Source: Oscillospiraceae bacterium
GTDB taxonomy: Bacteria > Bacillota > Clostridia > Oscillospirales > UBA929
DNA length: 64,000 nucleotides
NCBI GenBank assembly: GCA_031550325.1
Contig: JAVBOR010000030.1
Location: 11,309-75,308 of the forward strand
Reading direction: 5' to 3'
Shown here one piece after another: positions 1 to 64,000 of this stretch. How positions within the stretch are numbered: the first letter of the stretch is position 1; each line of letters begins with the position of its first letter. Below the pieces are notes generated by a model. That model was not told where the DNA came from. It saw only the letters and a list, made by a program, of their open reading frames with translations, and did not search any database. The position numbers were made by a program, and so were the translations under genes.

Positions 1-589
1 GCGCGCGCAGCGGCGCGTCGGGATCCCCCTTCGGCGCTGGCACGCTGCTGACCACGAGCTCCAGAACGGCGTCTATGCCGACGCCCTGTTTGGCCGAAAT
101 GCGCGGCGCTGCCTCGGCGGGCAGGCCGATCACGTCCTCGATTTCGCGCACGGCGCGCTCGGGGTCTGCGGCGGGCAGGTCGATCTTGTTGATCACCGGA
201 AGCACTTCCAGGTTGTGATCCATGGCCAGATAGGTGTTGGCCAGTGTCTGCGCCTCAATGCCCTGCGAGGCGTCCACCACCAAAATGGCGCCCTCGCAGG
301 CAGCCAGCGAGCGGGATACTTCGTAGTTGAAGTCGACATGGCCGGGCGTGTCGATGAGGTTGAGCGTATACTCCTGTCCGTCGGCTGCGGTGTACGGCAG
401 ACGGGCGGCGCGCGCCTTGATGGTGATGCCGCGCTCGCGCTCAAGATCCATATTGTCAAGGATCTGGTCGGACATCACACGCTGCTCCACCGAGTGCGTG
501 GCTTCAATCAAACGGTCGGCAAGCGTGCTCTTCCCGTGGTCGATATGGGCAATAATAGAGAAATTGCGGATGTTTTGCTGATTTGTCAT
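1..589 (-). CDS. lepA: Elongation factor 4 (LepA), N-terminal ~196 aa; rest of gene lies beyond window edge
   Basis: Own translation of minus strand from ATG at 589-587: [36 protein letters not shown]...; GTPase motifs [20 protein letters not shown] seen. Absent from ORF track because it runs off the edge. Confidence 0.9.
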
Positions 590-669
590 GACAAATTCTC
601 CAATGGGCGGCAAAGTATTTGAAAAATGCTTGTGGTTATTATAGCATCATGGTATAAATATGTAAAGAC

Positions 670-2046
670 ATGGCGCGAGCGTTGGTGAGGGGGATTTTCC
701 GGGTGTTTGATTGGCGGCGCATGATGCGGATGTTCTGGCCGGTGTTGGCGGAGCAAGGGTTTGCGGTCATGATCGGCATTCTGGCCACGATCATGGTGCG
801 GTCTGTGTCGGGCGCAGCCATGGCAGGGGTCGGCATGCTCGGCACGCTGAATTTTCTCGTGATGAACGCGTTTACCGCTGTGGCCTCGGGCGTGACGGTC
901 GTGGTCAGTCAGGACATCGGCGGGCAGCGGTATGCCGAGGCCGGCCGCGCGTCCTCCCATTCGCTGACCACGGTGCTGTACGTCTCGCTGGCCATGGGCG
1001 CGCTGCTGACCGCGCTGAACAGGCCGCTGCTGATGCTTCTGTTCGGCTCAGCCGAGCCCGACGTTATTGAGGCAGCGCAAATTTACTTCCTCTGGTCTAG
1101 CATTTCTCTTCCTCTGCAGGCCATTTTTTCCACAATCGCCGGGATTATGCGCGCCACCGGCAATACCGCCATGCCGATGGCGGGCTCCATTTTGTCCAAC
1201 GTGGCCTATCTCGCCTCGGCCGGTCTGTGCATTTACGGGCTGAGCATGGGCGTTCAGGGCGCTGGCGTCGGCCTGATGATGTCCCGGCTCTTCCCCGCGG
1301 CGCTGCTGTCCTATTGGCTTTACCGGGGCAAGGCCGGGGTCTATCCGTCGCGGATGCCGCTGAAGCCCAGCATGGAGGTCATGCGGCCCGTGCTGAGAAT
1401 CGCCGTCCCCGCCGGCGTGGACAGCCTGATCTTCAACGGCGGCAAGCTGGTGGTGCAGGTGTTTATGTCGGGCATGGGCACGCCCGTGCTGGAGGCCAAC
1501 TCCATCGCCAACAACCTCGCGATGTTTTTAAATCTCCCGGGAGGCTCGCTGCAGATCATCGCGGTGACCATTGTCGGGCAGACCGTCGGCGCCGGAATGC
1601 GCGCGCAGGCGAAAAAGGAGACCTTCAGGCTGACCTGGGTGAGCTCGCTGTCCCAGCTTGCCATGAGCGCGCTGATGTTTGCCGCCCTGAATCCGTTGAT
1701 CAACCTGTTTGAGCCGTCCTCCGTGACCTTTGCCATTACGCGCGATGTCATGCTGATCATGCTGGTGTTCACGCCGCTGCTCTGGTCGCCGTCCTTTGTC
1801 ACGCCCCAGGCGCTGCGCGCCGGGGGGGACGCCACCTACACCATGTGGGTGTCCATCGGCTCGATGCTGCTGCTGCGCGTACTGGCGGCGTGGGTGCTCG
1901 GCGTCACGCTGAACATGGGCCTGCAGGGCATCTGGCTGGCCATGATGCTCGACTGGCTGGCGCGCGCAATCCTGTTTTTGCTGCGCACGCGGGGGATGGC
2001 CGACCGCAATGTTACCGGTGTGTTACAAACCGCTCAAAGATCTTGA
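670..2046 (+). CDS. MATE family efflux transporter
   Basis: 458-aa ORF, hydrophobic throughout (about 12 TM segments by eye), N-terminal WPVLAEQ-type MatE signature; true start may be an internal Met. Confidence 0.8.
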   Translation: MARALVRGIFRVFDWRRMMRMFWPVLAEQGFAVMIGILATIMVRSVSGAAMAGVGMLGTLNFLVMNAFTAVASGVTVVVSQDIGGQRYAEAGRASSHSLTTVLYVSLAMGALLTALNRPLLMLLFGSAEPDVIEAAQIYFLWSSISLPLQAIFSTIAGIMRATGNTAMPMAGSILSNVAYLASAGLCIYGLSMGVQGAGVGLMMSRLFPAALLSYWLYRGKAGVYPSRMPLKPSMEVMRPVLRIAVPAGVDSLIFNGGKLVVQVFMSGMGTPVLEANSIANNLAMFLNLPGGSLQIIAVTIVGQTVGAGMRAQAKKETFRLTWVSSLSQLAMSALMFAALNPLINLFEPSSVTFAITRDVMLIMLVFTPLLWSPSFVTPQALRAGGDATYTMWVSIGSMLLLRVLAAWVLGVTLNMGLQGIWLAMMLDWLARAILFLLRTRGMADRNVTGVLQTAQRS

Positions 2047-2122
2047 CCTTTTTCCGTTCATGCTGTAAAGTAGCAAGTGTAAGACGGGCATACGCCCCAA
2101 ATTTAAGGAGGTACATATTCAC

Positions 2123-4798
2123 ATGCGTAACATGAAGAGATTTTTGTCTCTCGCACTCGCGCTCGTTATGGTCTTCTCGCTGGTCATTTCCGCATCGGCG
2201 AAGTCGATTGACGAGTTTGCCGACATCAACCCCGATGTCGACGCCAACGACGCCATGAACGACTATCTCGACGACGGCGACTATTTCCGTGACAGCCTGC
2301 AGATGGCCGTCGACCTCAGCATCCTCAAGGGCGACAACAACAACAACCTCAACCCGCAGGGTTCGGTCACCCGCGCTGAGTTCGTCACCATGCTGTACAA
2401 GTTCATGCATGGCGGCGCCGAGATCGCCGGCGTGTGGACCAACACCGCGTTCGCCGACATCGTGGGCCACTGGGGCGAAAAGTACATCGCCTGGGCCTAT
2501 GGCCAGGGTCTGATCAGCGGAACCAAGGCGCCCACCAACGCCACCTCTAAAGACGGCGTGTTCAGCCCGAACGGCACCATCAGCTACACCCAGGCGCTGC
2601 GCATGACTCTGTCGGCGCTGGGCATCAACGGCACCTACGAAGGCATCGACGCCTACAACTGGGCCAACAAGACCCTTGTCATCGCCACCGAAGGCGACAT
2701 CAACATCGTGCGTGATTTCAACGCCGCCAACAACGCCACCCTGACCCGCGTTGAGTGCGCCGTCATCCTCAACTTCGCGCTTGAGGCCGCCATGCAGGAG
2801 TACACCATGCAGTACAACGGCTCCGGCATGACCTATACCCGCAAGTCCGCCGAGCGCTCCAACGATCTCCTGCTCGCCGGCGTGAAGTACTATGACTATA
2901 CCCGTGTAAGCGGCACCGTTGCCGCCAACGACATAGCTGCCGTCAGCGGCGCCGTCGCCGCCTCGGGCAAGATCCGCATGACCAGTGTCGTCGCCGGCAC
3001 GTTTACCGGATCCCAGACCTATTCGATCGATCTGCCCGTCGAGGCCATTGGCCGTGACGTGTACTTCTACGCGAAGATCAACCAGACCACCGGCGCCGCC
3101 TCGAAAATTTACGGCTCGGTCAACTACACCGATAAAATGGACACCTACTCTGTGGGCGGCCTGACAGTTAGTGGCACAACCCTCGTAAACGGCGACGGCG
3201 ATACTGTTGCCAACAACGCCACGACGGGCACTTACGTCAACTACGCGATTGGCACGGATGCCACGACCGTGCGTAACACTTTTGCCGCCGCCAAAGCCGA
3301 CAACAATGTCCGCCTGATCTTCAAAAATGGCGCCACCGTCGCCACATACGCGTTCTTTGAAGACCTGACCTTCACCCAGATCAGCAAGGTTTCGGGCGGA
3401 AAGGTCACCGCCAAGGCCGTCATGACGACCGCCACTGAGACCAAGTACATCGAAACCAAAGACACCCTGGCCGCCAACGATTACGTCACCATTGCCCCGG
3501 TGGGCAGCGTCTACCTGATCAACAAGGCCACCACACTGAAGGCTCAGGTCAGCCGCACCCGCGACGCCGGCGCCACCTTTGTCATCAACGGCACCAACTA
3601 CTCTAACTACGCGATTACCGGCCTCACCGCGTTTGACCCGGCCGGAAACCTTGCCAAGGACTTCACGTTCTACGTCTTCGGCACGAAAATCGCCAAGGCC
3701 GTGAGCGCTTCGTCCGAGGTTGCCGAAGCTACCCAGTACTGCTACGTTGAGAAGTTCGTTGTGGACTCCAGCGTCATGGGCGACACGTCTGACGTTGTCA
3801 CCGCCCGCGTCTGGTCCCTCAAGGATCCCAAGGGCAAGGGCTATGTCGTCAGCGAAGACAGCACGGGTTATGCCGCCATGGCTAACAAAACCACCACTAC
3901 GGGATACTTCTCCTACACGATTGACGGCGACGGCCTGATCGTTCTTGACACTGCCGCTTCCACTACGAGCAGTGCAGCCACGCAGACGGTGCCCGCCTAT
4001 AACGGCACGTCCTCTATGATTAAACTTCCCATCGGCTCAACAAACACCAAAGAGTTCTACATCGCCGCCAACACCGCGTTCTTCCTGACTGACTCTTCTG
4101 ACGCGGTCGTCGGTGTGCGCAACAAGCCCGTCAAGTACGCCGTGTCCTCCGCGCTGGCTGTTGACAAGGTTAAGACCCTCGCTTCCACCGCAGCGGCTGA
4201 TCAGGTCAGCGGGCTTGACGTCCTGTATTACGCTGTGATGCCGAGCTTTGACGCGGCCTCCAACTTCCAGTATGTCTTCGCGACCGACCACGGCAGCTAT
4301 AACAGTGACAAGACCGTTACCTTCTCGGCCTTTGACGGTACTGTGGTCAAGGATTATGTGTCCGTCGCCGATGTGAAGATCAACGGAACCAAGGCCACCG
4401 CGACCACTAACCTGAAGTTCAAAAACCAGATCATTAAGCTTGACAACGCCACAGGCGAAATCGTTGACATTATCTGGGGCGCCACCAACGCATACACCAG
4501 CAAGACCACCACGACCTACATGAGCTCCGAGTCGACCGGCTACTTCAAGGGCAGAGTCCTCGGCGTCAGCGGCGGCATCATTGGTCTGGGCAACGACGGA
4601 ACCGCCACCGACACAATCTTCCGCAGCGAGTTCTCCAAGGTCAAACTCTATGTCATCCAGGGCACTGATTGCGCAGAGATCACCGATCTGGCTGACTTCA
4701 CGATGGACACCGACAACAACACCTACACCGCGTACTTCAACTGGAACAACTCAGACGCGACTGTCACCGACATCTGGGTTCTCGTTGCAGCCAAATAA
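2123..4798 (+). CDS. S-layer-type surface protein with N-terminal SLH domains
   Basis: AAGGAGG RBS at 2105-2111; signal peptide MRNMKRFLSLALALVMVFSLVISASA; SLH-like segments (FADI...VTRAEFVTMLYKF; FADIVGHWGEKYIAWAYGQGLISG); long Thr/Ala/Asn/Val-rich body typical of S-layer proteins. Confidence 0.75.
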   Translation: MRNMKRFLSLALALVMVFSLVISASAKSIDEFADINPDVDANDAMNDYLDDGDYFRDSLQMAVDLSILKGDNNNNLNPQGSVTRAEFVTMLYKFMHGGAEIAGVWTNTAFADIVGHWGEKYIAWAYGQGLISGTKAPTNATSKDGVFSPNGTISYTQALRMTLSALGINGTYEGIDAYNWANKTLVIATEGDINIVRDFNAANNATLTRVECAVILNFALEAAMQEYTMQYNGSGMTYTRKSAERSNDLLLAGVKYYDYTRVSGTVAANDIAAVSGAVAASGKIRMTSVVAGTFTGSQTYSIDLPVEAIGRDVYFYAKINQTTGAASKIYGSVNYTDKMDTYSVGGLTVSGTTLVNGDGDTVANNATTGTYVNYAIGTDATTVRNTFAAAKADNNVRLIFKNGATVATYAFFEDLTFTQISKVSGGKVTAKAVMTTATETKYIETKDTLAANDYVTIAPVGSVYLINKATTLKAQVSRTRDAGATFVINGTNYSNYAITGLTAFDPAGNLAKDFTFYVFGTKIAKAVSASSEVAEATQYCYVEKFVVDSSVMGDTSDVVTARVWSLKDPKGKGYVVSEDSTGYAAMANKTTTTGYFSYTIDGDGLIVLDTAASTTSSAATQTVPAYNGTSSMIKLPIGSTNTKEFYIAANTAFFLTDSSDAVVGVRNKPVKYAVSSALAVDKVKTLASTAAADQVSGLDVLYYAVMPSFDAASNFQYVFATDHGSYNSDKTVTFSAFDGTVVKDYVSVADVKINGTKATATTNLKFKNQIIKLDNATGEIVDIIWGATNAYTSKTTTTYMSSESTGYFKGRVLGVSGGIIGLGNDGTATDTIFRSEFSKVKLYVIQGTDCAEITDLADFTMDTDNNTYTAYFNWNNSDATVTDIWVLVAAK

Positions 4799-4830
4799 TC
4801 AGCGGTAACCAAAAAGGCATAGCGCTTCAA

Positions 4831-4859
4831 GGCCCGCCGGACATTTTGTCCGGCGGGCC
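4831..4859 (+). terminator. GC-rich hairpin downstream of S-layer gene (possible terminator, no U-tract)
   Basis: GGCCCGCCGGAC-ATTTT-GTCCGGCGGGCC, perfect 12-bp stem, 33 nt after stop codon; followed by TCAGCC rather than T-run. Confidence 0.45.
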
Positions 4860-4864
4860 TCAGC

Positions 4865-4990
4865 CTGTAGACAAAGGCCGCCTCTTCGTTCCTTTGCGCA
4901 AAACCACGTCGAGCCTGACGCCGAAGGCGGCGGGTCCATGCTCGGGCGGGCGGCTCTTCGCTTGGGCGGCTCTTCTTGCGTTTTGCGGGG
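4865..4990. repeat. Intergenic repeat locus R1 (truncated copy of the 209-bp composite: left GTAG end plus class III E hairpin)
   Basis: 4865-4937 CTGTAGACAAAGGCCGCCTCTTCGTTCCTTTGCGCAAAACCACGTCGAGCCTGACGCCGAAGGCGGCGGGTCC matches the first ~73 nt of 35508-35716 almost exactly; possible 3' arm GTTTTGCG near 4980. Confidence 0.85.
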
Positions 4991-5004
4991 GCGCATGGTA
5001 CAAT
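4976..5004 (+). promoter_or_regulatory. Candidate sigma-A promoter for the LRR gene (TTGCGT-17-TGgTACAAT)
   Basis: -35 TTGCGT 4976-4981, 17-nt spacer, extended -10 TGGTACAAT 4996-5004; ~23 nt upstream of the ATG at 5027. Confidence 0.35.
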
Positions 5005-5026
5005 GATTCCCAAAGCAGGTGAAACC

Positions 5027-6739
5027 ATGAAAAAAATTGTGCCATGGGTCATCGCGGTGTGCGTGATCATTGCGCTCGCGGGCGGATGGCTTTTATTTGG
5101 CGGGCGGGCGCTGCAGTGGTACTATACCTCGCAGGCCACGCGCGCCATTGAGGAAAACAGGCCCGAGCGCGCGGCGGAAATGCTGCAGAAGCGCTTGGAT
5201 ATGACGCCCGGGGACGACACGCTGCGGCTGCGCCTGGCCGAAATGCTGGCCGGGATGGGCGCGTTTTCCCGCGCCGAGTATATCCTGCATGAGGGCTTGG
5301 AGGAGGCAGCCGACCCCGTACCGTTTTACGCGGCGCTGAGCGCTGTTTTTGTGACGCAGGACAAGCTGTATGACGCGGTGGCGCTGCTGGACGGCGTTAA
5401 AAACCCGCTCACGGCCGAGAAGCTCTCCGCGCTGCGGCCGGCTGATCCGGTGCCGCAGCCCTTGGGCGGCGTGTATCAGCATCTGCTGGAGGTGTCGGTG
5501 ACCGTGCCGGAGGGCTATAGCTGCTATATCTCCTGGGAGGGGGAGATCCCTTCGATAGAGCGGGATAGGTACACGGAGCCGCTGACGCTTCAGCCGGGGA
5601 TTACGCAGGTCAAGGCCGTCATGGTGGATGAGGCGGGAATAGTGTCTGGCTGGGCGGTTGCCGAGTACAGACTGGAAAATGTGCGGGTGCCGCTTACGTT
5701 TGCCGATCCGATGGTGGAGCGCGACGTGCGCGCTGCCCTGAACAAGCCCGAGGGCGAGCTCTATTCGGACGAGGCGGCGGCGCTGACCGAGCTTCATTCC
5801 GTGGAACCTGCGGCGTACAAGACGCTGAGCGACCTGGAACCGCTGACCGGGCTGACGAAGCTCACGCTGCAGGGGCTTGGCGAGCATTGCGATATTTCGG
5901 TTCTGCCGAAGATGGGCAAGCTGGCGGAGCTACGTCTTCAGAGCATGAGCCTGGACTCGATGGATCTTGAGGTCATCAGCCAAATGCTCTGGCTGCGCGT
6001 CCTCTCACTGCCCGAGAACCAGATGACCATCCTCACGCCCCTGTCGGCACTGACAGAGCTCACAGAGCTCAATCTGAGCAGCAACAGCCTGATGGAGCTG
6101 GAGGATCTGCGCGCTCTGACGGCGCTCACAGGGCTCAATCTGGCCGGAAACGCCGTCCAGGACGTGAGCGTGCTGCGGGAGCTGACAGCGCTTAAGTCGC
6201 TTGATCTGTCGGGAAACCGCATCGTGACGCTCGACGGACTGCAGAACATGAAGGCGCTGACCACGCTGTCGGTGGCGCACAACTATCTGAGCGGGCTCTT
6301 TGAAATACAGGGCCTTACGGCTCTGCAGGAACTGGATATCTCAAGCAACGCGCTGACCTCGCTCTCTGCGCTGAGCGCTCTCACTGCTCTGCGCGTTTTA
6401 AAGGCCCCGGGCAATGAGCTTGAGGCCCTGGAGGCGCTGAGCACGCTTGCGGCGCTCGAGACCCTGGACGTGTCGGGCAATCAGATTGCCGCGCTGACCG
6501 GGCTGGAGTCCCTTACCTCGCTCAGCGAGCTGGAGGCCAGCAAGAACAAGATCACCGGCGTCGAGCCGCTTCGCGGGCTCCCGGCGCTTGCTGTGCTGCG
6601 TCTGGAGAACAACGCCGTTCAGACGCTGCAGCCGCTGAAAGACTGCCCAAAGCTCAAGACGGTGTACGCGTTTGGCAACACGCTGACAGATCCGGTCGAC
6701 GCGTTTTCCGGCACGGGCATCACCTTGTACCGCAACTAA
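5027..6739 (+). CDS. Membrane-anchored leucine-rich-repeat (LRR) surface protein
   Basis: Start moved to MKKIVPWVIAVCVIIALAGG (RBS AGGTGA); N-terminal TM anchor, TPR-like helical region, a beta-rich segment, then more than a dozen tandem ~22-aa LRRs (L..L..L.L..N.I..L..L). Confidence 0.8.
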   Translation: MKKIVPWVIAVCVIIALAGGWLLFGGRALQWYYTSQATRAIEENRPERAAEMLQKRLDMTPGDDTLRLRLAEMLAGMGAFSRAEYILHEGLEEAADPVPFYAALSAVFVTQDKLYDAVALLDGVKNPLTAEKLSALRPADPVPQPLGGVYQHLLEVSVTVPEGYSCYISWEGEIPSIERDRYTEPLTLQPGITQVKAVMVDEAGIVSGWAVAEYRLENVRVPLTFADPMVERDVRAALNKPEGELYSDEAAALTELHSVEPAAYKTLSDLEPLTGLTKLTLQGLGEHCDISVLPKMGKLAELRLQSMSLDSMDLEVISQMLWLRVLSLPENQMTILTPLSALTELTELNLSSNSLMELEDLRALTALTGLNLAGNAVQDVSVLRELTALKSLDLSGNRIVTLDGLQNMKALTTLSVAHNYLSGLFEIQGLTALQELDISSNALTSLSALSALTALRVLKAPGNELEALEALSTLAALETLDVSGNQIAALTGLESLTSLSELEASKNKITGVEPLRGLPALAVLRLENNAVQTLQPLKDCPKLKTVYAFGNTLTDPVDAFSGTGITLYRN

Positions 6740-6751
6740 AGCCCTTACGGC

Positions 6752-6972
6752 TGTCAAAGAACCAATGGTTCTTTGACAAAGCGGGGACAGGCTCGCGTCT
6801 TTGTGAAGACGCGTTCCTGCTCCCGTTTGTAGACAAATCGAAGGTTTGTCTACAGACTAAAGGCATTCCCGGAATGAATCCGGGAATGCCTTTTGGTCTC
6901 ATCTTTTGCGGTTTTTATCCCAGAAAGCACCTTGCGGCTGCGCCGTCAGGCTCGGCGTAAAAACCGCAAAAG
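6752..6972. repeat. Intergenic repeat locus R2 (modules A-B-C-D-E, all intact)
   Basis: Hairpins: A 6752-6778 TGTCAAAGAACC-AATG-GGTTCTTTGACA; B 6794-6813 CGCGTCTT-TGTG-AAGACGCG; C 6828-6854 TGTAGACAAA-TCGAAGG-TTTGTCTACA; D 6859-6893; E 6903-6972 with perfect 14-bp outer stem CTTTTGCGGTTTTT/AAAAACCGCAAAAG. Confidence 0.9.
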
Positions 6973-7012
6973 GGTGCGGATGCGTGGGGCTCGTTGACGC
7001 GCGGGCAATGTG

Positions 7013-7831
7013 TCAGGTCAGGCTGCCGAAAAACTGGCCCGTCATGGCGTTGATGTAATAGCGCCCACTGTCCAGATCGGCCCGCCAAAAAGGAGTAAGC
7101 CGCAGGACGTCGGTGGAGATGAGCTCGGCGTTATACCCAAGGGAGAGCTCGACAAGCGCTCCCGGCGAGACACCCTGCGCGCTCAGCCCGCTGGCCAGGG
7201 AGAGCAGGCACCAGCCCGCTGTTTTGCAAGGAGCGCGGGATGTTATCTGAGGCGTCCCCAGCGGCCAGCGCCCTGAAAAAGACGTCAAAGCGCCGTCTTC
7301 AAGCACAAAATCAATGCCCGCGCCCCACAGGGGAAGCCCGTTGACATCGGCCTGGAGGTGGAGCCCAGCCGTCGTCGGCTCAAATACGGGTTCCTCCAGT
7401 GCCATCCAGAAGCCCATGGCGCGAAGCCACCGGGCGCATTGCGCCTCCGGATCCTGTGTAGGAACAGGAAAATTGGGCTGGCAGGAAAAGGTCGCGTCGG
7501 CGCGGAAATGAGCGCTCCATGCGGCGCCGGTCATTTCAAAACTGCCGCCGCCCAGATTCTGCATGGTGACCGCGCCGCCGTTGAGCGCCGTTACGGCGGT
7601 GAGTTCGGCTGCGGAATCTCTGGGAATGTCACATACATAGGCCGTTTCGTCGGAAAGCGCGGAGGAAGAGACCTCCAGCCCGGCCTCGCGCAGCAAGCTC
7701 AGCAGCGCCTCCGATTCCCGCCTGGTCTCGGCAGCGCCGCTCCATGCGCGCGCGCTTAAAAAGGCGATGAGCACCAGATTGATAAACAGCAGAAGGACGA
7801 TCATAGAGGTCTTCGCTTTTGGCCAATCCAT
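7013..7831 (-). CDS. yycI: YycI-like two-component regulatory protein
   Basis: Start set at MDWPKAKTSMIVLLLFINLVLIAFL (GGAGGG RBS), the characteristic YycI N-terminus with single TM; last gene of the walRK-yycHI order. Confidence 0.65.
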   Translation of the reverse strand: MDWPKAKTSMIVLLLFINLVLIAFLSARAWSGAAETRRESEALLSLLREAGLEVSSSALSDETAYVCDIPRDSAAELTAVTALNGGAVTMQNLGGGSFEMTGAAWSAHFRADATFSCQPNFPVPTQDPEAQCARWLRAMGFWMALEEPVFEPTTAGLHLQADVNGLPLWGAGIDFVLEDGALTSFSGRWPLGTPQITSRAPCKTAGWCLLSLASGLSAQGVSPGALVELSLGYNAELISTDVLRLTPFWRADLDSGRYYINAMTGQFFGSLT

Positions 7832-7844
7832 GCGTATCCCTCCA

Positions 7845-9116
7845 TCAATTCCGTCGGCGCGCGTACCAGCTTGGCTTGTACGCGCCGCCGTCGGCGGCAT
7901 AACTCACGCCCGGCAGCGTGCCGGCGGGCAGCAGCGCAGCGGCCTGCCGAACGGGCAGGAGAGGAATGGATTCATCGGTGAGCGTGTATTGACGCAGAAG
8001 GATATCGGCCCGGACGATAACCCCGTTTTCAATCTCCACCGTGGCGGACGAGCCGTCAAAGACCGGCGCGCCGTGAAGCCAAAGCGAAAAGGTGAAAACG
8101 GTCTGCCCGCGCACCTCGCTCAACTGGAACTCCGCGGAGCCCAGCGCGGGGGAGAGCGTGGCCAGAAGCCCGCGCGCCATTTCAACATGGGCGGCCGTCG
8201 TATCCGAGGCTGCGAACATCGCCATTTCCTGCTCGTCGAGTGTTTGATAGTCAATCACGCCGTCCGGGGAAAAACGGCAGGCGCGCAAGCTGTCCACATA
8301 CACCCGCGTGCCGTCGGCCTCGGTGTAGTGCGCGCCCTGCTCCATTTCCAGCGCGCGCAGAAACTGCGCAGTGTAGAGGGTGGCGTCCACCGTGGTGGCG
8401 GCGGCGCTCGGAAGGACCGGCGCGTCGGCCATCAAAAACGCGTCGGAGGGGACGGTTGGGTATTGATCGGGTTGCTCGAAGGCAAAGAAGCAGGGCTTTG
8501 CGTCCGGAAGCTCGTCCCAGTCCGGCCACGCCGCGGCCGCGGCGGTGTCGCAGCGGTAGAGAAGCCCGTTTTGCGCGTCCTCATACAAAAGGGCTACGCC
8601 GCCGCCGGTCTGACTCAGCAGAAGCCTGCCGGCGGTCGCGCCGCCCGCATAATCGGTGGAAATCCAGGCGGCAAGCACGTCCAGCGGCAGCGCGAGGTCG
8701 TACTCAATGTACGCGCCCGGACCGGCCAGCGCTTTCAGCCACTGCTCGCGGGTGATCTGTACGGGGCTGCCCGCCGTACCCAGCGCCTCGCGCAGCGTCG
8801 GCTGCAGCAGGCGCTGGAAGGCGCCGATCCCCGCCGCGTCGGCGCTGGCGCCGAGCATGACGCCTTTCGCGCGAAGCGCAACCGACACCGGCCGGGTGGC
8901 CGGCTCAAAAGTGGTTTCCAGAGCGACAGTGACCTCGGGCGGCTGCTGGGGAAACCCCCAAATCCAGCGCAACGGGGCAGCCCAGGCCATGGCCGGGGTG
9001 CTGAGCATGGCCGGATCAGAGATCAAGGCGCGCAGCGTGAGGCCGATGGTCAGCAGAAACAAGGCGGCAAGCAGAACCGATTTGAGCAGCTCCCTGATGC
9101 CTGTCAACTTTTTCAC
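7845..9116 (-). CDS. yycH: YycH-like two-component regulatory protein
   Basis: 423 aa, GTG start overlapping walK stop (GTGA), GGAGGAG RBS, N-terminal TM (LLKSVLLAALFLLTIGLTL), position between walK and yycI. Confidence 0.6.
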   Translation of the reverse strand: MKKLTGIRELLKSVLLAALFLLTIGLTLRALISDPAMLSTPAMAWAAPLRWIWGFPQQPPEVTVALETTFEPATRPVSVALRAKGVMLGASADAAGIGAFQRLLQPTLREALGTAGSPVQITREQWLKALAGPGAYIEYDLALPLDVLAAWISTDYAGGATAGRLLLSQTGGGVALLYEDAQNGLLYRCDTAAAAAWPDWDELPDAKPCFFAFEQPDQYPTVPSDAFLMADAPVLPSAAATTVDATLYTAQFLRALEMEQGAHYTEADGTRVYVDSLRACRFSPDGVIDYQTLDEQEMAMFAASDTTAAHVEMARGLLATLSPALGSAEFQLSEVRGQTVFTFSLWLHGAPVFDGSSATVEIENGVIVRADILLRQYTLTDESIPLLPVRQAAALLPAGTLPGVSYAADGGAYKPSWYARRRN

Positions 9117-10888
9117 GGCGTCTCCTCCGGCTTGTTGCGGCTGATGGGAAGCGTCATCGTGATCACCGTGCCGTGGCCGTAGTGGCTCTGCAGGTCAATA
9201 TAGCCGTGATGGGCCTCGATGATCTCTTTGGCAATGGCCAGCCCAAGCCCTGTGCCGCCCGACTGCCGGGATCTGGCCCTGTCCACACGGTAAAAACGCT
9301 CAAAAATGCGCGGCAGATCCTCCACGGGAATGCCCACGCCGTTGTCCTTGACGCGGCACCAGATCTCATCGGCCACCTGTCCCGCCGAAAGCTCGATGAG
9401 CCCGCCGTCTGGCGTGTATGTGATGGCGTTGGAAAGAATGTTCAGCAGCACCTGCTCGATGCGGGAGGAGTCGCCCCAGATGTCCGGCAGACCGGGCAGA
9501 ATGTCGAGCGTGAGCTTGTGGCCGTGCCGCCCGGCCTCGAGCAGCATGACGTCGTACACGCTCTGCAGGCTGTCGGCAAACGAGAACAGCTCGGGGTTCC
9601 AGTTTGCCTGCCCGTAGTCAAACCGCGACAGCGTGAGCAGGTCGCGCACAAGCCGCGTCATGCGGTCGGCCTCGTTGACGATGACCTGGGCAAAGCCCAT
9701 GATCGTCTCCATGGGGATGTCCGAGGACTCGGTCAGCGTTTCGGCATAGCTGCGAATGTTGGTCAGCGGCGTGCGCAGCTCGTGAGAGACGTTGGACACA
9801 AACTCGCGCCGCACCTCGTCCAGCCGCTGCTGCTCGGTGACGTCGTGGATGACGGCAAGCGCGCCGCCCTCGGCGGTGTCGCCGCCAAAAGGGGCAAAAA
9901 AGATTTGCAGGTGCTTGTTGCCGATCGTGACGCCGTGCTCGATGAACTCAGGGGGCTTGAGCAGCATGACGTCCTGAAACGGCGCGATGTGCCCGAGCAC
10001 CTGGTCATAGGTCATGCCCTCGATAAAGCGCAGATTGAGCAGCGCGATGGCGGCTGGGTTCATGTGGACGATCGCACCTGAGCGGTCAAACGACGCCACG
10101 CCGTCGGTCATGTGCTGAAAAAGCGCGCCGAACTTGTCGCGCTCGCTCTCCACGGTTTCAATGGTCTCCTGGAGCACGCGCGCCATGTTGTTGAATGTGC
10201 GCGTAAGCACGCCGATTTCGTCGGTCGAGCGCACCTCAAGCGGCTGGGAGAAATCGCCCGAGGCCACCTTGGTCGCCGAAAGCGTGAGATTTTCGATGGG
10301 CGTCGACATCGTCTTGGACAGGAAAAAGCTCAGGACAATCGAAATGGCCAACCCGAACAGAACGGCCTGCACCACGATCATGAACAGATCGGAGGTCAGC
10401 CGCCTGAGGTTGGCCTTGGTGTCGCGGATATAGACAATGTAGCTGCCGCTGTTTCCCGGAAACGGCACCGCGCAGTCGAAAAAGGCGTCGGTCTCGCGGA
10501 GCTTGTAGCCGACCTCCCCGCCGAGCGCCGTCAGAATGTTGGGCGTGAGGTCGATCGAGATGTCGCCGGGGTCGTTGCCGCCGAGATAGGCGCCCGTGCC
10601 GCCGTCGAGGATAAAAAACTTGCGCTGTCCGCCGTCGATGCCGAGCGGCGCGGCGTAAGCCTCGACAACCTGGGCCAGCTGCGCCGGGGCGTTATCCTCG
10701 GTGGCCGCCTGACGCAGCGCCTCGACAAAGTTTTGGTTGTCGCTGAACGACTCGGACATCTGGTTGGAAAACTCTCCGATATAAAAGCCCACGACCGAGT
10801 TGATGAGGAAAACCCCCACCACGGCCATCAAGGACAGTATGAGCAGGATCAGGATGAAGACGAGCTTCATATGCAGGCTTCGAAACAC
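9113..10888 (-). CDS. walK: Sensor histidine kinase, WalK/VicK-like
   Basis: Two TM segments flanking an extracytoplasmic domain, HAMP and PAS-like regions, H-box SHELRTPLT, ATPase boxes NAITYTP, DNGVGIP, GGTGLGLAI. Confidence 0.85.
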   Translation of the reverse strand: MFRSLHMKLVFILILLILSLMAVVGVFLINSVVGFYIGEFSNQMSESFSDNQNFVEALRQAATEDNAPAQLAQVVEAYAAPLGIDGGQRKFFILDGGTGAYLGGNDPGDISIDLTPNILTALGGEVGYKLRETDAFFDCAVPFPGNSGSYIVYIRDTKANLRRLTSDLFMIVVQAVLFGLAISIVLSFFLSKTMSTPIENLTLSATKVASGDFSQPLEVRSTDEIGVLTRTFNNMARVLQETIETVESERDKFGALFQHMTDGVASFDRSGAIVHMNPAAIALLNLRFIEGMTYDQVLGHIAPFQDVMLLKPPEFIEHGVTIGNKHLQIFFAPFGGDTAEGGALAVIHDVTEQQRLDEVRREFVSNVSHELRTPLTNIRSYAETLTESSDIPMETIMGFAQVIVNEADRMTRLVRDLLTLSRFDYGQANWNPELFSFADSLQSVYDVMLLEAGRHGHKLTLDILPGLPDIWGDSSRIEQVLLNILSNAITYTPDGGLIELSAGQVADEIWCRVKDNGVGIPVEDLPRIFERFYRVDRARSRQSGGTGLGLAIAKEIIEAHHGYIDLQSHYGHGTVITMTLPISRNKPEETP

Positions 10889-10893
10889 AGCGA

Positions 10894-11604
10894 TCAGGCC
10901 TTTCCGGACGCAAACAGATACCCGGCGCCCCGGCGCGTCAAAATGTGGACGGGTTCGGCGGGATTGGCCTCAATCTTTTCCCGCAGCCGCCGCACCGCGA
11001 CGTCAACGGCGCGCAAGTCCCCATAGTAGGCGAAGTTCCAGACGTTTTCCATGAGCTCCTCGCGGCTCACCACCCGGTCAAGGCGACTGATGAGATAGTA
11101 GAGCAGGTCATATTCACGCTGGCTGAGCTCGACGGGCGCGCCGTTGACGGTGGCGCTCATGCGGCCCGTGTGCAGAGAAATCCCGCCGACCGTCAGCACT
11201 TCCTCAGGCTCGGCCCGCTTGGCCTCGTGCGCCGAGCGGCGCACGTTGGCGCGCACCCGCGCCATGAGCTCCTTGACGCCAAACGGTTTGGTGATATAGT
11301 CGTCGGCGCCCAGCTCCAGCCCCAGCACCTTGTCGGACTCATCCTCGCGCGCTGTCAGCATGAGAACCGGTGTGAGGGGGTCTGTTTTGCGCAGCTCGCG
11401 GCACACGGCAAACCCGTCCATTTCGGGCAGCATGACGTCGAGAAGGATGATGTCCGGCGCTTCCTTCAGCGCCATTTGCAGGCCCTGCGCGCCGTCGTAC
11501 GCCACGAGCGTCTCAAAACCCTCGCGCCGCAGATGGAACGACACAATGTCCACAATTTGCTTTTCGTCCTCAATGACCAGCGCTTTTCTCCCCACTCCGG
11601 TCAC
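10894..11604 (-). CDS. walR: OmpR-family response regulator, WalR-like
   Basis: Receiver domain (ALVIEDE..., LLDVMLPEMDG, KPF) plus winged-helix C-terminus; GTG start overlaps the Nudix stop (GTGA). Confidence 0.85.
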   Translation of the reverse strand: MTGVGRKALVIEDEKQIVDIVSFHLRREGFETLVAYDGAQGLQMALKEAPDIILLDVMLPEMDGFAVCRELRKTDPLTPVLMLTAREDESDKVLGLELGADDYITKPFGVKELMARVRANVRRSAHEAKRAEPEEVLTVGGISLHTGRMSATVNGAPVELSQREYDLLYYLISRLDRVVSREELMENVWNFAYYGDLRAVDVAVRRLREKIEANPAEPVHILTRRGAGYLFASGKA

Positions 11605-12143
11605 CCGCGCGCGGCGCGCAACGCGTACCGGTACAGCGCCGCCATGGTTTTGGCGTCGTCAATGCCGCCCGACAGAACAAGGCTTTGCGCTTCATTAAGC
11701 GGCATATAGACAGCGCGCACAAACTCTCCGTCGTCGGGACAGCAGTCGCCCTGCGTCAGCCCACTCGCCAGGTAGAGGTAAATGCGCTCGGTGTCATAGC
11801 CGGGGGTGGGCAGAACCATGCCCAGACTTTCAAACTTCGCGCAGCGCAGACCGGTCTCCTCGGCAAGCTCACGCCTTCCGGCCACGGCCGGGTCCTCGCC
11901 GGGCTCAATGCGTCCGGCGGGAATCTCCAAAAGTTCGCGGCCAGCGGCGTAGCGGAACTGGCGCACAAGATAAATCCCTTCGTGTTCGTCAACTGCCAGA
12001 ACGGCGACGCCGCCGGGATGGCGCACGACCTCGCGCGTGGACTTAGCCCCGTTGGGCAGCAAAACGTCGTCCCGTTCTATGGAAAACACTTTTCCGTGAA
12101 ACAGAGTTTCGCCGGAGAGCCGGCGCTCGGTGAAATCGGTCAT
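11601..12143 (-). CDS. NUDIX hydrolase (ADP-ribose pyrophosphatase-like)
   Basis: 180 aa; Nudix box GRIEPGEDPAVAGRRELAEETG; N-terminal FHGKVF...D.V.LPNG typical of NudF-type enzymes. Confidence 0.8.
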   Translation of the reverse strand: MTDFTERRLSGETLFHGKVFSIERDDVLLPNGAKSTREVVRHPGGVAVLAVDEHEGIYLVRQFRYAAGRELLEIPAGRIEPGEDPAVAGRRELAEETGLRCAKFESLGMVLPTPGYDTERIYLYLASGLTQGDCCPDDGEFVRAVYMPLNEAQSLVLSGGIDDAKTMAALYRYALRAARG

Positions 12144-12172
12144 CAGCTTCCTCCTCAGGTTGCGCGGGAAAA

Positions 12173-13597
12173 CTACACATCCTCGTTGCGCAGAGATCCC
12201 TCAGTGGGGTGCCCGTTTAAATAGTATGCGACAAGATCCCTCTTTTTCTGCACGCCAACCTTGGACAGCACATTGCGAATGTGAAACTTCACGGTGTTGA
12301 TGGAGATGTACAGCTCGTTGGCGATCTGCTGATTGGAATAGCCGCTCAATATGAGGAAAAACACGCGCTTCTCGGCGTTTGTCAGCGTTTGCGTCAGCTT
12401 TTCAACGTCCAGAACGTCCCGGTTCTCCCTGGGCGGAGCCTCGCTCTCGGCGGCGGGCTGCGCCGCCGCTTCGGGCCTCAGGTCCCTGAAGAGTATGGGC
12501 GCGAGCATCAGCACAAACACGGTCAGCGCGATGCCGACGGCGCCGTACCAGGAAAAGGAAAACAGCAGGTACAGGTCGTCGCGGTAAATAAACGCGGTCA
12601 GCGCCCACAGGCACAGAATATACGCCAGTCCGCACATCATGCCCCGGTTGACCGGCGAAACGGCCCGCACCGCATAGCTGAAAAACAGGACGAGCATGCC
12701 GGCGCCCGCCACAACATACAGCATGCTGGGCAAATCGCGCAAAAGGTCGCTCTGGGCTGTGCGGAAGAGCAGGGAAAACAGAACGCCCAGGCAAAAGGAC
12801 GTAAAGACGATATAACATGCCTGCCAGTACCGCCCTTTTTGACAAAGACGGCCATAGAGCCAGATCATCACAATGAAAAAAAGCGCGCCGACAAGAATCC
12901 AGGCCTGAAACGCCCCCCAACGCCCGCCTCCCGCGCCTTCCGACCGTCCCATGAGGCGCAGAACCTCCAGCGCGGCGAAAACGGCGGACAGACAGGCCGC
13001 CGCGCACAGCAGGAACATGGACGTCCTCGGCCGCGTCTCCGAACAGGGGGCGGGCGCTTCCTCAGGCGGCGCGCGCATCGCGAGCAGTCCCGAAACGCCG
13101 CCGCCCAGCGGAAGAACGGCGAGCAGAACAGGCGTCAGCACCTCGGTGGGCACAAACGCGCGCAAAACAAGCCCATAAAGCAGCGCCAGCGCGACAGACA
13201 GCGACATGCCGGCCTGGAAAACGCGAATACTGCCGCTGCGCTCGGCCAAAAGCGGCATCAGCAAAAAGAACATCAGTGAAAACACACCGTAAGCGCACGC
13301 CACACAGGCGGCGCCGGACAACGACACCCAAAGCCCGCAAAAGCCGCCCAAAACCAAAACGGCGAAGACGGCGCAGCGCGTCCAAACGGCAGCGCGCCGC
13401 GAGACAAATCTGGCGGCGGTTAATGCGGTAAAGAAGCCCGCCACCGCAGCGGCGAGCGTCGCCGGCCAGGGAAGCGCAATGAGGCATGTTGAGCCGGGTT
13501 CTCCGATCAGCAGCGTGAGCCAAAGGAAAACAGCCGCAATGCAAACTCCCGACAAAAGAGCGTTTTTCAGGCCCGGGGTTACTGTGTCGGTCACCAT
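12173..13597 (-). CDS. Polytopic membrane protein with C-terminal LuxR-type HTH
   Basis: About 390 aa of TM-rich sequence (10 or more hydrophobic segments by eye), then LTNAEKRVFFLILSGYSNQQIANELYISINTVKFHIRNVLSKVGV (LuxR/GerE HTH). Confidence 0.8.
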   Translation of the reverse strand: MVTDTVTPGLKNALLSGVCIAAVFLWLTLLIGEPGSTCLIALPWPATLAAAVAGFFTALTAARFVSRRAAVWTRCAVFAVLVLGGFCGLWVSLSGAACVACAYGVFSLMFFLLMPLLAERSGSIRVFQAGMSLSVALALLYGLVLRAFVPTEVLTPVLLAVLPLGGGVSGLLAMRAPPEEAPAPCSETRPRTSMFLLCAAACLSAVFAALEVLRLMGRSEGAGGGRWGAFQAWILVGALFFIVMIWLYGRLCQKGRYWQACYIVFTSFCLGVLFSLLFRTAQSDLLRDLPSMLYVVAGAGMLVLFFSYAVRAVSPVNRGMMCGLAYILCLWALTAFIYRDDLYLLFSFSWYGAVGIALTVFVLMLAPILFRDLRPEAAAQPAAESEAPPRENRDVLDVEKLTQTLTNAEKRVFFLILSGYSNQQIANELYISINTVKFHIRNVLSKVGVQKKRDLVAYYLNGHPTEGSLRNEDV

Positions 13598-13770
13598 TTC
13601 ACCGCCCCATCATACGTATAAAGACGCCATTGGCTTAGTATAGCACATTTTCAGTATTCATTTCAAGGGAGTTATCCCCTAAAAAGGGACAACTTTGGAT
13701 AATAATCGTCAAAATCTCCGAAAGAAAGCGTCCAAAGCCGCGCCTACGTATGGCCGCAAGTCAATCTTCG

Positions 13771-13836
13771 CGCGTCTTCGCAAAGCCGCGAGCCTGACCT
13801 CAGCTTTGTCAAAAAACCGAGGGCTCTTTGACAAAG
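13771..13836. repeat. Intergenic repeat locus R3a (degenerate B plus A module)
   Basis: CGCGTCTTCGCAAAGCCGCG (B-like) and 13804-13836 CTTTGTCAAAAAACCGAGGGCTCTTTGACAAAG (A-like, degenerate near the loop). Confidence 0.7.
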
Positions 13837-13844
13837 ACTCAGAC

Positions 13845-13995
13845 TGTTGACAAAAGTTGCAGTCGCGATTCCAAAGCTTTTCCGACCAGCAAATCCGGAA
13901 CATTTCGCCGCATTAGGGCGCTTTAGCGCCTCCAATCTTCCGGATTTGACAACTCGCCACTGTGCGGCTTCGGGTCGGAAAAGTCTTTGTCATCA
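13845..13995. repeat. Second repeat family F, copy 1 (~150 bp)
   Basis: Aligns by eye to the reverse complement of 29443-29600 (e.g. GGATTTGACAACTCGCCACTGTGCGGCTTCGGGTCGGAA versus CCATTTGACAACTCACCGCTGTGCGGCTTCGGATCGGAA). Confidence 0.8.
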
Positions 13996-14107
13996 GCCTT
14001 TTTTGCCCATAAACGAATCTAAGCGGCGCGCCCGCAGCTCTGGCCCCGGAAGCGCCGCTCAGAAGTACAAAACCTGGTAAGAAGAGCCCCGCAAGCCTTT
14101 AGCCGCC

Positions 14108-14302
14108 TCAGACGTATGTATCAATGCGGCGCCCAAGCGGGGAGCGAAGCGCAAACTGCGGCCGGCGCGCGTCGGTGCGCGGCTGGGCGTCCTGGGGGAG
14201 CTGCTGCTTTTGACTCTGCCTGAACATGGCGGACGAAAACTTCGTCTGCGCGGCGTACTGACGAATGGCGGCAGAAGAGCCGCTGATTTTTCCCGAGTTC
14301 AC
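14108..14302 (-). CDS. Small hypothetical protein (64 aa, basic, Gln/Arg-rich)
   Basis: GTG start 6 nt downstream of a strong GAAGGAGG RBS (reverse complement of 14309-14316); no family recognised. Confidence 0.4.
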   Translation of the reverse strand: MNSGKISGSSAAIRQYAAQTKFSSAMFRQSQKQQLPQDAQPRTDARRPQFALRSPLGRRIDTYV

Positions 14303-14499
14303 AACGCACCTCCTTCAGCGCGACACTGACGCGCACGGACATCTTCACTGCGGGGGATACTTCATTCAGTGTATCATCATGCCGGGCAAAAATCAACCCC
14401 GCGGCGGCGGGAACGGCCCGTGACACTTGACCGCGCGGGGAAGGCGTGATATTCTATTCTTCTGAATCAATAGACACGAAACTCAAAGGAGAATGTCCT

Positions 14500-15177
14500 G
14501 TGAAACGATCTTTTATCAACGCCGAGATTGTGAAAAACATCGAATTTATCCGCGCCATGAACTTTAATCTGCCGCCGTTTGCGTTCTGGACCCCCGGACA
14601 GTGGGAGAGCGCTGGCGACGAATACCGTGAGATCCGCGACAACATGCTGGGCTGGGATATGACCGACTACGGTAAGGGAGACTACCGCAAGGTCGGGCTG
14701 TTTTTGTTCACGATCCGAAACGGGAACCTGAGCCGTCCCGACAACAAAAAAACATACGCCGAAAAGCTGCTGATCGTGGGCGAGGAGCAGGTAACGCCCA
14801 TGCACTTCCACTGGGCGAAGATGGAGGACATCATCAACAGGGGAGGCGGCAACCTGCTCGTGCGCGTCTATAACGCAACGAACGACGAGGCACTTGCCGA
14901 CACGCCCGTCAGGGTCAATGTCGACGCGAGAAGCTACACGGTGGACGCCGGCTCGGTGATCACGCTGAAGCCGGGGGAGAGCATTACGCTGCTGCCCTAT
15001 CAGTACCACAGCTTTTGGGGCGAGAAGGGCAAGGGCGTATGCCTCGTGGGCGAGGTCTCGCAGGTCAACGACGACGTAAACGACAACCGGTTTCTGGAGG
15101 AGATGCCCCGGTTTTCCACGATTGAGGAGGACGAGCCGCGCCTGTACGTGCTCTGCAACGAATACGCAAAGACATGA
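14500..15177 (+). CDS. D-lyxose/D-mannose-family sugar isomerase (cupin)
   Basis: Start set at GTG 14500 (AAAGGAG RBS); motif VTPMHFHWAKMEDIINRGGG and downstream H.F.GE are as I recall for this family. Confidence 0.7.
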   Translation: MKRSFINAEIVKNIEFIRAMNFNLPPFAFWTPGQWESAGDEYREIRDNMLGWDMTDYGKGDYRKVGLFLFTIRNGNLSRPDNKKTYAEKLLIVGEEQVTPMHFHWAKMEDIINRGGGNLLVRVYNATNDEALADTPVRVNVDARSYTVDAGSVITLKPGESITLLPYQYHSFWGEKGKGVCLVGEVSQVNDDVNDNRFLEEMPRFSTIEEDEPRLYVLCNEYAKT

Positions 15178-16367
15178 GCAATCAGATCGGGCTTTACGCG
15201 CACATTCCGTTTTGCGTCAGCAAGTGCGTGTACTGCGACTTTTATTCGCTGACGGACGTCGATAAACGCGGGCTGGACGACTACCTCAAGGTCATGCAGG
15301 CGCATCTGCGCGAGACCGCCGAGTTTACGGGCAAGAAGGCCAAGGGTGGCGTGGGCATCGACACGGTCTATTTTGGCGGCGGCACCCCGACGCTGTTTGG
15401 GGCTGACCGCATCAAGGCGCTTCTCAAGGCCATTCAGACGCTGTGGGCAGTTTCGCGAAACGCCGAGATCACGGTTGAGGCCAATCCCGAGAGCGTGGAT
15501 GAAAAGCAGCTGCGGAAGCTTCACCGGGCGGGCGTAAACCGAATCTCCTTCGGCGTGCAGGCCATGCAGGACGAGCACCTGAAGGCGCTGGGCCGCGCCC
15601 ATGACGCCGCCCGCGCGAAAGAGGCCGTGGCGCAGGCACGCGCGGCGGGCTTTGACAACGTCAGCGTCGACCTGCTGTTCGGACTGCCGGAGCAGACCGC
15701 CGAGCAGCTATACGAATCGCTTGAATGGGCGGTCGGCGCGAAGGTCGAGCATATCTCGGTATACGGCCTGAAGGTGGAGGAGCGCACGCCGCTTTATAAG
15801 GCGCGCGACAAGTTTGTCTTCCCCGACGACGACGCACAGGCTGCCATGTATTTGGCCACTGTGGCGTACCTCGAGCGCGAGGGATATGAGCAATACGAGA
15901 TCTCCAACTTTGCAAGGCCCGGCTGGGCCTGCCGGCACAACCTGAAGTACTGGCAGCTCGATCCCTATATCGGCATTGGTCCATCGGCGCACAGCGACTT
16001 CGGCGGCAAGCGATACAGCAATGTGCGCAGCCTCGAGGTCTACTGCGACGGCGTGCGCAACGGGGATTCGGTCATTGACGAAATGACGGCGGTTCCCTTG
16101 CTGGAGCGCGCCGGGGAGTATGTGATGTGCGGACTGCGCACGGCCTACGGCATTTCGGGAAACGCCTATACCAAACAGTATAAGGTCAGCTTTGACCCCA
16201 TCGAGCGGCGCCTGGAGAGGTTTATGCAATACGACCTGACGCAGCGTCACGGGGATCGCTGGCGGCTGACGCCCAAGGGCTTTTTGGTGTCCAACAGCAT
16301 CCTTGCCGAGCTGCTGAGCGCTGAGTCGCAGGACGTGAGCGGGAATATGGCGGCTCATATCGGGTAG
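15174..16367 (+). CDS. hemW: Radical SAM heme chaperone HemW (HemN-like, oxygen-independent coproporphyrinogen oxidase family)
   Basis: GLYAHIPFCVSKCVYCDF CxxxCxxC motif, GGGTP, HemN C-terminal region; ATGA overlap with upstream gene. Confidence 0.85.
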   Translation: MSNQIGLYAHIPFCVSKCVYCDFYSLTDVDKRGLDDYLKVMQAHLRETAEFTGKKAKGGVGIDTVYFGGGTPTLFGADRIKALLKAIQTLWAVSRNAEITVEANPESVDEKQLRKLHRAGVNRISFGVQAMQDEHLKALGRAHDAARAKEAVAQARAAGFDNVSVDLLFGLPEQTAEQLYESLEWAVGAKVEHISVYGLKVEERTPLYKARDKFVFPDDDAQAAMYLATVAYLEREGYEQYEISNFARPGWACRHNLKYWQLDPYIGIGPSAHSDFGGKRYSNVRSLEVYCDGVRNGDSVIDEMTAVPLLERAGEYVMCGLRTAYGISGNAYTKQYKVSFDPIERRLERFMQYDLTQRHGDRWRLTPKGFLVSNSILAELLSAESQDVSGNMAAHIG

Positions 16368-16375
16368 GGGGCCTC

Positions 16376-16900
16376 ATGATGGCGGATGTCTTCACAGAAC
16401 ACATGGTCAAAAGGCGGTCCTCTCCCAAGACGGCGCTCATCAAGCTGCTGATTGCCGCGGCATCCGCGCTGGCGGCGCTTTGGCCGGCGCTGGCGCTGCT
16501 CAAGGGGGTTAACCTGCTGTACTTTTTGCCGCTGACCGCCGCAGGCGGGTTCTGGTTTGGCCGGAAGCTCATTTTGAGACAAAATGTTGAGTTTGAATAT
16601 ATGGTCACCAATGGAGAGCTTGATGTGGACAAAATTCTGGCGCGCAGAATACGCAGACATTTGCTGACGGTGGACTGCCGCAGCTTTATTACGCTGGCGC
16701 CCTGCGCGCCGGGGCGTCCTTATGAGCCCACGCCGGTCGGGCGCCGGGTCGACGCCTCGTCGGCGCCCGACAGCCCGCAGAGGTGGCTTGTCGTTTTTCC
16801 CGGAGGGGACGGCGTGCGCACGCTGCTGGTCTTTGAACCGAACGAGCAGATGCTGGACGCGTTTCGTCAGCTCAATCCGGGCTGTTTTGAAGCGCGATGA
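16376..16900 (+). CDS. Hypothetical membrane protein (two TM segments)
   Basis: 174-aa ORF overlapping the acpS start by 4 nt; N-terminal hydrophobic hairpin LIKLLIAAASALAALWPALALL / LLYFLPLTAAGGFWF. Confidence 0.5.
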   Translation: MMADVFTEHMVKRRSSPKTALIKLLIAAASALAALWPALALLKGVNLLYFLPLTAAGGFWFGRKLILRQNVEFEYMVTNGELDVDKILARRIRRHLLTVDCRSFITLAPCAPGRPYEPTPVGRRVDASSAPDSPQRWLVVFPGGDGVRTLLVFEPNEQMLDAFRQLNPGCFEAR

Positions 16901-17217
16901 GGATCGGGCTGGACATGCTGGACATTGAGCGCATGGAGAGGCTTCTGCACCATGCGCGGTTTATGGAGCGCATTTACAGCGCTGCCGAGCGGGAGTATAT
17001 CGCGTCCAAGGGTTCCCGCGCCGCGCAAACGGCTGCGGGAATTTTCTGCGCCAAGGAGGCCTATGCCAAGGCAGCCGGAAGAGGGGTCGCCGCGCTGCTG
17101 GGGGGCTGCCTAGAGGTGCGCTACGATCAAGACGGCAAGCCCTTTATGCAGGGTGCCGCCGTATCGATTACCCATACGGATCGCACGGCCGCGGCGGTTG
17201 TTTTGCTGGAGGATTGA
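16897..17217 (+). CDS. acpS: Holo-[acyl-carrier-protein] synthase
   Basis: MRIGLDMLDIERM..., FCAKEAYAKA motif typical of AcpS; 106 aa. Confidence 0.8.
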   Translation: MRIGLDMLDIERMERLLHHARFMERIYSAAEREYIASKGSRAAQTAAGIFCAKEAYAKAAGRGVAALLGGCLEVRYDQDGKPFMQGAAVSITHTDRTAAAVVLLED

Positions 17218-18068
17218 GCATGGATATCGACAAAGAGCTGGTGAAGACGCTTTTGCCTGTGCGTGCGCGAGAGAGCCACAAGGGCGATTTTGGCAGAGTG
17301 CTGGTGCTGGCGGGCAGCGTCGGGTTCACCGGCGCCGCGCGGCTGTGCGCGATGGGCGCTGTGCGCGCGGGCGCTGGCCTTGTCACCGTCGGCACGCCGC
17401 GCAGCTGCTGGCCGATTGTGGCAGCCGGCGCTCCCGAGCCCATGTGCCACCCCTTGCCGGAGGACGAGAGCGGACGCCTCAGCCTGGAGGCCTGGTCGTG
17501 GATCGAACCCGCGCTTCTCCGCAGCGACGTGTGCGTCATCGGGCCGGGACTGGGCCGGTCGGATGACATTGCGCAGCTTGTAGGGCTTGTGCTGAAGGCC
17601 GGGCTTCGGGTTGTTTTGGACGCCGACGGCATAAACGCCTATGACGGTCATATACTGGATTGTCCGTGTGTTCTCACCCCTCACGAGGGAGAGTTTGTGC
17701 GGGCGGGCGGCGATTTGAGCGCCGGGCGGGACGCGGGGGCGCGTGCGTTCGCCGCTAAGACGGGCGGCGTCCTTGTGCTCAAGGGGCGGCACACGCTGGT
17801 GGCCTCCCCTAAAGGGCTGCTGCGCCGCAACACGACCGGGAATCCCGGGCTGGCCAAGGGCGGCAGCGGCGACGTGCTGGCCGGAATGATCGGCGCGCTG
17901 GCCGGGCAGGGCCTGACGATGTTTGACGCAGCCTCGGCGGCGGTCTGGCTGCACGGAGAGGCTGCCGATCACTGCGCGCGGCGTTGGGGGGAGTACGCCA
18001 TGACGCCGTCAGATCTGCTTTTGTCGCTGGCGCGCGTCCTCACAGCCTATAATGGAGGGAAGACATGA
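17214..18068 (+). CDS. nnrD: ADP-dependent NAD(P)H-hydrate dehydratase (YjeF C-terminal/YxkO type)
   Basis: SHKGDFGRVLVLAGS.GFTGAA, TPH.GE, GNPGLAKGGSGDVLAG motifs; dehydratase domain only. Confidence 0.8.
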   Translation: MSMDIDKELVKTLLPVRARESHKGDFGRVLVLAGSVGFTGAARLCAMGAVRAGAGLVTVGTPRSCWPIVAAGAPEPMCHPLPEDESGRLSLEAWSWIEPALLRSDVCVIGPGLGRSDDIAQLVGLVLKAGLRVVLDADGINAYDGHILDCPCVLTPHEGEFVRAGGDLSAGRDAGARAFAAKTGGVLVLKGRHTLVASPKGLLRRNTTGNPGLAKGGSGDVLAGMIGALAGQGLTMFDAASAAVWLHGEAADHCARRWGEYAMTPSDLLLSLARVLTAYNGGKT

Positions 18069-18634
18069 AAAAGCTGGCCCTTGCACTGATGCTGCTTATT
18101 TTGCTCACGGCATGCGGGCAGAAGGAAGGCGAGTCCTCCGAAGATATTCGGGACTACTACCGTTCGCTAGAGCATATCGAGATGACCGTCACGCAGCGCA
18201 CCGACTTCGGCGACCGCGTGCTGGACTTTGAGGTGCTGTACAAATGGCAAAAGGACGGCGCGTGTACGATAGAGACGCTGTCTCCGCAGGCCATTCGCGG
18301 GCTGACGGCCACGCTGAGGGACGATGGCGCGACGCTGGCGTTTGATCAGACCATCGTCGAGCTCGGCGCGCTTCCCGGAACGGGCCTGTCCCCGCTGGAG
18401 GCACTGCCGCTGATGATCGGGCAGTGGAGCGACGGGTACGTCTCGTCGAGCGGCCGGGAAAAGCTGGCCGAGCAGCCGTGTCTGCGCTATACATACAAGA
18501 CCACGTGGAATGAGACTGCGCTCGAGCAGACCGTGTGGTTTGCGCAGGACAGCCGCGCGCCCGTCCTGGCCGAACTTGCGGCCGACGGGCAGGTGATCGT
18601 GCGATGCACGTTTTCCGGAGTAAACCTGACTTGA
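18065..18634 (+). CDS. Lipoprotein, YdcC/LolA-like
   Basis: Lipobox LLTAC|GQ; located between the acpS block and alr as ydcC is in Bacillus subtilis (synteny argument from memory). Confidence 0.5.
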   Translation: MKKLALALMLLILLTACGQKEGESSEDIRDYYRSLEHIEMTVTQRTDFGDRVLDFEVLYKWQKDGACTIETLSPQAIRGLTATLRDDGATLAFDQTIVELGALPGTGLSPLEALPLMIGQWSDGYVSSSGREKLAEQPCLRYTYKTTWNETALEQTVWFAQDSRAPVLAELAADGQVIVRCTFSGVNLT

Positions 18635-18674
18635 CGCCGCGCGCGTTTCAAACGATAGAGTAAGGAGAGCCCTT

Positions 18675-19766
18675 ATGGTCAAAAAGGCACGAACCTGGGC
18701 GGAGATTTCGCTCGACGCGCTCTCGGGCAACTATAAAGCCGTGAAGGCCATCACCGATAAGCGTATTATGGCGGTTGTGAAGGCCGACGCCTACGGGCAT
18801 GGCGCGACGCCGATCGCCCGGCGGCTTGAAGAGGAACAGGTGGATTTTCTGGCCGTGGCCACCGCCGAGGAGGCCGTGGCGCTGCACGGCGGCGGCGTGA
18901 CAACCCCGCTGCTGGTGCTGGGGTATGTACCGCCCGATCTGGTGGCCGAAATGGCCGAGAGGGACGTGCGCCTCGCGCTGTTTGATTTCGAGCAGGCCAA
19001 GGCCGTTTCCGGCGCCGTTGGGCGCAGGCCTGTCAAGGTGCATGTGAAGGTTGACACCGGAATGTCGCGGCTGGGCTTTTTGTCGCTGGAGGAGTTGGAG
19101 GCCGCCTGCCGGCTGCCCGGCTTTGTTCCGGAGGGAATTTTTACCCATCTGGCCACGGCGGATCTCCCCGGAGACGGCTTTGTCTCGGTGCAGGCAGCCG
19201 CTTTTACGGGGATTATTGAGGGATTGCGGGCAAAAGGTCTTGAATTTGAGATTATCCATTGCGCAAACAGCGGGGGTGTGATAAACTATAATGAAGTTCC
19301 GGGGAACATGGCCCGCACGGGGCTTCTGCTTTATGGATGCAGCCCGTCCGGCGCTGGTTTTCCGGCGCTTACGCCCGTGATGCGCTTCTGCGCCACCGTG
19401 GCGCAGGTGAAGCGTCTTCACCGGGGCGACACTGTCAGCTATGGCCGCACCTTCACCGTCGGCGAGGGCGCCTCTGTCGCGGTTTTAACCTGCGGGTATG
19501 CAGACGGCTATCACCGCGCGCTTTCCAACCGCGCGGACGTGCTGCTCAACGGCTGCCGCGCGCCTATTCGCGGCAACATCTGCATGGATATGATGATCGT
19601 CGACGCGACGGGATGCCCCAACGCAAGGTCGGGCGACACCGCGGTTCTGTTCGGCCGCGACGGCGGTCTTACGCTACCTGTGGACGAGCTTGCGGGCCGG
19701 GCCGGGACGATTTCCTACGAGCTTTTGTGTTCGGTCAGCGCACGCGTACCGCGTTTTTATGTGTGA
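18675..19766 (+). CDS. alr: Alanine racemase
   Basis: AVVKADAYGHG PLP-lysine motif, 363 aa, C-terminal SYELLC...RVPR.Y. Confidence 0.9.
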   Translation: MVKKARTWAEISLDALSGNYKAVKAITDKRIMAVVKADAYGHGATPIARRLEEEQVDFLAVATAEEAVALHGGGVTTPLLVLGYVPPDLVAEMAERDVRLALFDFEQAKAVSGAVGRRPVKVHVKVDTGMSRLGFLSLEELEAACRLPGFVPEGIFTHLATADLPGDGFVSVQAAAFTGIIEGLRAKGLEFEIIHCANSGGVINYNEVPGNMARTGLLLYGCSPSGAGFPALTPVMRFCATVAQVKRLHRGDTVSYGRTFTVGEGASVAVLTCGYADGYHRALSNRADVLLNGCRAPIRGNICMDMMIVDATGCPNARSGDTAVLFGRDGGLTLPVDELAGRAGTISYELLCSVSARVPRFYV

Positions 19767-19857
19767 CGGCAAGCGCCGTGCGCGTATAAAATAATCCCTC
19801 TTGTGGGACAATGTTAGTGCTGGTAACAGCCAAGCATTGAACATAAGAGGTGCGACT

Positions 19858-20268
19858 ATGGATTCCAGTACGAGCATTCGATTGGGCTCTGAAGCGCTGG
19901 CCGAGACCCGTCAGGAGACGACCGTCCGGCGCGGCGACATTTACTACGCGGATCTCAGCCCGGTGGTCGGCAGCGAGCAGGGCGGCATGCGCCCGGTTCT
20001 CATCGTGCAAAACAATGTGGGCAACCGCCACAGCCCAACCGTCATCGCGGCGGCCATCACCTCGCAGATCGGCAAGGCGCGGCTGCCGACACATATTGAG
20101 TTGTCGGCACGGACATATGGGTTGTCGCGGGACTCGGTCGTTCTGCTGGAGCAGGTGCGGACGATTGACAAGAAGAGACTGAAGGAGCGCATGGGGCGGC
20201 TGGACGAGCAGTTGATGCAGCAGGTGGATTCGGCGTTGGCGGTGAGTTTTGGATTGTCGGCCATGTGA
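19858..20268 (+). CDS. mazF: MazF/EndoA (PemK-family) mRNA interferase toxin with ~22-aa N-terminal extension
   Basis: [59 protein letters not shown]... closely resembles B. subtilis EndoA as I recall it; ATG 19858 preceded by an AAGAGG RBS. Confidence 0.85.
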
Positions 20269-20358
20269 TACGGCGGCGCAAAGGATTGTTTTTTGACAGT
20301 TGGCGGCGCGGGCGGGAAGCCCGCTTACATAGAAATGGCGCACATAGGAGGGTTTTGT

Positions 20359-20994
20359 ATGGCACATAAGAGGGCGATCATTGGCACCCTGGCGTTTTTG
20401 CTGGTTGCGGTGCTGGCGGTGGGGTACTTTGCCCTTGCCGCCGAGATTGGCGGAAAGGACAACCCTTTGGTCACGCTGAGTTACCTCAGTGGCATTGAGC
20501 CGCAGCTGGAGGCCCAAATTGACCAGATGATCACTCAGCAGACCCAAAAGCAGGCCGATGAGCTGGACGCGAAATACGCGCAGGCGAAGGACTCGCTGCA
20601 GAAGATGATCGACGACTTCTCCGGCGCAAACGCCGGGGCCATCACGTCCGACCCCGCCTTCATGACGGCGGTCGTCAACGCGGTGCTGGCGCAGATGGAT
20701 CCGTCCGGTTCGAGCACGGGCACGCAGCCCGAGACCTTTAAGCGCGTCGACATTCCGAGCGGGAAGACCGTGACGCTGGGCATGGGCAGCATGGCCTTTC
20801 TGCGCAGCGGGGCCGCGAAATGTTATTCAACCGGTTCGCCCGGCCTGATCAATCTGAGCGATGGAACGGCGCTTGAAAACAACAGCGCGCTGGTGAAGAA
20901 CAACCTGTATTCCGTGACGTTTGACAGCGGACGCGGCTTTAAGACTTCCGAGGCTTCCATCGTATTCATCCTTGGTTCGTACTCCATCCAGTAA
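20359..20994 (+). CDS. Hypothetical membrane-anchored protein
   Basis: Start at MAHKRAIIGTLAFLLVAVLAVGYF (TAGGAGGG RBS); N-terminal TM, helical Q/D/K-rich segment, beta-rich C-terminus; no family recognised. Confidence 0.5.
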   Translation: MAHKRAIIGTLAFLLVAVLAVGYFALAAEIGGKDNPLVTLSYLSGIEPQLEAQIDQMITQQTQKQADELDAKYAQAKDSLQKMIDDFSGANAGAITSDPAFMTAVVNAVLAQMDPSGSSTGTQPETFKRVDIPSGKTVTLGMGSMAFLRSGAAKCYSTGSPGLINLSDGTALENNSALVKNNLYSVTFDSGRGFKTSEASIVFILGSYSIQ

Positions 20995-21011
20995 TATTGG
21001 GAGGTTTGGCA

Positions 21012-21944
21012 ATGGCGAAAGCATCTGAGGCGGAAATTCTTCTGGAAAGCGGCACCAATGAATTGGGAATCATGGAATTTACCATCGCGGGCAACATTTT
21101 TGGCATCAACGTCGCCAAGGTCACCGAGATCATGATGTATTCCCCCGTCAGGCCCATGCCCAACTCGCATCCGAACATCGAGGGCGTTTTCAAGCCCCGT
21201 GACGCGATCATCACCGTCATTGATCTGGCCTCCTTTATGGGGCTGCCGCCCTCCGAGAACACCGACCGAGACATGTTTATCATCACAGGCTTTAACAAGA
21301 TGAGCGTCGCGTTCCACGTGCACACGGTCGAGGGCATCCACAGGGTATCCTGGGCCAACATTGAAAAACCGGACAACACCATTTACGGCGGGCAGGAGGG
21401 CCTGGCCACCGGCATCGCCAAAGTGGGGGACAAGCTGATCACCATTGTGGATTTCGAGAAGATTGTGTTCGATATCAGCCCGCAGAGCGGCATTCAGATG
21501 TCTGAGATCAAGGATCTCGGCCCGCGCGAGCGTAGCGAAAAGCCGATTTTTGTGGCAGAGGATTCGCAGCTGCTCAAGCGAATGATTCTCGAAGCGCTGC
21601 ATGAGTCCGGATACGCAAATGTATCGGCGTTTCCCAACGGCGAGGACGCCTGGGTCCGGCTGCAGGAGGTCAGACAGCGCACCATGGCCGGGACGCCGCT
21701 GGAGTCACAGGTGGCCTGCCTGATCACCGACATAGAGATGCCCAAAATGGACGGGCACCGGCTGACAAAGCTCGTCAAAGAGGACGCCATCTTGCAGAAT
21801 ATCCCCGTGGTCATCTTCTCTTCGCTGATTGATGAGGCTATGCGCGTCAAGGGCGAGGCTCTCGGCGCCGACGCCCAGCTGTCCAAGCCCGAAATCGGCA
21901 ACCTTGTGTCTATGGTTGACCGCTGGACGCAGAAAAAAGACTGA
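21012..21944 (+). CDS. cheV: Chemotaxis protein CheV (CheW-like domain plus receiver domain)
   Basis: CheW-like N-terminus (GINVAKVTEIM...VFKPRDAIITVIDL), C-terminal REC (IFVAEDS..., ITDIEMPKMDG, LSKP); GGGAGG RBS before ATG 21012. Confidence 0.8.
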   Translation: MAKASEAEILLESGTNELGIMEFTIAGNIFGINVAKVTEIMMYSPVRPMPNSHPNIEGVFKPRDAIITVIDLASFMGLPPSENTDRDMFIITGFNKMSVAFHVHTVEGIHRVSWANIEKPDNTIYGGQEGLATGIAKVGDKLITIVDFEKIVFDISPQSGIQMSEIKDLGPRERSEKPIFVAEDSQLLKRMILEALHESGYANVSAFPNGEDAWVRLQEVRQRTMAGTPLESQVACLITDIEMPKMDGHRLTKLVKEDAILQNIPVVIFSSLIDEAMRVKGEALGADAQLSKPEIGNLVSMVDRWTQKKD

Positions 21945-22069
21945 CAGCACATTCACGCGGCTTCGCTGAAAGTAGACCCAAACGGGGACTTTTCCGGGCC
22001 TTCGCTTGATGTGGAGGTCCGATTGTTTTTCTCCTCAGAAGGAGAGAGTTAGAGAAAGAGGTGTTTTTA

Positions 22070-23410
22070 TTGAAAAAAAGAGTGTTGTCCCTTGGCCTTG
22101 CGCTGGTGCTGCTGTGCGGACTGTTCGCGCAGACTGCCCTTGCGCTCGGCGTGCAGGCCGAAAAAGCCAAGGCCGTGCAATGGGCCACGGCCCATCCTCA
22201 GACAGCCGGCCTGGGCGATGTCCTCGCGCGGTACTCCCTCGGCATTTCGGGCGTTTCTATTCCCGCGGAGAGCGCTGCCGGAACGGTGACCGCCCTGGCG
22301 TCCAACATTCTCCTGCGCCTGGTGGCCGACAAAAGCGTCGGACAGCTCGCGTATGATCTGGCGATGAAGCAGCTGCCCAATGGCAGTTTTGGGGACGGTC
22401 TCACCGACACGGTCTACGCCGTTCTGGCGCTGAACAAGACGCTGCCCGCCCGCTTTGACTTTGAGAAGGCGCAGGCGTGGATCGCTGCCCAGCAGCTGGC
22501 CGACGGCGGCTTTGCCTACTCCGGCAGCACGGGAGACATCGACATGACCGCCATGGCCCTGCTCGTCTATGAGGGCGACAACACGGGCAAGGCCATCAAC
22601 TTTCTCCAGCGGCAGATGACCGCAAACGGCGGCTACATATCCCCCTGGTCCCCCAAAAAGGAAGAAAACGCATGCTCCGTGGCCACGGTGATTACCGGGC
22701 TGCTGGCGTGCGGCGCGGTGGTTGACGACAAGATGATCGCCAATATGCTCTCGTTCCAGCTGGCCGACGGGTCCTTCTGCTACCAGCTGTCGGACAAGAC
22801 AACAGACGCGTTTGCCACCCAGCAGTGCCTGCTCGCGCTCGGAGAGTTGAGCGCGCAGGAGAGCGTGTACACGCGCATCCCCGCCGCCGAGCTTCCGCTT
22901 TACCGCGACTGGCCGTCGATTGCCGTCTGGGCGCGCTCGGGCGTGACGACCTGCTTTGAGACGGCGCTCATGGTGGGCGACAACCGGCTCAACTACAACC
23001 CGATGCAAAACTTCAACAAGGCGGAGCTTGCCGTGATCATCTCCAAGTTTCTGCCTGAAAATGCCCCGGCAACCGATCCCGGCCTGAAGGACGTCGCGCC
23101 CGGAGCCTGGTACTACACCCATGTCTGCCGCGCCATTGCCGCCGGAGTGCTCAGCGGAAGCGGCGGGCTGTTCCGGCCCGACGTCGCCGTCACGCGCGAG
23201 GAAGTCGCCTACGCCCTGACAAAGCAACTCTCGCTCGCGCCCGGCCCGAAAAAACCAGACGACATCGGCTTGGCCAACCCGGCCTATGTGGACGCCATCA
23301 CGGCTGTGATGGCTGAGAATCTCATGGTGGGCGACGGCAAGACTTTCCGGCCCAAGGAACTGATTACGCGGCAGGAGGTTGCCACTGTCTTTGCCAAACT
23401 GTATGATTAA
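22070..23410 (+). CDS. Secreted prenyltransferase/terpenoid-cyclase-like alpha-alpha barrel repeat protein with three C-terminal SLH domains
   Basis: Signal peptide LKKRVLSLGLALVLLCGLFAQTALA; repeats QLPNGSFGD, QQLADGGFAY, QMTANGGYIS, FQLADGSFCY; C-terminal SLH-like units ending ..TREEVAYAL, ..TRQEVATVFAKLY. TTG 22070 favoured over GTG 22061 by RBS spacing. Confidence 0.7.
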   Translation: MKKRVLSLGLALVLLCGLFAQTALALGVQAEKAKAVQWATAHPQTAGLGDVLARYSLGISGVSIPAESAAGTVTALASNILLRLVADKSVGQLAYDLAMKQLPNGSFGDGLTDTVYAVLALNKTLPARFDFEKAQAWIAAQQLADGGFAYSGSTGDIDMTAMALLVYEGDNTGKAINFLQRQMTANGGYISPWSPKKEENACSVATVITGLLACGAVVDDKMIANMLSFQLADGSFCYQLSDKTTDAFATQQCLLALGELSAQESVYTRIPAAELPLYRDWPSIAVWARSGVTTCFETALMVGDNRLNYNPMQNFNKAELAVIISKFLPENAPATDPGLKDVAPGAWYYTHVCRAIAAGVLSGSGGLFRPDVAVTREEVAYALTKQLSLAPGPKKPDDIGLANPAYVDAITAVMAENLMVGDGKTFRPKELITRQEVATVFAKLYD

Positions 23411-24071
23411 GCGCCTGATACTGCTTGTCTTTGTGCTTTTATGGCTGACGGCGTGCGCATCTTCCCCCTCTGCGCCGAGCGGCCAAAATAAAACAGGCGA
23501 CGTTTCGACGTCGCCTGTTTTGGTCGTACCCGCACCCTCCGTACCGCAGATAGAGCAGTCCTCTGTGCCGACTGAAAACGCGACAGGTGAGAAAGAATCG
23601 CCGCCTCCGGGAGCAGCCTCTCAGGCGCCGCCCTCACCGTCTCCGTCTCCGTCGTCCGTTCGGCCGTCGGCCTCGCCGACTCAGACGCCGACAGCGGCCC
23701 TGTCCCCCAGCCCGGCGGCCGCTTCGGAGCAGCCGGCGCATGTTCTGGTCAAGATCGAAGGGCCGGAGGGGTGGCTGATCGAGGGCGCGACGGTCGCCTG
23801 GACGCAGGACATGACCGCGTATGACGCCATTTTGGAGGCCTGTACGCAGGCCGAGGTGGAGCTTGTCACCACCGGAAGCGGGTCGTATGTCTATATTTCC
23901 TCGGTGGGCGGCTTTGCCGAAAAGAGCGACGGAGTGCTCTCCGGCTGGATTTTTAAGTTCAACGGCGAAATGGCCTCCAAGGGCTGCGGCGCGGTCAAAC
24001 TCGAGGAAAACGACCGTGTCAGCGTGTATTTCACCCGAGATCTGGGCATCGACTGCGCCGACAAGGACTAG
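23403..24071 (+). CDS. Lipoprotein with Pro/Ser-rich linker and C-terminal DUF4430 (transcobalamin-like beta) domain
   Basis: Lipobox LWLTAC|AS; start overlaps the upstream stop; C-terminal ...ISSVGGFAEKSDGVLSGWIFKFNGEMASKGCGAVKLEENDRVSVYF matches my memory of DUF4430. Confidence 0.65.
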   Translation: MIKRLILLVFVLLWLTACASSPSAPSGQNKTGDVSTSPVLVVPAPSVPQIEQSSVPTENATGEKESPPPGAASQAPPSPSPSPSSVRPSASPTQTPTAALSPSPAAASEQPAHVLVKIEGPEGWLIEGATVAWTQDMTAYDAILEACTQAEVELVTTGSGSYVYISSVGGFAEKSDGVLSGWIFKFNGEMASKGCGAVKLEENDRVSVYFTRDLGIDCADKD

Positions 24072-24090
24072 GGAAGGGCGGGCCATGGCC

Positions 24091-25416
24091 TCAGCCCTTT
24101 TCCAGCTTTCGGCCGACGGTGGAGATCACGACGACGCCTACCAGCATGACGGCGGCGGTCAAAAGCATCAAAAGCTGCTTGTTGCCGAAGGCAAAGCCCA
24201 GCACGGTCACGGTTCCGGCCGCGCCGACGAACGCGCGCCCGCAGAACACGCCGAGAAGCGCCGCCAGATTGCTGGCCGCGGCAAAAAAACCGATATACAC
24301 GGTCTGGTTTTGGGCGGGGATGTTCATATAGGGGAGATTTGCCAGCGCTAGCTGTACGCCGGGCAAAATTAAAAAGGCAAAAATCATGGTCACGGGATAG
24401 AGCGCGATGGACGAGGGCGAAACAAAGGCCAGCCCGATATAGTGGAGCAGAAAGACCGCCATGGCGACCGCCAGCGTTTTGGTCCAGGAGTTCCGGTCAA
24501 TTCTTCGCCGCCAGAGCGGCATGATGAACAGGATGATCGGAATGTTGGCCAGCCCTACGCTGTTGAGGAAGGAATAGCTCACGCCCATGTCGCGGAGCAT
24601 GTATATGGTGTAATACGGTCCGGGCAGGTTAAACGCGAAGCTCCAACAAAATGACATCAGCGTCGTGATGAGATATTTGGGCTCCCGCAACGGGAGCAGC
24701 AGCAGGTCGCGCAGCCTGATGCGCCGCGCCGCGGGCGCTGTAGGGTATTCCTTGACCCGCAGCAGGAAGAAAAAGTCCACCGCCACCATCACAAGCGCGA
24801 TGCCGCGCAATACGATCAGGCCGGTCAATTCGCTGCCGCGCGCCCTGAAGAGGTCGACAAGCTGGCTGCCCAGAAAAATGGAAAGGTACACAAACGCGCC
24901 GCTGGTTGCGTTGAGCAACGCAAAAAACCTCGCCCGCACCGAGTCCGGCACGCTTTTGATGTGCCAAACCATCAGGCCGGGCGTGGCCAGCGCCGAGATG
25001 ATGTTAAAGGCCAGCAGCGCCGACAGGATCAGCATGAGCTTGACCGACTGCTCGAGCGGGAGCAGCGCCGAGACGCCGACGAGAACCACGTTGATCAGCG
25101 CCCCGCCGACGCGGCACGCGATCAGAAGTGTTTTTCTGCGCTCAAACCGCTCCAGCAGAAGCGGCGCAAAGATCTGAAAGAGGTTGCCCAAAAAGCCGAT
25201 CATCGAGATCACGCCCATGAAGGCGTTGTCGGCCCCAAGCAGGAGGAGCAGCCCCGTGATAAAGCTGCCGCCGACCAGATTGACAGAAACGCCCGACGCA
25301 TTGTTGGCGACAATGACGCGCCGCCTGTTTACCGCCAGCTCGTCCGGCTCAACGCGGAAAGCGCCCAGACGGGACAGCCTGCGCCAAAGGGCTGAAAAAA
25401 ACGTAGACATGGCCAC
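24091..25416 (-). CDS. MFS-type transporter
   Basis: 441 aa, about 12 hydrophobic segments, basic loop motifs (LLERFERRK) typical of MFS loop 2-3. Confidence 0.7.
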   Translation of the reverse strand: MAMSTFFSALWRRLSRLGAFRVEPDELAVNRRRVIVANNASGVSVNLVGGSFITGLLLLLGADNAFMGVISMIGFLGNLFQIFAPLLLERFERRKTLLIACRVGGALINVVLVGVSALLPLEQSVKLMLILSALLAFNIISALATPGLMVWHIKSVPDSVRARFFALLNATSGAFVYLSIFLGSQLVDLFRARGSELTGLIVLRGIALVMVAVDFFFLLRVKEYPTAPAARRIRLRDLLLLPLREPKYLITTLMSFCWSFAFNLPGPYYTIYMLRDMGVSYSFLNSVGLANIPIILFIMPLWRRRIDRNSWTKTLAVAMAVFLLHYIGLAFVSPSSIALYPVTMIFAFLILPGVQLALANLPYMNIPAQNQTVYIGFFAAASNLAALLGVFCGRAFVGAAGTVTVLGFAFGNKQLLMLLTAAVMLVGVVVISTVGRKLEKG

Positions 25417-25494
25417 CTCCTGCCAATGTTGGGCTATGTACGTTCGGCGCGTGATAGAGAGGCGGTGACGGCGCCTGCCCCAAAACCCGTAAAG

Positions 25495-26058
25495 CTAATA
25501 CGCAATGGTTTGGCCATGCGGCCGTCCCGCGGCCATGGCCCGCGCCGCCGCAGTGGCGGCCGCCCGCTTGTAGTCGTTGTTCCAGCGGTTTACGCCGATG
25601 ATGTCATAGGGGAGCGCGCCGGTGTGCCGGCAAAGCCGGTCCATTTGCTCCAGACAGCTGAGCAGCCCGTTGCCGGTGCCGCCGGCACAGGCCACGAGCA
25701 AAACGGGCTTGCCGGACAGCGCGCCGCTCTGGCCGAACGAACAGCGGCGGAGCTTATCTGTAAAGCTTTTCAGGGATTCCTCCATTTCGCCCCAGTAAAC
25801 GGGCGTGATCAGACAGAGCGCGTCTGCGCGCCCAATGTGCTCGAGCGCCTCGTTAAAGCCGTCCGAGCCAAAGGCGCAGCAGTGTTGATCCCGGCATATG
25901 CCCCAACCGTCGCCGCAGACGCGGCAGCGCGCCAGCTGGTCCACATGCAGAATATCCACAGCGGCGCCGGCCTCCATGGCGCCGCGCGCCACGGCGTGCG
26001 TGACGGCATAACACAGACCGTCCGACTTTGGGTTGCCTGTGACACATAAATAGTTCAC
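25495..26058 (-). CDS. Flavodoxin-like fold NAD(P)H-dependent FMN reductase / iron-sulfur flavoprotein-like
   Basis: 187 aa; N-terminal GNPKSDG, ITPVYWGEM motif, Cys cluster CRVCGDGWGIC. Confidence 0.6.
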   Translation of the reverse strand: MNYLCVTGNPKSDGLCYAVTHAVARGAMEAGAAVDILHVDQLARCRVCGDGWGICRDQHCCAFGSDGFNEALEHIGRADALCLITPVYWGEMEESLKSFTDKLRRCSFGQSGALSGKPVLLVACAGGTGNGLLSCLEQMDRLCRHTGALPYDIIGVNRWNNDYKRAAATAAARAMAAGRPHGQTIAY

Positions 26059-26666
26059 CGTTCGGACTCCTCCAACGCGCTTTGCATGGCCTTGAGCGTG
26101 CGTTCCAGCAGGGTGTCCAGCTCGATGCCCAGCATGTCGGCGCCCGCCTGGATGACGCTGCGGGAGCAGCCGGCCGCAAAGCTCAGATTTTTATACTTCT
26201 TTCGAAGCGACGCAAGTTCCATGTCACAGACGCTGCGCGAGGGCCGCATGAGCGCCGCCGCGCCGATCAGCCCGGTCAGCTCATCCACGGCATACAGCAC
26301 CTTTTCCATGACGGATTCAGGCCGGATATCCACGAAAAGGCCATAACCGTGGCTGGCGCAGGCGCGCACGATGAGCTCGTCAACGCCGTGCTCACGCAAA
26401 ATGGCTTGCGTCCTGACGCAATGCTCGTCGGGGAACCGCTCGAAGTCGAGGTCGTGCAAAAGTCCGACGACCGCCCAGAGTGCCTCGTCCTCTCCGAGAT
26501 CACGCGCCCACCAGCGCATCACGCTCTCCACGGTTTGGGCGTGCCGCAGCAGAAAATCCTCCTGCGTATACTCTTTAAGCAGCGCCATGGCCTGCGCGCG
26601 GGAGGGAATCATGGGCCAACCTTCTTTCATAATGGCGTTCAGACTGTCAAAAAAGCTCCCTCGCAC
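26055..26666 (-). CDS. HD-domain metal-dependent phosphohydrolase
   Basis: LLHDLDFE HD motif, HA..VE..M; alternative starts at 26630 or 26612 (MIPSRAQAMALL) are equally plausible. Confidence 0.75.
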   Translation of the reverse strand: MRGSFFDSLNAIMKEGWPMIPSRAQAMALLKEYTQEDFLLRHAQTVESVMRWWARDLGEDEALWAVVGLLHDLDFERFPDEHCVRTQAILREHGVDELIVRACASHGYGLFVDIRPESVMEKVLYAVDELTGLIGAAALMRPSRSVCDMELASLRKKYKNLSFAAGCSRSVIQAGADMLGIELDTLLERTLKAMQSALEESER

Positions 26667-26946
26667 TCCCGCAAACCGCTTCAGCGGGTTGATCCGCTCC
26701 CCGGCTTTGTCAAAGATCCGAAGGGGTTAAGGCAAGCCGGCGCATTCAAGCGCCTTTCGCAGTTTTAGTATAGCACCCCGCATGGGCTAAGGCAAGACGG
26801 TTGTTTTCCATGTAAAGCCGGCGCGTGTACACGCTCTATTATGAATTGACGTGGCCTCTTTGGCTTGGTATAATAATGCGCGTACGCGGCCCGCGGTGAG
26901 AAACGTTGCGCTTCGGGCGAAATGAAGAACCGGGAGGGGGGAGACC

Positions 26947-28329
26947 ATGCCGCTTTTGACGCGCGACAGGAGCTTTTACAAGACGCTGGTGAGGTTGGCC
27001 ATTCCGATCTCTCTGCAAAACTTCATTACGTTCAGCGTCGGCCTGTCGGACAACATCATGGTCGGCTCGCTCGGAGAATATGCCATCTCGGGCGTATACA
27101 TCGGCAATCAGATTCAGATCTTCCTGCAGTTCTATGTCGACGGCATTTGCGCTGCGCTGCTCATTTTGGCGGCGCAGTATTGGGGGCGGCAGGACAAGCA
27201 GAGCATAAAAAAACTCGTGAGCATCGCGTTTCGCCTGGTGATGGCGGGCGGCCTGCTCGTCAGTCTTCTGTCTATGTTTTTCCCGGCGCAGCTCGTATCG
27301 CTGTTTACACCCGACAGCCTCATTGTGACCGAGGCTGTTCACTATGTGCGCATCGTGGCGTTTTCCTATCTGCTGTTCTGCCTGTCGCAGGTGCTGATTT
27401 CAACCATGCGCAGTGTCGAGAGCGTGCGCATCGGCCTGCTGATCTCCCTCACGGCGTCCCTTCTGAATATCGGGCTGAACTACCTGCTCATCTTTGGCAA
27501 ATTCGGCCTGCCGGCCATGGGCGTCGCGGGCGTCGCGACGGCCACGCTGATTTCCCGCGTCGTTGAATGCGCGATTGCCTGCGTCTATGTCTTTGTCGTG
27601 GATAAAAAGCTGCATCTGAAGCTGCGGGACTTTTGGAAAAGCGACGTCGCGCTCTGGCGTGATTTTATCCGTTACGGGTTGCCTGTGCTGGGCGGCAATG
27701 TCGTTTGGGCGGCGAACATGCTCGCCCAGAGTGCGATTGTCGGGCAGATGGGCGCCGAAGCGGTCGCCTCCATGAGCATGACCGGTATGCTCAACAACCT
27801 TGTGGCCGTTTGGGTCTTTGGTCTGGGCGCCGGACTGGGGATCATCACCGGAAAAACGGTGGGCGCCGGAGACTTTGGGCGTGAAAAGCAGTACGCGGTT
27901 ACGGCCCAGGTTCTGTTCGCCGGGTTGGGCGTCGTGGCCGGTCTGACCGTGTTTTTGACCAAAGGGCCATTTTTGTCGTTTTACGCGGTCAGTCAGGCCA
28001 CCCTCGATGTGGCCAACCAGTTTATGCTGGTGCAGTCGGTCGCCATGGTCGGGCGATGTTATCAGGCGGTCTGCCTGGCGGGACTGGTCAAGGCCGGCGG
28101 GGATACCGGGTTTGTGTTCCTCAACGACACGATTTTTGTCTTTGGCGTTGTGCTGCCGTCGGCGCTTGTCGCCATGTTTGTCTTTCACGCGCCGGCCTGG
28201 GTGATTTACGCCTGCCTGCAGAGCGACCAGATCCTCAAGTGCTTCGTCGCCGTGATAAAAATCAATCGCTTTAAGTGGATGAAAAACCTGACGCGCGGCG
28301 CTCAGCGGGCGTCGCCCCAGCCGGGATAA
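26947..28329 (+). CDS. MATE family efflux transporter
   Basis: 460 aa; FYKTLVRLAIPISLQNFI MatE N-terminus; 12 TM pattern. Confidence 0.85.
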   Translation: MPLLTRDRSFYKTLVRLAIPISLQNFITFSVGLSDNIMVGSLGEYAISGVYIGNQIQIFLQFYVDGICAALLILAAQYWGRQDKQSIKKLVSIAFRLVMAGGLLVSLLSMFFPAQLVSLFTPDSLIVTEAVHYVRIVAFSYLLFCLSQVLISTMRSVESVRIGLLISLTASLLNIGLNYLLIFGKFGLPAMGVAGVATATLISRVVECAIACVYVFVVDKKLHLKLRDFWKSDVALWRDFIRYGLPVLGGNVVWAANMLAQSAIVGQMGAEAVASMSMTGMLNNLVAVWVFGLGAGLGIITGKTVGAGDFGREKQYAVTAQVLFAGLGVVAGLTVFLTKGPFLSFYAVSQATLDVANQFMLVQSVAMVGRCYQAVCLAGLVKAGGDTGFVFLNDTIFVFGVVLPSALVAMFVFHAPAWVIYACLQSDQILKCFVAVIKINRFKWMKNLTRGAQRASPQPG

Positions 28330-28336
28330 ACATAAG

Positions 28337-28364
28337 ATATCGAAAAACTGTGGTTTTTCGATAT
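28337..28364 (+). terminator. Perfect 12-bp hairpin just after the MATE stop (possible terminator)
   Basis: ATATCGAAAAAC-TGTG-GTTTTTCGATAT, 8 nt after the stop; AT-rich stem, no clear U-tract. Confidence 0.35.
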
Positions 28365-28368
28365 ACAG

Positions 28369-28552
28369 TTTGTCAAAGAACCTCCGGTTCTTTGACAAAG
28401 CGGGGGTCTGGCTCGCGTCTTTGCGAAGATGCGCAAAGAAATGCTTTCCCGAAGTGAATCCGTGAAAGCGTTGTGGTTCAATCTTTTTCGGCTTTCAGTC
28501 CAGCAAGGACCTGCCGGCTGCGCCGTCAGGCTCGACATGAAAACCGAAAAAG
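28369..28552. repeat. Intergenic repeat locus R4 (modules A-B-D-E)
   Basis: A 28369-28399 TTTGTCAAAGAACC-TCCG-GTTCTTTGACAAA; degenerate B 28414-28433; D 28439-28472; E 28483-28552 (stem CTTTTTCGGCTTTC/GAAAACCGAAAAAG). Confidence 0.9.
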
Positions 28553-28586
28553 GACGAGGACGCGAGGGGTTCTTTAACAACCTAGG

Positions 28587-28625
28587 CCGCCGAAAGCGAA
28601 ACGCTTTCGGCGGTTTATCGTTTTT
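28587..28625 (+). terminator. Canonical rho-independent terminator located after the repeat array, upstream of sigK
   Basis: CCGCCGAAAGCG-AAA-CGCTTTCGGCGG (perfect 12-bp GC-rich stem) followed by TTTATCGTTTTT. Confidence 0.7.
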
Positions 28626-28670
28626 GTGCCGCCGCCTTAAAGGAAAGCGGCACAAAAGGGCGCTTCTGAC

Positions 28671-28678
28671 CATACAAT
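28671..28678 (+). promoter_or_regulatory. Candidate mother-cell sigma-E-type -10 element (CATACAAT) upstream of sigK
   Basis: CATACAAT matches the remembered sigma-E -10 consensus CATACA-T; 28 nt before the RBS; no convincing -35 seen. Confidence 0.35.
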
Positions 28679-28705
28679 GAGAGTAAGTCGATTTGCGGGA
28701 GGAGG

Positions 28706-29398
28706 ATGCCCATGCTCGGCGCGGCAATCACTTTACTGCTGCACAGCTTCTATCTCTGTCTGCGCCTGACCGGTCGAAGCGGTTCTTTTCCCCGGCCGCT
28801 GACGCCGGAAGAGGAGCAGTCCGCGCTCAAAAAAATGTTTGAGGGGGACCAGCAGGCGCGCGAAACGCTGATCTTACACAACCTCAGGCTGGTGGCGCAT
28901 GTCATCAAGAAGTATTACACCCACACCTCTGATCAGGACGACCTGATCTCCATCGGTACCATTGGTCTCGTCAAAGCCATAGACTCCTACCGCCCGGACA
29001 GAAGCGTCAAGCTGCCCACCTATGCCTGCAAATGCATTCAAAATGAGCTGTTCATGTACTTCCGCAACCTCAAAAAGCGCGCCGGTGAGCTCTCGCTGAG
29101 TGATCCGCTGGACAACGAAAATGAAGGCCCGCCGCTCTCGGTGCTGGATGTGCTGCAGACCGAGGACTTCACGCAGGAGCATCTGGAGATGGAGGAGACT
29201 TACGGGCAGCTTTTACGCCTGGTGGAAAAACTGCCCGACGCCCGGCAGCGGCAGATCATTCGCCAGCGGTATGGACTGGACGGACATCCGCCGATGACGC
29301 AGCGCGACGTGGCCGAACAGCTGGGCATCTCCCGCAGCTATGTATCGCGCCTGGAAAAAAAGACGCTTGCCGAACTGGAGGCCGGCATGTCGCAGTAG
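28706..29398 (+). CDS. sigK: Pro-sigma-K (sporulation sigma factor), uninterrupted
   Basis: Hydrophobic pro-sequence then SFPRPLTPEEEQSALKKMFEGDQQARETLILHNLRLVAHVIKKY..., close to B. subtilis SigK (AFPQPLSSSEE...HNLRLVAHIVKKF) as I recall; region 4 ISRSYVSRLEKK. ATG 28712 is an alternative start. Confidence 0.8.
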   Translation: MPMLGAAITLLLHSFYLCLRLTGRSGSFPRPLTPEEEQSALKKMFEGDQQARETLILHNLRLVAHVIKKYYTHTSDQDDLISIGTIGLVKAIDSYRPDRSVKLPTYACKCIQNELFMYFRNLKKRAGELSLSDPLDNENEGPPLSVLDVLQTEDFTQEHLEMEETYGQLLRLVEKLPDARQRQIIRQRYGLDGHPPMTQRDVAEQLGISRSYVSRLEKKTLAELEAGMSQ

Positions 29399-29442
29399 CT
29401 CTCCCGGGGCTGCCCAAAGCAGTTGCTCCGCACCTCCCAGGC

Positions 29443-29600
29443 TGATGATTAAACAGTTCCGATCCGAAGCCGCACAGCGGTGAGTTGTCAAATGGGGAAC
29501 ATTTCGCCGCATCCATGCCTTAATGCGGCAAAATGTTCCCCATTCTCTGGTTGAAAAAGCTTTAGAGTCTCGACTGCGAAGGACAAACTTGACAATCAAA
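29443..29600. repeat. Second repeat family F, copy 2 (inverted relative to copy 1)
   Basis: Homologous to the reverse complement of 13845-13995; contains a 19-bp hairpin at 29494-29541 (GGGGAACATTTCGCCGCAT...ATGCGGCAAAATGTTCCCC, 1 mismatch). Confidence 0.8.
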
Positions 29601-29618
29601 GCGCCGCGGCGCTATACT
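29589..29618 (+). promoter_or_regulatory. Sigma-A-type promoter (TTGACA-18-TATACT)
   Basis: -35 TTGACA 29589-29594 (inside the end of repeat F copy 2), -10 TATACT 29613-29618. Confidence 0.6.
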
Positions 29619-29624
29619 GAGGGC

Positions 29625-29774
29625 AGCGTTGGGCGGGTTTCGCCGCTCAACGAAAAAGCGGACATGCCCGGCCTTCGGCAAAGGCCCCGATAGGGCGTCC
29701 GGCAGGGGTCAATTCGGGAAACCCGGGGTGTTTTGTTGCGCCGAAACGGCACAACCGAAAAGAGGGGATAATCA
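29625..29774 (+). promoter_or_regulatory. Structured ~150-nt 5' leader of the aldo/keto reductase gene (unclassified; possible cis-regulatory RNA)
   Basis: Several hairpins: CGTTGGGCGG/CCGCTCAACG (29628-29653), GGCCTT-CGGCA-AAGGCC (29670-29686), CGGG-AAA-CCCG (29715-29725), GTTGCGCC-GAAA-CGGCACAAC (29735-29755) abutting the RBS AGAGGGG. Confidence 0.3.
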
Positions 29775-30716
29775 ATGAAAAAAATAACATTGGGGGGTTC
29801 GGGCCTGGAGGTTCCGGTTGTCGCCGTGGGCTGCATGCGCCTGAACAAACTGAGCCCGGCGGAGGCCGAGAGACTCATCGGGTCGGCACTGGAGATGGGC
29901 GCGAACTTCTTCGATCACGCCGACATTTACGGCGGCGGAGAGTGCGAGGAGATTTTCGGCGGCGCGGTCAAGCTGCGCGGCGACGCGCGGGAAAAGATCA
30001 TCCTGCAGTCCAAATGCGGCATCTCCCGGAGCGTGGCCGGCGGCGGCGCCCAAACCATATTTGACTTTTCCAAAGAGCATATTCTGGCGGCCGTTGAGGG
30101 CATTCTGTCCCGCCTGCGCACCGATTATCTGGACGTTTTACTGCTGCACCGCCCTGACGCGCTCGTCGAGCCCGAAGAGGTGGCCGAGGCCTTCAGCCTG
30201 CTGCACCGCGCGGGAAAGGTTCGCCAGTTTGGCGTCTCCAATCAGAACCCCGCTCAGATCAGGCTTTTGCAAAAGTACGTCGCCCAGCCGATTGTGGCAA
30301 ACCAGCTGCAGCTCAGCGTCACCAACGCGGGCATGATTTCGGCGGGGCTCCACGTCAACATGGAGGTTCCAGCGGGGATCGACCGGGACGGCGGCGTGCT
30401 GGATTTCTGCCGTCTCCACGACATCACGGTTCAGCCGTGGTCACCGTTCCAATACGGTTTTTTTGAGGGCGTGTTTTTAGACAGCCCGAAATACCACGAG
30501 CTCAATCAAGTGATCAGGGAGATCGCCGCCCAGTACGGGGTCAGCAACACCACCATCGCCATGGCGTGGCTGCTGCGCCACCCGGCGAAGATGCAGCCCG
30601 TGACCGGGACGACGAACGTCGGCAGGCTGCGCGACTGCGTCAAAGCGACCGAGATTGAGCTGACCCGCGCGCAGTGGTATGAGATTTATCTCGCTGCCGG
30701 CAATGTTCTGCCGTGA
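29775..30716 (+). CDS. Aldo/keto reductase
   Basis: 313 aa; GCMRL, DHADIYGGGE, LLHRPD, FGVSN AKR signatures. Confidence 0.85.
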   Translation: MKKITLGGSGLEVPVVAVGCMRLNKLSPAEAERLIGSALEMGANFFDHADIYGGGECEEIFGGAVKLRGDAREKIILQSKCGISRSVAGGGAQTIFDFSKEHILAAVEGILSRLRTDYLDVLLLHRPDALVEPEEVAEAFSLLHRAGKVRQFGVSNQNPAQIRLLQKYVAQPIVANQLQLSVTNAGMISAGLHVNMEVPAGIDRDGGVLDFCRLHDITVQPWSPFQYGFFEGVFLDSPKYHELNQVIREIAAQYGVSNTTIAMAWLLRHPAKMQPVTGTTNVGRLRDCVKATEIELTRAQWYEIYLAAGNVLP

Positions 30717-30819
30717 GGCAGCCGGAAAAGCCGCTTCGAGGAACCGTTTGGGGGCATAGTTTGATGGAAGCTACCCGCGCTGCGCCTGAGAGAACAAAGG
30801 CTCGGGAGGGCCGGCTGCC

Positions 30820-31116
30820 ATGAGCCCGATGGTTGTGCCGTGTGTGATGGGATATTTGGCGCTGATCAACCTGCTGACTTTTGTGCTGTGTGGCACCGAC
30901 AAACGCAGGGCAAGGCGCGGCCAGTGGCGCATATCGGAGGCCACCCTGCTGATTCTCGGGCTCTTGGGAGGGTGCTTCGGGCTGTATCTTGCCATGATTG
31001 CGTTCCATCACAAGACAGAGCATGTTTTGTTTAAAGTGGTCGTGCTCCTGGAGGCCTTCGGCTGGTTTATCCTGGGAATTTACCTGATCACGCGTGATTA
31101 CTTTGGCGGCAAATAG
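30820..31116 (+). CDS. DUF1294 family small membrane protein
   Basis: GTDKRRARRGQWRISEATLL..LGG..G...AM..FHHKT motif as remembered for DUF1294. Confidence 0.7.
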   Translation: MSPMVVPCVMGYLALINLLTFVLCGTDKRRARRGQWRISEATLLILGLLGGCFGLYLAMIAFHHKTEHVLFKVVVLLEAFGWFILGIYLITRDYFGGK

Positions 31117-31159
31117 GTGGGCTGGGGACAGAGGCTGATAAAAGCCCCTCGCATGCTCG

Positions 31160-31378
31160 TCCTTTTCCTGGATTCACGTCGAGCCTGACGCCGAAGGCGG
31201 CGGGTTCTTGCCGGACCGGATCCAGGAAAAATATGAACCACAACGGTTTCGGGAGTTCATTTCTCGAAACCGTTTCTCGTCAAACCGCCTCAGCGGTTTG
31301 ATCCTGCTTTCGTTTTGTCTAAGAACCAAAGGTTCTTTGACAGGCTTAGGCTGCTCAAGAATCTAGGTTCTTTGACAG
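31160..31378. repeat. Intergenic repeat locus R5 (E-D inverted, G, A, plus a half-A inside the CDS end)
   Basis: E 31160-31231 (stem TTTCCTGGATTC/GGATCCAGGAAA); D 31242-31274 (AACGGTTTCG...CGAAACCGTT); G 31281-31300 CAAACCGC-CTCA-GCGGTTTG; A 31313-31343; half-A GGTTCTTTGACA 31366-31377. Confidence 0.85.
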
Positions 31379-32937
31379 ATAAAAATGCCCTGCTCCTTGC
31401 TAATGTGGAACACGCCGCCGTTCTCAAAGCAGCGCCCGACCAGCGCCTCGAACTCGGCGGAAACGTCCTCGGGGATGTGGTTATACGACCTGATATAGGC
31501 AATTAAGTCGCTCGGATCGGGCACCTCAAGCGCGTCGGGGTATTCGCGCTTTTCCACCGCACCGAAGTGCTTGCCGAGGAGCGCTGCTCCGTTTTCCAGC
31601 GTAAAGCTGATTTTATTCATGAAGACGAACTCTGCCTTGCCCTCGAACGCGCGGTAAAGGTCATGCAGCTCCTTGAGCGAGTCTTGGCCGAGTGTCGTGG
31701 CGTAGAAAGCGCCGCCGGGCTTGAGAACCCTGTATGCCTCCCGCAGCCCCTTGTTCAGGTCGGGCACATGGTAAAGCATGTGGTTGGCGATCACGACGTC
31801 AAAACACTCGTCGGGGTAGGGAAGACTTTGAATGTCCGCCTCCTGAAACGAAAATACCGGATTGTCGCCGAGGCGCTCCTTGACCTTGGAGACCATGAGA
31901 GGGGAAAAGTCTGCAAGGATGACGGCACAGCCGCCGGGCAGCCGGTGCGCCCTGCCCTGCCAGAGCTGGCCAGTGCCGCAGCCGAGCTCGAGAATCCTCG
32001 CGTTCGGCTGAATGGAAAGCTGGTCAAACACCCAGTTCTGCCAGCCGTAGGGGTTGACGCTGCACTTTTCCTGAAAGGCGATGCGGATAGAGAGCGTGTC
32101 CTTTTTTTTGTACATTTCGTCCAGGTGGCCGGCCCGCCACATGCGCGGGATGGCCTTTTCGCAGTCGACGATATACGTGTCATACTCGTGGCTGAAGTGG
32201 TAGCCCAGCTTTTGGGCCAGCGCCACCGACGCCTTGTTTGCGGCGTCCCAGCTCGGGTAGAGGCCGCGGCTCAGGCACTCCAGGATCAGCCTGGCAGCGC
32301 AGGCCGTGGCAAGTCCCTTGCGGCGATGCTCCCTTTGGGTGTCGACTTCAATTTCAATGCCGCCGTCATAATAGGTATAGGACGACGCGCCGCCGACGAT
32401 GTCCCCGCCGTACATCGCGCAAAAGCCCAGGCCCTTTTGCGCGAAGTGTTCGGCGGAACTGAACTGCGAGCAGAGGTCGTGCGAGAAGTTCTGCTCAAGC
32501 GCCCGCGCATAAAGCTCGGTGTCGATTTGCCTGAGCGTATATCCCGGAGGAAGAGTCTCGGCCAAAGCCGCGAGTTTTGCTTTGTCAAAGCAGTCGGGCT
32601 CCTTTTTTATGGCGTATCTGCTTGTGAGTTCACAGGCGTCCGGGAAAGCCTCTTCTATAAGCGCCGACCACTCTTTGTCGGGTGGGGCAATCAGAAACGT
32701 GGAGGAAGGGAAGTCTGCGGGGATGTGACTTGCGAGCTCGGCGGCGCCCTGCGAGGCGGCGTCTCCCCTCAAGAAGCAGAAGTCGCCGACAAGGACCTGC
32801 ACGCAGGACGGGGCCTCGAGGCTGTCGGTCCATCCGCGCCCAAGATGCCCCTGCAGATAGGAGAGGGCGAGCGTCTCCTGCGTGTTGCCAAAAAACCGCT
32901 CAAACGCCTTTTCGGCGCCCTTGGGGATTTGCTGCAT
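31363..32937 (-). CDS. Fusion protein: GNAT-family acetyltransferase-like N-terminal half plus class I SAM-dependent methyltransferase C-terminal half
   Basis: N-terminal half ends with a GNAT core (HRRKGLATACAARLILECL); C-terminal half has ILELGCGTGQLW (motif I), FDVVIANHMLYHV, LKPGGAFY. Confidence 0.7.
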   Translation of the reverse strand: MQQIPKGAEKAFERFFGNTQETLALSYLQGHLGRGWTDSLEAPSCVQVLVGDFCFLRGDAASQGAAELASHIPADFPSSTFLIAPPDKEWSALIEEAFPDACELTSRYAIKKEPDCFDKAKLAALAETLPPGYTLRQIDTELYARALEQNFSHDLCSQFSSAEHFAQKGLGFCAMYGGDIVGGASSYTYYDGGIEIEVDTQREHRRKGLATACAARLILECLSRGLYPSWDAANKASVALAQKLGYHFSHEYDTYIVDCEKAIPRMWRAGHLDEMYKKKDTLSIRIAFQEKCSVNPYGWQNWVFDQLSIQPNARILELGCGTGQLWQGRAHRLPGGCAVILADFSPLMVSKVKERLGDNPVFSFQEADIQSLPYPDECFDVVIANHMLYHVPDLNKGLREAYRVLKPGGAFYATTLGQDSLKELHDLYRAFEGKAEFVFMNKISFTLENGAALLGKHFGAVEKREYPDALEVPDPSDLIAYIRSYNHIPEDVSAEFEALVGRCFENGGVFHISKEQGIFICQRT

Positions 32938-33087
32938 ATCGTCACCAACTTTCCGTTACTGCCTATATTATGCGCTTCAGCCGCGTTTTTGGCAAGGCCC
33001 TGTTCCCAAAAGGCAAAAATGGCGCCGATTTTGTTGAAAACGAGCAATACATTACTAGTCCTGGGAAAAATAGAATCCGATAATTTG

Positions 33088-33115
33088 TTGATTTTTCTAA
33101 AAATTGTGGTATACT
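33088..33115 (+). promoter_or_regulatory. Sigma-A promoter with extended -10 (TTGATT-16-TGgTATACT) in an AT-rich gap
   Basis: -35 TTGATT 33088-33093; TGG TATACT 33107-33115; faces the small ORF and vWA gene. Confidence 0.5.
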
Positions 33116-33200
33116 TATCTTTAGAAGGAAGCCTGTAATGATACGCAATCAGAATGGAATAAGAAGAAATGGGTTTGAAAAGAAAGGTGGAGCGAGAACT

Positions 33201-33368
33201 ATGAAGCAGGCGTACATAAAACCCAAGGCAACGTTGATCAGTCTCTTCCCGGAGGATCGCCTGTGCGCGGACGGCTGCCTTCGCGGGTATGGTGGTCCAG
33301 GCGCGGAGGAATATCCGCAGAACACGAACTGCACGATTCTCTTCGATCAGGGCCCCTCGGAATCCTAG
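33201..33368 (+). CDS. Small hypothetical peptide (55 aa, 3 Cys)
   Basis: MKQAYIKPKATLISLFPEDRLCADGCLRGYGGPGAEEYPQNTNCTILFDQGPSES; strong RBS AAAGGTGGAG 8 nt upstream of the ATG; between the predicted promoter and the vWA gene. Confidence 0.4.
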   Translation: MKQAYIKPKATLISLFPEDRLCADGCLRGYGGPGAEEYPQNTNCTILFDQGPSES

Positions 33369-33473
33369 ACGGGGTTTCGGTGCTTTCACAACAGCTAGAT
33401 GATTCAGGGCTCTCTTTTTGAGAGATACCTGGACAAGAGGATTTGGGTGAAAGTCTATTTTGAAGGTGATACG

Positions 33474-35453
33474 ATGAAAACTACACGAAAACGTCGCTTA
33501 CATGCAATGGTCGTTGCCCTCGTTCTGATGGCTATTCTCGCAAACATTCTGCTTGTCACGTTTGCGTATAATGGCCCCGGCGGACAAACGCTCAACTTGA
33601 GCGGGAAGGGCGCGGACCCCTCTACCATGGATTCCTGGAAGGATCAGAGCGGACCTGTCTTGGAAGACGGCGAGGTTTGGGCGGATAAAACCGTGCAGTA
33701 CGCCCGGCCGAATGACGGCGAGTTTACGGTCACGCTTTCGGCGCTGGCGCGTGAAAAAGCTCTTTATGAAGAAGCCGCCGAAAATTTGATTGTCCTGATG
33801 ATCGACTGGTCGGGCAGTGTGGTGGACTTTAATACGGCCTGCCATACCGCAGAAGGCGTCCTTGACACGATTTACGCAGATCGTCCGGAAAGCAGAATCC
33901 TGATGGTTTCTTACGGAACCAATAACGTCACCTCTCCTGTATTCAGTGACTCCGTTTCAGCAAAAGACTACCTGAATACATTTATCAAGGCCAACAAGCC
34001 CACCGTAGAGAAGGATAGCGGTACCAACATACAAGGCGCCATTTTCGCGGCTGAGCAAGCGCTTAAACTGCACATGGCAGCCTCCGGCGAACGGCTGGTT
34101 CCCTCCTATGTGCTGATCACGGACGGGGTGCCTACCTACGCGTATCGCTATGTGCTCAACGAAAGCGTCACGCCTGACGTCGGCTTGCGCATGGGCGACG
34201 GCCACACGCCGCACACCGCGTTTTACGGCCAGCCGCTGTTCAGTTTCCAGACCATCCTTCAGGCGAATGCCTCCAAGAAAGCGCTGCCGGGGAGCCTGTT
34301 CTTTACCTTCCGCTCTCCTGGCGACAACAGCAGCAGCGCATCGGCAACCTTGGGCGCTGCTCTGCCCAATGAAGACCTTCTGTACATACACGACGGCAAA
34401 TACGAGGTTCAAAAGCTTATCCCGGGCACCAACCCCGAGGAGTGGGAAGAGTATACAAACGTTTCCAATCCCTTTGTGAATATGTTCCACGCGTTTACCG
34501 ATGAGCAGACCTTTACCGAGCCCTATTTTGTGGAAGTCGATCGATATGTGGGCGGCCAGTACCGCACCGGATACTGGGTGTATCCCACCTTTATCGAAGA
34601 GAGCCTGCCCCAGAACTACACGCCGTACGCCGACATTGCGGCCGGTCTGAACGTGAATCCGGCCGACACCGGACTGACCAGTATGCTTGCCCAGCAGCGC
34701 GTTGTCCGCAACGGCGTCATCAAGCCGCTGCGCGCTGAGACAGATATGGTCATCACCGACGTGCTGGGCGAAACCTTTACGCTGGACGCTCAGGCGCTCA
34801 CCGCCGCCGCCGCCGCGCAGGCGCCGGGAACGAGCGTGGCTTACGACGAGACGACCAGAACCGTCACGTGGACCATCCCCGCTGCGCTTGTGCCTCTGCT
34901 GCCGTGCACGGAGGATTATCAGGAGCCCAGTAACGTAGCGCCGCTCCGGCTGAGTTATGATATTTTGTTCAGCCCCGCTGCCGGCCAGCTGGACAACTGG
35001 TCCGAGGGAATGCGCTACTACACAAACGCGCGCACGATGCTTGCGGGCGTCGAGTCCAATCCGAACCTTGCCACCTTTGCTCCCAACCTTCTTGCCGGAC
35101 GCTACGTAAACGAGACCGAGACCATCCTGCTTCCCAATCGCGGTTGGGTTGAGCTGACGGTCAGGACTCCGCCCACAAGCAGCGGCAGGACCAGCACAAC
35201 GCCGAGCGACCCCACGAGCTTTTCTCCGCCGCCCAGCGATGAGTTTACCACGCCCAGCATTCCGATCGATTTTCCGGTTTCTCCCTCTCCCAGCGATGAT
35301 GGGTTTGAGGATACCAGCATTCCGATTGACCCGCCCATTCCGCCGACAGGCGGCGTGAACTCAGCTTTATTCATGCTTTTCGGGGGTATAGCTCTGGTGG
35401 GCTGTGGTCTCCTGCTCGGAAGAAAAGTCGGCGGAAACGTGTCCCAGGATTAA
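33474..35453 (+). CDS. vWA-domain surface protein with LPXTG-like (IPPTG) C-terminal sorting signal
   Basis: Signal/TM MKTTRKRRLHAMVVALVLMAILANILLV; MIDAS DWSGS...TN...TDG; Pro/Ser/Thr-rich stalk; C-terminus IPPTGG, then hydrophobic stretch, then GRKVGG. Confidence 0.75.
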   Translation: MKTTRKRRLHAMVVALVLMAILANILLVTFAYNGPGGQTLNLSGKGADPSTMDSWKDQSGPVLEDGEVWADKTVQYARPNDGEFTVTLSALAREKALYEEAAENLIVLMIDWSGSVVDFNTACHTAEGVLDTIYADRPESRILMVSYGTNNVTSPVFSDSVSAKDYLNTFIKANKPTVEKDSGTNIQGAIFAAEQALKLHMAASGERLVPSYVLITDGVPTYAYRYVLNESVTPDVGLRMGDGHTPHTAFYGQPLFSFQTILQANASKKALPGSLFFTFRSPGDNSSSASATLGAALPNEDLLYIHDGKYEVQKLIPGTNPEEWEEYTNVSNPFVNMFHAFTDEQTFTEPYFVEVDRYVGGQYRTGYWVYPTFIEESLPQNYTPYADIAAGLNVNPADTGLTSMLAQQRVVRNGVIKPLRAETDMVITDVLGETFTLDAQALTAAAAAQAPGTSVAYDETTRTVTWTIPAALVPLLPCTEDYQEPSNVAPLRLSYDILFSPAAGQLDNWSEGMRYYTNARTMLAGVESNPNLATFAPNLLAGRYVNETETILLPNRGWVELTVRTPPTSSGRTSTTPSDPTSFSPPPSDEFTTPSIPIDFPVSPSPSDDGFEDTSIPIDPPIPPTGGVNSALFMLFGGIALVGCGLLLGRKVGGNVSQD

Positions 35454-35471
35454 CAGATAAGCAGTTTTATC

Positions 35472-35503
35472 AGGATCCCCCTTGAGTATTCAAGGGGGAT
35501 CCT
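35472..35503 (+). terminator. Perfect 13-bp hairpin after the vWA gene (possible terminator, no U-tract)
   Basis: AGGATCCCCCTTG-AGTATT-CAAGGGGGATCCT, 19 nt after the stop. Confidence 0.45.
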
Positions 35504-35507
35504 CAGT

Positions 35508-36048
35508 CTGTAGACAAAGGCCGCCTCTTCGTTCCTTTGCGCAAAACCACGTCGAGCCTGACGCCGAAGGCAGCGGGTCCCTGCTGGACTGGTTGAGCGC
35601 AAAGCATGGAAACAAGTGACTTCCACGAATTCACTCCGGGAAAGTCACCCAATGCGCGTCTTCACAAAGACGCGTTCCTGCTCCCGTTTGTAGACAAATC
35701 GAAGGTTTGTCTACAGTCTCAACAAACCGCTGAGGCGGTTTGCAGGGAAACGGTTTTGAGAAATGAATTCCCGAAACCGTTGAGGTTCCTATTTTTCCTG
35801 GATTCAGTCCAGCAAGAACCTGTCACTTGCAGCGCCAGACTCGACGCGAATCCAGGAAAGGGACGAAGGCGCAAAGCTCCGGTTTGACTACAAAACGATG
35901 AAAAGTGATCGGCTCTGTGGAGCCTCCCAAAGAAAGGCTTTCCCGGAGTGAATCCGAGAAAGCCTTTCTATTTCATCTTTTGCGGTTCACATCCCAGAAA
36001 GGACCTTGCGGCTCCGGCCGCAAGGCTCGGCGTAAAAACCGCAAAAGG
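35508..36048. repeat. Intergenic repeat locus R6, largest array (209-bp composite plus G plus two further D-E units plus H)
   Basis: E 35533-35605(-), D 35612-35650(-), B 35655-35674, C 35688-35716, G 35722-35743, D 35746-35782, E 35792-35860, H 35886-35926, D 35932-35968, E 35976-36048. Confidence 0.9.
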
Positions 36049-36135
36049 ACGAGCGCGCGGGACTGTTGCTTTGCACCAAGCTCCAGTAGCTCCTGGAACA
36101 AGGCAGGTGAACACCCCACGCGGAGACTCCAGCTA

Positions 36136-36180
36136 TATAACAAAGTGTCAAAAAAACAGACAATTCGACAGTTTGTTATA
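36136..36180 (-). terminator. Hairpin downstream of addA (weak terminator candidate)
   Basis: TATAACAAAGTGTC ... GACAGTTTGTTATA (14-bp stem, 1 mismatch, 17-nt A-rich loop). Confidence 0.25.
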
Positions 36181-36227
36181 TGGAGAGGCCGTGGATGACC
36201 GTGTCGGCGGCGGTTCGGCTGATTTGT

Positions 36228-39200
36228 CTACTCCAGAGCCAGGGCCTGATCGATGGCGAAGAAATAGACGAGCTTTTCTCCGACCTCCAGCCCGGTCATG
36301 CGCTGTGCGGCGTGGGCGTAAGTCTCCAGCTGCACGCGGTAGTGCTCGGCGCGCGCTGGCGCGCCCTCGGGGCTTATGGAGTCAGTCTTGAAATCCAGCA
36401 CAATCAGCTTGCCGCTTTCGACGAAGAAGCAGTCAATAACGCCCTGCAGCAAAATCTCCTCCCCCATGGCTGTCGTGGCGCCGGTCAGGACGTCGGCGGG
36501 CTCGAGCATGGAAAACTTGCACTCCCTCCAGAGCCTTGTTGCCTTCAGGACGCGCTGGCCCAGGTCGCTCTGAAAGAACAAGGCTATTTTTTCGGGGGAC
36601 ACGGCGTCTGTTTGCTCGGGCGTGAGGATGCGCCGCTTTGCAAGGCGCGACAGCTCGCCCCGGACACCGCCGGCGCTCTGGCAAGCAGCATACGAAATAA
36701 ACTGCATGGCCAGATGGTAGGCCTGCCCGCGCTCCGGCCCCGATAAGCCGCGCCCGCGCGCTGGGCTTTGCGAAAGAAAGGTGCCGGTGCCCTCCCAAAC
36801 CTCAAGATCGGTATAGCGGCCCTTCAGCTGGGTCACCGTCATCTTGGACGGCAGGTCGACCGCGCCGGCGTAAGGGTAGACAAAGGCATCGCGCGCCTGA
36901 ATCGCGTCGCGTTCGGCGCCGGGGGCGGGCGCGGCGGTCAGTGCCGCCGGCGGGGCGGCCAGCCAGTCGGGCTCGGCCACGCCCAGCAGAAGATCCATGA
37001 AGCTGGAAGCCTCACGCAAGCTCTGCGCGGGCGTCGTCTCGCTGCCCAGCATGATCAGCTTGTTCTGCGCGCGCGTCATCGCGACATACAGCAGGCGCAG
37101 CTCTTCGGCCTTGTGCTCGCGCGTGAGCTCCTGCCGCACCGCGTGGTAGGCGGCGGTAGGGTACTCGCACAAGTCGGTGCGCCGCTTCAGGCCGCAGCCG
37201 GTCGTTTCGTGCATCAGGAGCTTGGCGTTCATATCGCGAAGGTTGTACGACCTGCCAAGGTCGGCCAGCACGACAACGGGAAACTCCAGACCTTTGGACC
37301 TGTGAATGGTCATGAGCCTGACGGCGCTGTCCGTGTGCACGCGGGTGCGGGAGAGTGTCTGCCGGTGAAGCCACGGCAGAAAGGCGGCCAGGCCGCTTTC
37401 GTGCGGGCAGGCTTGGGCAAGCTCTAAAAAAGCCATGAGATCGGCCTGGCCCTGTGCGTCAAACTTTGTGTCCAGATCGGTTTGCGCGTAAATACGCGAC
37501 ACCAGCCGCCACACGGGAAGGTCGGGCGCGAGGTAGCGCCACTGGCGCAGCAGAATGAGCAGCCGCTGGCTCTTGAGCTGCGTGTCGGCCAGCAGGCAGT
37601 CGTACAACGACAGCTCCGACACGGCGCGAAGCGACGCCAGCTCCTCGGCAGTAAACGCGAACGCGGGCGAGCGCAGCGCGGCGAGTAGCTGGACGTCGTT
37701 GCGCGGGTTGAGTGTGACCTCCAAAAGCGAGGTGATCGCCCGCACGGCGCCGGACTGTTCGTCCTCGGCAGCGTCGGAGTTTGCGTCCAGACCGGCGTCG
37801 CGCAGCGCCGCCAAATAGGCCGGCGCGCGGTTTTTCAGCGAGCGCAGCAAAATAACGCAGTCCCCCGGGCGGGCAAAACCCGCGTCGATGAGCGCGCGAA
37901 GCCGCGCAGCCACGGCGCGCGCCTGCTGAGCCAGCTTATCGCTCTCGCCTGTGTCGGGCAAGGCGATGAGCTCGACGGCGGGCTCCTGCTGCGGGGGAAA
38001 GCCCAGACCGCTCCTGAGGGGCGGCCCATAGTCCATCTCGGCGTCCGCGCGCGTCATCAGGCGCTCAAGCGTGTGGTTTACGGCCGAGAGAACCTCGGGC
38101 CGCGAGCGGAAGTTGCTGGTCAGATACACCTTGCACGGGCCGGCCGCCGCCTCGCTCCACAGCGCAAACTCGTCGAGCTTGCGCAGAAAGATGGTCGGGT
38201 CGGCGTGCTGGAACCTGTAAATGGACTGGCGCACGTCCCCCACATAGAACACATTGTCCCTGCCGGCGGACAGCGCGTCGATCAGCGCGTCCTGGCGCGC
38301 GTTGACGTCCTGGTACTCGTCGACCAGAATCTCGGCAAAGCGCGCGCTCACGGTCAGCCCTGTTTCGGTCGGGCGGCCGCTCTCGTCGGTGAGCAGGGAG
38401 AGCGCGGCAAGCTCATAGTCGGTGAAGTCGGCCAGCTTGCGCGCCGCCTTCTCCTGCCGGTAGGCCTCGTCAAAGCAATTCACGGCGAAAAAGAGCCCGC
38501 TGAGCACCTCCTGCGTGTCGGCGATGTCGGCAAGATTGTCCTCATGCGTGCAGGAGATGCGCTCGCACAGAGCCCCGACGCCCTTTTTCCAGCCGTCCCG
38601 CTCGGCGCGAAGGCCTTCGGCCTGATCCTTCGCGGCGTCGTCGACGGCTTTAAAGGGCTTGAGCTTGGCAAAGCTCAGCGCGTGAAGCGCCTCAAAGGCT
38701 TTGTCCCAGCCCGCGCCCAGCGCGCCGTCCAGCGCGGTCAGCGCGTCGATATCGCTCAGGAGCGCCGGCGCGTACGCCGTGTACAGCGCGGGATCGTCCA
38801 CGCCCTCCAGGGCGCTTTGCGCTTGGGCGCGCCACTTGGCCAGCTGATGGCGCGCGTCCTCCAGTACGAGCTCTTCCCAGAACTGTACGCGCCTGTCGGA
38901 GGCGCGCAGCTGCTCTGCCCGCCAGCCCGCCGGGCCGCGCATCGTTCGGGTCTTTCGCCAGGTTCTCTCGACAAGCTCCGAAACCGCCCTGTCACCGCGC
39001 ATGTCCACAAAGGCGTCGACAAAGCGCCCGAACTGCGGCAGCCCGCCGCCTTCCAGCTGGTCGTACAGCTCGTCCAGCACGCGGTTCAGGGTGTCGCCGA
39101 ACAGCCCGGCCGCCTCGCTGTCCTCGCAGACCCTGACGTCGGGCGGCAGGACGCTTTGGGCGGCGAACTCGCGCAGCAGCTCGACGCAGTACGCGTGCAG

Positions 39201-39503
39201 CGTGCAAATGCGCGCCGTGTACAGGCGGTTCAGCTGGCGGCGCAGATGGCGGCTATCCGGGTCGGCCTCCATGCGCCCGCGCAGCGCGCGGAGAATGCGC
39301 GCGCGCATCTCCCCGGCGGCGGCGCGCGTATAGGTGATGAGCAAGAAGTCGTCGATGTTGCGCGGGCAACTCTCGTCTGTGAGATAGGCCATCAGCCGCT
39401 CGACAAGCACAAGGGTCTTGCCCGCGCCTGCCGCCGCCGAGACCAAAACGGTGCGGCCGCGCAGCGTGACGGCGGCGTGTTGTTCATCCGTGAGCTCTCT
39501 CAT
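36228..39503 (-). CDS. addA: ATP-dependent helicase/nuclease subunit A (AddA)
   Basis: 1091 aa; UvrD-type motifs VSAAAGAGKT, ILVDEYQDVN, TIHRSKGLEFPVV; C-terminal RecB-type nuclease region (QGVIDCFF...LDFKTD). Confidence 0.9.
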   Translation of the reverse strand: MRELTDEQHAAVTLRGRTVLVSAAAGAGKTLVLVERLMAYLTDESCPRNIDDFLLITYTRAAAGEMRARILRALRGRMEADPDSRHLRRQLNRLYTARICTLHAYCVELLREFAAQSVLPPDVRVCEDSEAAGLFGDTLNRVLDELYDQLEGGGLPQFGRFVDAFVDMRGDRAVSELVERTWRKTRTMRGPAGWRAEQLRASDRRVQFWEELVLEDARHQLAKWRAQAQSALEGVDDPALYTAYAPALLSDIDALTALDGALGAGWDKAFEALHALSFAKLKPFKAVDDAAKDQAEGLRAERDGWKKGVGALCERISCTHEDNLADIADTQEVLSGLFFAVNCFDEAYRQEKAARKLADFTDYELAALSLLTDESGRPTETGLTVSARFAEILVDEYQDVNARQDALIDALSAGRDNVFYVGDVRQSIYRFQHADPTIFLRKLDEFALWSEAAAGPCKVYLTSNFRSRPEVLSAVNHTLERLMTRADAEMDYGPPLRSGLGFPPQQEPAVELIALPDTGESDKLAQQARAVAARLRALIDAGFARPGDCVILLRSLKNRAPAYLAALRDAGLDANSDAAEDEQSGAVRAITSLLEVTLNPRNDVQLLAALRSPAFAFTAEELASLRAVSELSLYDCLLADTQLKSQRLLILLRQWRYLAPDLPVWRLVSRIYAQTDLDTKFDAQGQADLMAFLELAQACPHESGLAAFLPWLHRQTLSRTRVHTDSAVRLMTIHRSKGLEFPVVVLADLGRSYNLRDMNAKLLMHETTGCGLKRRTDLCEYPTAAYHAVRQELTREHKAEELRLLYVAMTRAQNKLIMLGSETTPAQSLREASSFMDLLLGVAEPDWLAAPPAALTAAPAPGAERDAIQARDAFVYPYAGAVDLPSKMTVTQLKGRYTDLEVWEGTGTFLSQSPARGRGLSGPERGQAYHLAMQFISYAACQSAGGVRGELSRLAKRRILTPEQTDAVSPEKIALFFQSDLGQRVLKATRLWRECKFSMLEPADVLTGATTAMGEEILLQGVIDCFFVESGKLIVLDFKTDSISPEGAPARAEHYRVQLETYAHAAQRMTGLEVGEKLVYFFAIDQALALE

Positions 39504-42500
39504 GGCGTATCCCCCTCCCGAAGCGCCTGCCAGAATGACTGAAGCGAAAAGCTCTGCAACGGCGCGTCTTTCTCGCGCGAGGCGTCAAAGTAGCAGCATG
39601 GCGCAAAGTCGCAGTTGTCGCAGGCGCTGCTCTGGCCGCTCTCCCGCACGGGAACGGCGCGAACGTCCCCCCGGATCAGGTCGGAGGCCACCGCGCGCGT
39701 CAGGGCTTCGACGTGACGCCCCAGCCGCGCGAAATCTTCCCGGTCGCCCACCTGAGACCGCTGGTCGAGCTCGCCGCTCTTTTTGCGGTCAAACGGCAGA
39801 AGACCAGCGCCGTCCGGGCCGCTCATCGCCTCCAGCACGGCGTCGTCGGCCAGCAGAAGGCCGCGGCGCTTGAGGCCGGCGGACGGGCCGGGCAGCTGCG
39901 CGCCCGGATGGGACTTTAAGGTGAGAACCTCGTCGCGGGCGGGGACATAGAGCATCCCCGCGGGTTCGATGCGGTCGGCGCCGAACAGCCCGGCCCCCAG
40001 CTTGGCCAGCGTGAACAGATACAGCGGCAGCTGCAGCCCCAGGCCGTGATAGAGCTCCGAGACCGAAAAAATCTTTTTGCCGGTTTTGTAGTCGACAACC
40101 CGAAGATAGAGGGTGCCGTCAGGCCCGCGCCAGCCGTCCACGCGGTCAACCGCGCCCTCGACAAGCGCCGAAAAGCCGCCGGGCAGGCCGTCCACGCGGA
40201 CGGCGGGCAGCTTCCCGCCGCGGTCGGAAAAGCGCAGTTCATAGGCGAGCGGAGAGAACAGGGAAGCTTGCAGCTCGGCCAAAACATCGGCGGCGATGCT
40301 CACCGCCGAGCGGCGCAGCGTGTCGAACAGCCGCGCAAAGCGCCGCGTGTGCCCGGCAAAGCCTTTCAGGACGGTATTCTCGTAGGCGGTCGTATACATA
40401 GCGGCCCAGTCGCGCACCTGTTCGGCGGTCACGTTTGCCGCGCCGCCGGCGAGCTCTGTGTTTCGCCCGGTCTGCTCAAGCATGCCGTGGATAAACGCGC
40501 CGATGTCCAGCGGGGCAAACCCCGGCTGTTCGGTCGGGCGGGCGCGCAGCCCATACTGGCAGAAGTAGGCAAACCGGCAGGTGAACGCGCGCTGGAGTCT
40601 CGTCGCGCTGAAACGCAACTCCGTGCCGTACAGAGACGTGACGGCGTCGGGGGAGAGCGGCTCGCGCAGCTCGGGCGGCGGCGTAAAGGGCCGCACAACC
40701 GGGGGAAGCGCGGTGATCTCCACGCCGCAGAGCGCGCAGGCGCGGCTGAGCACGTCGGCGGGCAGCGCCTTGCCGTCGCCGTCTCTGGAAAAGCTCAGGT
40801 ACAGGGCGTCGGACGGAAGCGTCATGGCGGCATAGAGGTTGAACAACTCGCGCTCCAGCCTCTGCTCGCCGTCCGGCGGCATCTGCAGGTCAAACGCCTC
40901 CAGAACGGCGCGCTCCTCCAGGGACAGCAGCGAGTCGGTGTTCGGCACCATGGGCATCGCGTCGGCGCGCGCGCCGGGCAGAAACACAACGCGGGGCGAA
41001 TGCCGGCGCAGGCGGCCGCACTGGCCGATGCCGACGCGGTCAAGCGCGACCGGAATCGTGCCGACCTGGCAGCCGGACAGCAGCAAGAGCAAAAGATCCA
41101 TAAAGCCGTCCAGGTTCATCGGCGTATCTCCGAGAATCGAGGCGCACTCGTCCAGAGCCTCTACAAAAAGCTCCCAAAGCTGGGCGCACTCGTCGGCCAG
41201 CTTGAGCTCCCCAAGCGACCGAAGCGCCTCGATGCGGCGCTTCAGCGCGCGGTCAACGCGCATTTGCAAAAGGACTTGGAGCAGAAGCTTACTCCAGCCG
41301 GACGCGGTGCGTCCGCCGCGCAGCGCGGACAGCGGCGTGTGGATGAGGGCGCGCATACGGTTGACAAAGATAAGCGCGCGCGTGTCCTCCTCGGTCATCG
41401 TCTCGACATAGCCGCGCGGATGCAGCGTAAACGGTTTTGCCCACTGCGCGCCGTGGGGCCGCCACCGGCGCAGATAGGGCTCAAAGCGGTCAACCTGCTC
41501 GAGCGGCGCGCGGAACAGACCGGTGCGCAGCAGGACAAGCACGTCCTCGCTGCGCCAGCCGTACAGCGTGATGTCGGCGAGGGCGCGCAAAAACTGCGGC
41601 AGAGCTTTGCCGATGACGTCGTCGGTGCTGTCCATAAACACGGGAACGCCCTCGCGCTCAAAAGCCCGCTCAAGAAGCGGGCCGTAGAGGGGCAGGTCGT
41701 TGACGGCCACCTGCATGTCGCGGTAGCGCAGCCCGCCCGCCGCCAGGCGCTGGACTGTCTGGGCGATGACGGCGCACTCGTCCGAGACGGTTTGCGCGCA
41801 CAGCGCAGTGACGGCGCCGCCGCCGTCAACGGACAGCGTGGATCTGTCGAAAAAGTGCGCCTCCAGATGGGCCAGCGCGGGGGCGGAAAAGCGCCTTGGC
41901 TGTGTCAGGACGGTCTGCGTCGCGTCGCCGAGCGCTCTTGTAAGCGCGGCGGCCGTGCGCTGGGCGACCGGGAAGTCCTGACCGTCGGGCAGGCCGCACA
42001 GCGCGCAGAGAATCTGCCCCCGTCCCTGCGAGAACGCGCTCAAAACGTCGATTTCCTGCGGGGTAAACGTGACAAAGCCGTCCAAGAAAAGCCTCTTGTC
42101 CAACGCAAAAAAACTGTGGCGCAGCTTGTCCGCCAGCAGCGTCAGTCTGTCGCGCTTGTCCAGCGGGCCGGAGGCCAGCAGCGCGTTGTAAGAGGCGTAA
42201 ATCAGCGAAAGCTCACGCAATTTCAGCGCGGAGGAGCCCTTGGCCGCGTCTGAGGCCTGATGCAGGGCCTCGGGCGCAATGCCGTAGCATTTACACTCAT
42301 CCACGGTCTGGAGCAGCGAGGCCAAAAACGCGGGCTTGTGGGCGTTTTTGGCCCACAGGCTCAGCTGATCGCGCACCACGTCGACCGCGAGGCGCATGGT
42401 GAGAAGCCGCCCTCCGTCGGAGAGCGGCCGGCGGGCCAGACCGCCCTCCTGTCCAAACACGCGGTCGGCCAGCCGCCCGAACGTGAGCACCTCGGCGTGC

Positions 42501-42673
42501 AGGCAAATGGCCGGGCCGCCGTGCGCCGCCAAAAAACGCTCGCACTCGTGGGAGAAGGGCTCCGGAACAAGCCAGATCAGGCCCTCCTCGCCGTGCGCCG
42601 CGCGCGCGCAGATTTCATTAACGATTGTTGTCGTCTTGCCGCTTCCGGCGCGGCCCCAGAGAAGGTGCAGCAA
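39500..42673 (-). CDS. addB: ATP-dependent helicase/nuclease subunit B (AddB)
   Basis: GRAGSGKT P-loop near the N-terminus; C-terminal nuclease with Cys cluster (CDNCDFAPCC); ATGA overlap with addA. Start placed at TTG 42673 (GGGAGG RBS); the ORF-track extension to 42772 looks non-coding. Confidence 0.85.
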   Translation of the reverse strand: MLHLLWGRAGSGKTTTIVNEICARAAHGEEGLIWLVPEPFSHECERFLAAHGGPAICLHAEVLTFGRLADRVFGQEGGLARRPLSDGGRLLTMRLAVDVVRDQLSLWAKNAHKPAFLASLLQTVDECKCYGIAPEALHQASDAAKGSSALKLRELSLIYASYNALLASGPLDKRDRLTLLADKLRHSFFALDKRLFLDGFVTFTPQEIDVLSAFSQGRGQILCALCGLPDGQDFPVAQRTAAALTRALGDATQTVLTQPRRFSAPALAHLEAHFFDRSTLSVDGGGAVTALCAQTVSDECAVIAQTVQRLAAGGLRYRDMQVAVNDLPLYGPLLERAFEREGVPVFMDSTDDVIGKALPQFLRALADITLYGWRSEDVLVLLRTGLFRAPLEQVDRFEPYLRRWRPHGAQWAKPFTLHPRGYVETMTEEDTRALIFVNRMRALIHTPLSALRGGRTASGWSKLLLQVLLQMRVDRALKRRIEALRSLGELKLADECAQLWELFVEALDECASILGDTPMNLDGFMDLLLLLLSGCQVGTIPVALDRVGIGQCGRLRRHSPRVVFLPGARADAMPMVPNTDSLLSLEERAVLEAFDLQMPPDGEQRLERELFNLYAAMTLPSDALYLSFSRDGDGKALPADVLSRACALCGVEITALPPVVRPFTPPPELREPLSPDAVTSLYGTELRFSATRLQRAFTCRFAYFCQYGLRARPTEQPGFAPLDIGAFIHGMLEQTGRNTELAGGAANVTAEQVRDWAAMYTTAYENTVLKGFAGHTRRFARLFDTLRRSAVSIAADVLAELQASLFSPLAYELRFSDRGGKLPAVRVDGLPGGFSALVEGAVDRVDGWRGPDGTLYLRVVDYKTGKKIFSVSELYHGLGLQLPLYLFTLAKLGAGLFGADRIEPAGMLYVPARDEVLTLKSHPGAQLPGPSAGLKRRGLLLADDAVLEAMSGPDGAGLLPFDRKKSGELDQRSQVGDREDFARLGRHVEALTRAVASDLIRGDVRAVPVRESGQSSACDNCDFAPCCYFDASREKDAPLQSFSLQSFWQALREGDTP

Positions 42674-42803
42674 CCAAAATTCCTCCCAAAATCCGCTGGG
42701 CGGAGAAGATCTGCGCAGGCCGCCCCCGAATGATGCCGGGGGAGGCCTGCGCAATGTAAACCGTCTTCCCAATCCTTGGCGCGCCGAAAGAGTCCATTGA
42801 CAA

Positions 42804-43145
42804 GAGTTTTCCCCGACTCACTCCGGAAAAACCCTCTCTGCAAACCGCCTCAGCGGTTTGATCCAATCCTTCGCTTTGACAAGGAACCGGAGCCCTTTGT
42901 CAAAGGGTGTAAACAGAAGCGGTATCCGCGCTCCTTTGCGCAAAACCACGTCGAGCCTGACGGCGTAGCCGGCAGGTCCTTGCTGGACTGGTTTAGCGCA
43001 AAGGAGCGAAACAAGAGACTTTCACGGATTCATTCCGGGAAAGTCGTTCTCCGCGCGTCTTCGCAAAGACGCGATCTAAGCCCCCGTTTGTAGGCAAACC
43101 GAAGGTTTGCCTACAGCCTGCAAAGAACCGAAGGTTCTTTGTCAG
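42804..43145. repeat. Intergenic repeat locus R7 (D-G-A-E-D-B-C-A)
   Basis: G 42841-42860; A 42874-42905; E 42931-43006 (CTCCTTTGCGCAAAACC/GGTTTAGCGCAAAGGAG); D 43015-43046; B 43053-43073; C 43087-43116 (GTAGGCAAACC-GAA-GGTTTGCCTAC, compensated variant); A 43118-43145. Confidence 0.9.
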
Positions 43146-43152
43146 TTTATTG

Positions 43153-44991
43153 TTATTTTGTTGTCAGTGCGTTATAGAGCTGAACAAACGTGACGTCGGC
43201 CATCTCGCGCGAGAAGGTCATTTTGGGCTCAAAGCCCTTGGCGGTGCCGTTCATGATGCCGTTGGCCGAGACGTAGTCAACAGCGCTCGTTGCCCATGAG
43301 GAGATCGTGGCCTTGTCGGAAAAGCTGTTGGCCGGGGCAGCCGACATGAGCCCGAGCGAGCGCACGGTGTTGGCCAGCATGACGGCCGCCTGCTCGCGGG
43401 TGATGTCCCCGTTCGGGTCGAAGATGGTCGTGGACTTGCCCGCTACGACGCCCAGCTTGTTGGCCGCCACGATGACCTTGTCGCTGGTGTCGGTAAACGT
43501 GTTGGTCGAAAGGTCGATGCCGCGTTCGGCGATCAGCTGGTCGAGCGTTTTGCCGGTCACCGACTCCATGAGCATGACCGCCTGAAGGCAGAACTCGGCG
43601 CGCGTGGCGTTTTTCTTGTAGTCGCCGATCAGCGAAGCGGGGATCAGATTATGGGCGTAAGCCGCCTCGATGTGCACGGTCGCCCACGAGCTGGCCTCGC
43701 CGAGCTTGAGGTCGACAGGAAGCTCGCCGGGCACGCGGACGCCCGACAGAATTTGAACGGGACTCATGCGCCCGGTGGCCGAACCGTCGCCAATCGAGCC
43801 CTCTGTGTTGCTTTGGCCCCAGGACCACAGCGTGCCGTCCTTTTTCAGCGCCAGCGTACTGTAGTTGCTGAGTACGGCGCTTTCAACCCCGTCAAGAACC
43901 TTGACAGGAGCCGAACGGTTTTCTTCGGTGCTGTCGCCGAGCTGTCCATAGAGGTTGTCTCCCCACATCCACAGCGAGCCGTCGGCCTTCAGCGCGCCGA
44001 AATGTACGGCCCCGCTAAAGAGTGAGGCAGCGCCCGTCATCTTCAGCGCCGGCTGGCTTCTGGAGAATACTATTCTGGTCTCGGTTGATTCAACCGAAAG
44101 CGTAGCCTGATAAACGTCTCCGTTTTGCTTAAGCATGACGACATCCTGAATACCGTTGACAATGCTGACCACCCCGTCGGCGTACTTTTCAGGTGTTTCG
44201 ACAAAGTCTACATTGGCGGTTGTGGACGTGACATTTAATCCCTTCACCCCCCAGAACCACACGGTACCGTTGGTCTTCAGGGCAAAGGTCCCTATCAGAT
44301 CTCCGGAAACCGCGGCAACGTCGCTGAGCAGCTGAGACGGGGCCGTCGAGCCGCTTGCTCCCAGATATTCGCTCATTCCATAGTATTTGTCGCCCCAAGT
44401 CCAGAGGGTGCCGTCCAGCTTGACCGCCATGCCCTGGTAGATGTGGATGTCCATGTTGCGAACGCCGTCCATGAGTTTGACCGGGCTCAGCCGGTCCCTC
44501 GTCGTGCCGTCGCCGATCAAACCGTTTGCGTTGCTTCCCCAGCTCCAGAGACTGCCGTCCTTTTTCAGCATCAGCTGCGTCTCGCCGTTTGTAGTGACGC
44601 TTTTGACGTCTTTGGCGATCTCAACGGGGCTCGGCCGATCGACCCTGCTGCCGTCGCCGAGGTAACCTACATTGTAACCCCAGCCCCAGAGCGTGCCGTC
44701 CTTTGTGATTGCGTAGTTGGTTTCGCCTATCGCCATGACGGAGATGACGTCAGTCATGACTTTGACCGGGCTCAGCCGGTCGGTCGTCGTGCCGTCGCCA
44801 ATCTGGCCGTAGTTGTTGAATCCCCAGCACCACAGTGAGCCGTCGGCCTTAATGGCCATGCCGCCGTCCAATCCGGTGTCAAATGTGCGCGTGAGGCGTT
44901 CCTGGGGCGCGACCGCGTCCGCGGCGAGGGCTGGCAACGCTGATAACAGCATGAGAAGGGCAAGAACCAGACAAAGTAATCGTTTTTTCAT
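43153..44991 (-). CDS. Secreted RCC1-repeat beta-propeller protein with three C-terminal SLH-like domains (paralog 1)
   Basis: Signal peptide [23 protein letters not shown] (GGAGGA RBS); repeated GSLW.WG.N..GQ(L/I)GDG units; C-terminal ...[14 protein letters not shown], ...[16 protein letters not shown]. Confidence 0.8.
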
Positions 44992-45132
44992 AATAATTCC
45001 TCCAAAACTAGCAAAGTAGTCTTCACGGCGCGGCCCGCCAACCGTTGCGTCCGGGCGGCGCGTGAAGCTCAAATGTTATTCCCAGATGACGCCCATCGGA
45101 GGTACGCTAAAAAGCCGCCAGGCTCTCCAGCT

Positions 45133-45406
45133 TGCAGACAAAGAGGGCTTTGTCTACAAAACGATGACAAATGATCGGCTCTGTGGAGCCTCATAAAGGA
45201 ATGTTTTCCCGGAGTGAATCCGTGAAAGCATTGCGGTTTAATATTTTGCGGTTTTTGTCCCAGCAAGGACCTTGCGGCTCCGGCCGCAAGGCTCGGCGTA
45301 AAAACCGCAAAAGGACGAGAGCGCGTAAGGTTTATCTTCAGTCTGACGTCTGCCGCCGAAGGCGGCAGACCCTCGTTTTGACAAAGAACCTATGGTTCTT
45401 TGTCAG
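45133..45406. repeat. Intergenic repeat locus R8 (C-H-D-E-hairpin-A)
   Basis: C 45133-45158; H 45155-45192; D 45198-45234; E 45242-45313 (ATTTTGCGGTTTTT/AAAAACCGCAAAAG); hairpin GTCTGCCGCC-GAA-GGCGGCAGAC 45348-45370; A 45376-45406. Confidence 0.9.
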
Positions 45407-45413
45407 TTTATTA

Positions 45414-47222
45414 TCAGTTTGCTGTCAGTGCGTTATAGAGCTGAACAAACGTGACGTCGGCCATCTCGCGCGAGAAGGTCAGTTTGGGCTCAAAGCCCTT
45501 GGCGGTGCCGTTCATGATGCCGTTGGCCGAGACGTAGTCAACAGCGCTCGTGGCCCAGGAGGAGATCGTAGCCCGGTCGGAAAAGCTGTTGGCCGGGGCA
45601 GCCGACATGAGCCCGAGCGAGCGCACGGTGTTGGCCAGCATGACGGCCGCCTGCTCGCGGGTGATGTCCCCGTTCGGGTCGAAGATGGTCGTGGACTTGC
45701 CTGCCGCGACGCCCAGCTTGCTGGCCGCCACGATGACCTTGTCGCTGGTGTCGGTAAACGTGTTGGTCGAAAGATCGATGCCGCGCTCGGCGATCAGCTC
45801 GTCGAGTGTTTTTCCGGTCACCGACTCCATGAGCATGACCGCCTGAAGGCAGAACTCGGCGCGCGTGGCGTTTCTGGTGTAGCTGCCGATCAGCGAAGCG
45901 GGGAGCAGATTGTTGGCGTAAGCCGCCTCGATGTGCACGGTCGCCCACGAGCTGGCCTCGCCGAGCTTGAGGTCGACAGGCGGAAGCGGCATGCCGGTCA
46001 GCACTTTCAGCGGATAGGTGATGTGCGTGCCCAGGCCGGCGTCGTCGACATTCTGTCCGTTCAGGCCGCAGACCCAAAGACTGCCGTCTGTTTTCTCAAT
46101 CATGGTGCTGGTTCCGCTGACAAACGGCAGCGAAAGCACGTCCAGAGACATGGTCTTGACCGGGGCCGCGCGGTCAACGACAGTGCCGTCGCCGAGCTGT
46201 CCGAAATGATTGGTCCCGCGGGACCAGAGCGAGCCGTCCTTGAGAAGGAAGGAGGTCTGCGTCTGCGCGCTGACCATGGACACGACGTTTTCAATCAGCT
46301 TGACGGCGGGCTGGCGCGTCATCGACGTAACGCCGGATTTGGTCTCCGGCGGCGTCTCGATCGTCCAGGCCACGCCGGCGGTATTCAGGTAGTTCAGCGC
46401 GTACAGCTCGGCAGTGACGCCCGTAACGCCGGTCAGCTGCCTGACGGGCGCGGCGTCCAGGGTCACGCTGTCCTTGGCCAGCGTCTTCAGGCCCCAAACA
46501 TAAAGCGTCGAATCCTCGAGGACGGCGCCGGCCAGCGTCTGCCCCAGCGCGAACGCCTTGACGTTTTCCAGCACCTTCACAGGAGAGGTTCCGTCGGTCT
46601 GCGCGCCGAGAAGCCCGTATCTGGACTGGCCCCATGACCAGAGGCTTCCGTCCGTTTGGAGGGCAAGGGTTTGATCGCCGTTGGTGGCGACGTCCAGCAC
46701 ATCGTCCATCACTTTAAAGGGCTCAAGCGGGTTGGTTTTTCCCGCCGCAAGATAGCCGTGGTCGATCCCCCAGCACCAGAGGCTGCCGTCCGTTTGAACG
46801 GCGTAGGTAAACGTCGCGCCGGGCACCACGAGAGAGACGTCCGGGAAAATATAGGTCGGCGTGAGCCGGTGAGCGGCGTCGCCGGTGCCCAGGATTCCGT
46901 TGGTGTTTCTTCCCCAGGCGTAGAGGTCGCCGTTGTCCAGAACGGCAAATGACGAGCGGTTATAGGCGAACACGGCGCGCACGCCGTCCCGCAGGTTGAC
47001 CGGCGAGGGGCGGGCGTTGATGCCGCCGTCGCCAAGCTGTCCATAGTGGTTGGCGCCCCAGGAGTACAACGTTCCGGTGGCGGTGACTGCCAGAAAGTGG
47101 TTCTGCCCGGCGGCGTACGCGTGGCCAAGCCGGTCTGCCGGCGTCTGCGCCGCGAGGCTGTGCCCTGCAAGGGACAGGACAAGTGCGAGGGCCAGCGCGA
47201 TGCTCAGAATTTTGCGTTTCAT
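45414..47222 (-). CDS. Secreted RCC1-repeat beta-propeller protein with three C-terminal SLH-like domains (paralog 2)
   Basis: Signal peptide MKRKILSIALALALVLSLAGHSLA; RCC1-type repeats; C-terminal ~190 aa nearly identical to paralog 1. Confidence 0.8.
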   Translation of the reverse strand: MKRKILSIALALALVLSLAGHSLAAQTPADRLGHAYAAGQNHFLAVTATGTLYSWGANHYGQLGDGGINARPSPVNLRDGVRAVFAYNRSSFAVLDNGDLYAWGRNTNGILGTGDAAHRLTPTYIFPDVSLVVPGATFTYAVQTDGSLWCWGIDHGYLAAGKTNPLEPFKVMDDVLDVATNGDQTLALQTDGSLWSWGQSRYGLLGAQTDGTSPVKVLENVKAFALGQTLAGAVLEDSTLYVWGLKTLAKDSVTLDAAPVRQLTGVTGVTAELYALNYLNTAGVAWTIETPPETKSGVTSMTRQPAVKLIENVVSMVSAQTQTSFLLKDGSLWSRGTNHFGQLGDGTVVDRAAPVKTMSLDVLSLPFVSGTSTMIEKTDGSLWVCGLNGQNVDDAGLGTHITYPLKVLTGMPLPPVDLKLGEASSWATVHIEAAYANNLLPASLIGSYTRNATRAEFCLQAVMLMESVTGKTLDELIAERGIDLSTNTFTDTSDKVIVAASKLGVAAGKSTTIFDPNGDITREQAAVMLANTVRSLGLMSAAPANSFSDRATISSWATSAVDYVSANGIMNGTAKGFEPKLTFSREMADVTFVQLYNALTAN

Positions 47223-47246
47223 TATGTAAACTCCCTTTTGATCAAA

Positions 47247-47279
47247 TCGCCCCCGATCCGCAAACGGAAACGGGGGCGA
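47247..47279 (-). terminator. Hairpin downstream of eno (possible terminator)
   Basis: TCGCCCCCG/CGGGGGCGA 9-bp stem, 15-nt loop; on the minus strand followed by TTTGATC. Confidence 0.4.
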
Positions 47280-47290
47280 AAAAACAGCGT

Positions 47291-48616
<1,326 letters not shown>

Positions 48617-48664
48617 TTAAAGTGGGGAGGAAGCCCTCCCGTCAAAAAAACCGTGAGGCTTGCG

Positions 48665-50185
48665 CTAGCTGACAATCAGGGACACGCCGGTCATTTCGGC
48701 GGGCTTTTCCAGCCCGAGAAGATCCAGAATGGTCGGGCAGATGTCACACAGGCGTCCGGGGTGAAGCGTGCCCCGCGCTCCATACAGGATGAAGGGGACG
48801 GGACTGGTGGTGTGGGCCGTAAACGGCGTTACGCCGTCCGGCTCGAGCATCTGGTCGGCGTTGCCGTGGTCGGCGGTGATGAGCGCAATGCCCCCGACCT
48901 CCGAAATGGCCTCTATGACCCGGCCGACGCAGGCGTCAACCGTTTCCACGGCGCTCTTCGCGGCGCTGAACACGCCGGTGTGGCCGACCATGTCGCAGTT
49001 GGCGTAATTGAGGACGATCACGTCATATTTCCCGTTGTGAATGCTCTCCACCACGGCGTCGGTGACGGGAATCGCGCTCATCTCAGGCATGAGGTCATAT
49101 GTCGCGACCTTGGGGGAGGGGACCAAAATGCGGTCCTCGCCCGGAAATACCCGCTCCTCGCCGCCGTTAAAGAAAAACGTGACGTGGGCGTATTTTTCGG
49201 TTTCGGCGATGCGCAGCTGGGTCAGTCCGATACGGCTGACGTACTCGCCAAAAATGTTGGTGAGCTTATCCGGCTGAAAGGCGACGGCGACGTTGGGCAT
49301 GGACGCGTCATACTGCGTTGTACAGACATACGTCAGAGGGAAGTACCCCTCACGCCGCGCAAAGCCCGAAAACGCGGGGTCGACAAACGCGCGGGTGATT
49401 TCGCGCGCGCGGTCGGGCCGGAAATTGGTGAAAATCACACTGTCGTTCGGTGAGACGCTGGCGCCCTTTACGCAGACGACCGGCTGAACAAACTCGTCGG
49501 TCACTCCGGCGTCATAGGAGGCCTGGACTGCCGAGACGGGATCGGGTAGGAATGTCCCCTCTCCGTACGCAAGCGCGGCGTACGCGCGTTCAACGCGCTC
49601 CCAGCGGTTGTCGCGGTCCATGGCGTAATAACGGCCCATCACGGTGGCCACCTGCCCGGTGATCGAGGCGCATTTGGCCACGGCTTCTTCCACAAAGGCC
49701 TTTCCCGACATCGGCGGAACGTCCCGCCCGTCGAGGAAGCAGTGCAGAAAAACCTTGCTCAGCCCACGCTTCTTGCACAGCTCCAAAAACGCCCAGGTGT
49801 GGGTGTTGTGGCTGTGCACGCCGCCGTCCGACATGAGCCCCATGAGGTGGAGCGCCGAACCGTGCGCCAGGCAGTTGTCGATCGCGGCGTTAAAGGCGGC
49901 GTTCTGAAAAAAGTCACCGTCTTCAATGGACTTGGTGATGCGCGGGAGATCCTGATAGACGACGCGCCCGGCACCGATGTTGGTGTGTCCGACTTCACTG
50001 TTGCCCATCTGACCGTTCGGCAGGCCGACGTCCAGCCCCGACGCGCTCAGCGTCGTGTGGGGACACTCGGCAAACAGCCTGTCCAGATGAGGCGTCTCGG
50101 CCGCCCTGACGGCGTTGCCCGGCCCGTCGGGGCCAAGGCCGAACCCATCGAGGATCAAGAGCGCCAACGCTTGCTTTTTGCTCAT
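48665..50185 (-). CDS. gpmI: 2,3-bisphosphoglycerate-independent phosphoglycerate mutase
   Basis: 506 aa; [39 protein letters not shown]. Confidence 0.95.
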
Positions 50186-50952
50186 TGGTTCGCCGCCTGA
50201 ACAATGGTGGAAAAGTCATCGGCCTTCAGCGAAGCGCCGCCGATCAGACCGCCGTCGATATCCGGCTGCGCCAGAAGCTCAACAGCGTTTGAGGCGTTCA
50301 TGGAGCCGCCGTACAAAATGGATACGGCGCGCGAGGCGCGGGCGCCGTACAGCTTGCGGATGGTGGTGCGGATAAACATGCAGACCTCCTGCGCCTGCTC
50401 GGACGTGGCGGTCTTGCCGGTTCCGATCGCCCATATCGGCTCGTACGCAAAAATGACGTGGCGCAGCTTGGCGGCCGGAATGGCGGACAGCGCGGATTTG
50501 ACCTGCAGCGCGATGAGATCGGTCGTGATGCCCATTTCGCGCTGCTCCAGGCTCTCGCCGACGCAGACGATCGGGTGAAGATCCTCTGCCAGCGCGGCGG
50601 AGATCTTTTGGGCCACCAGGGCGTCGGTCTCTCCAAAATACTGGCGGCGCTCGCTGTGTCCGATGATGACGTATTTTGCGCCGGAGTTTTTCAGCATGGA
50701 GGCCGAGATCTCTCCGGTGTAGGCGCCGGAGGTTTCCTGATGCAGGTTCTGGCCGCCCACGGCAATGCGGCTGTCCTTGAGCGCGCGCACGGCGAGGGGG
50801 ATGTCAACAAACGGGACGCAGCACACGACTTCGCACCATTTGGCCTTAAAGATTTTCTGTTTCATCTCGTCGAGCAGCACGCGGGCATCAGCGGGAGTCT
50901 TGTTCATTTTCCAGTTTCCGGCAATCACTGTTTTGCGGTATCTTCTGTTCAT
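50182..50952 (-). CDS. tpiA: Triosephosphate isomerase
   Basis: Start at [19 protein letters not shown] (GAAGGTGGG RBS); [21 protein letters not shown]. Confidence 0.95.
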
Positions 50953-51050
50953 GCGATAACCCACCTTCTATTTTTCGAAATTTATGGTGCACACGGATTG
51001 GGCTGGCTCAGTGGTGTGCGTTGTCCGCGAAATAACGGAAAGCGCGCCGC

Positions 51051-52241
51051 CTATTTGTCCTCCAGACAGGCAACGCCGGGAAGCTCCAGACCCTCCAGGA
51101 ACTCAAGCGACGCTCCGCCGCCCGTGCTGACATGCGTCATCTTGTCGGCGAATCCAAGCTGCGCAACCGCCGCCGCGCTGTCGCCGCCGCCAATGATGCT
51201 GATCGCGCCGCTGTTGGCGATGGCTTCGGCAACGGCCTTCGTGCCGCCCGAAAACGCGTCGAACTCGAAAACGCCCATGGGACCGTTCCACACCACGGTT
51301 CCGGCTGATGCAATATGCGCCGAGAACAGTTTAATGCTCTCGGGGCCGATGTCAAGGCCCATCAGGCCGTCGGGAATGCCGACCGAGGGGCAAATGATCG
51401 GCTTGGCGTCGGCCGCGAAGTGGTCGGCGCAAAGCGTGTCGACGGGAAGCAGGAAGTCGACGCCCTTTTCCTTGGCCTTCTTGAGCATCTCCAGCGCGTA
51501 GGCGAGCTTATCCTCTTCAAACAGCGAGTTGCCCACGGTGCCGCCCTGCGCCTTGACGAAGGTGTAGGCCATGGCGCCGCCGATGATGATGCAGTCGCAC
51601 TTGTCCAGAAGGTTGTTGATGACGCCGATCTTGTCCGACACCTTGACCCCGCCCAGAATGGCCACAAACGGACGCTTGGGATCGTTGAGCGCCTTGCCCA
51701 TGATGTCGATCTCTTTCTGGATGAGGTAGCCGCACACCGAGGGAAGATAGGCCGAGACGCCCGCGGTTGAGGCGTGGGCGCGGTGCGCCGTGCCAAACGC
51801 GTCGTTGACGTAGATGTCGGCAAGAGACGCCAGCTTTTGAGAAAACTCCGGATCGTTCTTTTCCTCTTCTTTATGGAAGCGGACGTTCTCCAGCAGAACA
51901 ACGTCGCCGTCCTTCATGGCGGCTGCCTTGGCCTGGGCGTCAGGCCCGATGACGTCGGACGCAAGGGCGACCGGGCGGCCAAGAAGCTCGGAGAGCCTTT
52001 TGGCAACAGGCGCCATGGAGTATTTGGCGTTGACTTCGCCCTTGGGACGGCCCAGATGAGAGCACAGAATGACTCCGGCGCCATGCTCAAGCAGGTAGTT
52101 AATGGTGGGCAGGGACTCGACAATGCGCTTGTCGGCGGTGATGTTGCCCGCCTCGTCCTGGGGGACATTAAAGTCGCAGCGAACAAGAACGCGTTTGCCT
52201 TTCACCGGAATGTCTTCAATGGTCTTTTTGTTGACGTTCAT
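51051..52241 (-). CDS. pgk: Phosphoglycerate kinase
   Basis: 396 aa; [33 protein letters not shown]; GGAGGA RBS. Confidence 0.95.
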
Positions 52242-52367
52242 ACCGTTCCTCCTAAAAATACCAAACAGGCATTAATATTATATACGAACGGCCAAAATAA
52301 TACAAGTACAGGCCCATTCGTTTACAATTAATTCACGTTCGTCAAACGCCCCGCATCTATTTGAGAG

Positions 52368-52415
52368 GCTGATGACCAATAAATCCGACCCAAAACCGCA
52401 CAGCGGCGGGTTGTC
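52368..52415. repeat. Second repeat family F, fragment (copy 3)
   Basis: GCTGATGACCAATAAATCCGACCCAAAACCGCACAGCGGCGGGTTGTC aligns to 29441-29490 GCTGATGATTAAACAGTTCCGATCCGAAGCCGCACAGCGGTGAGTTGTC. Confidence 0.65.
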
Positions 52416-52427
52416 TGCGGCCTGAGC

Positions 52428-53309
52428 TCAGGACGAGACCTGCGGCCTGCCGTTGAACACCAGCGCCATGGCCTGCGGGCCGGTATTGATGGCAATGACC
52501 GCGCCGATCGGGTGGCGCGTCAGCGAACGGGGACGGAGCGTCTTGCGGACGGCTGCCTCGGCGCGCGCAATCTCCTCCTCGGGGACGTCGGCGTAGAGAA
52601 GAATCATGTCCTGCTCCTCGGGCTTTTCGGCGTATTCAAGCGCGAGCCTGGCCATCCTCGGCACAATGTTTTTATCGCCCCGCACGCGCTCGATCGGGGA
52701 GATGACGCCGTCGCGGATCCAGAGGATGGGCCGCAGTCCGAGCGTCTCCCCGACAAAGGCGGCCATTCCGGTGATGCGGCCGCTCTTTTTCAGGTGGTGC
52801 AGGGAGTATACCCACAATAACGCCTGAGCTTTCGCAAGCTCGGTACGCAAAAAGGAAACCGTTTCGGCAAACGAGGCGCCATCCGCGGCCATTTGGGCCG
52901 CCATCGGCATCAGCCTGCCGTAAATGATACTGTAGTTGCGGGAATCGAGTATTTCAATCACCAGCCCGGCCGGATGATCCGCGCCGTAGATCTCCCGCGC
53001 GGCGCAGGCGCTGCCGTAGGTGCCGGTGGCCGTTGAGCTGAGCAAAAGGACAATCATGTGTGTGTATCCCTCGGCGCTTTTTTGGGCAAACAGGCTGATC
53101 CACTGGTCGGGGGTGATCTGCGCGGTGGTCGGGATGTCCTCGTGGGTGTAGAGCTCTTTCCAAAACGCGGTGCGTTCAACGTCATAGTAGTCGCGGCGGG
53201 TGACGGAGTCCACGGTGATGGTCACGGGGGCGATATGGATGTCGAAGGCCTGCGCCTGTTCAGGGAGCAGGTCGCCGGGGGAATCCATCACAAAGGCGAT
53301 CTTCATCAA
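52428..53309 (-). CDS. DegV family (fatty-acid-binding) protein
   Basis: 293 aa; MKIAFVMDSPGDL..., SST.SGTY-like LSSTATGTY, typical DegV length. Confidence 0.8.
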   Translation of the reverse strand: MMKIAFVMDSPGDLLPEQAQAFDIHIAPVTITVDSVTRRDYYDVERTAFWKELYTHEDIPTTAQITPDQWISLFAQKSAEGYTHMIVLLLSSTATGTYGSACAAREIYGADHPAGLVIEILDSRNYSIIYGRLMPMAAQMAADGASFAETVSFLRTELAKAQALLWVYSLHHLKKSGRITGMAAFVGETLGLRPILWIRDGVISPIERVRGDKNIVPRMARLALEYAEKPEEQDMILLYADVPEEEIARAEAAVRKTLRPRSLTRHPIGAVIAINTGPQAMALVFNGRPQVSS

Positions 53310-53534
53310 ACGGGGCCTCCTTATACGCGGTGAACTGTAAGCAGAGAAAACGTCACTATGATACAGTAAAACGATTAGAATTTCAAGAGCATTCTTGCCT
53401 TATCATGAGATTTATGAGAAATTTGTGCGTTTTAGACACTTTCTCTTGAAGAATATTCCATTTGGCGCCCGGCCGCGCGCCGAAACCGGGTGCGCCGGGC
53501 GGCGGCGGGCCCGCGGGGCAGCGCGGGGTAAATA

Positions 53535-53563
53535 TTGTATTTCGAGCGGGTTTGCTGTATAAT
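53535..53563 (+). promoter_or_regulatory. Candidate sigma-A promoter for proBA (TTGTAT-17-TATAAT)
   Basis: -35 TTGTAT 53535-53540; -10 TATAAT 53558-53563; ~65-nt GC-rich leader to the GTG start. Confidence 0.5.
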
Positions 53564-53629
53564 GGCGTCACATTTGCCGGTGCGCGGGGCCTTCCTGGGG
53601 GCGCGGCGGCGCGATTTGGGGGGGAAGCC

Positions 53630-54424
53630 GTGAAAAAAGAGAGACGTATCGTCGTCAAGGTGGGCACGTCGACATTGACCCATCCGTCCGGGAAGCTGTT
53701 TTTGGAGCGCATCGACAAGCTTGCCCGAGTGGTCTCGGATGTGCAAAATGCCGGACACAAGGTTGTGCTGGTCACCTCCGGCGCGATCGGCGTGGGCGTT
53801 TCGGCGATCGGACTGCCCCGGCGGCCGGAGGAGCTGAAGTACAAGCAGGCCGCCGCGGCCATCGGGCAGTGCCGGTTGATGCACTTATATGACAAGCTGT
53901 TTGGAGAATATGGCCGGGTTGTGTCGCAGATTCTACTTTCCCGGCCCGACACCGACATCCCCGAGCGGCGCGAAAACCTGCTGCGCACGTTCGAGGCACT
54001 GCTGGAGTGGGATGTTCTGCCGATCGTCAACGAGAACGACTCGGTGTCCCCTGAAGAAATCGAGTCCGCCCGGTCCAAGATCTTCGGCGACAACGACACG
54101 CTGTCGGCGATCGTCGCGCGGCTTATCAGGGCAGACCTCTTGGTGCTGCTGACGGACATTGACGGGCTGTACGACGCCGATCCCCATCAGAATCCCGGCG
54201 CCAGGCTCGTGCCGCGCGTGTCGGAGATTACGCCGGCGCTTCGGCAGGCGTCCGGCGGCGCGGGGTCGGCGCGCGGCACCGGCGGCATGCAGACCAAGCT
54301 GGCCGCCGCCGAAATCGCGCTGGAGTGCGGGTTTGATATGGTTGTGGCCAACGGAGCAAGCCCGTCCCTGCTCGCAGAGATTGTGGCGGGGAAAGACGTG
54401 GGAACACTATTTAGGAGGGATTAG
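53630..54424 (+). CDS. proB: Glutamate 5-kinase (short form without PUA domain)
   Basis: GTG start: VKKERRIVVKVGTSTLT; VTSGAIG, NENDSV, DNDTLSA, GTGGM motifs; the upstream Gly/Pro/Arg-rich part of the ORF (53462-53629) is judged non-coding. Confidence 0.9.
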   Translation: MKKERRIVVKVGTSTLTHPSGKLFLERIDKLARVVSDVQNAGHKVVLVTSGAIGVGVSAIGLPRRPEELKYKQAAAAIGQCRLMHLYDKLFGEYGRVVSQILLSRPDTDIPERRENLLRTFEALLEWDVLPIVNENDSVSPEEIESARSKIFGDNDTLSAIVARLIRADLLVLLTDIDGLYDADPHQNPGARLVPRVSEITPALRQASGGAGSARGTGGMQTKLAAAEIALECGFDMVVANGASPSLLAEIVAGKDVGTLFRRD

Positions 54425-54425
54425 C

Positions 54426-55673
54426 ATGTCTGTCAAACTGTTGGCGCAGAACTGCAGGCAGGCAGCCGAGCAGCTGCGCATCGCGCCCATCGGGGTGCGC
54501 AACGCCGTTTTGGAGCGCATGGCAAGCATGCTCACAGAGCATCGCGAGCAGCTTCTGGCGGCAAACGCCGCCGACGTGGCGCACGCGCGGGAAAACGCCC
54601 TGAGCGAGGCCATGGTCGACCGGCTGACGCTGAACGCGGCGCGCATAGAGGGCATGGCGGCCGGTCTGCGCGAGGTGGCCGCGATGCCCGACCCGATCGG
54701 CTCGATGGACTTTGTCTCCCGCCGCCCGAACGGGCTTCAGATCGGCTGCAAGCGCGTGCCGCTGGGCGTGGTGGGCGTCATCTTCGAGTCGCGGCCCAAC
54801 GTCACGGTCGACTCGGCTGCCCTGTGCCTGAAGGCCGGGAATCCCTGTTTGCTGCGCGGCGGGAAAGAGGCCATTTCGTCCAACATGGCGCTGGCCGGCC
54901 TGCTGCGCGCGGCGCTTGAGGCCTCCGGGCTTCCGGCCGACTGCGTCTGCCTGGTGGAGGACACTGACCGCGCGAGCGCCGTGGAAATGATGGGGCTCGT
55001 CGGGCTTCTGGACGTGCTTGTCCCGCGCGGCGGCGCGTCCCTGATCCGCACGGTCGTGGAAAACGCGCGCGTTCCGGTCATTCAGACCGGGGAGGGCAAC
55101 TGCCACATCTATGTTGATGAGGACGCCGATGAGGACATGGCGGTCGGCATCGTCGTCGACGCCAAGTGCTCGCGTCCGTCAACGTGCAACGCCGCCGAGA
55201 CGCTGCTGGTTCATCAAAAGATCGCGCCGGGCTTTCTGAAGGCCTGCGCAAAGGCGCTGCTGGAGCGCGGCGTCGAGCTGCGCGGCTGTGAGCGCACGCG
55301 CGCGATTCTGACGCAGGGCGTCAAGGAGGCCACGGAGAGCGACTGGCAGACCGAATACAACGACCTCATTCTGGCAGTGCGCGTGGTCGACGGGCTGTAC
55401 ATGGCCACGGCGCACATCGCAGCGTACGGTACAAAGCACAGCGAGGCGATCGTCACGCGCAACCTCTTCACTGCCCAGCGGTTTATTGACCGCGTTGACG
55501 CCGCGGCGGTGTATGTCAACGCCTCGACACGGTTTACAGACGGCGGGGAGTTTGGGCTTGGCGCCGAGCTGGGCATCTCAACCCAAAAGCTGCACGCGCG
55601 CGGTCCGATGGGCCTGCGCCACCTCACCACCGTTCAGTATGTCGTGATTGGCGAGGGGCAGGTCAGGGGGTAA
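54426..55673 (+). CDS. proA: Gamma-glutamyl phosphate reductase
   Basis: ATG 54426 two nt after the proB stop; GVIFESRPNVT, CNAAETLLVH, ST.FTDGGEFG motifs. Confidence 0.9.
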   Translation: MSVKLLAQNCRQAAEQLRIAPIGVRNAVLERMASMLTEHREQLLAANAADVAHARENALSEAMVDRLTLNAARIEGMAAGLREVAAMPDPIGSMDFVSRRPNGLQIGCKRVPLGVVGVIFESRPNVTVDSAALCLKAGNPCLLRGGKEAISSNMALAGLLRAALEASGLPADCVCLVEDTDRASAVEMMGLVGLLDVLVPRGGASLIRTVVENARVPVIQTGEGNCHIYVDEDADEDMAVGIVVDAKCSRPSTCNAAETLLVHQKIAPGFLKACAKALLERGVELRGCERTRAILTQGVKEATESDWQTEYNDLILAVRVVDGLYMATAHIAAYGTKHSEAIVTRNLFTAQRFIDRVDAAAVYVNASTRFTDGGEFGLGAELGISTQKLHARGPMGLRHLTTVQYVVIGEGQVRG

Positions 55674-55675
55674 GG

Positions 55676-56128
55676 CTGTCAAAGAACGTGTGCTTTCGCT
55701 TTGTGAAAGCACACGTTCTTTGACAAAGCGGGGGTTGGATCAAACCGCTGTGGCGGTTTGCAGAGTAGGGCGTTCCCGGAATGAATCCGGGAACGCCCTA
55801 AGACTGTAGACAAACCTTCGATTTGTCTACAAACGGGAGCAGGAACGCGTCTTTGTGAAGACGCGCATTGGGTGACTTTCCCGGAGTGAATCCGTGAAAG
55901 TCACTTGTTTCCATGCTTTGCGCTCAACCAGTCCAGCAGGGCCTAGCCGCCTTCGGCGTCAGGCTCGACGTGGTTTTGCGCAAAGGAACGAAGAGGCGGC
56001 CTTTGTCTACAGGCAGACAAACCGAAGGTTCGATGGGAAACGGTTTCGAAGAGTGAAATCCCGAAACCATTGTGGTTCATTTTTTTTGGATTCAATCCAG
56101 CAAGAACCTGTCGGCTGCGCAGCTGAGA
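55676..56128. repeat. Intergenic repeat locus R9 (A-G-D, 209-bp composite, then a D-E unit)
   Basis: Extended A 55676-55728 (20-bp perfect stem GTCAAAGAACGTGTGCTTTC/GAAAGCACACGTTCTTTGAC); G 55741-55760; D 55766-55800; C 55804-55832; B 55845-55865; D 55871-55904; E 55915-55987; D 56036-56073; truncated E 56082-56128. Confidence 0.9.
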
Positions 56129-56185
56129 GCAGGGCTTTGCGGAAGTTACTTCCGCAAAGCCCTGCTCTTGTTTACTCTTTTTGGT
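56127..56185 (+). terminator. Strong rho-independent terminator after the repeat array downstream of proBA
   Basis: GAGCAGGGCTTTGCGGAAGT / ACTTCCGCAAAGCCCTGCTC (20-nt perfectly complementary arms) followed by TTGTTTACTCTTTTTGG. Confidence 0.7.
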
Positions 56186-56334
56186 TTTAGGCGGGGCCAG
56201 TTGCCCATATGCACGGCCTTCTCCCCTTTGGTCCATTTTGCGCCGATCATCCTCAATTAACATTTTTACCCGCCTGTTTTCCAATAATCCCTATAAAATG
56301 ATGTGACTTTCTGAAAATTTCTTCACAATCTGTC

Positions 56335-56363
56335 CTTTACTTTTTGAAGCAATATGGTATAAT
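56335..56363 (+). promoter_or_regulatory. Candidate promoter with extended -10 (TGgTATAAT) for the second LRR gene
   Basis: TGG TATAAT at 56355-56363; weak -35 CTTTAC 17 nt upstream. Confidence 0.5.
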
Positions 56364-56436
56364 TTTCCCATGGGAAACACACTCTATGGCTTCCAGCATT
56401 TGGCAATTGGGTATTGGACAAGGAGGAAATTAGACA

Positions 56437-59100
56437 ATGAACCGTTTATTAAGAGGTCTCTCACTGGCCCTTGCGCTGGTTCTGCTTTCAACTCTGGTTC
56501 CGGCGGGCCTGGCCGTGAGCGGCCCTGACCATGCAGCGCATGTTATGCAGGGGGATGTCATTTCCCGCGAGAATGCTCTTTCCCTTCCCTTTGCCCCTCC
56601 TGCCCCAAATTTTGAGCAGCCTTCCCCGGATCTGGAGCGTCCCCTCCGCGCGCGTCCCGCCCGCACCTCCGGCGTGTACGCCGGCGCGTTTGACTATAAC
56701 GCGCACGACGCGGCCGCGGTCAGGACCTTTCTGGGCCAAATGCGCGAGGGCGTGTGCAACTTTGAAAAACTCGGCCTCTCTTCCCAGGATATCAATACGC
56801 CCACAGCATGGCGCTTCGCGGACTGGACGCTTGTCGGCAGCGAGTACCGGTTGCTCTCTCTCAATCTGTTTTTCCGCGGCGTATCGGGCTCCATTGACCT
56901 TTCGGGCTGCACAGAGCTGACCGAGGCCTATTTTGACTACAATCAGATCACCGATCTCAGGCTTACGGACTGTCAGAGCCTTGTGCGGTTGTCTCTTGAC
57001 GGCAACCCCATCCGATCGCTTGATCTGTCCGGCCTTTTGTCGCTTAGTGAGGTCGATTGCTCCGCGACCGGACTTCAAACGCTGAATGTCGCCGGCTGCC
57101 AGTCGCTCACGACCCTGTATTGCAGCGACAGTGAACTTGCCTCTTTGGAGCTCGACGGACTGACCTCACTGAGGTTTCTCGATTGCACGGACAACCGGCT
57201 CACCCAGCTCAGCCTCGCGGGCACAACCGGTATGATTGACTTTGCCTGCGACGGAAACAATTTGACAAGCCTTGATTTGACCGGCTACGCGTCGCTCCTG
57301 AATCTGTCCTGCACGCGCAACGCGCTTGACAGCCTGATCCTGGACGGCTGCGGCGCGCTCACCAGCCTTTTCTGCGGCACAAACGAGCTTACCGGTCTGG
57401 ACTTAACCGGACTGAACGCTCTTATCTCCCTCAACTGCGCGGGCAACAAGCTGACAGGCCTGACGCTCAGCTCGACTTCAGAGCTCCTCTGGCTGGGCTG
57501 CAGCAACAACCAGTTTACCTCGCTTGACCTGTCGGCGCTGACGAACCTCGAAACTCTGATTTGCTCAGACAATCGGCTCAAGTCGCTTGACCTGTCGGCT
57601 CAGCCCAACCTGTTCCTTCTCGACTGCGGTCAAAATGAACTTGCCTCGCTGGAGCTCTCCGGCCATGATGCGCTCACCTATCTTTACGCCGGCGAGAACA
57701 AGCTTACAGACATTACCCTCACGGGCTGCTCATCGCTTTTTTCGGCCGACTTTTCCCAAAACAAGCTCTCTGCTCTGGATCTGGACGGGCTGATTTCGCT
57801 GAACGACCTGATGATTCGCTACAACCTGTTCAGCGTTCTCAGCATCACGGATCTTCCCCGTCTGACCGTACTGGACTGCGCGTATAACGGCATGACCGAG
57901 CTGAGCCTTGTCGACCTTCCTTGGATGTCCCGCCTCGACGTCAGCGGCAACGAGCTGACAAGCCTCGGCTTTAACCCCGCAGATTTTCCCTGGCTTGAGC
58001 TGTTTTATGGCAACCACAACTATTTCTCATCGCTCGACTTTTCGGGCTGCAACTTCCTGTTGGAGGTCAGATGCGCCGGCAACGGCCTGAACGAGCTTGT
58101 TCTGGACGGCTGCACGGGTCTCCAACTGCTGCAGTGCCAGGAAAACGCGCTCTCCGAGCTTGACGTGTCCGACGCCGACGAGCTCGTTTTGCTCTCGGCT
58201 TACGCCAATCCGTTGACCGACGAGTGCGTTGACGTCTTATTGACGGCCGGGCTGACTTTCCTTGACTATACGCTGAACCAAAGGGGATACTCCATCCTGT
58301 CCTACGGAGAATACTTTGCGGACATCCAAAGCACAGGAGACGGAATGGCGCTTGTCTCCGACCTGAACACTCACAGCGGGGAGATTTACTTCCGCGTGCT
58401 CCCTGTTGCAAGCTTCATCGGCTGGCAAAGCCTTGTCGGCATGGAACAGCCCGAACCGGACTCCAATGAGGACAACACCATCGGCTACTACACCGCCGCC
58501 ATGACAGGGCCCCGGATGAGCGCCCTGGCCGTGTTCGCCGAGCCGTCGATTGTAACGAAGCTCGTGGTAAACAGCCCGAGCATAGTCGAGGGTCTGGCCG
58601 CCACGCTCAAAATTGACCTCACTGGCGAGAATCTCGACGGAAAAGAGATTACGGCGGGCTTCACCGCCGGCGGGCAAACCGTGGGCTCTCCGATTGCGCT
58701 GACCGCCGAAGGCGGCGTCTATCGCGCCAAGCTTGCGCTGAGCAGCGCCCCGGCCTGCGGCACTGACTGCGCTGTGGTGATTTGGGCTAACCGTGCCCTC
58801 CTTGCCTCCTTCCCGATTACCCTTCTAGAGTATAAGCCACAGGATCTCTGGTCGCCCGTATATCGGCCCGAACCGGACGGCGGCCGCATTGTCTTCGGCG
58901 AGACCATCGCGCCAGCCGCAAAGGGCGGATACGCGCTGAAAATTGATGGAACCTCTGTAAGCGCATGGCAATCAGACCGTAATACGCTTTCGTTTTCCAC
59001 TCCTCTCCCGCCGCAGCCGGGGAGCAAAATTGCCGTCAGCGGCGTCAAGTACCCAGAACTTTTCCCCAGCTACAGCTTCAGCTTTACGCTCAACGTGTAA
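56437..59100 (+). CDS. Secreted leucine-rich-repeat protein (internalin-like LRR array plus C-terminal beta-rich domains)
   Basis: AAGGAGG RBS; signal peptide MNRLLRGLSLALALVLLSTLVPAGLA; more than 20 tandem ~22-aa repeats (L..L.C..N.LTSLDLSG...L); ~250-aa C-terminal non-LRR region. Confidence 0.85.
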   Translation: MNRLLRGLSLALALVLLSTLVPAGLAVSGPDHAAHVMQGDVISRENALSLPFAPPAPNFEQPSPDLERPLRARPARTSGVYAGAFDYNAHDAAAVRTFLGQMREGVCNFEKLGLSSQDINTPTAWRFADWTLVGSEYRLLSLNLFFRGVSGSIDLSGCTELTEAYFDYNQITDLRLTDCQSLVRLSLDGNPIRSLDLSGLLSLSEVDCSATGLQTLNVAGCQSLTTLYCSDSELASLELDGLTSLRFLDCTDNRLTQLSLAGTTGMIDFACDGNNLTSLDLTGYASLLNLSCTRNALDSLILDGCGALTSLFCGTNELTGLDLTGLNALISLNCAGNKLTGLTLSSTSELLWLGCSNNQFTSLDLSALTNLETLICSDNRLKSLDLSAQPNLFLLDCGQNELASLELSGHDALTYLYAGENKLTDITLTGCSSLFSADFSQNKLSALDLDGLISLNDLMIRYNLFSVLSITDLPRLTVLDCAYNGMTELSLVDLPWMSRLDVSGNELTSLGFNPADFPWLELFYGNHNYFSSLDFSGCNFLLEVRCAGNGLNELVLDGCTGLQLLQCQENALSELDVSDADELVLLSAYANPLTDECVDVLLTAGLTFLDYTLNQRGYSILSYGEYFADIQSTGDGMALVSDLNTHSGEIYFRVLPVASFIGWQSLVGMEQPEPDSNEDNTIGYYTAAMTGPRMSALAVFAEPSIVTKLVVNSPSIVEGLAATLKIDLTGENLDGKEITAGFTAGGQTVGSPIALTAEGGVYRAKLALSSAPACGTDCAVVIWANRALLASFPITLLEYKPQDLWSPVYRPEPDGGRIVFGETIAPAAKGGYALKIDGTSVSAWQSDRNTLSFSTPLPPQPGSKIAVSGVKYPELFPSYSFSFTLNV

Positions 59101-59103
59101 AGC

Positions 59104-59131
59104 GCGCCGCCGCGCTGAGTCGCGGCGGCGC
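59104..59131 (+). terminator. GC hairpin after the LRR gene (possible terminator, no U-tract)
   Basis: GCGCCGCCGCG-CTGAGT-CGCGGCGGCGC, 4 nt after the stop. Confidence 0.4.
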
Positions 59132-59318
59132 TGGCAGCCGCGAAACGTTTTGCCGGGGTTCGGGCGCAGCGTCGTTTGAGCCGCCGGCGAAACATTTTGC
59201 CTTGTTATGTAAAGTTTCCTCTTGTAACTTTGAAAGATATACTGTATCATAATAGGGATATAAGCAGTTTTTAATCATTACTCTACTTTCAGCATGCACA
59301 AAGGAAGGATGACGAGCC

Positions 59319-60407
59319 ATGTCAAATCGCATGTTTCAGGGCATAGTCCTGCAAATGAAAGAAGCTTCGGATCGCATTCTCGGCGTGCTGGACGGGACGG
59401 GAACGGTTGTCGCCTGCAGTGATCTGTCCAAGATTGGCGAAAAGTGGGAGTTGGCCGTCAACGACATTTCCATGCAGTCGGACGACATCGTTGTCAGCGG
59501 CGGCTACACGTATCGCCCGCTGACCAGCTGGTCTTCCCATTTTGACTACGCCGCCTTTGTCGAGGGCGATACGCCGCACGCGCGCAGCCTGTGCGTCGCA
59601 ATTGCCGTGGCGCTCAATGGCGCGAAGGCGTTTTTTGATGAAAAGCACGACAAGGCAACGTTTGCCAAAAACATTCTGCTGGACAACATCCTGCCCGGAG
59701 ACATTTATGTCCACAGCCGCGAACTGCACTTTGACGGCGACGTCCCGCGAGCTGTCCTTCTGGTGCGTCAGCTTGACACGCCGGACATCGCGGCCGTCGA
59801 CATTATCCAGGGCCTGTTTCCTGACCGCCAGCACGATTTTGTTGTCTCGCTCAACGAGACCGACATCGCGCTTGTCAAGGAAGTCTTGCCCGACGTTGAT
59901 CCCAAGGACCTCAGAAAACTTGCGCTCGCCATTGAAGAAACCATCAAAAGCGAGCTCATGGTGCGCACGGTCATCGGCATCGGCACGGTCGCCGAGCATG
60001 TGAAGGATCTGGCGGCGTCCTACAAGGAGGCCACCGTTGCCATTGAGGTCGGCAAGGTGTTTGACACCGAAAAGACCATCATCAATTACGAGAACCTGGG
60101 AATAGGGCGGCTGATTTATCAGCTTCCCACGACCATGTGCGAAATGTTTTTATCCGAGGTGTTCAAAAAGAGCACCATTGACTCCCTTGACCGCGAAACG
60201 CTGGAGACCATCCAAAAGTTTTTTGAAAACAACCTCAACGTCTCCGAAACCTCGCGGAAGCTTTTTGTCCACCGCAACACGCTTGTGTACAGGCTTGAAA
60301 AGATCAAGAAGCTCACGGGACTAGACTTGCGCGAATTCGACCACGCGATTATTTTCAAGGTTGCGCTGATGGTCAAGCGGTATCTGCTTTCCAGACAGGG
60401 CGGATGA
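59319..60407 (+). CDS. CdaR/PucR-family transcriptional regulator
   Basis: N-terminal diacid-regulator-like segment (MFQGIVLQMKEASDRILGVLDGTGTVVACSD), C-terminal PucR HTH (LNVSETSRKLFVHRNTLVYRLEKIKKLTGLD). Confidence 0.75.
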   Translation: MSNRMFQGIVLQMKEASDRILGVLDGTGTVVACSDLSKIGEKWELAVNDISMQSDDIVVSGGYTYRPLTSWSSHFDYAAFVEGDTPHARSLCVAIAVALNGAKAFFDEKHDKATFAKNILLDNILPGDIYVHSRELHFDGDVPRAVLLVRQLDTPDIAAVDIIQGLFPDRQHDFVVSLNETDIALVKEVLPDVDPKDLRKLALAIEETIKSELMVRTVIGIGTVAEHVKDLAASYKEATVAIEVGKVFDTEKTIINYENLGIGRLIYQLPTTMCEMFLSEVFKKSTIDSLDRETLETIQKFFENNLNVSETSRKLFVHRNTLVYRLEKIKKLTGLDLREFDHAIIFKVALMVKRYLLSRQGG

Positions 60408-60450
60408 TGATAGAGATGGAAGACTCCGGGGGCATTATGGGAGTGGTAAA

Positions 60451-61146
60451 TTGGTTCGATTTGTAGATGTGTATAAAGCATATGACAATGGTACGAAAGC
60501 GCTGAAAGGCGTCACTCTGCGCATTGACGACGGGGAGTTTGTGTTTTTGGTCGGCCCTTCGGGTTCGGGGAAATCTACCATCATCAAGCTTTTGACCGGT
60601 GAAATCAGGCCCACCGAGGGCAAGGTTATGGTCAACGGCTACAGCATCAACACCGCCAAAGAAAATGAGATCCCCATGCTCAGGCGCACCCTCGGCGTCA
60701 TATTTCAGGATTTTCGGCTGATTGACAAAAAGAGCGTCTATGAGAACGTGGCTTTTGCCATGCGTGTCGTAGGCGCCTCTCCACGTGAGATCAAGCTTCG
60801 CGTGCCCTATGTCCTGGACCTGGTCGGACTCTCCCACAAGGCGCGCAGGCGTCCCTTTGAACTTTCGGGCGGGGAGCAGCAGCGCGTGGCCATTGCGCGC
60901 GCGCTGATCAACAACCCACGCGTGATCATCGCGGACGAGCCCACGGGAAACCTTGATCCGGCGCGCAGCCTGGAGATCATGATGCTGCTTGAGCGCATCA
61001 ACGCGCTGGGAACAACCGTTTTGGCGGTCACACACGAAAAAGAACTGGTCAACCGCTTTGCCAAGCGCGTGGTGGCCATTGACGGCGGCCGGGTCATTGG
61101 CGACCGGACCGGCGGGTATTTTAACTATGAAACGTTACGTCACTAG
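60451..61146 (+). CDS. ftsE: Cell-division ATP-binding protein FtsE
   Basis: TTG start; Walker A GPSGSGKST, signature LSGGEQQRVAIARAL, Walker B IIADEPTGNLD. Confidence 0.9.
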   Translation: MVRFVDVYKAYDNGTKALKGVTLRIDDGEFVFLVGPSGSGKSTIIKLLTGEIRPTEGKVMVNGYSINTAKENEIPMLRRTLGVIFQDFRLIDKKSVYENVAFAMRVVGASPREIKLRVPYVLDLVGLSHKARRRPFELSGGEQQRVAIARALINNPRVIIADEPTGNLDPARSLEIMMLLERINALGTTVLAVTHEKELVNRFAKRVVAIDGGRVIGDRTGGYFNYETLRH

Positions 61147-62014
61147 ATACTTCCTTACCGAGGGAATACGCGGACTTTTTCTGCACGGCTTTATGAGTTT
61201 TGCCGCCGTCGGCGTGATTGTGGCGTGCCTGCTGATCATGGGCAGCTTCACGCTTCTGGCCGTCAATATTGACTCGCTTGTGCGCGGCCTTGAACAGCAA
61301 AATGAGCTGATCGCCTATGTGGACGAGTCGCTCACCGATGCCGAGGCCCGCAGCGTCGGTACGCGCATCAACCTATTGGACAATATCGCCAACACGATTT
61401 TTGTCTCCAAGGAGGATGCGCTGGAGGAGTTTACCGATTCCTTCGGGCAGTATAAATTTCTGCTGGAGGGCTATGAGGACAACAACAATCTGCGCCACCG
61501 CTACCGCGTGTTTCTTATGGACATTTCCCTGGTCAATGAAACCGTGGCGGAGATCCAGACCGTGGCCGGCGTGGCCGAGGTTCATGTCGACCTGGAAGTG
61601 GCCAACGGGCTGATCACCTTCCGGCGCGTCATTGAAACCGTCTCCTTTGTGCTGATCGTCGCGCTCTTGCTCGTGAGCATCTTCATCATATCCAATACGA
61701 TTAAGCTGGCCACCTTTGACCGGCGCGAGGAAATCGGGATCATGCGCATTGTCGGCGCAACCAAGAGCTTCATCCGCTGGCCGTTTGTGGTCGAGGGCTT
61801 TTTGCTTGGCATGATGGCCGCTGTTTTCGCGTTCTTTTTCCAGTGGATCGTCTACAACACCTTTGCCGACGGCGTACTGAGCGACGTTTCGCAGGTACAG
61901 CTGATCTCCTTTGGGGACATGTTCCTGCCCATTTTGCTCATCTTTGTGCTGACCGGCTTTCTCGTGGGCGTGGGCGGAAGCCTGCTGACCATCCGTAAAT
62001 TCCTGCGCGTTTAG
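61127..62014 (+). CDS. ftsX: Cell-division permease-like protein FtsX
   Basis: ATG 61127 overlaps the ftsE end; 4-TM FtsX topology with a large first extracellular loop; C-terminal FtsX domain. Confidence 0.85.
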   Translation: MKRYVTRYFLTEGIRGLFLHGFMSFAAVGVIVACLLIMGSFTLLAVNIDSLVRGLEQQNELIAYVDESLTDAEARSVGTRINLLDNIANTIFVSKEDALEEFTDSFGQYKFLLEGYEDNNNLRHRYRVFLMDISLVNETVAEIQTVAGVAEVHVDLEVANGLITFRRVIETVSFVLIVALLLVSIFIISNTIKLATFDRREEIGIMRIVGATKSFIRWPFVVEGFLLGMMAAVFAFFFQWIVYNTFADGVLSDVSQVQLISFGDMFLPILLIFVLTGFLVGVGGSLLTIRKFLRV

Positions 62015-62065
62015 CGCAGGCGCACATAAAACGCATTCGTTTTGCATACATTAGGGGGATTGACT

Positions 62066-63301
62066 TTGAAAAAACCTGTGAAAACCCGCAGGCAAAAGCT
62101 GGCCATGTGGCTTGCGATCGGCTTGGCCGTCCTGCTTCTCGTGCCGATTTTGGCAGGCGTCATCCTGTCCATGCTCCCCTCTGCGGAGGCCGTGACACAG
62201 TCGGAAATTTCCCGCCTTAAGGACAACCAAAAAGCGCTGGAGTCCGAAAAAAAACGCATTCAGGATCAGCTCAATGCCCTTAAAAGCGAAAAGGCCGACG
62301 CCATCGCGCAGAAACAGGCCATTGATCTGCAGATTGACGTCACCGCCATGGAGATTGAAAACACGACGGCGCTGATTCAGGAGCTGACCCAGGCGATCTT
62401 TGACCAGCAGGTGGCGCTGGGCCGCGCCGTTTCCGAGGGAGATGAGGCCTACGAGCTCTTCCGTACGCGCGTGCGCGTGATGGAGGAGGCCGGCAGCGCG
62501 ACGTACCTAGGCATTTTGTTCCAGTCCAGCAGCTTTTCCGACCTGCTTGGTCGATGGGAGTTTATCAACGAGGTCATTGCGTCCGACCAGCGGCTGATGT
62601 CCGATCTGGCTGAAAAGCGCGCTGCCATCGACGAGGCCCGTCTGCAGCTCGAGGCCGACAAGGCCGACCAGATGGAAAACAGACGCCAGCTGGACGTGCG
62701 GCAAGCCGAGCTGGCCGAACAGTACCGCCAGGCCGACGCCTTTATCGCCCAGCTTGTCAATGAACACGCGGAGTACGAAAAGGCTTATAACGACCAGGTC
62801 AAGGCCATGGAGGACGCCAGCAAGGACATCGCCAAGGCCGAGGCCGAGTTTAAGCGGCAGCAGCAGGCCGCCAAGAAAAGTACAAAATACGTGGGCGGCG
62901 TGTACACCTGGCCGCTCCCGAGCAGCTACAACATCACCTCTCCGTTCGGCTGGCGCGACCATCCGATTTTAAAGGTTCCCAAGATGCACACGGGCATTGA
63001 CATCGGCGCGCCGAAGAACTCCCAGATCGTCGCGGCCAACGCCGGTACGGTGATCGTGGCCACATACAACAGCGGCTACGGCAACTACATCGTCATTGAC
63101 CACGGCGGCGGGCAGTCCACACTGTACGCCCACCAGACCAAGTTCGCCAGCGGCGTCAAAGTCGGCACTGAAGTGAAAAAGGGCCAGCTGATCGGCTATG
63201 TTGGCTCGACCGGGCTGTCCACGGGCCCGCACCTTCACTTTGAAGTGCGCATCAATGGCGAACACCAGAATCCTGAGAAGTATTTTACGAAGGCTGGGTA
63301 A
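62066..63301 (+). CDS. M23-family peptidase with N-terminal coiled coil (EnvC-like)
   Basis: TM anchor, ~230-aa heptad-like Q/E/K/A region, LytM motifs HTGIDI, YGNYIVIDHGGG.STLYAH, GSTGLSTGPHLHFEV. TTG 62066 favoured by AGGGGGA RBS. Confidence 0.85.
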   Translation: MKKPVKTRRQKLAMWLAIGLAVLLLVPILAGVILSMLPSAEAVTQSEISRLKDNQKALESEKKRIQDQLNALKSEKADAIAQKQAIDLQIDVTAMEIENTTALIQELTQAIFDQQVALGRAVSEGDEAYELFRTRVRVMEEAGSATYLGILFQSSSFSDLLGRWEFINEVIASDQRLMSDLAEKRAAIDEARLQLEADKADQMENRRQLDVRQAELAEQYRQADAFIAQLVNEHAEYEKAYNDQVKAMEDASKDIAKAEAEFKRQQQAAKKSTKYVGGVYTWPLPSSYNITSPFGWRDHPILKVPKMHTGIDIGAPKNSQIVAANAGTVIVATYNSGYGNYIVIDHGGGQSTLYAHQTKFASGVKVGTEVKKGQLIGYVGSTGLSTGPHLHFEVRINGEHQNPEKYFTKAG

Positions 63302-63304
63302 TGC

Positions 63305-64000
63305 TTGAAAAGAAGGTTTTCAACCGGCACTGTCCTCGCGCTGATGCTGCTCGCCGCAGCGCTCACCTATTTGTTGTCCCTGGTGTCAATCAACGAAACG
63401 TATAACGCGAAGCTGAAAGCCGCCGAGCAAACGATTGAACAGGCCAAGACCTTTTTGGAGGCCGAAACGGTCATTGAACAGAACTTCGTCGGCGATTGGG
63501 ACGCCGATACGCTTATGGACGGCGCGATCAGCGGCATGGTCGGGTCACTGGGCGACCGTTGGTCGCATTACCTGACCGCCGAGCAGTATGAGGCGTATCA
63601 AAACGCCGACGCCGAGTTTGTCGGTATCGGCGTGACCGTCACGCCCGTCCCCGATTCGCAGCGGCTGCAAATCTCTTCGGTATACAGCGACTCCCCCGCG
63701 CAGGAGGCCGGCATCGCGCCCTACGACATCATTATTTCGGTAGATGGCATTGACGTGGAGACGCTTGGCTATCAGGGCGCCGTCAACCGCGTGCGCGGCG
63801 AGGAGTACACCGTTGTCAGCCTCACGCTCATCCGCGCCGCCGACGAGACCACCTATACGGTCAATGTCACCAGGCGCGCCGTCAAGGCAGAGCGCGTAAC
63901 TTCGGAGATCCTCGACGGCGACATCGGCTATATTCGCGTGCGCTCCTTCAACGAGCGCGTGGACGAGGAATTTGCCAGCGCGCTTAATCAGCTTCTGGAC
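63305..64000 (+). CDS. S41-family C-terminal processing peptidase (partial, continues past window end)
   Basis: Own translation from TTG 63305: LKRRFSTGTVLALMLLAAALTYLL...GMVGSLGDRWSHYLT...FVGIGV..., PDZ-like SPAQEAGIAPYDIIISVDG, GYIRVRSF. Confidence 0.8.
   Translation, partial: MKRRFSTGTVLALMLLAAALTYLLSLVSINETYNAKLKAAEQTIEQAKTFLEAETVIEQNFVGDWDADTLMDGAISGMVGSLGDRWSHYLTAEQYEAYQNADAEFVGIGVTVTPVPDSQRLQISSVYSDSPAQEAGIAPYDIIISVDGIDVETLGYQGAVNRVRGEEYTVVSLTLIRAADETTYTVNVTRRAVKAERVTSEILDGDIGYIRVRSFNERVDEEFASALNQLLD

Follow-up and report, generated by a model that had tools for sequence, protein, structure and literature searches.

The palindromic modules scattered between the genes of the window, the 64,000-nucleotide stretch of Oscillospiraceae DNA analysed here, are pieces of one non-coding, MITE-like mobile repeat of about 220 bp. 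Together they make up a new family that has colonised intergenic gaps and belongs to an ordinary type of genomic parasite. We consider it probable that these repeats are the copies and decayed pieces of a non-autonomous element specific to an uncultured Oscillospiraceae lineage.

The element is composite. The inverted repeats at its two ends (TCAGNCTGT...ACAGNCTGA) are imperfect, the left terminus reading TCAGNC-TGT… and the right terminus …ACA-GNCTGA; the window contains 15 terminus matches against 1.45 expected. In HP1 the left terminal repeat forms a hairpin with an inward copy of its right counterpart, and a spacer separates HP1 from HP2, a short GC hairpin. HP3 carries the conserved loop GGARTGAATCC, and HP4 is an imperfect hairpin of about 70 nt with an invariant core, followed by a tail (GGACGAG…) and the right terminus. 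Alignment A1, built from seven copies of a related metagenome-assembled genome (MAG) and six copies of the window, is collinear over 233 columns with a mean column identity of 77%. The modules had been described in the earlier note as standing in varying order and orientation, but in alignment A1 they are alternative versions of four ordered hairpins with fixed positions in the composite unit: HP1 is of type A or C, HP2 of type B, G or H, HP3 corresponds to D and HP4 to E. The apparent disorder results from whole elements lying on either strand, truncation, tandem bodies and one inversion-like mosaic (6750-6998).

Repeat search and sequence reading recovered the family at each of the nine loci listed previously and at a tenth one (26639-26745) missing from that list. 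By the coordinates determined here, the repeats occupy about 2.68 kb (4.2% of the window), in agreement with the total given in the earlier note (~2.7 kb, ~4%). That repeats fill nearly every larger gap was somewhat overstated: ten loci do carry them, but four gaps (21945-22060, 52242-52427, 56136-56436 and 59101-59318) are without any copy of the ~220-bp family. Nor is the window purely housekeeping, as it also encodes AddAB, efflux pumps, a glycolysis cluster and surface-type proteins (SLH, LRR and RCC1-repeat in a domain scan of its ORFs). The repeats greatly exceed chance: the HP3 pattern TTCCCGRARTGAATYCGNGRAA occurs six times against 0.00 expected (100 shuffles). Covariance model R1, spanning the spacer, HP2 and HP3, gave 10 window matches (64-88 bits, E 1e-16 to 1e-22), and model R2, spanning HP4, gave nine (75-96 bits, E 1e-17 to 1e-22) and one truncated match, all of them intergenic. 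The family was unmatched in Rfam at gathering or E-value thresholds, and no plasmid, phage or literature match to the element was found. The proposal that these intergenic palindromes are a real repeat family absent from catalogues is borne out, and its independence of genes, CRISPR and ordinary terminators is upheld; tRNAs are likewise excluded as its source.

Besides six complete copies, the window has halves and fragments of the element, bodies in tandem and HP1 hairpins on their own. The type A/B element at 28369..28592 (+; R1 76.5 bits, R2 95.7 bits; A1 row W28369) comprises HP1-A, HP2-B, HP3, HP4, the tail and a degenerate right terminus, and directly follows the terminator-like hairpin of a MATE gene (28337-28364). 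A type A/G element (31130..31350, -; R1 78.3, R2 86.7 bits; row W31350r) lies between convergent genes and is followed by a stray A-type arm (31351-31378). Three elements are of type C/B. Two of these measure 219 bp and are 96% identical, namely 35503..35721 (-; R1 79.9, R2 91.5 bits; row W35721r), which is the ~209-bp composite of the earlier note and adjoins a host hairpin (35473-35502) at its right end, and 55799..56017 (+; R1 86.5, R2 88.0 bits; row W55799). The third (42906..43120, -; R1 77.1, R2 91.8 bits; row W43120r) has a degenerate right terminus. The type C/H element (45128..45346, +; R1 82.3, R2 83.3 bits; row W45128) retains both termini (CAGCTTGCAGACAAAG … TTTATCTTCAGTCTGA).

Incomplete copies lie both beside these elements and at separate loci. 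Two tandem bodies share one copy of the direct repeat a' (TTTGACTACA): 35722..35884 (+; R1 64.5, R2 74.9 bits) lacks HP1 and consists of HP2 of G type, HP3, HP4 and the tail, and 35885..36060 (+; R1 85.7, R2 77.7 bits) consists of the spacer, HP2 of H type, HP3, HP4 and the tail, with 88% identity to 45149-45325 (repeat family D8). Half elements of HP1, HP2 and HP3, matched by R1 and not by R2, were found at 42800..42905 (-; HP1-A, HP2-G; 64.9 bits), some 130 nt before the start of addB (42673, as annotated for the database protein P0121, 1057 aa), and at 55676..55798 (+; long A-type HP1, G-type HP2; 88.3 bits), whose end is the exact start of the next element at 55799. That element is followed by a partial copy of HP3 and the 5' part of HP4 (56018..56135, +; repeat families D12 and D14; weak R1 match 55983-56074), cut off at a host hairpin (56122-56168). 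Solo A-type HP1 hairpins stand at the 3' ends of the two RCC1/SLH genes: 43121..43150 (+; repeat families D3, 96%, and D9) lies within a 300-bp duplication common to 45382-45681, and the other is 45376..45413 (+; D9 and D3). The fragment 4860..4949 (-) retains the tail and the right terminal repeat (…CTTTGTCTACAGGCTGA) behind the 3' two-thirds of HP4, with an R2 match at 4904-4949 (38.5 bits) and 96% identity to 35501-35585 (repeat family D5); it adjoins the terminator-like hairpin of the upstream gene (4833-4859). In the mosaic copy (6750..6998, +), an A-type HP1 (6750-6781) and a B-type HP2 (6794-6813) are followed by an inverted C-type 5' end on the minus strand (6814-6860), HP3 (6860-6893) and HP4 with the tail (6893-6998), with a partial R1 match at 6836-6895 (39.8 bits) and an R2 match at 6893-6979 (85.9 bits). 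The truncated copy at 13758..13838 (-; repeat families D9 and D20) runs from an A-type HP1 through the spacer and a B-type HP2 to the start of HP3 (weak R1 match 13747-13805, 19.5 bits). The tenth locus is a short, decayed copy (26639..26745, -) without HP3 and HP4, with a degenerate A-type HP1, a G-type HP2, the right terminus TTTTTTGACAGTCTGA, a terminus match, a D9 member (26708-26742) and a weak R1 match (26664-26706).

A second family, F, has a different body and the same ends as the ~220-bp element, in both the window and the MAG. Its copy at 13839..14000 (+), inserted at the foot of the preceding A hairpin, has termini (TCAGACTGTTGACAAAAG … CTTTGTCATCAGCC) matched to those of the element, with 77% identity to 29439-29577 and 73% to 5236-5397 of MAG locus L032. 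The second window copy (29436..29600, -) is 77% identical to 13859-13999 and has the same type of terminus and the other body.

The Oscillospiraceae MAG EPI_MAG_00258, the nearest available relative of the window, contains at least 20 copies of the ~220-bp element, with pairwise identities of 89-97%, at loci unrelated to each other, and several copies lie at the end of a contig; these near-identical copies are a young burst. When MAG copies were aligned with their flanks, similarity started and stopped at sharp borders. The copies prefer gene 3' ends and are found, in both orientations, there or between convergent genes. A relative lacks any copy at its orthologous addBA locus. For the window's own organism, the Logan contig breaks off within the repeats to either side of addBA. 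The earlier note had considered that the modules might be confined to the window or its genome, or be assembly artefacts, but the unit recurs in three independent assemblies and one Logan read assembly.

In the related genome, the element also has what appears to be a less ordinary habit: it inserts next to terminator hairpins, which become duplicated. Direct repeats of 14-31 nt, which are palindromic host hairpins, flank 6 of 10 complete MAG copies, whereas mismatched flank pairs taken as controls shared at most 11 nt (n=90). At L032 the order is hairpin, element, hairpin, family-F element, hairpin, and at L018 the right flank has just one arm of the hairpin. The remaining 4 of the 10 young MAG copies have no flanking duplication, short or long, and none was seen at any window copy; the window copies at 4860, 28369 and 35503 adjoin host hairpins.

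Considering these results, our best reading is that a non-autonomous transposon is moved in trans by a putative transposase that, like that of IS1630, targets hairpins. A transposase encoded elsewhere would bind the shared termini and attack DNA at the foot of palindromic (terminator) hairpins; staggered cuts on either side of the palindrome, followed by repair, would duplicate it, as for IS1630 of the IS30 family. Hairpins abound in the elements themselves, so that an old copy may draw new ones to its side, which would account for the arrays at 35.5, 42.8 and 55.7 kb. Through the direct repeat that the right terminus forms with the right arm of HP1, the body may be lost or gained in tandem; HP1 would be left on its own in the first case, and tandem bodies would arise in the second. 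The short (9-17 nt), imperfect terminal repeats count against this reading, as do the young MAG copies and the window copies without a flanking duplication and a one-strand excess of G:T over A:C mismatches in the window copies. No transposase was found among about 50 window ORFs in a Pfam or NCBIfam scan, and tblastn with IS30, IS5, IS1 and rve-type proteins gave no match in 374 kb of sequence, so that the mobilising enzyme and its family are purely inferred.

Secondary structure bears on what else the element may do. Compensatory double changes occur in 21 of 43 stem pairs of HP2-HP4; an entirely selfish element that moves by cut and paste would not require so many, which is a further point against the main reading. 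Stem cells are paired in 96% of cases (0/500 shuffles as high; slid controls 36-49%), the HP3 and HP4 cores are invariant among copies 62-71% identical, and the copies fold with an energy about 5 SD lower than that of a small mononucleotide-shuffle control set, with the aligned strand the more stable in 9 of 13 copies. Half units (HP1-HP3 or HP2-HP3) in sense orientation 10-130 nt upstream of start codons, found in several genomes (at addB in the window and at L002, L005 and L016), hint at function as a folded single strand or RNA. All these features would suit a role in the host as structured RNA or as a module acting at RNA level, for example in stabilising 3' ends, as a 5' leader or, for HP3, in binding a protein, the mobile traits being secondary or the element domesticated, and bcr1 of the Bacillus cereus group is a transcribed MITE-like precedent with compensatory changes (PMC3184786). 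We nevertheless regard this explanation as unlikely: complete copies have no fixed orientation relative to the adjacent genes (11 sense and 6 antisense in the MAG, mixed in the window), no promoter-like or terminator-like consensus was found inside the elements, the copy beside addB is missing from the relative's orthologous locus, many copies are cut at arbitrary points, and unrelated loci carry near-identical ones. For the transposon moved in trans, the internal hairpins would persist through selection acting on the element, or on how well its transcription is tolerated, and would be no independent RNA gene.

Less plausible still is movement as single-stranded DNA, in the manner of REPs or REPINs, by a Y1 transposase (RAYT or IS200/IS605 type) reading the hairpins and GTAG/CTAC. 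In its favour, the hairpins are conserved by compensatory change, a one-strand excess of G:T over A:C mismatches (16 vs 5 in window copies) fits a structure read on one DNA strand, and the C-type terminus does have GTAG/CTAC. This GTAG is base-paired within the HP1 stem rather than an unpaired tag, however, and copies of A type and family F have TGTC or TGTT in its place. The element has inverted termini and, at 6 of 10 young MAG copies, long flanking direct duplications, which Y1 transposition does not produce. Its location downstream of genes is REP-like (PMC3733652), but four different hairpins in ~220 bp contrast with a 20-40-bp palindrome or REPIN doublet. No Y1_Tnp domain or RAYT gene was found among about 50 window ORFs. 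The REP/RAYT lead of the earlier note is not supported. Ordinary look-alike terminators with local duplications, or misassembly of metagenome bins, are already effectively refuted, for although copies sit at gene 3' ends and the genomes are MAGs, the unit recurs in independent assemblies, covariance-model E-values reach 1e-22, no T-tract terminator pattern is present, and misassembly cannot yield copies that diverge with compensatory changes.

Several known systems resemble the ~220-bp element in part. The BOX repeat of Streptococcus pneumoniae and S. suis is composite, with optional or alternative modules, terminal inverted repeats and no known transposase; strong folding, enrichment in convergent gaps, clustering and insertion of one copy into another are further traits of BOX (PMC3049150). 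The mosaic make-up, alternative modules and inverted termini of our interspersed element agree with the likeness noted earlier, but variation in BOX lies in how many boxB copies stand between boxA and boxC, whereas our element has a fixed four-hairpin order with alternative sequences at each position, and there is no sequence similarity. A REP is 20-40 bp long, has GTAG or CGTC as its unpaired tag and is associated with a RAYT gene (PMC3733652). Intergenic palindromes downstream of genes, clustered and in both orientations, are common to REP/BIME/REPIN and our element, of which one subtype has GTAG; the differences are the ~220-bp unit, a paired and dispensable GTAG, inverted termini and no RAYT among the window ORFs. 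The A-type arm GGTTCTTTGACAAA agrees with the published IS6/IS26-family terminus consensus GGTTCTGTTGCAAA at 11 of 14 positions (PMC6807381). The arm is oriented the wrong way round, its GG end facing inward; G7 and G10, both conserved in the consensus, are unmatched and no 8-bp duplications were seen, and we treat the resemblance as chance or a distant relic.

The bcr1 and related group A repeats of the Bacillus cereus group are Firmicute MITE-like, non-coding, multi-hairpin elements of about 155 bp with compensatory changes (PMC3184786). Our element is also non-coding, scattered between genes and maintains a multi-hairpin fold by compensatory changes, but bcr1 has two stem-loops, 5-bp flanking direct repeats and an unrelated sequence, in contrast to four hairpins and flanking repeats that are hairpin-sized or lacking. 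IS1630 of Mycoplasma fermentans (IS30 family) is described as flanked by variable direct duplications of 16-26 bp that are target inverted repeats or terminator-like hairpins (PMC2853133, PMC3317919; Calcutt et al. 1999). IS1630 is autonomous, about 1.4 kb long, with 27-bp inverted repeats and an IS30-type transposase, whereas here solely non-coding elements of ~220 bp occur; no IS30-like gene is present in the 374 kb, just TGTAGA is common with the E. coli IS30 terminus, and the tie to IS30 is by analogy. What our element and IS1630 have in common is the duplication itself, of 14-31 bp and of whole host hairpins, at 6 of 10 young MAG copies.

Palindromic repeats were recovered, by repeat search and by direct reading, at all nine loci where the earlier note had placed them, and a tenth locus that it overlooked was found at 26639-26745. 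Its total of about 2.7 kb also holds: the pieces delimited in the present analysis sum to ~2.68 kb (4.2% of the window). The statement that nearly every larger intergenic gap is occupied is somewhat too strong, as the main family is lacking from those at 21945-22060, 52242-52427, 56136-56436 and 59101-59318. The window has a G+C content of 60% and codes for SLH, LRR and RCC1-repeat proteins, AddAB, a WalK-like kinase and a pgk-tpi-gpmI-eno cluster. In this sequence the pattern of the third hairpin (HP3) occurred six times, against none in 100 shuffles. Two covariance models constructed from the element copies themselves were searched against the window with filters off: R1 (spacer, HP2 and HP3) gave 10 matches at 64-88 bits, and R2 (HP4) gave nine at 75-96 bits plus one truncated match, all R1 and R2 matches being intergenic.

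The repeats had been described as short modules in varying order and orientation, a description that we replace: as at the loci of a related Oscillospiraceae genome, EPI_MAG_00258 (JAVBTT01, GCA_031556035.1; hereafter the MAG), the window modules are parts of one ~221-bp unit, the main element. Six window copies were collinear with the MAG copies across 233 columns of an alignment of seven MAG and six window copies (A1). The unit has four successive hairpins, of which the terminal HP1 corresponds to the former modules A or C, HP2 to B, G or H (H including the preceding spacer), HP3 to D and HP4 to E. Complete copies lie at 28369-28592 (+, type A/B), 31130-31350 (-, A/G), 35503-35721 (-, C/B), 42906-43120 (-, C/B), 45128-45346 (+, C/H) and 55799-56017 (+, C/B). 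They are accompanied by HP1-HP3 halves at 42800-42905 (-) and 55676-55798, bodies without HP1 at 35722-35884 and 35885-36060, fragments at 4860-4949, 13758-13838, 26639-26745 and 56018-56135, a mosaic at 6750-6998 whose 5' end is inverted, and solo HP1 hairpins at 43121-43150 and 45376-45413.

We regard the main element as probably a MITE-like mobile element, on the evidence of its size, inverted termini, copy number and non-coding nature. MITEs are non-coding, 50-800 bp long, and typically have terminal inverted repeats of at least 10-15 bp. Complete copies of the main element measured 194-224 bp and were non-coding. When ten complete MAG copies were aligned together with flanks of 120 nt, imperfect inverted termini became visible, 5' TCAGACCGATGACAAAC… and …GACTTTGTCTACAGTCTGA 3', and the terminal inverted repeats, left TCAGACYGWWGACAAA and right TTTGTCTWCAGTCTGA (a pair also written TCAGNCTGT / ACAGNCTGA), are imperfect and 9-17 nt long; the outermost TMAGNC-TGT was common to A-type and C-type copies. 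Copies were dispersed and numerous with sharp borders, at least 20 in the MAG, and 10 R1 and 10 R2 units in the window. The right terminus recurs in direct orientation as the right arm of HP1, and the body is thus flanked by direct repeats. From this arrangement we infer an origin for the solo HP1 hairpins and for the tandem pair at 35722-36060, whose bodies have one repeat copy in common: direct repeats around the body would account for both.

Open reading frames of 65-228 aa overran the repeats at 26082-26768, 28302-28727, 35606-35887, 35905-36198, 42776-43093, 45069-45266 and 55943-56284. Their third-position G+C was 0.42-0.66, against 0.68-0.84 in confidently called genes; they are low-GC3 chance frames, likely to be spurious calls that annotators could mistake for small genes. 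The longest addB ORF (39500-42772, -) begins 33 codons upstream of the start of an identical database protein of 1057 aa, which lies at 42673, so that with this start the repeat-bearing intergenic gap measures ~480 nt and not 380. A 300-bp direct repeat of 96% identity (43121-43420 and 45382-45681) spans the 3' ends, encoding SLH-domain parts, of two paralogous RCC1-repeat/SLH genes on the minus strand (43153-45072 and 45414-47222) together with the solo A hairpin that follows each gene. This looks like the product of a recent event, either gene conversion or the duplication of a gene end.

The distribution of copies argues for mobility. When 185,579 species genomes were scanned for the HP3 pattern, 20 of the 36 matches listed fell in the MAG, and the taxonomic range is a lower bound. 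The at least 20 MAG copies had common sharp borders and were placed at the 3' ends of genes or between convergent genes, in both orientations (11 sense vs 6 antisense), several of them at contig ends. Pairwise identity was 89-97% among MAG copies, 57-76% among window copies (one pair reaching 96%) and 62-71% between the two sets, which points to recent multiplication in the MAG and, in the window, to older copies in decay. The window Pgk is identical to a database protein, and the nearest relatives, at 79% identity, were Oscillospiraceae MAGs, JAVBTT01 among them. Reads of the window's organism, assembled independently (Logan SRR23967709), gave a contig of 6841 nt, equivalent to window ~36030-42870 with addBA, that stopped at both ends within the repeat arrays flanking addBA. 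A third bin, EPI_MAG_00130 (contigs JAVBPF01), carried two diverged complete copies and one half copy, and no copies were present in 54 kb of pgk regions from three relatives.

Insertion sites in the MAG had a particular character. A direct repeat of 14-31 nt, itself a palindromic hairpin, flanked six of the ten complete MAG copies and mostly adjoined the element on both sides (31 bp at L015, 24 at L029, 23 at L007, 16 at L018, 15 at L004 and 14 at L032, all palindromic), the longest being GTTATCCCCCCGCTGAAAGCGGGGGGATAAC. As a control, left flanks were paired with the right flanks of other loci; such pairs had at most 11 nt in common (n = 90). At L032 the order was hairpin, main element, hairpin, element of a second family (family F), hairpin. 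MITE target-site duplications are usually short (2-10 bp); around the ten complete MAG copies no short duplication was found, and four had no duplication of any kind. In the window, the copies at 4860, 28369 and 35503 adjoined host hairpins, and no flanking duplications were seen around window copies. We infer that the target mechanism may be staggered cuts around a palindrome: if an extruded or symmetric palindrome were cut at its foot, the stagger would span the whole hairpin, and the elements' own hairpins would draw further insertions, giving arrays. Of a specific hairpin-targeting DDE mechanism we are distinctly less sure than of the mobile-element reading.

The fold of the element appears to be maintained. 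RNAalifold applied to A1 predicted HP2, HP3, HP4 and a pairing of the left with the right end. Of the cells in the 43 HP2-HP4 pairs, 96% were paired, whereas shuffles gave 84% and slid controls 36-49%. Both-sided changes occurred in 21 of the 43, and the observed values were attained in none of 500 shuffles. Folding energies were -85 to -100 kcal/mol, against -68.7 ± 5.2 in a small mononucleotide-shuffle control of one copy. Pairing, double changes and folding statistics together argue that the hairpins are under selection. On the aligned strand the window copies had 16 G:T vs 5 A:C mismatches, and in 9 of 13 copies this strand folded more stably than its complement; both observations hint weakly at strand specificity. 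These data also bear on a different reading, in which the four hairpins would fold into a scaffold, of ssDNA or RNA, that acts in cis in structure-directed transposition, or the HP2-HP3 half a domesticated regulatory RNA or leader. The scaffold reading draws on the compensatory change kept across copies of 62-71% identity and on the one-strand G:T bias; the fold would be required by a structure-specific transposition system that also chooses hairpins as targets. We judge this reading improbable; if true, a cruciform- or hairpin-directed transposase, so far described only for one Mycoplasma IS, would have the element as its non-autonomous partner.

Half units (HP1-HP3 or HP2-HP3) were also observed in sense orientation 10-130 nt upstream of start codons in several Oscillospiraceae MAGs, at L002 4916-5004 (-), L005 2744-2817 (+), L016 2225-2310 (+) and L019 3240-3331 (+), as well as at window 42800-42905 (-). 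In at least three cases the genes downstream were by appearance glmM, ylxR and flgC, and such halves may have been domesticated, as a leader or as a hairpin close to the promoter.

To return to the MITE-like element, its termini were found on a second body. Family F, of ~160 bp, has a body unrelated to that of the main element, including a GGAACATTTCGCCGC…GCGGCGAAATGTTCC hairpin, and the same termini, TCAGACTGTTGACAAAAG … CTTTGTCATCAGCC. Its copies lie at window 13839-14000 (+) and 29436-29600 (-), with a fragment at 52366-52415, and in the MAG at L032 5236-5400, with an F-like copy at L006 ~4007-4170. One set of ends on two bodies is what trans-mobilisation by a single transposase predicts, and family F was probably moved by the putative transposase of the main element. 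Two other repeats were noted. The MAG has a further short repeat, …CTCTCCG(G/T)CGCTTCGCGCCACCTCTCCC-NNNN-GGGAGAG…, at L010 5447-5520 and at L023 3700-3768 and 3990-4030; it holds an inserted main element in L023 and stands in place of the 3' half of another element in L010. In an unrelated metagenome contig, JGI Ga0196972_1008164 (L038, 973-1005), a lone hairpin GCGCTTTCCCGGAGTGAATCCGGGAAAGCGC lies behind a gene; its 17-nt core is that of HP3, the rest of the element is missing, and the likeness could be due to chance or to an HP3-like motif of wider occurrence.

Neither a transposase nor a Y1/RAYT domain was detected in the ~50 window ORFs, and no RAYT gene flanked by the repeats was found among them. 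The 374 kb of sequence examined contained neither homologues of IS30, IS5, IS1 or rve nor a cognate autonomous IS with matching termini. An IS30 origin was considered, but the E. coli K-12 IS30 terminus has only TGTAGA in common, and tblastn with E. coli IS30 InsI gave nothing at E below 2 in the loci examined. For IS6/IS26, the A-type arm matched 11 of 14 positions of the published terminus but points the wrong way, and this origin was rejected. A guide RNA (omega RNA or bridge RNA) was rejected as well, since near-identical MAG copies lie beside quite different hairpins and thus have no variable guide segment matching targets. An sRNA gene or terminator was dismissed on finding no promoter-like or terminator-like consensus within the elements, and a conserved leader, proposed for the half copy upstream of addB, on finding no copy at the addBA locus of one relative (AddB 51% identical).

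The family is uncatalogued in Rfam 15, with no match at or above the gathering threshold in the whole window; permissive E-values produced noise only (best 22 bits vs thresholds of 50-60). The MAG consensus had no BLAST match among 72,556 plasmids and 50,697 phages, IMG/VR viral contigs and JGI metagenome contigs lacked the HP4 pattern, and the HP3 pattern had one match in JGI metagenomes, an unrelated hairpin. In a full-text search, six diagnostic 12-14-mers retrieved only unrelated primers.

For uncultured gut and anaerobe Clostridia, catalogues of small interspersed repeats are poor. The main element breaks metagenome assemblies, with contigs of two assemblies ending inside it, and yields spurious ORF calls; that alternative hairpin versions, solo hairpins and tandem bodies are all traceable to one element is of use for annotation and masking. 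Duplication of whole terminator hairpins at the flanks, if confirmed, would show that a rare target mechanism of a Mycoplasma IS is also used by a clostridial MITE, and would make the element a natural system in which to study transposases guided by DNA structure and not sequence.

The main element is not a new kind of system. REPs are palindromes of 20-40 bp with an unpaired GTAG (or CGTC) tag (PMC3733652), whereas in the ~220-bp main element GTAG lies in the HP1 stem, paired with CTAC, and is dispensable, being missing from A-type and F copies; the main element thus lacks the features that define REPs. The mosaic make-up is like that of BOX, which consists of boxA, boxB(n) and boxC modules (PMC3049150), but the architecture differs, with four ordered hairpins and no tandem boxB-like unit in the main element, and the likeness is an analogy only. 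Its conserved multi-hairpin fold resembles that of bcr1 (PMC3184786). In target choice it resembles IS1630, of the IS30 family, in that palindromic direct repeats of variable length flank the element at six MAG loci, as the duplication of a target inverted repeat on insertion would give.

Follow-up and report, generated by a model that had tools for sequence, protein, structure and literature searches.

The two-hairpin unit D-E is most probably the internal core of a non-coding, non-autonomous MITE-like element of 214-220 bp, which inserts at stem-loops and relies on a transposase acting in trans. The family represents undescribed hairpin-targeting miniature mobile elements, a familiar kind of selfish DNA, and makes up about 4% of the whole 64-kb stretch of DNA analysed here (the window). 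The original prediction described ten copies of a ~115-nt unit with conserved loops and compensated stems, and offered two readings, a structured ncRNA/3'-UTR element family or a hairpin recognised by a protein. The compensated stems reflect a structure under selection, and the evidence points to the ability to transpose, rather than a host RNA function, as the property on which that structural selection acts.

Architecture and distribution of the repeat family

A profile HMM built from the D-E copies recovered each of the ten predicted copies in a search of the window (E = 4e-21 to 4e-36) and revealed an eleventh, partial copy on the minus strand (4889-4942), which retains the 3' half of E. 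The 22-nt D core had eight matches with at most three mismatches, compared with 0.00 expected from shuffled sequences, and the 14-nt 3' core of E had seven matches, compared with 0.05 expected by chance. On re-reading, the three stem classes and the variants of the apical hairpin of E were as claimed, and the variant C hairpin was located at 43088-43116. Two hairpins had been listed as standalone D. The second is a true solo D (55768-55798); the other (6859-6893) is part of the first listed copy, being its D hairpin. A further solo D-like hairpin, absent from the original prediction, was found at 42804-42834. Conservation of the loops applied to the D loop TGAAT and to the middle of E (GTCCAGCAAGGACC / CAGGCTCGAC), but not to the unpaired columns overall, which diverge by ~25-40% between classes, similar to the paired columns.

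The ~115-nt two-hairpin unit is present but was drawn too short, as homology between copies spans ~215 nt. All window copies, together with those of a second organism described below, could be aligned over their full length of ~215 nt on a single plan. From 5' to 3', this plan comprises a terminal hairpin (A or C), the linker AARCGRGRG, a small hairpin (B, F or G), D, E, the linker AAAGGACGAG and a right terminal half-site. D-E is thus a real repeat, but it is not free-standing and forms the core of a ~215-bp mobile unit with terminal inverted repeats. Folding of the intergenic regions gave the arms TGTCAAAGAACC..GGTTCTTTGACA for hairpin A; the arms are CGCGTCTT..AAGACGCG in B, TGTAGACAAA..TTTGTCTACA in C, which contains GTAG...CTAC, CAAACCGC..GCGGTTTG in F and GGCTC..GAGCC in G. 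The left terminal hairpin consists of the terminal inverted repeat and an inverted copy of the same, and its outer arm together with the right half-site constitutes the terminal inverted repeats of 11-21 nt. The terminal repeats of the elements are CAGnCTGTAGACAAAC, TGTCAAAGAACC and TCAGACCGATGACAAAC. The ends of every subfamily could be aligned with one another, and the internal cores are constant while the terminal repeats vary between subfamilies. Window units measured 214-219 nt and those of the second organism 219-221 nt, the latter depending on the placement of the first base.

Since the combinations of modules vary by subfamily, the family is a mosaic one, and its copies in the window are often adjacent, end-sharing or truncated (Table 1). 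The copy at 45128-45346 has the architecture of the element of the second species. ORF scans for coding capacity detected only ORFs that enter the element from its flanks. The copies are intergenic, with the exception of one (L017) that lies inside a coding sequence of the second organism, and Pfam searches of the flanking ORFs identified the adjoining genes as ordinary housekeeping genes. The gene content was noted with a view to integron attC sites, which are also hairpins conserved in structure and whose R''/R' core sites flank promoterless cassettes beside an integrase.

Table 1 Positions of the elements, terminal inverted repeats and flanking direct repeats
Feature	Sequence	Position	Strand	Length or match	Remarks
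Truncated copy: 3' half of E, linker, right terminal repeat	Window	4860-4943	-		Adjoins terminator hairpin of gene 2123-4798
Full element, type 1	Window	6747-7001	+		A 6752-6778, B 6794-6813, extra C 6827-6855, D 6859-6895, E 6905-6972, degenerate right end
Full element, type 1: A-B-D-E-right end	Window	28365-28583	+	219 nt	Located between two different host hairpins
Full element, type 2: A-F-D-E-right end	Window	31129-31347	-	219 nt	Class II stems
Full element, type 3: C-B-D-E-right end	Window	35503-35720	-	218 nt	Class III stems; right end adjoins terminator hairpin of gene 33399-35453
Type 2 element without left terminal hairpin: F-D-E-right end	Window	35723-35893	+		Right half-site common with next copy
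Type 4 element: half C, G, D, E, right end	Window	35879-36077	+		Class I stems
Second partial unit without E: A-F-D''	Window	42804-42904	-		
Full element, type 3 variant	Window	42905-43120	-	216 nt	Compensated C hairpin GTAGGCAAACC/GGTTTGCCTAC
Full element, type 4: C-G-D-E-right end	Window	45128-45346	+	219 nt	Right end adjoins hairpin 45348-45370
Partial unit without E: A-F-D'	Window	55677-55798	+		Includes solo D 55768-55798
Full element, type 3	Window	55800-56013	+	214 nt	Terminal inverted repeats at both ends
Truncated type 2 copy: degenerate C, D, 5' half of E	Window	56014-56128	+		
Terminal inverted repeat pair	Window	28367-28382 / 28568-28583		16 nt	88% complementarity
Terminal inverted repeat pair	Window	55804-55814 / 56002-56012		11 nt	100% (11/11)
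Terminal inverted repeat pair	MAG L038	445-465 / 655-675		21 nt	86%
Flanking direct repeat of host hairpin	MAG L038			32/32 nt	
Flanking direct repeat of host hairpin	MAG L017			23/24 nt	
Flanking direct repeat of host hairpin	MAG L005 plus L009			26/27 nt	
Flanking direct repeat of host hairpin	MAG L045			14/14 nt	

Conservation outside this strain, on which the original prediction had been made to depend in part, was confirmed by the presence of the family in a second species. In a scan of a genome collection with a 19-nt D core, a pattern so short that most of the at least 53 matches listed were chance palindromes, at least 10 contigs of the MAG JAVBTT01 (GCA_031556035.1; 'Oscillospiraceae bacterium EPI_MAG_00258') were among the matches listed. 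The copies of this MAG follow the same plan, are near-identical to one another and carry a fourth version of the E stem (CTTTTTCACTCTTGCG / CGCAAAAGTGAAAAAG). At the DNA level, the MAG loci resemble the window in the element alone, the loci themselves being unrelated. Three of the MAG copies are truncated in E; housekeeping genes follow them, so that no larger autonomous element ends in these copies.

The window sequence was also found in fragmented Logan contigs of sequencing run SRR23967709, which end inside the element. Such breakage of short-read contigs, the intergenic position of the copies and the existence of truncated copies are typical of repeats. A scan of JGI metagenomes with the 22-base D core returned one match only, an unrelated solo palindrome in a contig of 70% G+C, and blastn against phages and 72,556 plasmids, rhizobial megaplasmids included, gave no match. 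The nearest non-identical AddA relative (53% identity) is without the element, and in the ptb relative the locus is not syntenic. Look-ups of exact protein sequences returned no record for three window ORF versions. The host, an uncultured Clostridia bacterium of gut type, is a deep-branching Oscillospiraceae-like Firmicute of ~60% G+C, with a Clostridia-like enolase and named AddA homologues from Oscillospiraceae or Ruminococcaceae. An identity as rhizobial RIME or Sm-repeat was ruled out because the enolase, SLH-domain proteins and AddAB are of Firmicute type and because no plasmid matched.

Insertion at hairpins, target duplication and an element-free contig

A stem of 8-20 bp ends 0-2 nt away from the left junction in seven of nine MAG copies, compared with 1.4% of random positions in the same MAG loci that have a stem of at least 8 bp ending that close. 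Several element ends in the window also adjoin hairpins. The copy at 28365-28583, with its two different neighbouring hairpins, counts against the favoured reading.

Direct repeats of the host hairpin flank the element in four young copies, all from the single MAG (Table 1). These target duplications are long and variable (14-33 nt), which is atypical; a variable length of target duplication is unusual for DDE transposases. The targets differ in sequence, and that of L017 is, as read from the translation, apparently a palindromic stretch in a predicted recombinase-like coding sequence and not a terminator. Among the window copies, no flanking direct repeats were detected above control. The missing duplications at these copies fit their greater divergence and nesting.

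Presence/absence polymorphism was observed at the pfk gene beside the L038 copy, which is carried by two contigs, L060 from the MAG and L061 from Logan (SRR23967709). Their flanks are 100% identical over 1.2 kb and 2.7 kb. L060 contains a 219-nt element and a second copy of a 33-nt hairpin; L061 contains one hairpin, and the element is absent. The pfk/PRA-PH spacer measures 298 nt in L060 (filled allele 3972-4271) versus 46 nt in L061 (empty allele 1202-1249). Logan assemblies use k = 31, a length not exceeding that of the 33-nt duplication. It is conceivable that the empty site in L061 is an artefact of k-mer collapse; at equal coverage, we would expect a contig break at the branch rather than skipping of the element. 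At the L045 locus, a contig from the same sample enters the element and then stops. In a relative whose pfk is 88% identical, this gene pair is present without the element.

These patterns suggest that a transposase supplied in trans would move the element and integrate it at DNA able to form a stem-loop, usually a terminator and once a coding palindrome. Two strand transfers flanking the stem-loop would duplicate the whole of it (14-33 bp in young copies), so that, as we propose, a terminator would remain on each side. Repeated insertion beside hairpins, including those of earlier copies, would generate the mosaic clusters of the window, and the copies would decay neutrally after insertion. 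The constant D loop and E middle would most likely be the sequence-specific contacts of the transposase. The analysis shows the homology, terminal repeats, hairpin adjacency, duplications, polymorphism and covariation; we infer the type of enzyme, the geometry of its cuts and the role of D and E. No transposase or parent IS with matching ends was found in the 64 kb of the window or the ~100 kb of MAG loci, and Pfam searches of 30 flanking ORFs from the window and the MAG loci detected no transposase, integrase or reverse transcriptase. ISL3-like ends (GGTTCTTTGACA) were considered and dropped, since they do not agree with the orientation of the repeats.

A bolder proposal, which we put forward tentatively and consider rather unlikely, is that the enzyme reads extruded stem-loops by their shape and links the element to the cruciform at its 5' feet, so that every insertion copies the whole target hairpin and a working terminator is kept on both sides (a 'terminator-preserving' parasite); D and E, their loops constant and their stems covarying freely, might then be structure-specific recognition modules for a possibly new transposase. 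If true, this would document a transposition mode that has so far been proposed on paper only.

Selection on stem pairing and alternative readings

The predicted preservation of pairing despite sequence turnover was borne out by covariation counts. A covariance model was built from 13 copies, and 14 full copies from two organisms were then aligned. In this alignment, which is fitted to the structure, paired cells amounted to 93.3% versus 80.4% with shuffled partners, the observed figure being reached in 0 of 500 shuffles. Both sides had changed in 20 of the 40 pairs, and since the sequences represent ~5-6 clades, independent compensatory events are far fewer than such cell counts suggest. The covariation score was 0.355 versus 0.135 in shuffles, and in a control in which partners were slid by 1-3 columns pairing fell to 29-49%. 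Between the consensuses of the subfamilies, there were 114 compensated double changes versus 56 pair-breaking single changes. Within the young MAG family, six stem changes were counted: five disrupt a pair, one restores pairing where the consensus has a mismatch, and compensated changes on both sides are absent. Because young copies decay uncompensated and spreading lineages keep their hairpins, selection appears to act on transposition competence and not on a host function of each copy. We propose that pairing in the stems of D and E is maintained since continued transposition would be limited to copies that still fold.

A hairpin-based design in which pairing is kept during sequence turnover is also what a REP/REPIN-like element would display, moved as ssDNA by a HUH tyrosine transposase (RAYT or IS200/IS605-like) with hairpins D, E and C as its recognition sites; on this view, the mosaic clusters correspond to BIMEs. 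The spacers of REPINs behave alike (PMC3337134), and the clusters with modules in both orientations, the GTAG...CTAC of hairpin C and the equal folding of both strands are consistent with such an origin. We nevertheless regard it as improbable, as terminal inverted repeats and target duplications are both present here, whereas members of the IS200/IS605 family are without terminal inverted repeats and larger target duplications (PMC2817692). The element also has 215 nt and four or five hairpins in place of a palindrome of 20-40 nt, and no RAYT or Y1 transposase gene was found in the window or in the MAG loci examined.

Strand and position of the copies bear on the first reading of the original prediction, by which the host would keep a family of structured RNAs or 3'-UTR cis-elements, acting in mRNA stability or as small RNAs, with RNA structure selected at each locus. 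Most copies are located just downstream of genes, which would suit this reading, as would the strong covariation and the constancy of some internal loops. However, they occur in both orientations, with four sense and two antisense copies in co-directional spacers and five copies in convergent spacers, and those at 4860-4943 and 45128-45346 are antisense to both neighbouring genes. The number of G-U pairs (25 versus 28) and the folding energies are similar on the two strands, and no promoter-like or terminator-like sites were found within the elements. In a test for intrinsic terminators, only the flanking host hairpins were called, and the D and E hairpins were not. Rfam gave no matches in the window at the gathering score, and at E up to 5 only chance-level matches appeared, none near the gathering score. 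Uncompensated loss of pairs in young copies is unexpected if every copy is a functional RNA, and the copy inside a coding sequence (L017) and the presence/absence polymorphism between otherwise identical flanks also argue against a role kept at each locus. A structured ncRNA/3'-UTR element is therefore quite improbable, and the second option of the original prediction, a hairpin recognised by a protein, fits best, the protein probably being the transposase. Effects on transcripts are known for REP, BOX and other repeats (PMC3049150, PMC10969869), and a secondary influence of the kind discussed for REP and BOX elements, on transcripts next to a copy, may exist here too.

Compensation could in principle arise without selection, through intrastrand template switching or gene conversion that restores palindromes, or through insertion of a small core into hairpin loops that already existed at different sites, each class then bearing another host stem. 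Insertion at hairpins, clustering and nesting of the elements, the shuffling of modules among subfamilies (A/C ends; B, F and G small hairpins) and the perfection of many stems are all in line with this. The stems of different classes, though, have the common base CTTT...AAAG and otherwise differ by point changes: relative to class I, the E stem of copy 28439 shows G-C to T-A and T-A to C-G, both compensated, together with a single uncompensated C·A. In no case was the E core seen inside an unrelated stem or without D upstream, and mismatches in young copies are uncorrected, so that no active homogenisation is evident. We consider this origin very unlikely. An RNA-mediated, SINE-like retroelement spreading by target-primed reverse transcription is scarcely credible: the variable target duplications of 14-33 nt, the truncated copies and the conserved helices would allow it, but truncation affects either end (4860-4943 is without the left part; 56014-56128 and three MAG copies are without the right part), terminal inverted repeats are present, strand bias is absent, no reverse transcriptase was detected among the flanking ORFs searched, and we know of no bacterial SINE-like system of this kind.

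With the stems read as those of a mobile element, the family illustrates that covarying hairpins in multicopy intergenic repeats can mimic a new RNA family; here the decay pattern places selection on mobility. As the family occupies ~4% of the window and breaks short-read contigs, it affects the assembly and binning of Oscillospiraceae MAGs, and the presence or absence of copies could serve as strain markers. Hairpin-adjacent insertion with duplication of the whole hairpin provides natural data on structure-dependent target choice, so far described mainly for IS1272 in staphylococci, and suggests how a parasite inserts at terminators without abolishing them. [quoted passage not shown]

Comparison with known systems

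In behaviour, the closest known elements are IS1272 and TnSha1 of the IS1182 family. These elements target hairpins, mostly terminators and occasionally sites within genes, with no consensus in primary sequence (PMC4923244, PMC5678879). The family described here likewise uses hairpin targets without a sequence consensus, mostly terminators downstream of a gene and occasionally a coding palindrome. Its terminal inverted repeats of ~16 bp and its Firmicute host are further likenesses, and the extra left end of some IS1272 copies (IS1272L) parallels the three copies of the terminal repeat in the present element. Insertion of IS1272 or TnSha1 deletes or replaces the stem-loop without duplicating it; as an alternative, the model of Wan et al. 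includes a proposed pathway in which the IS ends are linked to the cruciform at its 5' feet and the whole stem-loop is duplicated (PMC4923244, PMC5678879). The MAG copies show the outcome drawn in that duplication pathway. The family thus shares hairpin targets of the IS1182 type, but the stem-loop is duplicated here and deleted there, the element is without a transposase gene, and nothing comparable to the internal hairpins D and E has been described for IS1272 and TnSha1. Membership in an IS1182-dependent family cannot be claimed, as no transposase was found and the absence of duplication that characterises IS1272 does not hold for the MAG copies. In ISfinder, the direct repeats of the IS1182 family range from 0 to 60 bp, and other members may duplicate their target.

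In architecture, BOX elements of S. pneumoniae are the closest. Together with RUP and SPRITE, they form a set of small, tightly folding Firmicute repeats that have no coding capacity and are built as mosaics of modules (PMC3049150). These repeats lie preferentially downstream of genes and in convergent spacers, form clusters with insertions of one repeat into another, and have terminal inverted repeats, target duplications and a presumed mobilisation in trans (PMC3049150). BOX elements differ in being AT-rich and in their variable copy number of boxB, and hairpin-length target duplication is not reported for them; the likeness is one of architecture, with no known sequence relationship.

REP sequences occur mainly in Proteobacteria. 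Like the present family, REP, BIME and REPIN are intergenic palindromic mosaics in which pairing is kept while the sequence changes (PMC3337134, PMC2817692). They differ in size (20-40 nt for REPs, about 90 nt for REPINs), in having no terminal inverted repeats or target duplications and in their linkage to a Y1 transposase gene (PMC3337134, PMC2817692), and the element is accordingly not a short palindrome of the REP/REPIN kind. The RIME, or Rhizobium-specific intergenic mosaic elements, are also intergenic palindrome mosaics, whereas the host here is a Firmicute.

Classical MITEs such as Correia, ERIC, Nezha and MITEAba12 share with the family a size below 300 bp, terminal inverted repeats, target duplications and the lack of an ORF, and are likewise multicopy, intergenic and stably folding (PMC10969869, PMC3184786). 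Their target duplications, in contrast, are short and of fixed length (PMC10969869, PMC3184786), and their ends are usually the best conserved parts and match a known IS. In the present family, constancy is greater in the internal cores than at the ends, and no parent IS was found in the sequences searched; variable terminal repeats with constant internal cores are the reverse of the usual MITE pattern and count against a MITE reading. Compared with the features by which MITEs are recognised, the element stays below ~500 bp, has no coding capacity and bears terminal inverted repeats; target duplication is undetectable in the window copies and present in four MAG copies, where it is supported by the element-free contig. 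By its defining features, being small, non-coding and multicopy, with terminal inverted repeats and target duplication, the element is a MITE.

Target sites and further repeats in the second species

The copy of the element whose two sides are carried by contigs L005 and L009 of MAG JAVBTT01 was flanked by mutual inverted repeats of ~60 nt, formed by the left flank on L005 (reverse strand) and the right flank on L009. This copy is therefore located within a very long palindrome rather than an ordinary terminator. A second MAG copy, L045, also represented by L062, lay at a tRNA 3' end and its terminator, adjoining a phosphate butyryltransferase gene. Just 14-15 nt of the target were repeated beyond the far side of this element, while a complete hairpin with a 20-bp stem adjoined its left end, so that target sequence in inverted orientation was present there as well.

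Further repeat families were found in this species, including one with a TAAACAGRTATT..GCATAAGCGRAGG motif and another consisting of a segment rich in hairpins. At two loci, such repeats followed D-E copies truncated within E, suggesting that the E hairpin is itself a target for insertion.

Locations of element-related features and repeats
Feature	Sequence	Position
Solo modules without D-E (A hairpins, one B-like, one F-like)	window	13758-13855; 26645-26720; 45379-45405; 43121-43144
Paralogous SLH/RCC1-repeat genes	window	43153-45072; 45414-47222
Near-identical 3' ends of the paralogues	window	43121-43420; 45382-45681
Direct repeats	window	43817-47078
Same locus as L045	L062	3877-4200
Further repeat families, second species	L009	~250-290
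	L033	~3631-3670
	L021	5446-5600
Logan contig stopping within element	L054	6637-6841
	L057	1-30
	L063	1352-1421

Solo modules and paralogous genes in the window

One set of the solo modules occupied a divergent promoter spacer. The solo modules as a whole may represent minimal or decayed elements built from abutted terminal repeats. The two SLH/RCC1-repeat paralogues shared 96% identity across 300 nt at their 3' ends. Each was followed by an A-type hairpin, past which the two loci differed in element type. The direct-repeat families within both large genes (units of 39-90 nt, spaced ~144 nt apart) are RCC1 repeat units of the encoded proteins, not intergenic repeats.

Assembly breaks and a Streptomyces palindrome

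Run SRR23967709 included both organisms, that of the window and that of the MAG, and short-read Logan contigs of each stopped within the element, indicating that this family fragments assemblies.

A D-like palindrome, CCCGGAATGAATCCG.GAA, was also observed in Streptomyces (L023, L028, L034 and L044), where it lies within a conserved leader that precedes an ORF starting MSV.DE. This palindrome has no relation to the element and may constitute a separate conserved 5' structure.

Follow-up and report, generated by a model that had tools for sequence, protein, structure and literature searches.

Two overlapping genes for surface proteins

The window analysed here, a 64-kb stretch of DNA, carries two overlapping genes on the forward strand, the first encoding a secreted alpha/alpha-toroid protein and the second a lipoprotein with a DUF4430 domain, and a terminator-like hairpin lies between them and the upstream cheV gene. 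The features of the locus are as follows.

21995..22031, + strand: terminator-like hairpin with T-run, between cheV (stop 21944) and gene 1
22070..23410, + strand: gene 1, encoding a secreted alpha/alpha-toroid protein of 446 aa with three SLH repeats at its C-terminus
22070..22144, + strand: predicted signal peptide (Sec type) of the gene 1 product, MKKRVLSLGLALVLLCGLFAQTALA, followed by LGVQ, from the translation
22145..22921, + strand: alpha/alpha toroid forming an alpha6/alpha6 barrel of 12 helices; contains repeats of the QxxxDGGF type and the motif DIDMTA
22901..23407, + strand: three SLH repeats, a non-covalent anchor to cell-wall polymer (Pfam, Sap alignment and profile)
23403..24071, + strand: gene 2, encoding a 222-aa lipoprotein that carries a DUF4430/SLBB domain, ATG 23403 to TAG 24071
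23403..23456, + strand: predicted lipoprotein signal peptide of gene 2, lipobox L-T-A-C, Cys18 codon 23454-23456
23457..23777, + strand: low-complexity Pro/Ser/Ala/Thr-rich tether of about 107 residues
23727..24062, + strand: DUF4430/SLBB beta-grasp domain of the transcobalamin C-terminal type

Gene 1 is taken to start at TTG 22070, with AGAGG 8 nt 5' of it and GTG 22061 as an alternative start (449 aa); P0004, a database protein of 446 aa, begins at 22070 and is 100% identical to gene 1 over its 446 aa. The N-terminus has a basic N-region, a hydrophobic core and an A-L-A cleavage motif, from which a signal peptide is read as likely. All four toroid repeats quoted in the original prediction (QLPNGSFGD, QQLADGGFAY, QMTANGGYIS and FQLADGSFCY) are present in the translation. 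Pfam reported Prenyltrans at E 1e-5 and 25.5 bits, slightly below the gathering cut-off of 26.5 bits, as well as TED_complement, and the same scan gave no match in gene 1 to Cobalamin_bind (PF01122), the alpha-domain family of the eukaryotic carriers. An exhaustive HMMER search with the toroid recovered 984 cluster representatives at E<=1e-3, and AlphaFold modelled it as 12 helices in one barrel of about 260 residues at a pLDDT of about 89; judged from its relatives and predicted fold together, the toroid is a genuine domain of gene 1. The SLH repeats were recovered at E 3.7e-20 by Pfam and at E 4e-49 by an SLH profile (22901-23407), and residues 281-446 correspond over their length to the three-repeat SLH module of B. 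anthracis Sap (6bt4, E 6e-7), with residues 289-446 aligned on 6bt4 residues 33-194, the use of three tandem repeats as one wall-binding module being shared with SLH-anchored cell-wall proteins. These results bear out the original prediction for gene 1, namely a secreted alpha-alpha toroid protein carrying three SLH domains.

Gene 2, read from ATG 23403, overlaps gene 1 by 8 nt (ATGATTAA) in a different reading frame of the same + strand, and the database protein P0001 (226 aa) is 100% identical to it, with a start at TTG 23391, 12 nt earlier. The lipobox is seen in the translation (MIKRLILLVFVLLWLTAC), the orthologue P0002 has L-A-S-C at the corresponding place, and this motif suggests that the gene 2 product is lipid-anchored. 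Proline, serine, alanine and threonine make up 60% of the 107-residue tether, and P0002 has a comparable linker. The C-terminal domain matches PF14478 (DUF4430) at residues 138-211 (Pfam, E 3.6e-13, 50.2 bits against a cut-off of 23.8 bits) and a family profile over the envelope 23727-24062 (E 6e-33), and its pLDDT is above 90 in the AlphaFold models. The further claims that gene 2 encodes a lipoprotein overlapping gene 1 by 8 nt and that it ends in DUF4430 were thus confirmed, domain searches having recovered DUF4430, the toroid and all three SLH repeats.

The 8-nt overlap suits translational coupling, and the called genes also overlap, by 20 nt, in the related locus L001 and in L025, a second contig with the same protein. 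The hairpin at 21995..22031 has an 11-pair stem followed by ATTGTTTTTC (consensus scan), and visual inspection showed comparable hairpins in the corresponding intergenic DNA of L001 and L003, which is not conserved. This terminator-like hairpin 3' of cheV suggests that cheV and the pair have separate transcripts. An alignment of the DNA between cheV and gene 1 from five loci revealed no conserved leader or RNA element. The arrangement is best explained as a small operon in which gene 1 and gene 2 each contribute one half of a bacterial surface binder of the transcobalamin type.

The toroid and DUF4430 family

A word-indexed homology search with gene 2 returned only 3 proteins, after which the family was gathered by the exhaustive HMMER search on the toroid. 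Among 211 fetched toroid proteins, DUF4430 was present in 106 and SLH in 114, and in 62 segments a toroid was followed by DUF4430 within 70 residues, which is the alpha-then-beta order of transcobalamin; P0060, a lipoprotein of 427 aa, is a minimal toroid-DUF4430 fusion. At the level of domain architecture, the pairing of toroid and DUF4430 is systematic and not a product of chance.

Related loci were gathered with 8 close toroid sequences. Apart from the orphan loci described below, the module adjoins CbiQ/EcfT, EcfAA' and an S component in 15 of the 22 more distant loci, and a cobalamin riboswitch was detected in 11 of these 22 (Rfam, matches of 40-129 bits, gathering score 31.5). All 11 riboswitches lie on the module's strand upstream of the operon, with none elsewhere in the roughly 336 kb scanned, and one riboswitch-bearing locus, L026, belongs to a cultured isolate, Bacillus kwashiorkori. 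For the S component of L008, the one tested, a match to the 182-residue chain A of PDB 6FNP was obtained (E 1.8e-11). This entry is the ECF-CbrT complex of L. delbrueckii, in which CbrT is a characterised B12/cobinamide S component (PMC5997447), and chain A, judged from its length, is probably CbrT itself. In P0191 the toroid is fused to an ECF S-component-like domain, and the P0191 locus holds a PduO-type adenosyltransferase. The link to the Cbr group in the 2009 classification of ECF transporters by Rodionov et al. is made through the CbrT paper, which cites that classification. ECF adjacency is a usual, not an obligatory, feature of the toroid and SLBB/DUF4430 family. Both cobalamin riboswitches and an ECF transporter are linked to the family, the one S component tested from such a transporter being CbrT-like; such an association is what the neighbourhood survey proposed with the original prediction had been meant to look for.

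Structural and sequence comparison with B12 carriers and cyclases

The toroid and DUF4430 domains were concatenated into an artificial fusion and modelled twice with AlphaFold in ligand-free form, the second model being derived from a deeper alignment of 46 rows. The pLDDT values were 89 and 88 and the pTM 0.69-0.71, with the junction below a pLDDT of 50. For both models, ranks 1-15 of the PDB matches in Foldseek were taken by intrinsic factor, transcobalamin and haptocorrin (E 1.5e-9 to 1e-7), and the alignments span 360-440 columns, so that both domains are covered. The TM scores against these carriers were 0.31-0.43 with an rmsd of about 20 A, values that describe a ligand-free artificial fusion with a low-confidence junction, and a closed transcobalamin-like domain arrangement, in which B12 is sandwiched by the barrel face and the beta domain, was absent from both models, including the deeper 46-row run. 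The toroid scored a Foldseek TMq of about 0.47 against the barrels of RabGGTase beta and squalene-hopene cyclase (SHC).

At the profile level, the DUF4430-containing profile matched the beta domain of intrinsic factor (residues 293-388, E 2e-3) and that of transcobalamin (E 2e-2). The toroid profile was closest to squalene-hopene cyclase and prenyltransferase repeats (E 1e-23), its DxDxTA stretch aligning on the cyclase DVDDTA motif, and it gave no sequence match to the transcobalamin alpha domain, to which the likeness is at fold level only. Transcobalamin, intrinsic factor and haptocorrin (PDB 2BB5, 2PMV and 4KKI) are built, as is the pair, from an alpha6/alpha6 barrel and a DUF4430-type beta-grasp domain, and the fused bacterial relatives follow the domain order of the mammalian carriers. 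However, the mammalian carriers are single, soluble, unanchored chains, whereas the window pair is encoded by two genes and carries an anchoring motif on each product; their alpha domain is Pfam Cobalamin_bind, unlike that of gene 1, and their identity to the window pair is about 13-16%. The ranking of the carriers as top structural matches and the fusions in 106 of 211 family proteins agree with the earlier proposal that the two halves of a transcobalamin/intrinsic-factor fold occur here as separate proteins.

Class II cyclases have a DxDD catalytic motif, require a two-barrel beta-gamma unit and are intracellular or membrane enzymes. Gene 1 has in common with them, and with prenyltransferase beta subunits, an alpha/alpha barrel with QW-type repeats; it differs from class II cyclases in carrying DIDMTA (DxDM in place of DxDD), in its single barrel and in being a secreted, SLH-anchored protein, and on these counts an enzymatic, cyclase-like role for gene 1 was rejected.

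Context of the window and its closest relatives

An Rfam scan of the whole 64-kb window gave no family at gathering score, and a permissive scan (E<=10) gave no riboswitch-like match within 21600-22300, where only a chance-level match to ATPC (E 9) was reported. No ECF transporter components, BtuFCD, B12 or B12-dependent genes, and no haem-uptake or haem-degradation genes, were found among the scanned open reading frames of the window, the sole transporter-type match being a generic ABC ATPase-like frame at 60370-61143. The statement in the original prediction that no B12 riboswitch, ECF transporter or BtuFCD lies nearby therefore stands for the window as scanned.

The split pair of toroid-SLH protein and DUF4430 lipoprotein is also present in the four closest relatives, L001, L003, L004 and L005, at 42-51% identity, and these together with the window are here termed the orphan clade. 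Flanks of about 8 kb in the four relatives contained no ECF, BtuFCD or B12-dependent genes and no cobalamin riboswitch; cheV lies directly 5' of the pair in all five loci, and the remaining flanking genes differ. When columns at least 80% conserved in riboswitch/ECF-linked members were compared, all five orphans were identical at 14 of the 21 columns in the toroid and at 10 of the 18 in DUF4430, and most of their other differences at family-conserved columns are conservative. By this comparison the orphan clade keeps the family signature. The conserved Gln of the DxDxTAMxxQ motif is Leu in the orphan clade, and it also varies in riboswitch-linked members (Val in L006, Ala in L014). Two Gln-to-hydrophobic changes had been considered as markers of a new specificity and were discarded, one being a one-residue alignment shift and the other, the Q-to-L change, falling at this variable position.

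Relation to published systems

Bacterial surface proteins combining toroid and SLBB domains and encoded in CbiQ/CbiO operons were described as B12 scavengers by Burroughs, Balaji, Iyer & Aravind in 2007 (PMC1796856), and the same paper also proposes this bacterial family as the ancestor of animal transcobalamin and allows that metabolites other than B12 may be scavenged by some SLBB proteins. The transcobalamin-like SLBB clade has both domains, signal peptides and surface anchoring in common with the window pair, is predicted to scavenge B12 or its precursors, and, like the window, includes in its operon another SLBB protein that is extracellular. The clade generally occurs with CbiO-like and CbiQ-like transporter genes, whereas the window pair is without them nearby, and the combination of an SLH anchor with a lipoprotein partner seen in the window has no mention in the text consulted from PMC1796856.

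In L. sakei, a split pair consisting of Lsa1839 (beta-like) and Lsa1840 (alpha-like) is encoded with the ECF transporter Lsa1836-1838 (bioRxiv 10.1101/864751, a 2019 preprint). Deletion of lsa1836-1840 lowered haem uptake, and the S component was reported to be without B12-binding residues, docking being the only binding evidence (bioRxiv 10.1101/864751). This is the one experimental study of a split pair, and it reports an effect on haem uptake and not on B12; the L. sakei pair lies inside an ECF operon and is experimentally tied to haem uptake, whereas the window pair has no transporter, the two being compared here by description. ECF-CbrT was characterised without extracellular accessory proteins (PMC5997447), and the window is without CbrT, EcfT or a dedicated EcfA.

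An analogous role, surface capture of cobamides at high affinity ahead of a transporter, is performed in Bacteroides by BtuG and BtuH (PMC10404256, PMC8941943), and BtuH-related B12 binders belong to DUF4465 (PMC13398666). A Pfam scan gave no match to DUF4465 in either window protein, and homology to BtuG/BtuH was not found. BtuG is a beta-propeller, and the window pair differs from these proteins further in that BtuG and BtuH belong to a Gram-negative outer membrane and work with BtuB. The concept of a bacterial transcobalamin-like surface system has already been published, in 2007 and, as a split pair, in the 2019 L. sakei preprint, and the window copy is an ordinary member of the family. 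A biochemical test of B12 binding by any bacterial toroid and DUF4430 member was not found in the literature searched.

Proposed function and alternative explanations

The pair probably, if only by a modest degree of confidence, serves in surface capture of corrinoids and feeds a transporter encoded elsewhere in the genome. Given the observed domain composition, anchoring motifs, gene overlap and membership of the toroid and DUF4430 family, the toroid protein would be secreted, its three SLH repeats keeping it in the wall, and the DUF4430 protein would be lipid-anchored to the membrane and extend outward on a flexible linker some 100 residues long. One corrinoid, whether B12, another cobamide or cobinamide, could then be clamped between the toroid face and the beta-grasp domain, by analogy with transcobalamin, intrinsic factor and the fused bacterial proteins, and the membrane-tethered half may carry it down to an importer, which in relatives would be the adjacent, dedicated CbrT-type ECF transporter and for the window pair one encoded elsewhere in the genome. 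We infer from the same analogy that the two halves form a complex, and a hand-over of ligand from the DUF4430 half to the importer would follow in this scheme. Since the orphan loci have neither riboswitch nor transporter, a corrinoid is assigned as the presumed ligand of the orphan copy through homology only. The corrinoid-capture interpretation put forward in the original prediction is supported by the domain searches, the fusions, the structural matches and the survey of related loci.

It is also conceivable, although we consider it unlikely, that the orphan clade has shed the riboswitch and dedicated ECF transporter and now operates the pair as an autonomous, B12-unregulated relay or reservoir spanning the wall. 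The SLH-held toroid would in that case capture its ligand within the wall or store it there, whether a corrinoid or some other tetrapyrrole, the beta domain of the lipoprotein would shuttle the ligand on its tether of some 100 residues to a general transporter, and ligand specificity could be changed. Such a system, if real, would be a Gram-positive counterpart of Bacteroides BtuG/BtuH/BtuJ built from the ancestor of animal transcobalamin.

A change of ligand is the core of another, unlikely alternative, in which the pair is a two-part surface clamp for a tetrapyrrole other than a corrinoid, such as haem or a porphyrin, and the loss of the riboswitch and CbrT-type transporter marks the switch. 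The haem-uptake effect and the S component of the L. sakei system point in this direction, as do the lack of a B12 regulatory signal in the orphan clade and the replacement of a conserved polar Gln by Leu beside the DxDxT motif; however, the binding evidence from L. sakei is docking only, the orphans retain most of the columns conserved in the family, the same Gln is replaced in riboswitch-linked L006 and L014, and the scanned window frames hold no haem-uptake or haem-degradation genes. A wall-associated role outside tetrapyrroles altogether is rather improbable. It would have a terpene-cyclase-like barrel bind or process an isoprenoid, a lipid-linked wall precursor or a glycan, with DUF4430 as a generic soluble-ligand-binding module, and it draws on the strongest toroid similarity being to squalene-hopene cyclase repeats, DxDxTA on DVDDTA included, on the uninformative locus context and on the scavenging of other metabolites suggested for some SLBB proteins by Burroughs et al. 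(PMC1796856). Against it stand the single barrel in place of the two-barrel beta-gamma unit of class II cyclases, the Met at the third Asp of DxDD and the secretion of the protein, and homologues controlled by cobalamin riboswitches also conserve these motifs, which fits a binding role in a B12 system and not catalysis.

The linkage to cheV, which alone among the neighbouring genes is conserved beside the pair across the window and the four related loci, could be taken to indicate a surface ligand sensor tied to chemotaxis. Terminator-like hairpins and non-conserved intergenic DNA nevertheless separate cheV from gene 1, and Pfam detected no signalling domain or membrane-spanning transducer in either protein; the five genomes are moreover related Oscillospiraceae-like MAGs, so that inherited synteny is enough to explain the linkage, and such a sensor is very improbable. 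That the two genes are adjacent by accident and their products act independently is strongly disfavoured: the fusion models do dock the domains without confidence and the complex is a predicted one, but the coding sequences overlap by 8 nt, the gene calls overlap in L001 too, the pair recurs in 5 of 5 orphan loci and the domains are fused in half of the family proteins fetched (106/211).

Returning to corrinoid capture, the B12 prediction of 2007 is strengthened by the survey of related loci, in which 11 of 22 had cobalamin riboswitches and the single S component tested resembled CbrT. If the family binds cobamides, it would represent a Gram-positive answer to the surface B12 piracy worked out so far only in Bacteroides, and a present-day relative of the progenitor from which the animal carriers transcobalamin, intrinsic factor and haptocorrin descend. 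What the window copy adds is that an Oscillospiraceae-like clade keeps a split, doubly anchored pair with neither a local transporter nor B12 regulation, which raises the question of what the pair feeds. Among the related loci, one better experimental target than the window is the riboswitch-controlled operon of B. kwashiorkori (L026).

Architecture and predicted fold of the gene pair

Two open reading frames occupy the plus strand of 22061-24071, and what the original prediction had observed of this pair was borne out in every point.

22061 (GTG) or 22070 (TTG), plus strand: start of gene 1, a toroid-SLH protein, open reading frame of 449 or 446 aa
23403 (ATG), plus strand: start of gene 2, a DUF4430 lipoprotein
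20997-21944: cheV (CheW plus receiver, CheV-type), directly upstream of the pair

Database protein P0004, which is identical, uses the TTG start of gene 1, with AGAGG 8 nt upstream of it. A Sec-type signal peptide (..FAQTALA, then LGVQ) is followed by a domain of approximately 260 residues that holds all four of the predicted repeats (QLPNGSFGD, QQLADGGFAY, QMTANGGYIS and FQLADGSFCY), and the three predicted SLH repeats lie at the C-terminal end (Pfam SLH, E 3.7e-20), where residues 289-446 cover the whole SLH module of Bacillus anthracis Sap (6bt4, E 6e-7). The Pfam Prenyltrans match of gene 1 (E 1e-5, 25.5 bits) lies one bit below the gathering score. Gene 2 begins within the last codons of gene 1, with the 8-nt overlap originally noted (ATGATTAA), the database annotation P0001 placing its start 12 nt before this ATG, and it encodes the expected lipoprotein signal peptide (lipobox LTAC), a tether of 107 residues (60% Pro/Ser/Ala/Thr) and a C-terminal DUF4430 domain (Pfam E 3.6e-13, 50.2 bits against a 23.8-bit cut-off). 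Because a terminator-like hairpin lies between cheV and gene 1, and an MFS transporter gene is convergent with gene 2, 20 nt from its end, the unit was taken to be gene 1 and gene 2 alone.

For structure prediction, the mature toroid (alpha/alpha barrel) was joined to DUF4430 in one chain, with natural fusions as the alignment, in two runs of 17 and 46 rows. Both models (mean pLDDT 89.2 and 88.3; pTM 0.69 and 0.71) contained twelve helices and a beta-grasp-like sheet, and in Foldseek searches of the PDB with each, ranks 1-15 were intrinsic factor, transcobalamin and haptocorrin, at E 1.5e-9 to 1e-7 over 360-440 aligned columns across both domains, followed by terpene cyclases and prenyltransferase beta subunits that matched the barrel only. 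TM-scores to these carriers were only 0.31-0.43, with an rmsd of approximately 20 A; the proposed transcobalamin-like fold therefore agrees in its domain folds and their order, but the closed ligand sandwich of the carriers is absent from both models of this artificial join, whose junction is of low confidence. On sequence alone, the toroid most resembles the repeats of squalene-hopene cyclase (profile E 1e-23), and the DUF4430 part matches both intrinsic factor (E 2e-3) and the beta domain of transcobalamin (E 2e-2). The barrel has D-x-D-x-T-A at the DVDDTA site of the cyclases; since the third Asp is replaced by Met, only one barrel is present and the protein is exported, an enzymatic role was rejected.

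Domain pairing and transporter linkage across the family

An exhaustive HMMER search of 1.84 billion cluster representatives with the toroid domain as query returned 984 homologues at E<=1e-3, and all fetched proteins were annotated with our own profiles of the three domains. The pairing of toroid and DUF4430 is systematic: among 211 fetched toroid proteins, DUF4430 was present in 106, SLH in 114 and both in 69, and in 62 cases DUF4430 followed the toroid within 70 residues, so that alpha precedes beta as in transcobalamin. The smallest of these proteins (P0060, 427 aa) is also a lipoprotein. Many other family proteins are giant SLH proteins in which toroid and DUF4430 units occur several times. 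The split arrangement, in which the toroid-SLH gene comes first and overlaps that of a DUF4430 lipoprotein on a Pro/Ser-rich tether, recurs in the four closest relatives of the window (loci L001, L003, L004 and L005; 42-51% toroid identity), three of which are labelled Oscillospiraceae MAGs. The window pair very probably belongs to this family of toroid plus SLBB surface binders.

Close toroid sequences were used to scan one genome per GTDB species, which gave 22 loci, further ones being obtained via protein look-ups, and loci were annotated with the same profiles and the ECF proteins of locus L002. The survey of DUF4430 neighbourhoods put forward with the original prediction proved informative: outside the orphan clade (the window and its four closest relatives), 15 of 22 loci have toroid/DUF4430 genes, fused or split, that adjoin CbiQ/EcfT, a fused EcfAA' ATPase and an ECF S component, and in L011 (Peptococcaceae) the same split pair as in the window precedes the transporter. 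The one S component tested, that of L008, matches PDB 6FNP chain A (E 1.8e-11), probably CbrT itself as judged by its 182-aa length; 6FNP is ECF-CbrT, a characterised vitamin B12/cobinamide importer (PMC5997447). Of these 22 loci, 11 carry a cobalamin riboswitch (Rfam, gathering threshold; 40-129 bits), namely L006, L007, L008, L010, L012, L014, L018, L021, L023, L024 and L026. Each of these riboswitches shares the strand of its module and lies upstream of the operon, and none was found elsewhere in the approximately 336 kb scanned. In the cultured isolate Bacillus kwashiorkori (L026), the order is riboswitch, DUF4430-toroid fusion, second DUF4430 protein, CbiQ, EcfAA' and S component. One chain, P0191 (L027 742-2334), combines an S-component-like membrane domain (residues 29-180, just under the Pfam cut-off) with a toroid (residues 359-472), and 1.3 kb downstream a PduO-type cobalamin adenosyltransferase is encoded. 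Together, the ECF adjacency, the S-component match, the riboswitches, L026 and P0191 indicate that the family serves a B12-regulated ECF importer as an extracellular accessory, the tested S component of this importer being CbrT-like.

Two more conserved genes adjoin the toroid-DUF4430 gene in riboswitch-controlled relatives (L007 2467-3557, L008 6394-7488, L018 1830-2893, L023 1405-1692 and L014 6728-7645), one of approximately 100 aa with a weak HNH_repeat match and the other a secreted protein or lipoprotein of approximately 230-300 aa with a weak CarboxypepD_reg match; these may be further accessory components of the B12 uptake operon. A second orphan kind, in Clostridia and Oscillospiraceae MAGs, consists of toroid-only genes of approximately 370 aa (L013 7518-8633, L016 7434-8633 and L019 7530-8633) that lack DUF4430, an ECF transporter and a riboswitch within 8 kb.

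The orphan clade

The original prediction had seen no B12 riboswitch or transporter nearby, in agreement with the absence of any Rfam match at gathering threshold in the whole 64-kb window, of a riboswitch in the leader region of the pair even with a permissive scan, and of ECF, Btu or cobamide-related genes among the window reading frames scanned. The neighbours are instead acpS, nnrD, alr, mazF, cheV, an MFS transporter, an FMN reductase, an HD protein, a MATE pump, a sigma factor, AddAB and a glycolysis operon. Neither transporter nor riboswitch was found within approximately 8 kb in the four relatives, and flanking genes differ among the five loci except for cheV, directly upstream of the pair in each:

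L001 2078-3013: cheV
L003 6573-7523: cheV
L004 6760-7764: cheV
L005 218-1147: cheV

As terminator-like hairpins and non-conserved spacer DNA part cheV from the pair, this linkage was treated as synteny. The orphans retain the family signature: at columns with 80% or more conservation among riboswitch/ECF-linked members, all five are identical at 14 of 21 in the toroid and 10 of 18 in DUF4430, other changes being mostly conservative. In the orphans, Leu replaces one Gln that follows the DxDxTAM motif, a position that also varies in two riboswitch-linked members.

Ligand and relation to known systems

The study by Burroughs, Balaji, Iyer and Aravind 2007 (PMC1796856) defines the SLBB superfamily and its transcobalamin-like clade, describes anchoring at the cell surface, operons that include another extracellular SLBB protein, CbiO-like/CbiQ-like linkage and carriers usually without B12 biosynthesis, and concludes that the proteins scavenge B12 or precursors and that animal transcobalamin was acquired from Gram-positive bacteria. 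The split alpha/beta arrangement was already described for L. sakei (bioRxiv 10.1101/864751). Because both came first, the original prediction is a correct rediscovery of a published one: the feature is real and correctly interpreted, and is a further member of an already described family. New here are the riboswitch statistic, the CbrT-type identity of one linked S component and the orphan doubly anchored clade.

Surface B12 binders of Bacteroides are functional analogues of the window pair; among them, BtuG is a beta-propeller. BtuH is a member of DUF4465 (PMC13398666), a family to which neither protein of the window pair has a Pfam match.

The wall-anchored barrel and the membrane-tethered beta-grasp domain are co-encoded in overlapping frames. 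By homology, the two would close on one corrinoid like the two domains of transcobalamin, the long tether would let the lipoprotein half travel between wall layer and membrane, and this half would pass the ligand to an importer, which is encoded alongside the module in relatives and presumably elsewhere in the source genome of the window. The main rival is that the ligand is a different tetrapyrrole. In the only experimental study of a split pair, deletion of L. sakei Lsa1839/Lsa1840 and the ECF transporter lowered haem uptake, although the support for ligand binding there came from docking alone (bioRxiv 10.1101/864751). No report of cobamide binding shown biochemically for a bacterial member was found in the literature searched. 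Corrinoid capture by the window copy is favoured only slightly. The family merits experiments, for which cultured strains with riboswitch-linked operons, for example B. kwashiorkori, offer a better entry than the orphan copy.

Other genes in the window

Tandem paralogues with RCC1-repeat beta-propellers and C-terminal SLH (43153-45072 and 45414-47222, minus strand) and an 891-aa protein with N-terminal SLH (2123-4798) show that SLH anchoring is widely used by the source organism. Two large leucine-rich-repeat proteins (4976-6739, also with a TPR segment, and 56437-59100, plus strand) are possibly further surface or adhesion proteins. Two plus-strand genes have no Pfam match: 20293-20994, encoding 233 aa with a hydrophobic N-terminal segment, and 18065-18634, encoding a 189-aa lipoprotein conserved beside alr/nnrD in L005. 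The AddA/AddB helicase-nuclease genes (36228-42772, minus strand) have the highest G+C of the window, 0.67-0.68 against approximately 0.60 elsewhere.

Follow-up and report, generated by a model that had tools for sequence, protein, structure and literature searches.

Architecture of the vWA/addA gap

The window, i.e., the whole 64-kb stretch of DNA analysed, is ordinary chromosomal DNA with a G+C content of 60%, and its gene content includes a glycolysis operon, alanine racemase, FtsX, MATE pumps and SLH/RCC1/LRR surface proteins. Within it, a gene for a vWA-domain protein (33399–35453, + strand; 684 aa; Pfam VWA/VWA_2; GC3 0.68) converges on addA (36228–39503, − strand), whose product matches UvrD helicase and PD-(D/E)XK nuclease in Pfam; the next gene after addA is addB (39500–42772), also identified with Pfam. 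The ORF calls and the Pfam matches thus bear out the 774-bp convergent intergenic region (35454–36227), with vWA on the + and addA on the − strand, that had been proposed in the first-pass annotation. The nearest named relatives of AddA belong to the Oscillospiraceae and are only 37–43% identical to it, indicating that the host is a deep-branching, uncultured Clostridia-like organism, which is in effect known from a single sample.

This gap contains the largest cluster in the window of a composite repeat of about 200–212 bp, which, with all copies aligned in one orientation, consists of two halves, designated P and Q. In the P half (~65 nt), a conserved 12-nt spacer (CGGGrGCAGGAT) separates hairpin 1 from hairpin 2. 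The former occurs as variant A (TTGTCAAAGAACC...) or A' (CTGTAGACAAACC...), and the latter as variant B (CGCGTCTT...), G (CAAACCGC...) or C (GGCTC...); both are palindromes of 20–30 bp, and the alignment of P units from the window comprises 12 units. The Q half (~132 nt) contains hairpin 3 (H), with a conserved loop (...GGAGTGAAT... / ...CCGGAGTGAATCCG...), a linker of ~10 nt, hairpin 4 and the conserved tail GGACGAGnnnGCGnGGGG. Hairpin 4 has an outer D/E stem around a conserved interior of ~45 nt that has an apical stem of its own. A covariance model (CM) of Q recovers nine full-length copies (118–144 bits) and three truncated ones, and nothing else in the window. A second copy of a hairpin-1 arm at the far end of the element gives it inverted ends. 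Since both arms lie within the block that is 97% identical between two copies (see below), this favours a terminal inverted repeat over a target duplication.

The description of the gap as being composed almost entirely of hairpin modules is correct from 35472 to about 36066 (~77% of its length) but not for the last ~165 bp, which are unique except for one AT-rich hairpin. The order of the array is a single hairpin (T1), a class III element on the − strand, a 5'-truncated class II element and a 5'-truncated class I element, both on the + strand, and unique DNA. T1 (35472–35503) lies directly after the vWA stop codon and adjoins the class III element; it is a unique and perfect hairpin, with a 14-bp stem, 100% complementary, and a 4-nt loop. 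It had been considered terminator-like, a reading that is not sustained because it lacks a T-tract and is absent from the output of the terminator scan.

The class III composite (35508–35719, −) is complete, with both P and Q, and is the youngest copy in the array. It spans 212 bp, instead of the 209 bp given before, with perfect 11-bp inverted ends (CTGTAGACAAA / TTTGTCTACAG). Its Q unit (35519–35652, −; CM 131.5 bits, full length) contains H-III (35616–35648), the D-interior-E hairpin (35534–35604) and the tail (35519–35535), and its P unit (35653–35719, −) consists of hairpin 1, of type A' (35688–35716), the spacer (35675–35687) and hairpin 2, of type B (35655–35674). Of the class II element (35723–35876) hairpin 1 and the spacer are missing, and the sole remnant of its P half is a hairpin 2 of variant G (CAAACCGC-tgag-GCGGTTTG; 35723–35742, +), at which the homology to 31300–31157 begins exactly. 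Its Q unit (35745–35876, +; CM 118.3 bits; 81.8% identical to 31147–31278) has H-II at ~35747–35781, D-E arms at 35794–35805/35848–35859 and a tail.

The class I element (35866–36062) has lost the left arm of hairpin 1, which is overlapped by the class II tail. What is left of its P unit (35866–35929, +) is the right arm of an A' variant (TTTGACTACAA; 35883–35893), the spacer and a hairpin 2 of variant C (GGCTCtgtgGAGCC; 35911–35924), and it aligns with the full copy at 45130–45196; by BLAST, 35883–36059 matches 45149–45325 with 88% identity. The corresponding Q unit (35930–36062, +; CM 131.6 bits), which is 82–87% identical to other class I units, has H-I at 35931–35969, the D-E hairpin at 35977–36047 and a tail. 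There follow a unique spacer without self-match in the window (36063–36134) and, downstream of addA, an AT-rich hairpin present as a single copy in the window (36135–36181; 18-nt arms, 89% complementary). As occurs with T1, this hairpin has no T-run after its stem and was not reported by the terminator scan.

The individual hairpins named in the first-pass annotation are thus located at 35472–35503, 35931–35969 and 36135–36181, together with the class II D-E arms, although its division of the array into modules needed revision. H is not a separate module, as every D-E unit has its own H-type hairpin (H-III, H-II and H-I), and neither is G, which falls in the hairpin-2 column of the P alignment as the variant of the class II element. 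The three D-E classes do occur side by side in the gap, but the list was incomplete because there is a fourth variant at 28436–28567. That the stem classes coexist was confirmed, with identities among Q units of 81–96% within classes and 60–80% between them.

Folding, covariation and copies elsewhere in the window

Recurrence of the modules is far above what is expected by chance: the D-E core pattern has seven matches in the window, with none expected, and the other modules have 3–10 matches versus 0–0.6 in shuffled sequences. Folding of the gap gave z values of −16 and −15 on the two strands compared with shuffled sequence, and the 212-bp class III element, folded as single-stranded DNA, gave −5.05 and −4.91, i.e., both strands fold equally. 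We evaluated the stems by comparison with controls in which the stem partners were slid by one to three columns. In the Q alignment, 95.7% of the cells were paired and 18 of the 36 pairs showed double changes, compared to 29–47% and 0–4 pairs in the controls; in the P alignment the values were 88.8% and 12 of 21 pairs, compared to 34–50% and 1–4 pairs. Both measures are far above the slid controls, which indicates that the stem classes are real and that stems were replaced compensatorily while loops, linkers and interiors were conserved. Compensatory changes distinguish the sub-families at each of the four stems. A putative long-range helix between the tail and the flank of hairpin 2, seen in the class IV fold, was discarded because it is not conserved in the other classes.

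Among the exceptions to pairing, G·T (17) and A·C (22) were in balance; the units point either way with respect to the gene upstream of them, and the gap lacks a promoter-like site. Together with the equal folding of both strands, these observations are a better fit to a DNA-level palindrome, either a cruciform or folded single strands, than to a strand-specific RNA.

Segments of 35472–36059 recur at about 10 other intergenic sites when the window is compared with itself. Complete elements are those of class II at 31132–31345 (−), with a P unit A-spacer-G followed by Q-II, and of class I at 45130–45405 (+), where Q-I comes after a P unit with an A' variant and C, with a terminator-like hairpin and a solo A hairpin beyond the element. 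Another complete element, designated class IV (28367–28584, +), has A-type arms as ends and a Q unit (28436–28567) that scores 144 bits with the CM. This Q unit is a hybrid, because a single compensatory pair separates its D-E outer stem from that of class I and the interior is nearly identical to that of the class III copy at 42918–43051; its sequence would correspond either to a recombinant or to an intermediate between classes.

The class III composite recurs in the opposite orientation at 55801–56012 (97%) and also at 42908–43130 (81–82%), which confirms the earlier description of the composite as inverted. The first of these copies is part of a sister array (55675–56112, +) composed of a P unit (A-G), a solo H hairpin, the class III composite, a decayed A' hairpin and a truncated class II Q unit, and the second belongs to an array (42806–43140, −) in which an older class III element is accompanied by extra A, G and H-like hairpins. 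A truncated young class III copy is situated at 4858–4942 (−), with 96.5% identity to 35501–35585. At 6752–6987 (+) there is a mosaic of two head-to-head P units with one common B hairpin, followed by Q-I; the order A – spacer – B – inverted spacer – A' in 6752–6857 suggests fusion or recombination at the shared palindrome. The modules are also re-assorted among copies, with A combined with B or G, A' with B, and Q-I behind two different P types. These re-assorted modules, the hybrid class IV and the common B hairpin at 6752 point to additional recombination at shared palindromes.

Solitary A hairpins (TTGTCAAAGAACC-n3-4-GGTTCTTTGACAA) are found directly at the 3' ends of genes at 43112–43139, 45376–45405 and 13804–13836, with the rest of the element being absent; these may represent either REP-like units on their own or sites where elements land preferentially. 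The RCC1-repeat plus SLH-domain surface proteins are encoded by tandem paralogous genes at 43153–45072 and 45414–47222, with P/Q repeat blocks between and after them, and the coding self-matches at 43153–45980 are due to the internal similarity of these two paralogues. The window also contains a second, unrelated family of long palindromes of ~155 nt, with two copies in opposite orientation (13838–14000, +, and 29430–29590, −) that are 84% identical and whose arms also differ by compensatory changes, e.g., CCGG/CCGG versus GGGG/CCCC.

Distribution, growth of the array and database searches

With a total of 2.5 kb, the repeat family makes up 33% of the intergenic DNA and 3.9% of the window as a whole. 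All three convergent gaps contain it, on 78% of their bases, as do five of the 20 tandem gaps and, marginally, one of the three divergent gaps. Nearly all copies lie outside credible genes, and mostly at the 3' ends of genes. For REP-type elements, a position behind coding regions, in gaps flanked by unidirectional or convergent ORFs, has been reported (PMC3733652), and the distribution by type of gap is the same here. One degenerate P unit (26670–26736; A-like hairpin, spacer and G) overlaps the 3' end of a doubtful ORF (26082–26768), which may have been mis-called or extended by the repeat, as it has no Pfam match and a lowish GC3 of 0.66. The elements are oriented 7:4, with no visible replication-strand bias, although the GC skew is too flat for such a test.

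The six-frame ORFs of the gap were regarded in the first-pass annotation as translations of the repeats, and our data agree with their being spurious. The GC3 of the 93- and 97-aa ORFs is 0.51–0.53, compared to 0.70–0.84 for genes, and a search among 5.8 billion protein clusters, with the first ~60 residues of the 97-aa ORF and other repeat frames as bait, found no homologues. The 93-, 97- and 147-aa ORFs should hence be flagged as non-genes, GC3 having been scored for the first two.

The most recent events in the growth of the array can be deduced from the class III copies. The composites at 35508–35719 and 55801–56012 are 97.2% identical over 212 bp, their flanks are unrelated, and the identity ends exactly at the 11-bp inverted ends. 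At both of these full sites the composite adjoins a class II unit, in opposite orientations, and these class II neighbours are only 78–86% alike. This difference in identity indicates that class III is a discrete unit, recently copied, that arrived beside older resident elements. Its recent copying involved at least two or three sites, each next to another hairpin or element. No consistent target-site duplication was found at the two full young class III copies and the truncated one, the only 6-mer overlapping the inverted ends at one copy.

The idea that the array had grown by nested insertion was not supported, because every Q unit in the gap is intact and full length (CM 118–132 bits) and the units abut end to end, with none of them interrupted. 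As judged from its sequence, the array is a juxtaposition of elements with truncated or shared terminal hairpins, and not a nest. As a separate observation, two of the three young class III copies lie with their tail against a GC-rich, perfect gene-end hairpin, a different one each time, that is followed by TCAG(C/T) (4830–4862 and 35472–35507, with TCAGC in front of the truncated copy at 4858), a context that may reflect a landing-site preference or five extra nucleotides of the end of the element.

Short-read data were used to examine the assembly of the array. Three independent Logan contigs from SRR23967709 are 100% identical to the window (631–4887, 31245–35534 and 36024–42864), and each of them stops within a P/Q block on its repeat side. 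The contigs therefore reproduce the two outer junctions of the array (up to 35534 and from 36024), and its internal order (35535–36023) comes from one assembly. This breakage of contigs at the repeats confirms the dispersed, high-copy nature of the family.

Searches beyond the window did not identify the repeat in other organisms. AddA forms a singleton cluster among the 5.8 billion protein clusters; its next relative, 53% identical, has no vWA neighbour, no synteny and no repeat module. In a scan of genome contigs, the best identity to AddA was 39% on any segment and 37% for the top-ranked loci. The addA loci of relatives gave nothing by BLAST in ~1.3 Mb and a maximum of 20 bits with the covariance model in ~0.9 Mb. 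Exact look-ups of the vWA protein, the enolase, the aldehyde dehydrogenase and the product of the last gene of the window returned no record, and DNA pattern scans of the JGI metagenomes and IMG/VR yielded 15 loci, all of them chance matches of 22–28 nt. There was no match to the repeat in plasmid and phage collections. Rfam 15 gave no hits in the window at the gathering threshold, with a best E of about 0.3–0.5 in a permissive scan of the gap (best score 21.8 bits versus a threshold of 60). No tRNA or tmRNA was found, and Pfam identified no transposase, RAYT or integrase among the 36 window proteins that were scanned.

Origin of the repeat and relation to known families

Its recurrence, covariation, sub-family clustering, young copy, intergenic distribution, lack of coding potential and the breakage of contigs lead us to consider it probable that the gap contains one member of each of three sub-families of a small non-autonomous mobile DNA of the REP/BIME/REPIN/MITE kind, a composite palindromic repeat of ~200 bp that is non-coding and lineage-specific. 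The mechanism that we infer as most likely is one in which a trans-acting enzyme mobilises the element according to its structure and leaves no target duplication. The folded element, as single-stranded or cruciform DNA, would be recognised by an enzyme encoded elsewhere in the genome, with a REP-associated/IS200-IS605-type tyrosine transposase, or another enzyme leaving no target duplication, as the candidate. New copies would land preferentially beside existing palindromes, and clusters such as 35454–36227 would build by juxtaposition, followed by truncation or recombination at shared hairpins. Any effect on the host, such as stabilisation of transcript 3' ends or termination between convergent genes, would be secondary. 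The absence of a transposase, RAYT or integrase from the 64-kb window and the paired state of the GTAG/CGTC motifs count against a mobile repeat, and the orientation of the elements gives no positive sign of single-strand transposition.

Several other explanations were weighed against a mobile palindromic repeat. Classical MITEs, i.e., deletion derivatives of IS moved by a DDE transposase that binds the 11–16-bp terminal inverted repeats, the internal hairpins being incidental, would account for the perfect 11-bp inverted ends of the 212-bp element, which can be extended to ~16 nt (TNAGNCTGTAGACAAA) and whose pairing can close the whole element; its size, non-coding nature and multicopy status also agree with the definition of MITEs (PMC3184786). 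Nevertheless, this explanation seems unlikely, because the two copies with 97% identity lack a target-site duplication, which would still be expected to be intact in them, and the window contains no related IS. Besides, a sequence-specific enzyme binding the ends does not explain that the terminal arms vary (A versus A') and remain self-complementary, or that the internal stems covary. An artefact of assembly, whereby the internal order or length of the array would be a chimera or an expansion from similar repeats, is very unlikely. The interior of the array (35535–36023) is covered by no independent contig, all short-read contigs stop inside repeats, and the units share near-identical cores of 30–45 nt; however, both unique-to-repeat junctions were reproduced at 100% by independent contigs, the three units belong to different sub-families with a mutual identity of 60–72%, easily told apart in reads, and similar arrays exist at four other loci.

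The very strong covariation could also reflect selection for RNA folding if Q, or the whole element, were transcribed as a multicopy structured RNA, in a role such as 3'-UTR stabiliser, terminator, or small RNA of the regulatory or guide type. Conservation of the unpaired loops and linkers and the location downstream of genes are in line with this, as is the fact that BOX, SPRITE and REP repeats are transcribed and have been proposed to act as RNA (PMC3184786; PMC3733652). However, tolerance of G·U in an RNA would be confined to one strand, which does not agree with the balance of G·T and A·C exceptions, and the units lie in both orientations to the upstream gene, in a gap without a promoter-like site and with no T-tracts after the stems. 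Moreover, no Rfam family reached its gathering score, and the count of Q units, twelve within 64 kb when the truncated ones are included, is more like that of a transposon than that of a gene, making this alternative quite unlikely. We regard as quite improbable, too, that the four swappable hairpins constitute a structural "address code" for a structure-guided mobilisation system that leaves no target duplication. This would involve a RAYT-like tyrosine transposase, or an RNA-guided IS110/IS605-type enzyme with the Q unit as its guide or bridge RNA, and there would be a separate, co-evolving enzyme for each stem class; if true, Firmicutes would thereby provide their first case of a REPIN-like symbiosis, an unusually complex one.

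As a mobile palindromic repeat, the element represents a previously undescribed, lineage-specific family and not a new kind of system; it resembles REP/BIME, REPIN and MITE but departs from tagged REPs, BIMEs and MITEs in one defining feature each. Like the REP/BIME of Enterobacteria, Pseudomonas and Stenotrophomonas, it is a high-copy extragenic palindrome situated downstream of genes, between convergent or unidirectional ORFs, that forms mosaics with other short conserved motifs, has sub-families by complementary stem changes and breaks assemblies. The E. coli REP types Y, Z1 and Z2 are sub-families of this sort. Since the division of REP families by complementary stem changes is already known (PMC3733652), the stem classes are not in themselves new. 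In contrast to REP/BIME, the unit is a composite of ~200 bp with four hairpins and not a palindrome of 20–40 bp, it shows no regular alternating orientation, no sequence similarity and no RAYT in the window. In a BIME, regularly spaced REPs alternate in orientation, with a few types of linker motif between them; here the mosaic of conserved modules is present, but the units of the gap run −, +, + with irregular spacing.

Unpaired terminal motifs are the tags that define the GTAG- and CGTC-tagged REP superfamilies (Di Nocera et al., 2013; PMC3733652). The 12 P units in 64 kb do contain extragenic palindromes of 20–30 bp, located mainly in convergent and tandem gaps. Membership in these superfamilies was rejected, as both motifs are paired inside symmetric stems, GTAG of A' with CTAC and CGTC of B with GACG. 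The host is a Clostridia-like Firmicute, a phylum that the text of the tagged-REP survey does not mention (PMC3733652).

With REPINs, the repeat shares a long imperfect hairpin of ~70–90 nt (D-interior-E), its non-autonomous nature, the lack of target duplication and the presence of young and old copies within a genome. REPINs are REP doublets, with the two copies inverted around a spacer, that form a long hairpin and are mobilised by RAYTs. The D-interior-E unit is likewise a long hairpin, with 23 supported pairs, but its D/E arms appear not to be copies of an independent REP and do not occur as free REPs in the window, and the element has three further hairpins and conserved non-palindromic segments. 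The similarity to MITEs such as Correia/NEMIS, ERIC, RUP, Nezha, Chunjie and bcr1 lies in being lineage-specific, intergenic and non-coding, with 100–250 bp, terminal inverted repeats and long stem-loops. MITEs are flanked by target duplications (PMC3184786), whereas the young copies described here are not; furthermore, the arms and internal stems vary compensatorily and there is no cognate IS in the window. The nearest modular analogue in Firmicutes is BOX from Streptococcus pneumoniae, also MITE-like, with a variable composition of modules (boxA-boxB-boxC) and a strong predicted secondary structure. It is, however, unrelated in sequence and in logic. BOX varies in the number of boxB modules, and here hairpin variants are swapped at fixed positions; moreover, the mobilisation of BOX has been attributed to an identified IS (PMC3184786).

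The mechanism is inferential and a new kind of system is not revealed. The repeat family explains the fragmentation of the short-read assemblies of this organism at intergenic regions, and it places such elements in a deep-branching, uncultured Clostridia-like lineage where they had not been described before. It offers a clean single-genome example of how palindromic repeats diversify, by compensatory stem replacement at four hairpins, re-assortment of modules and growth of clusters through side-by-side arrival.
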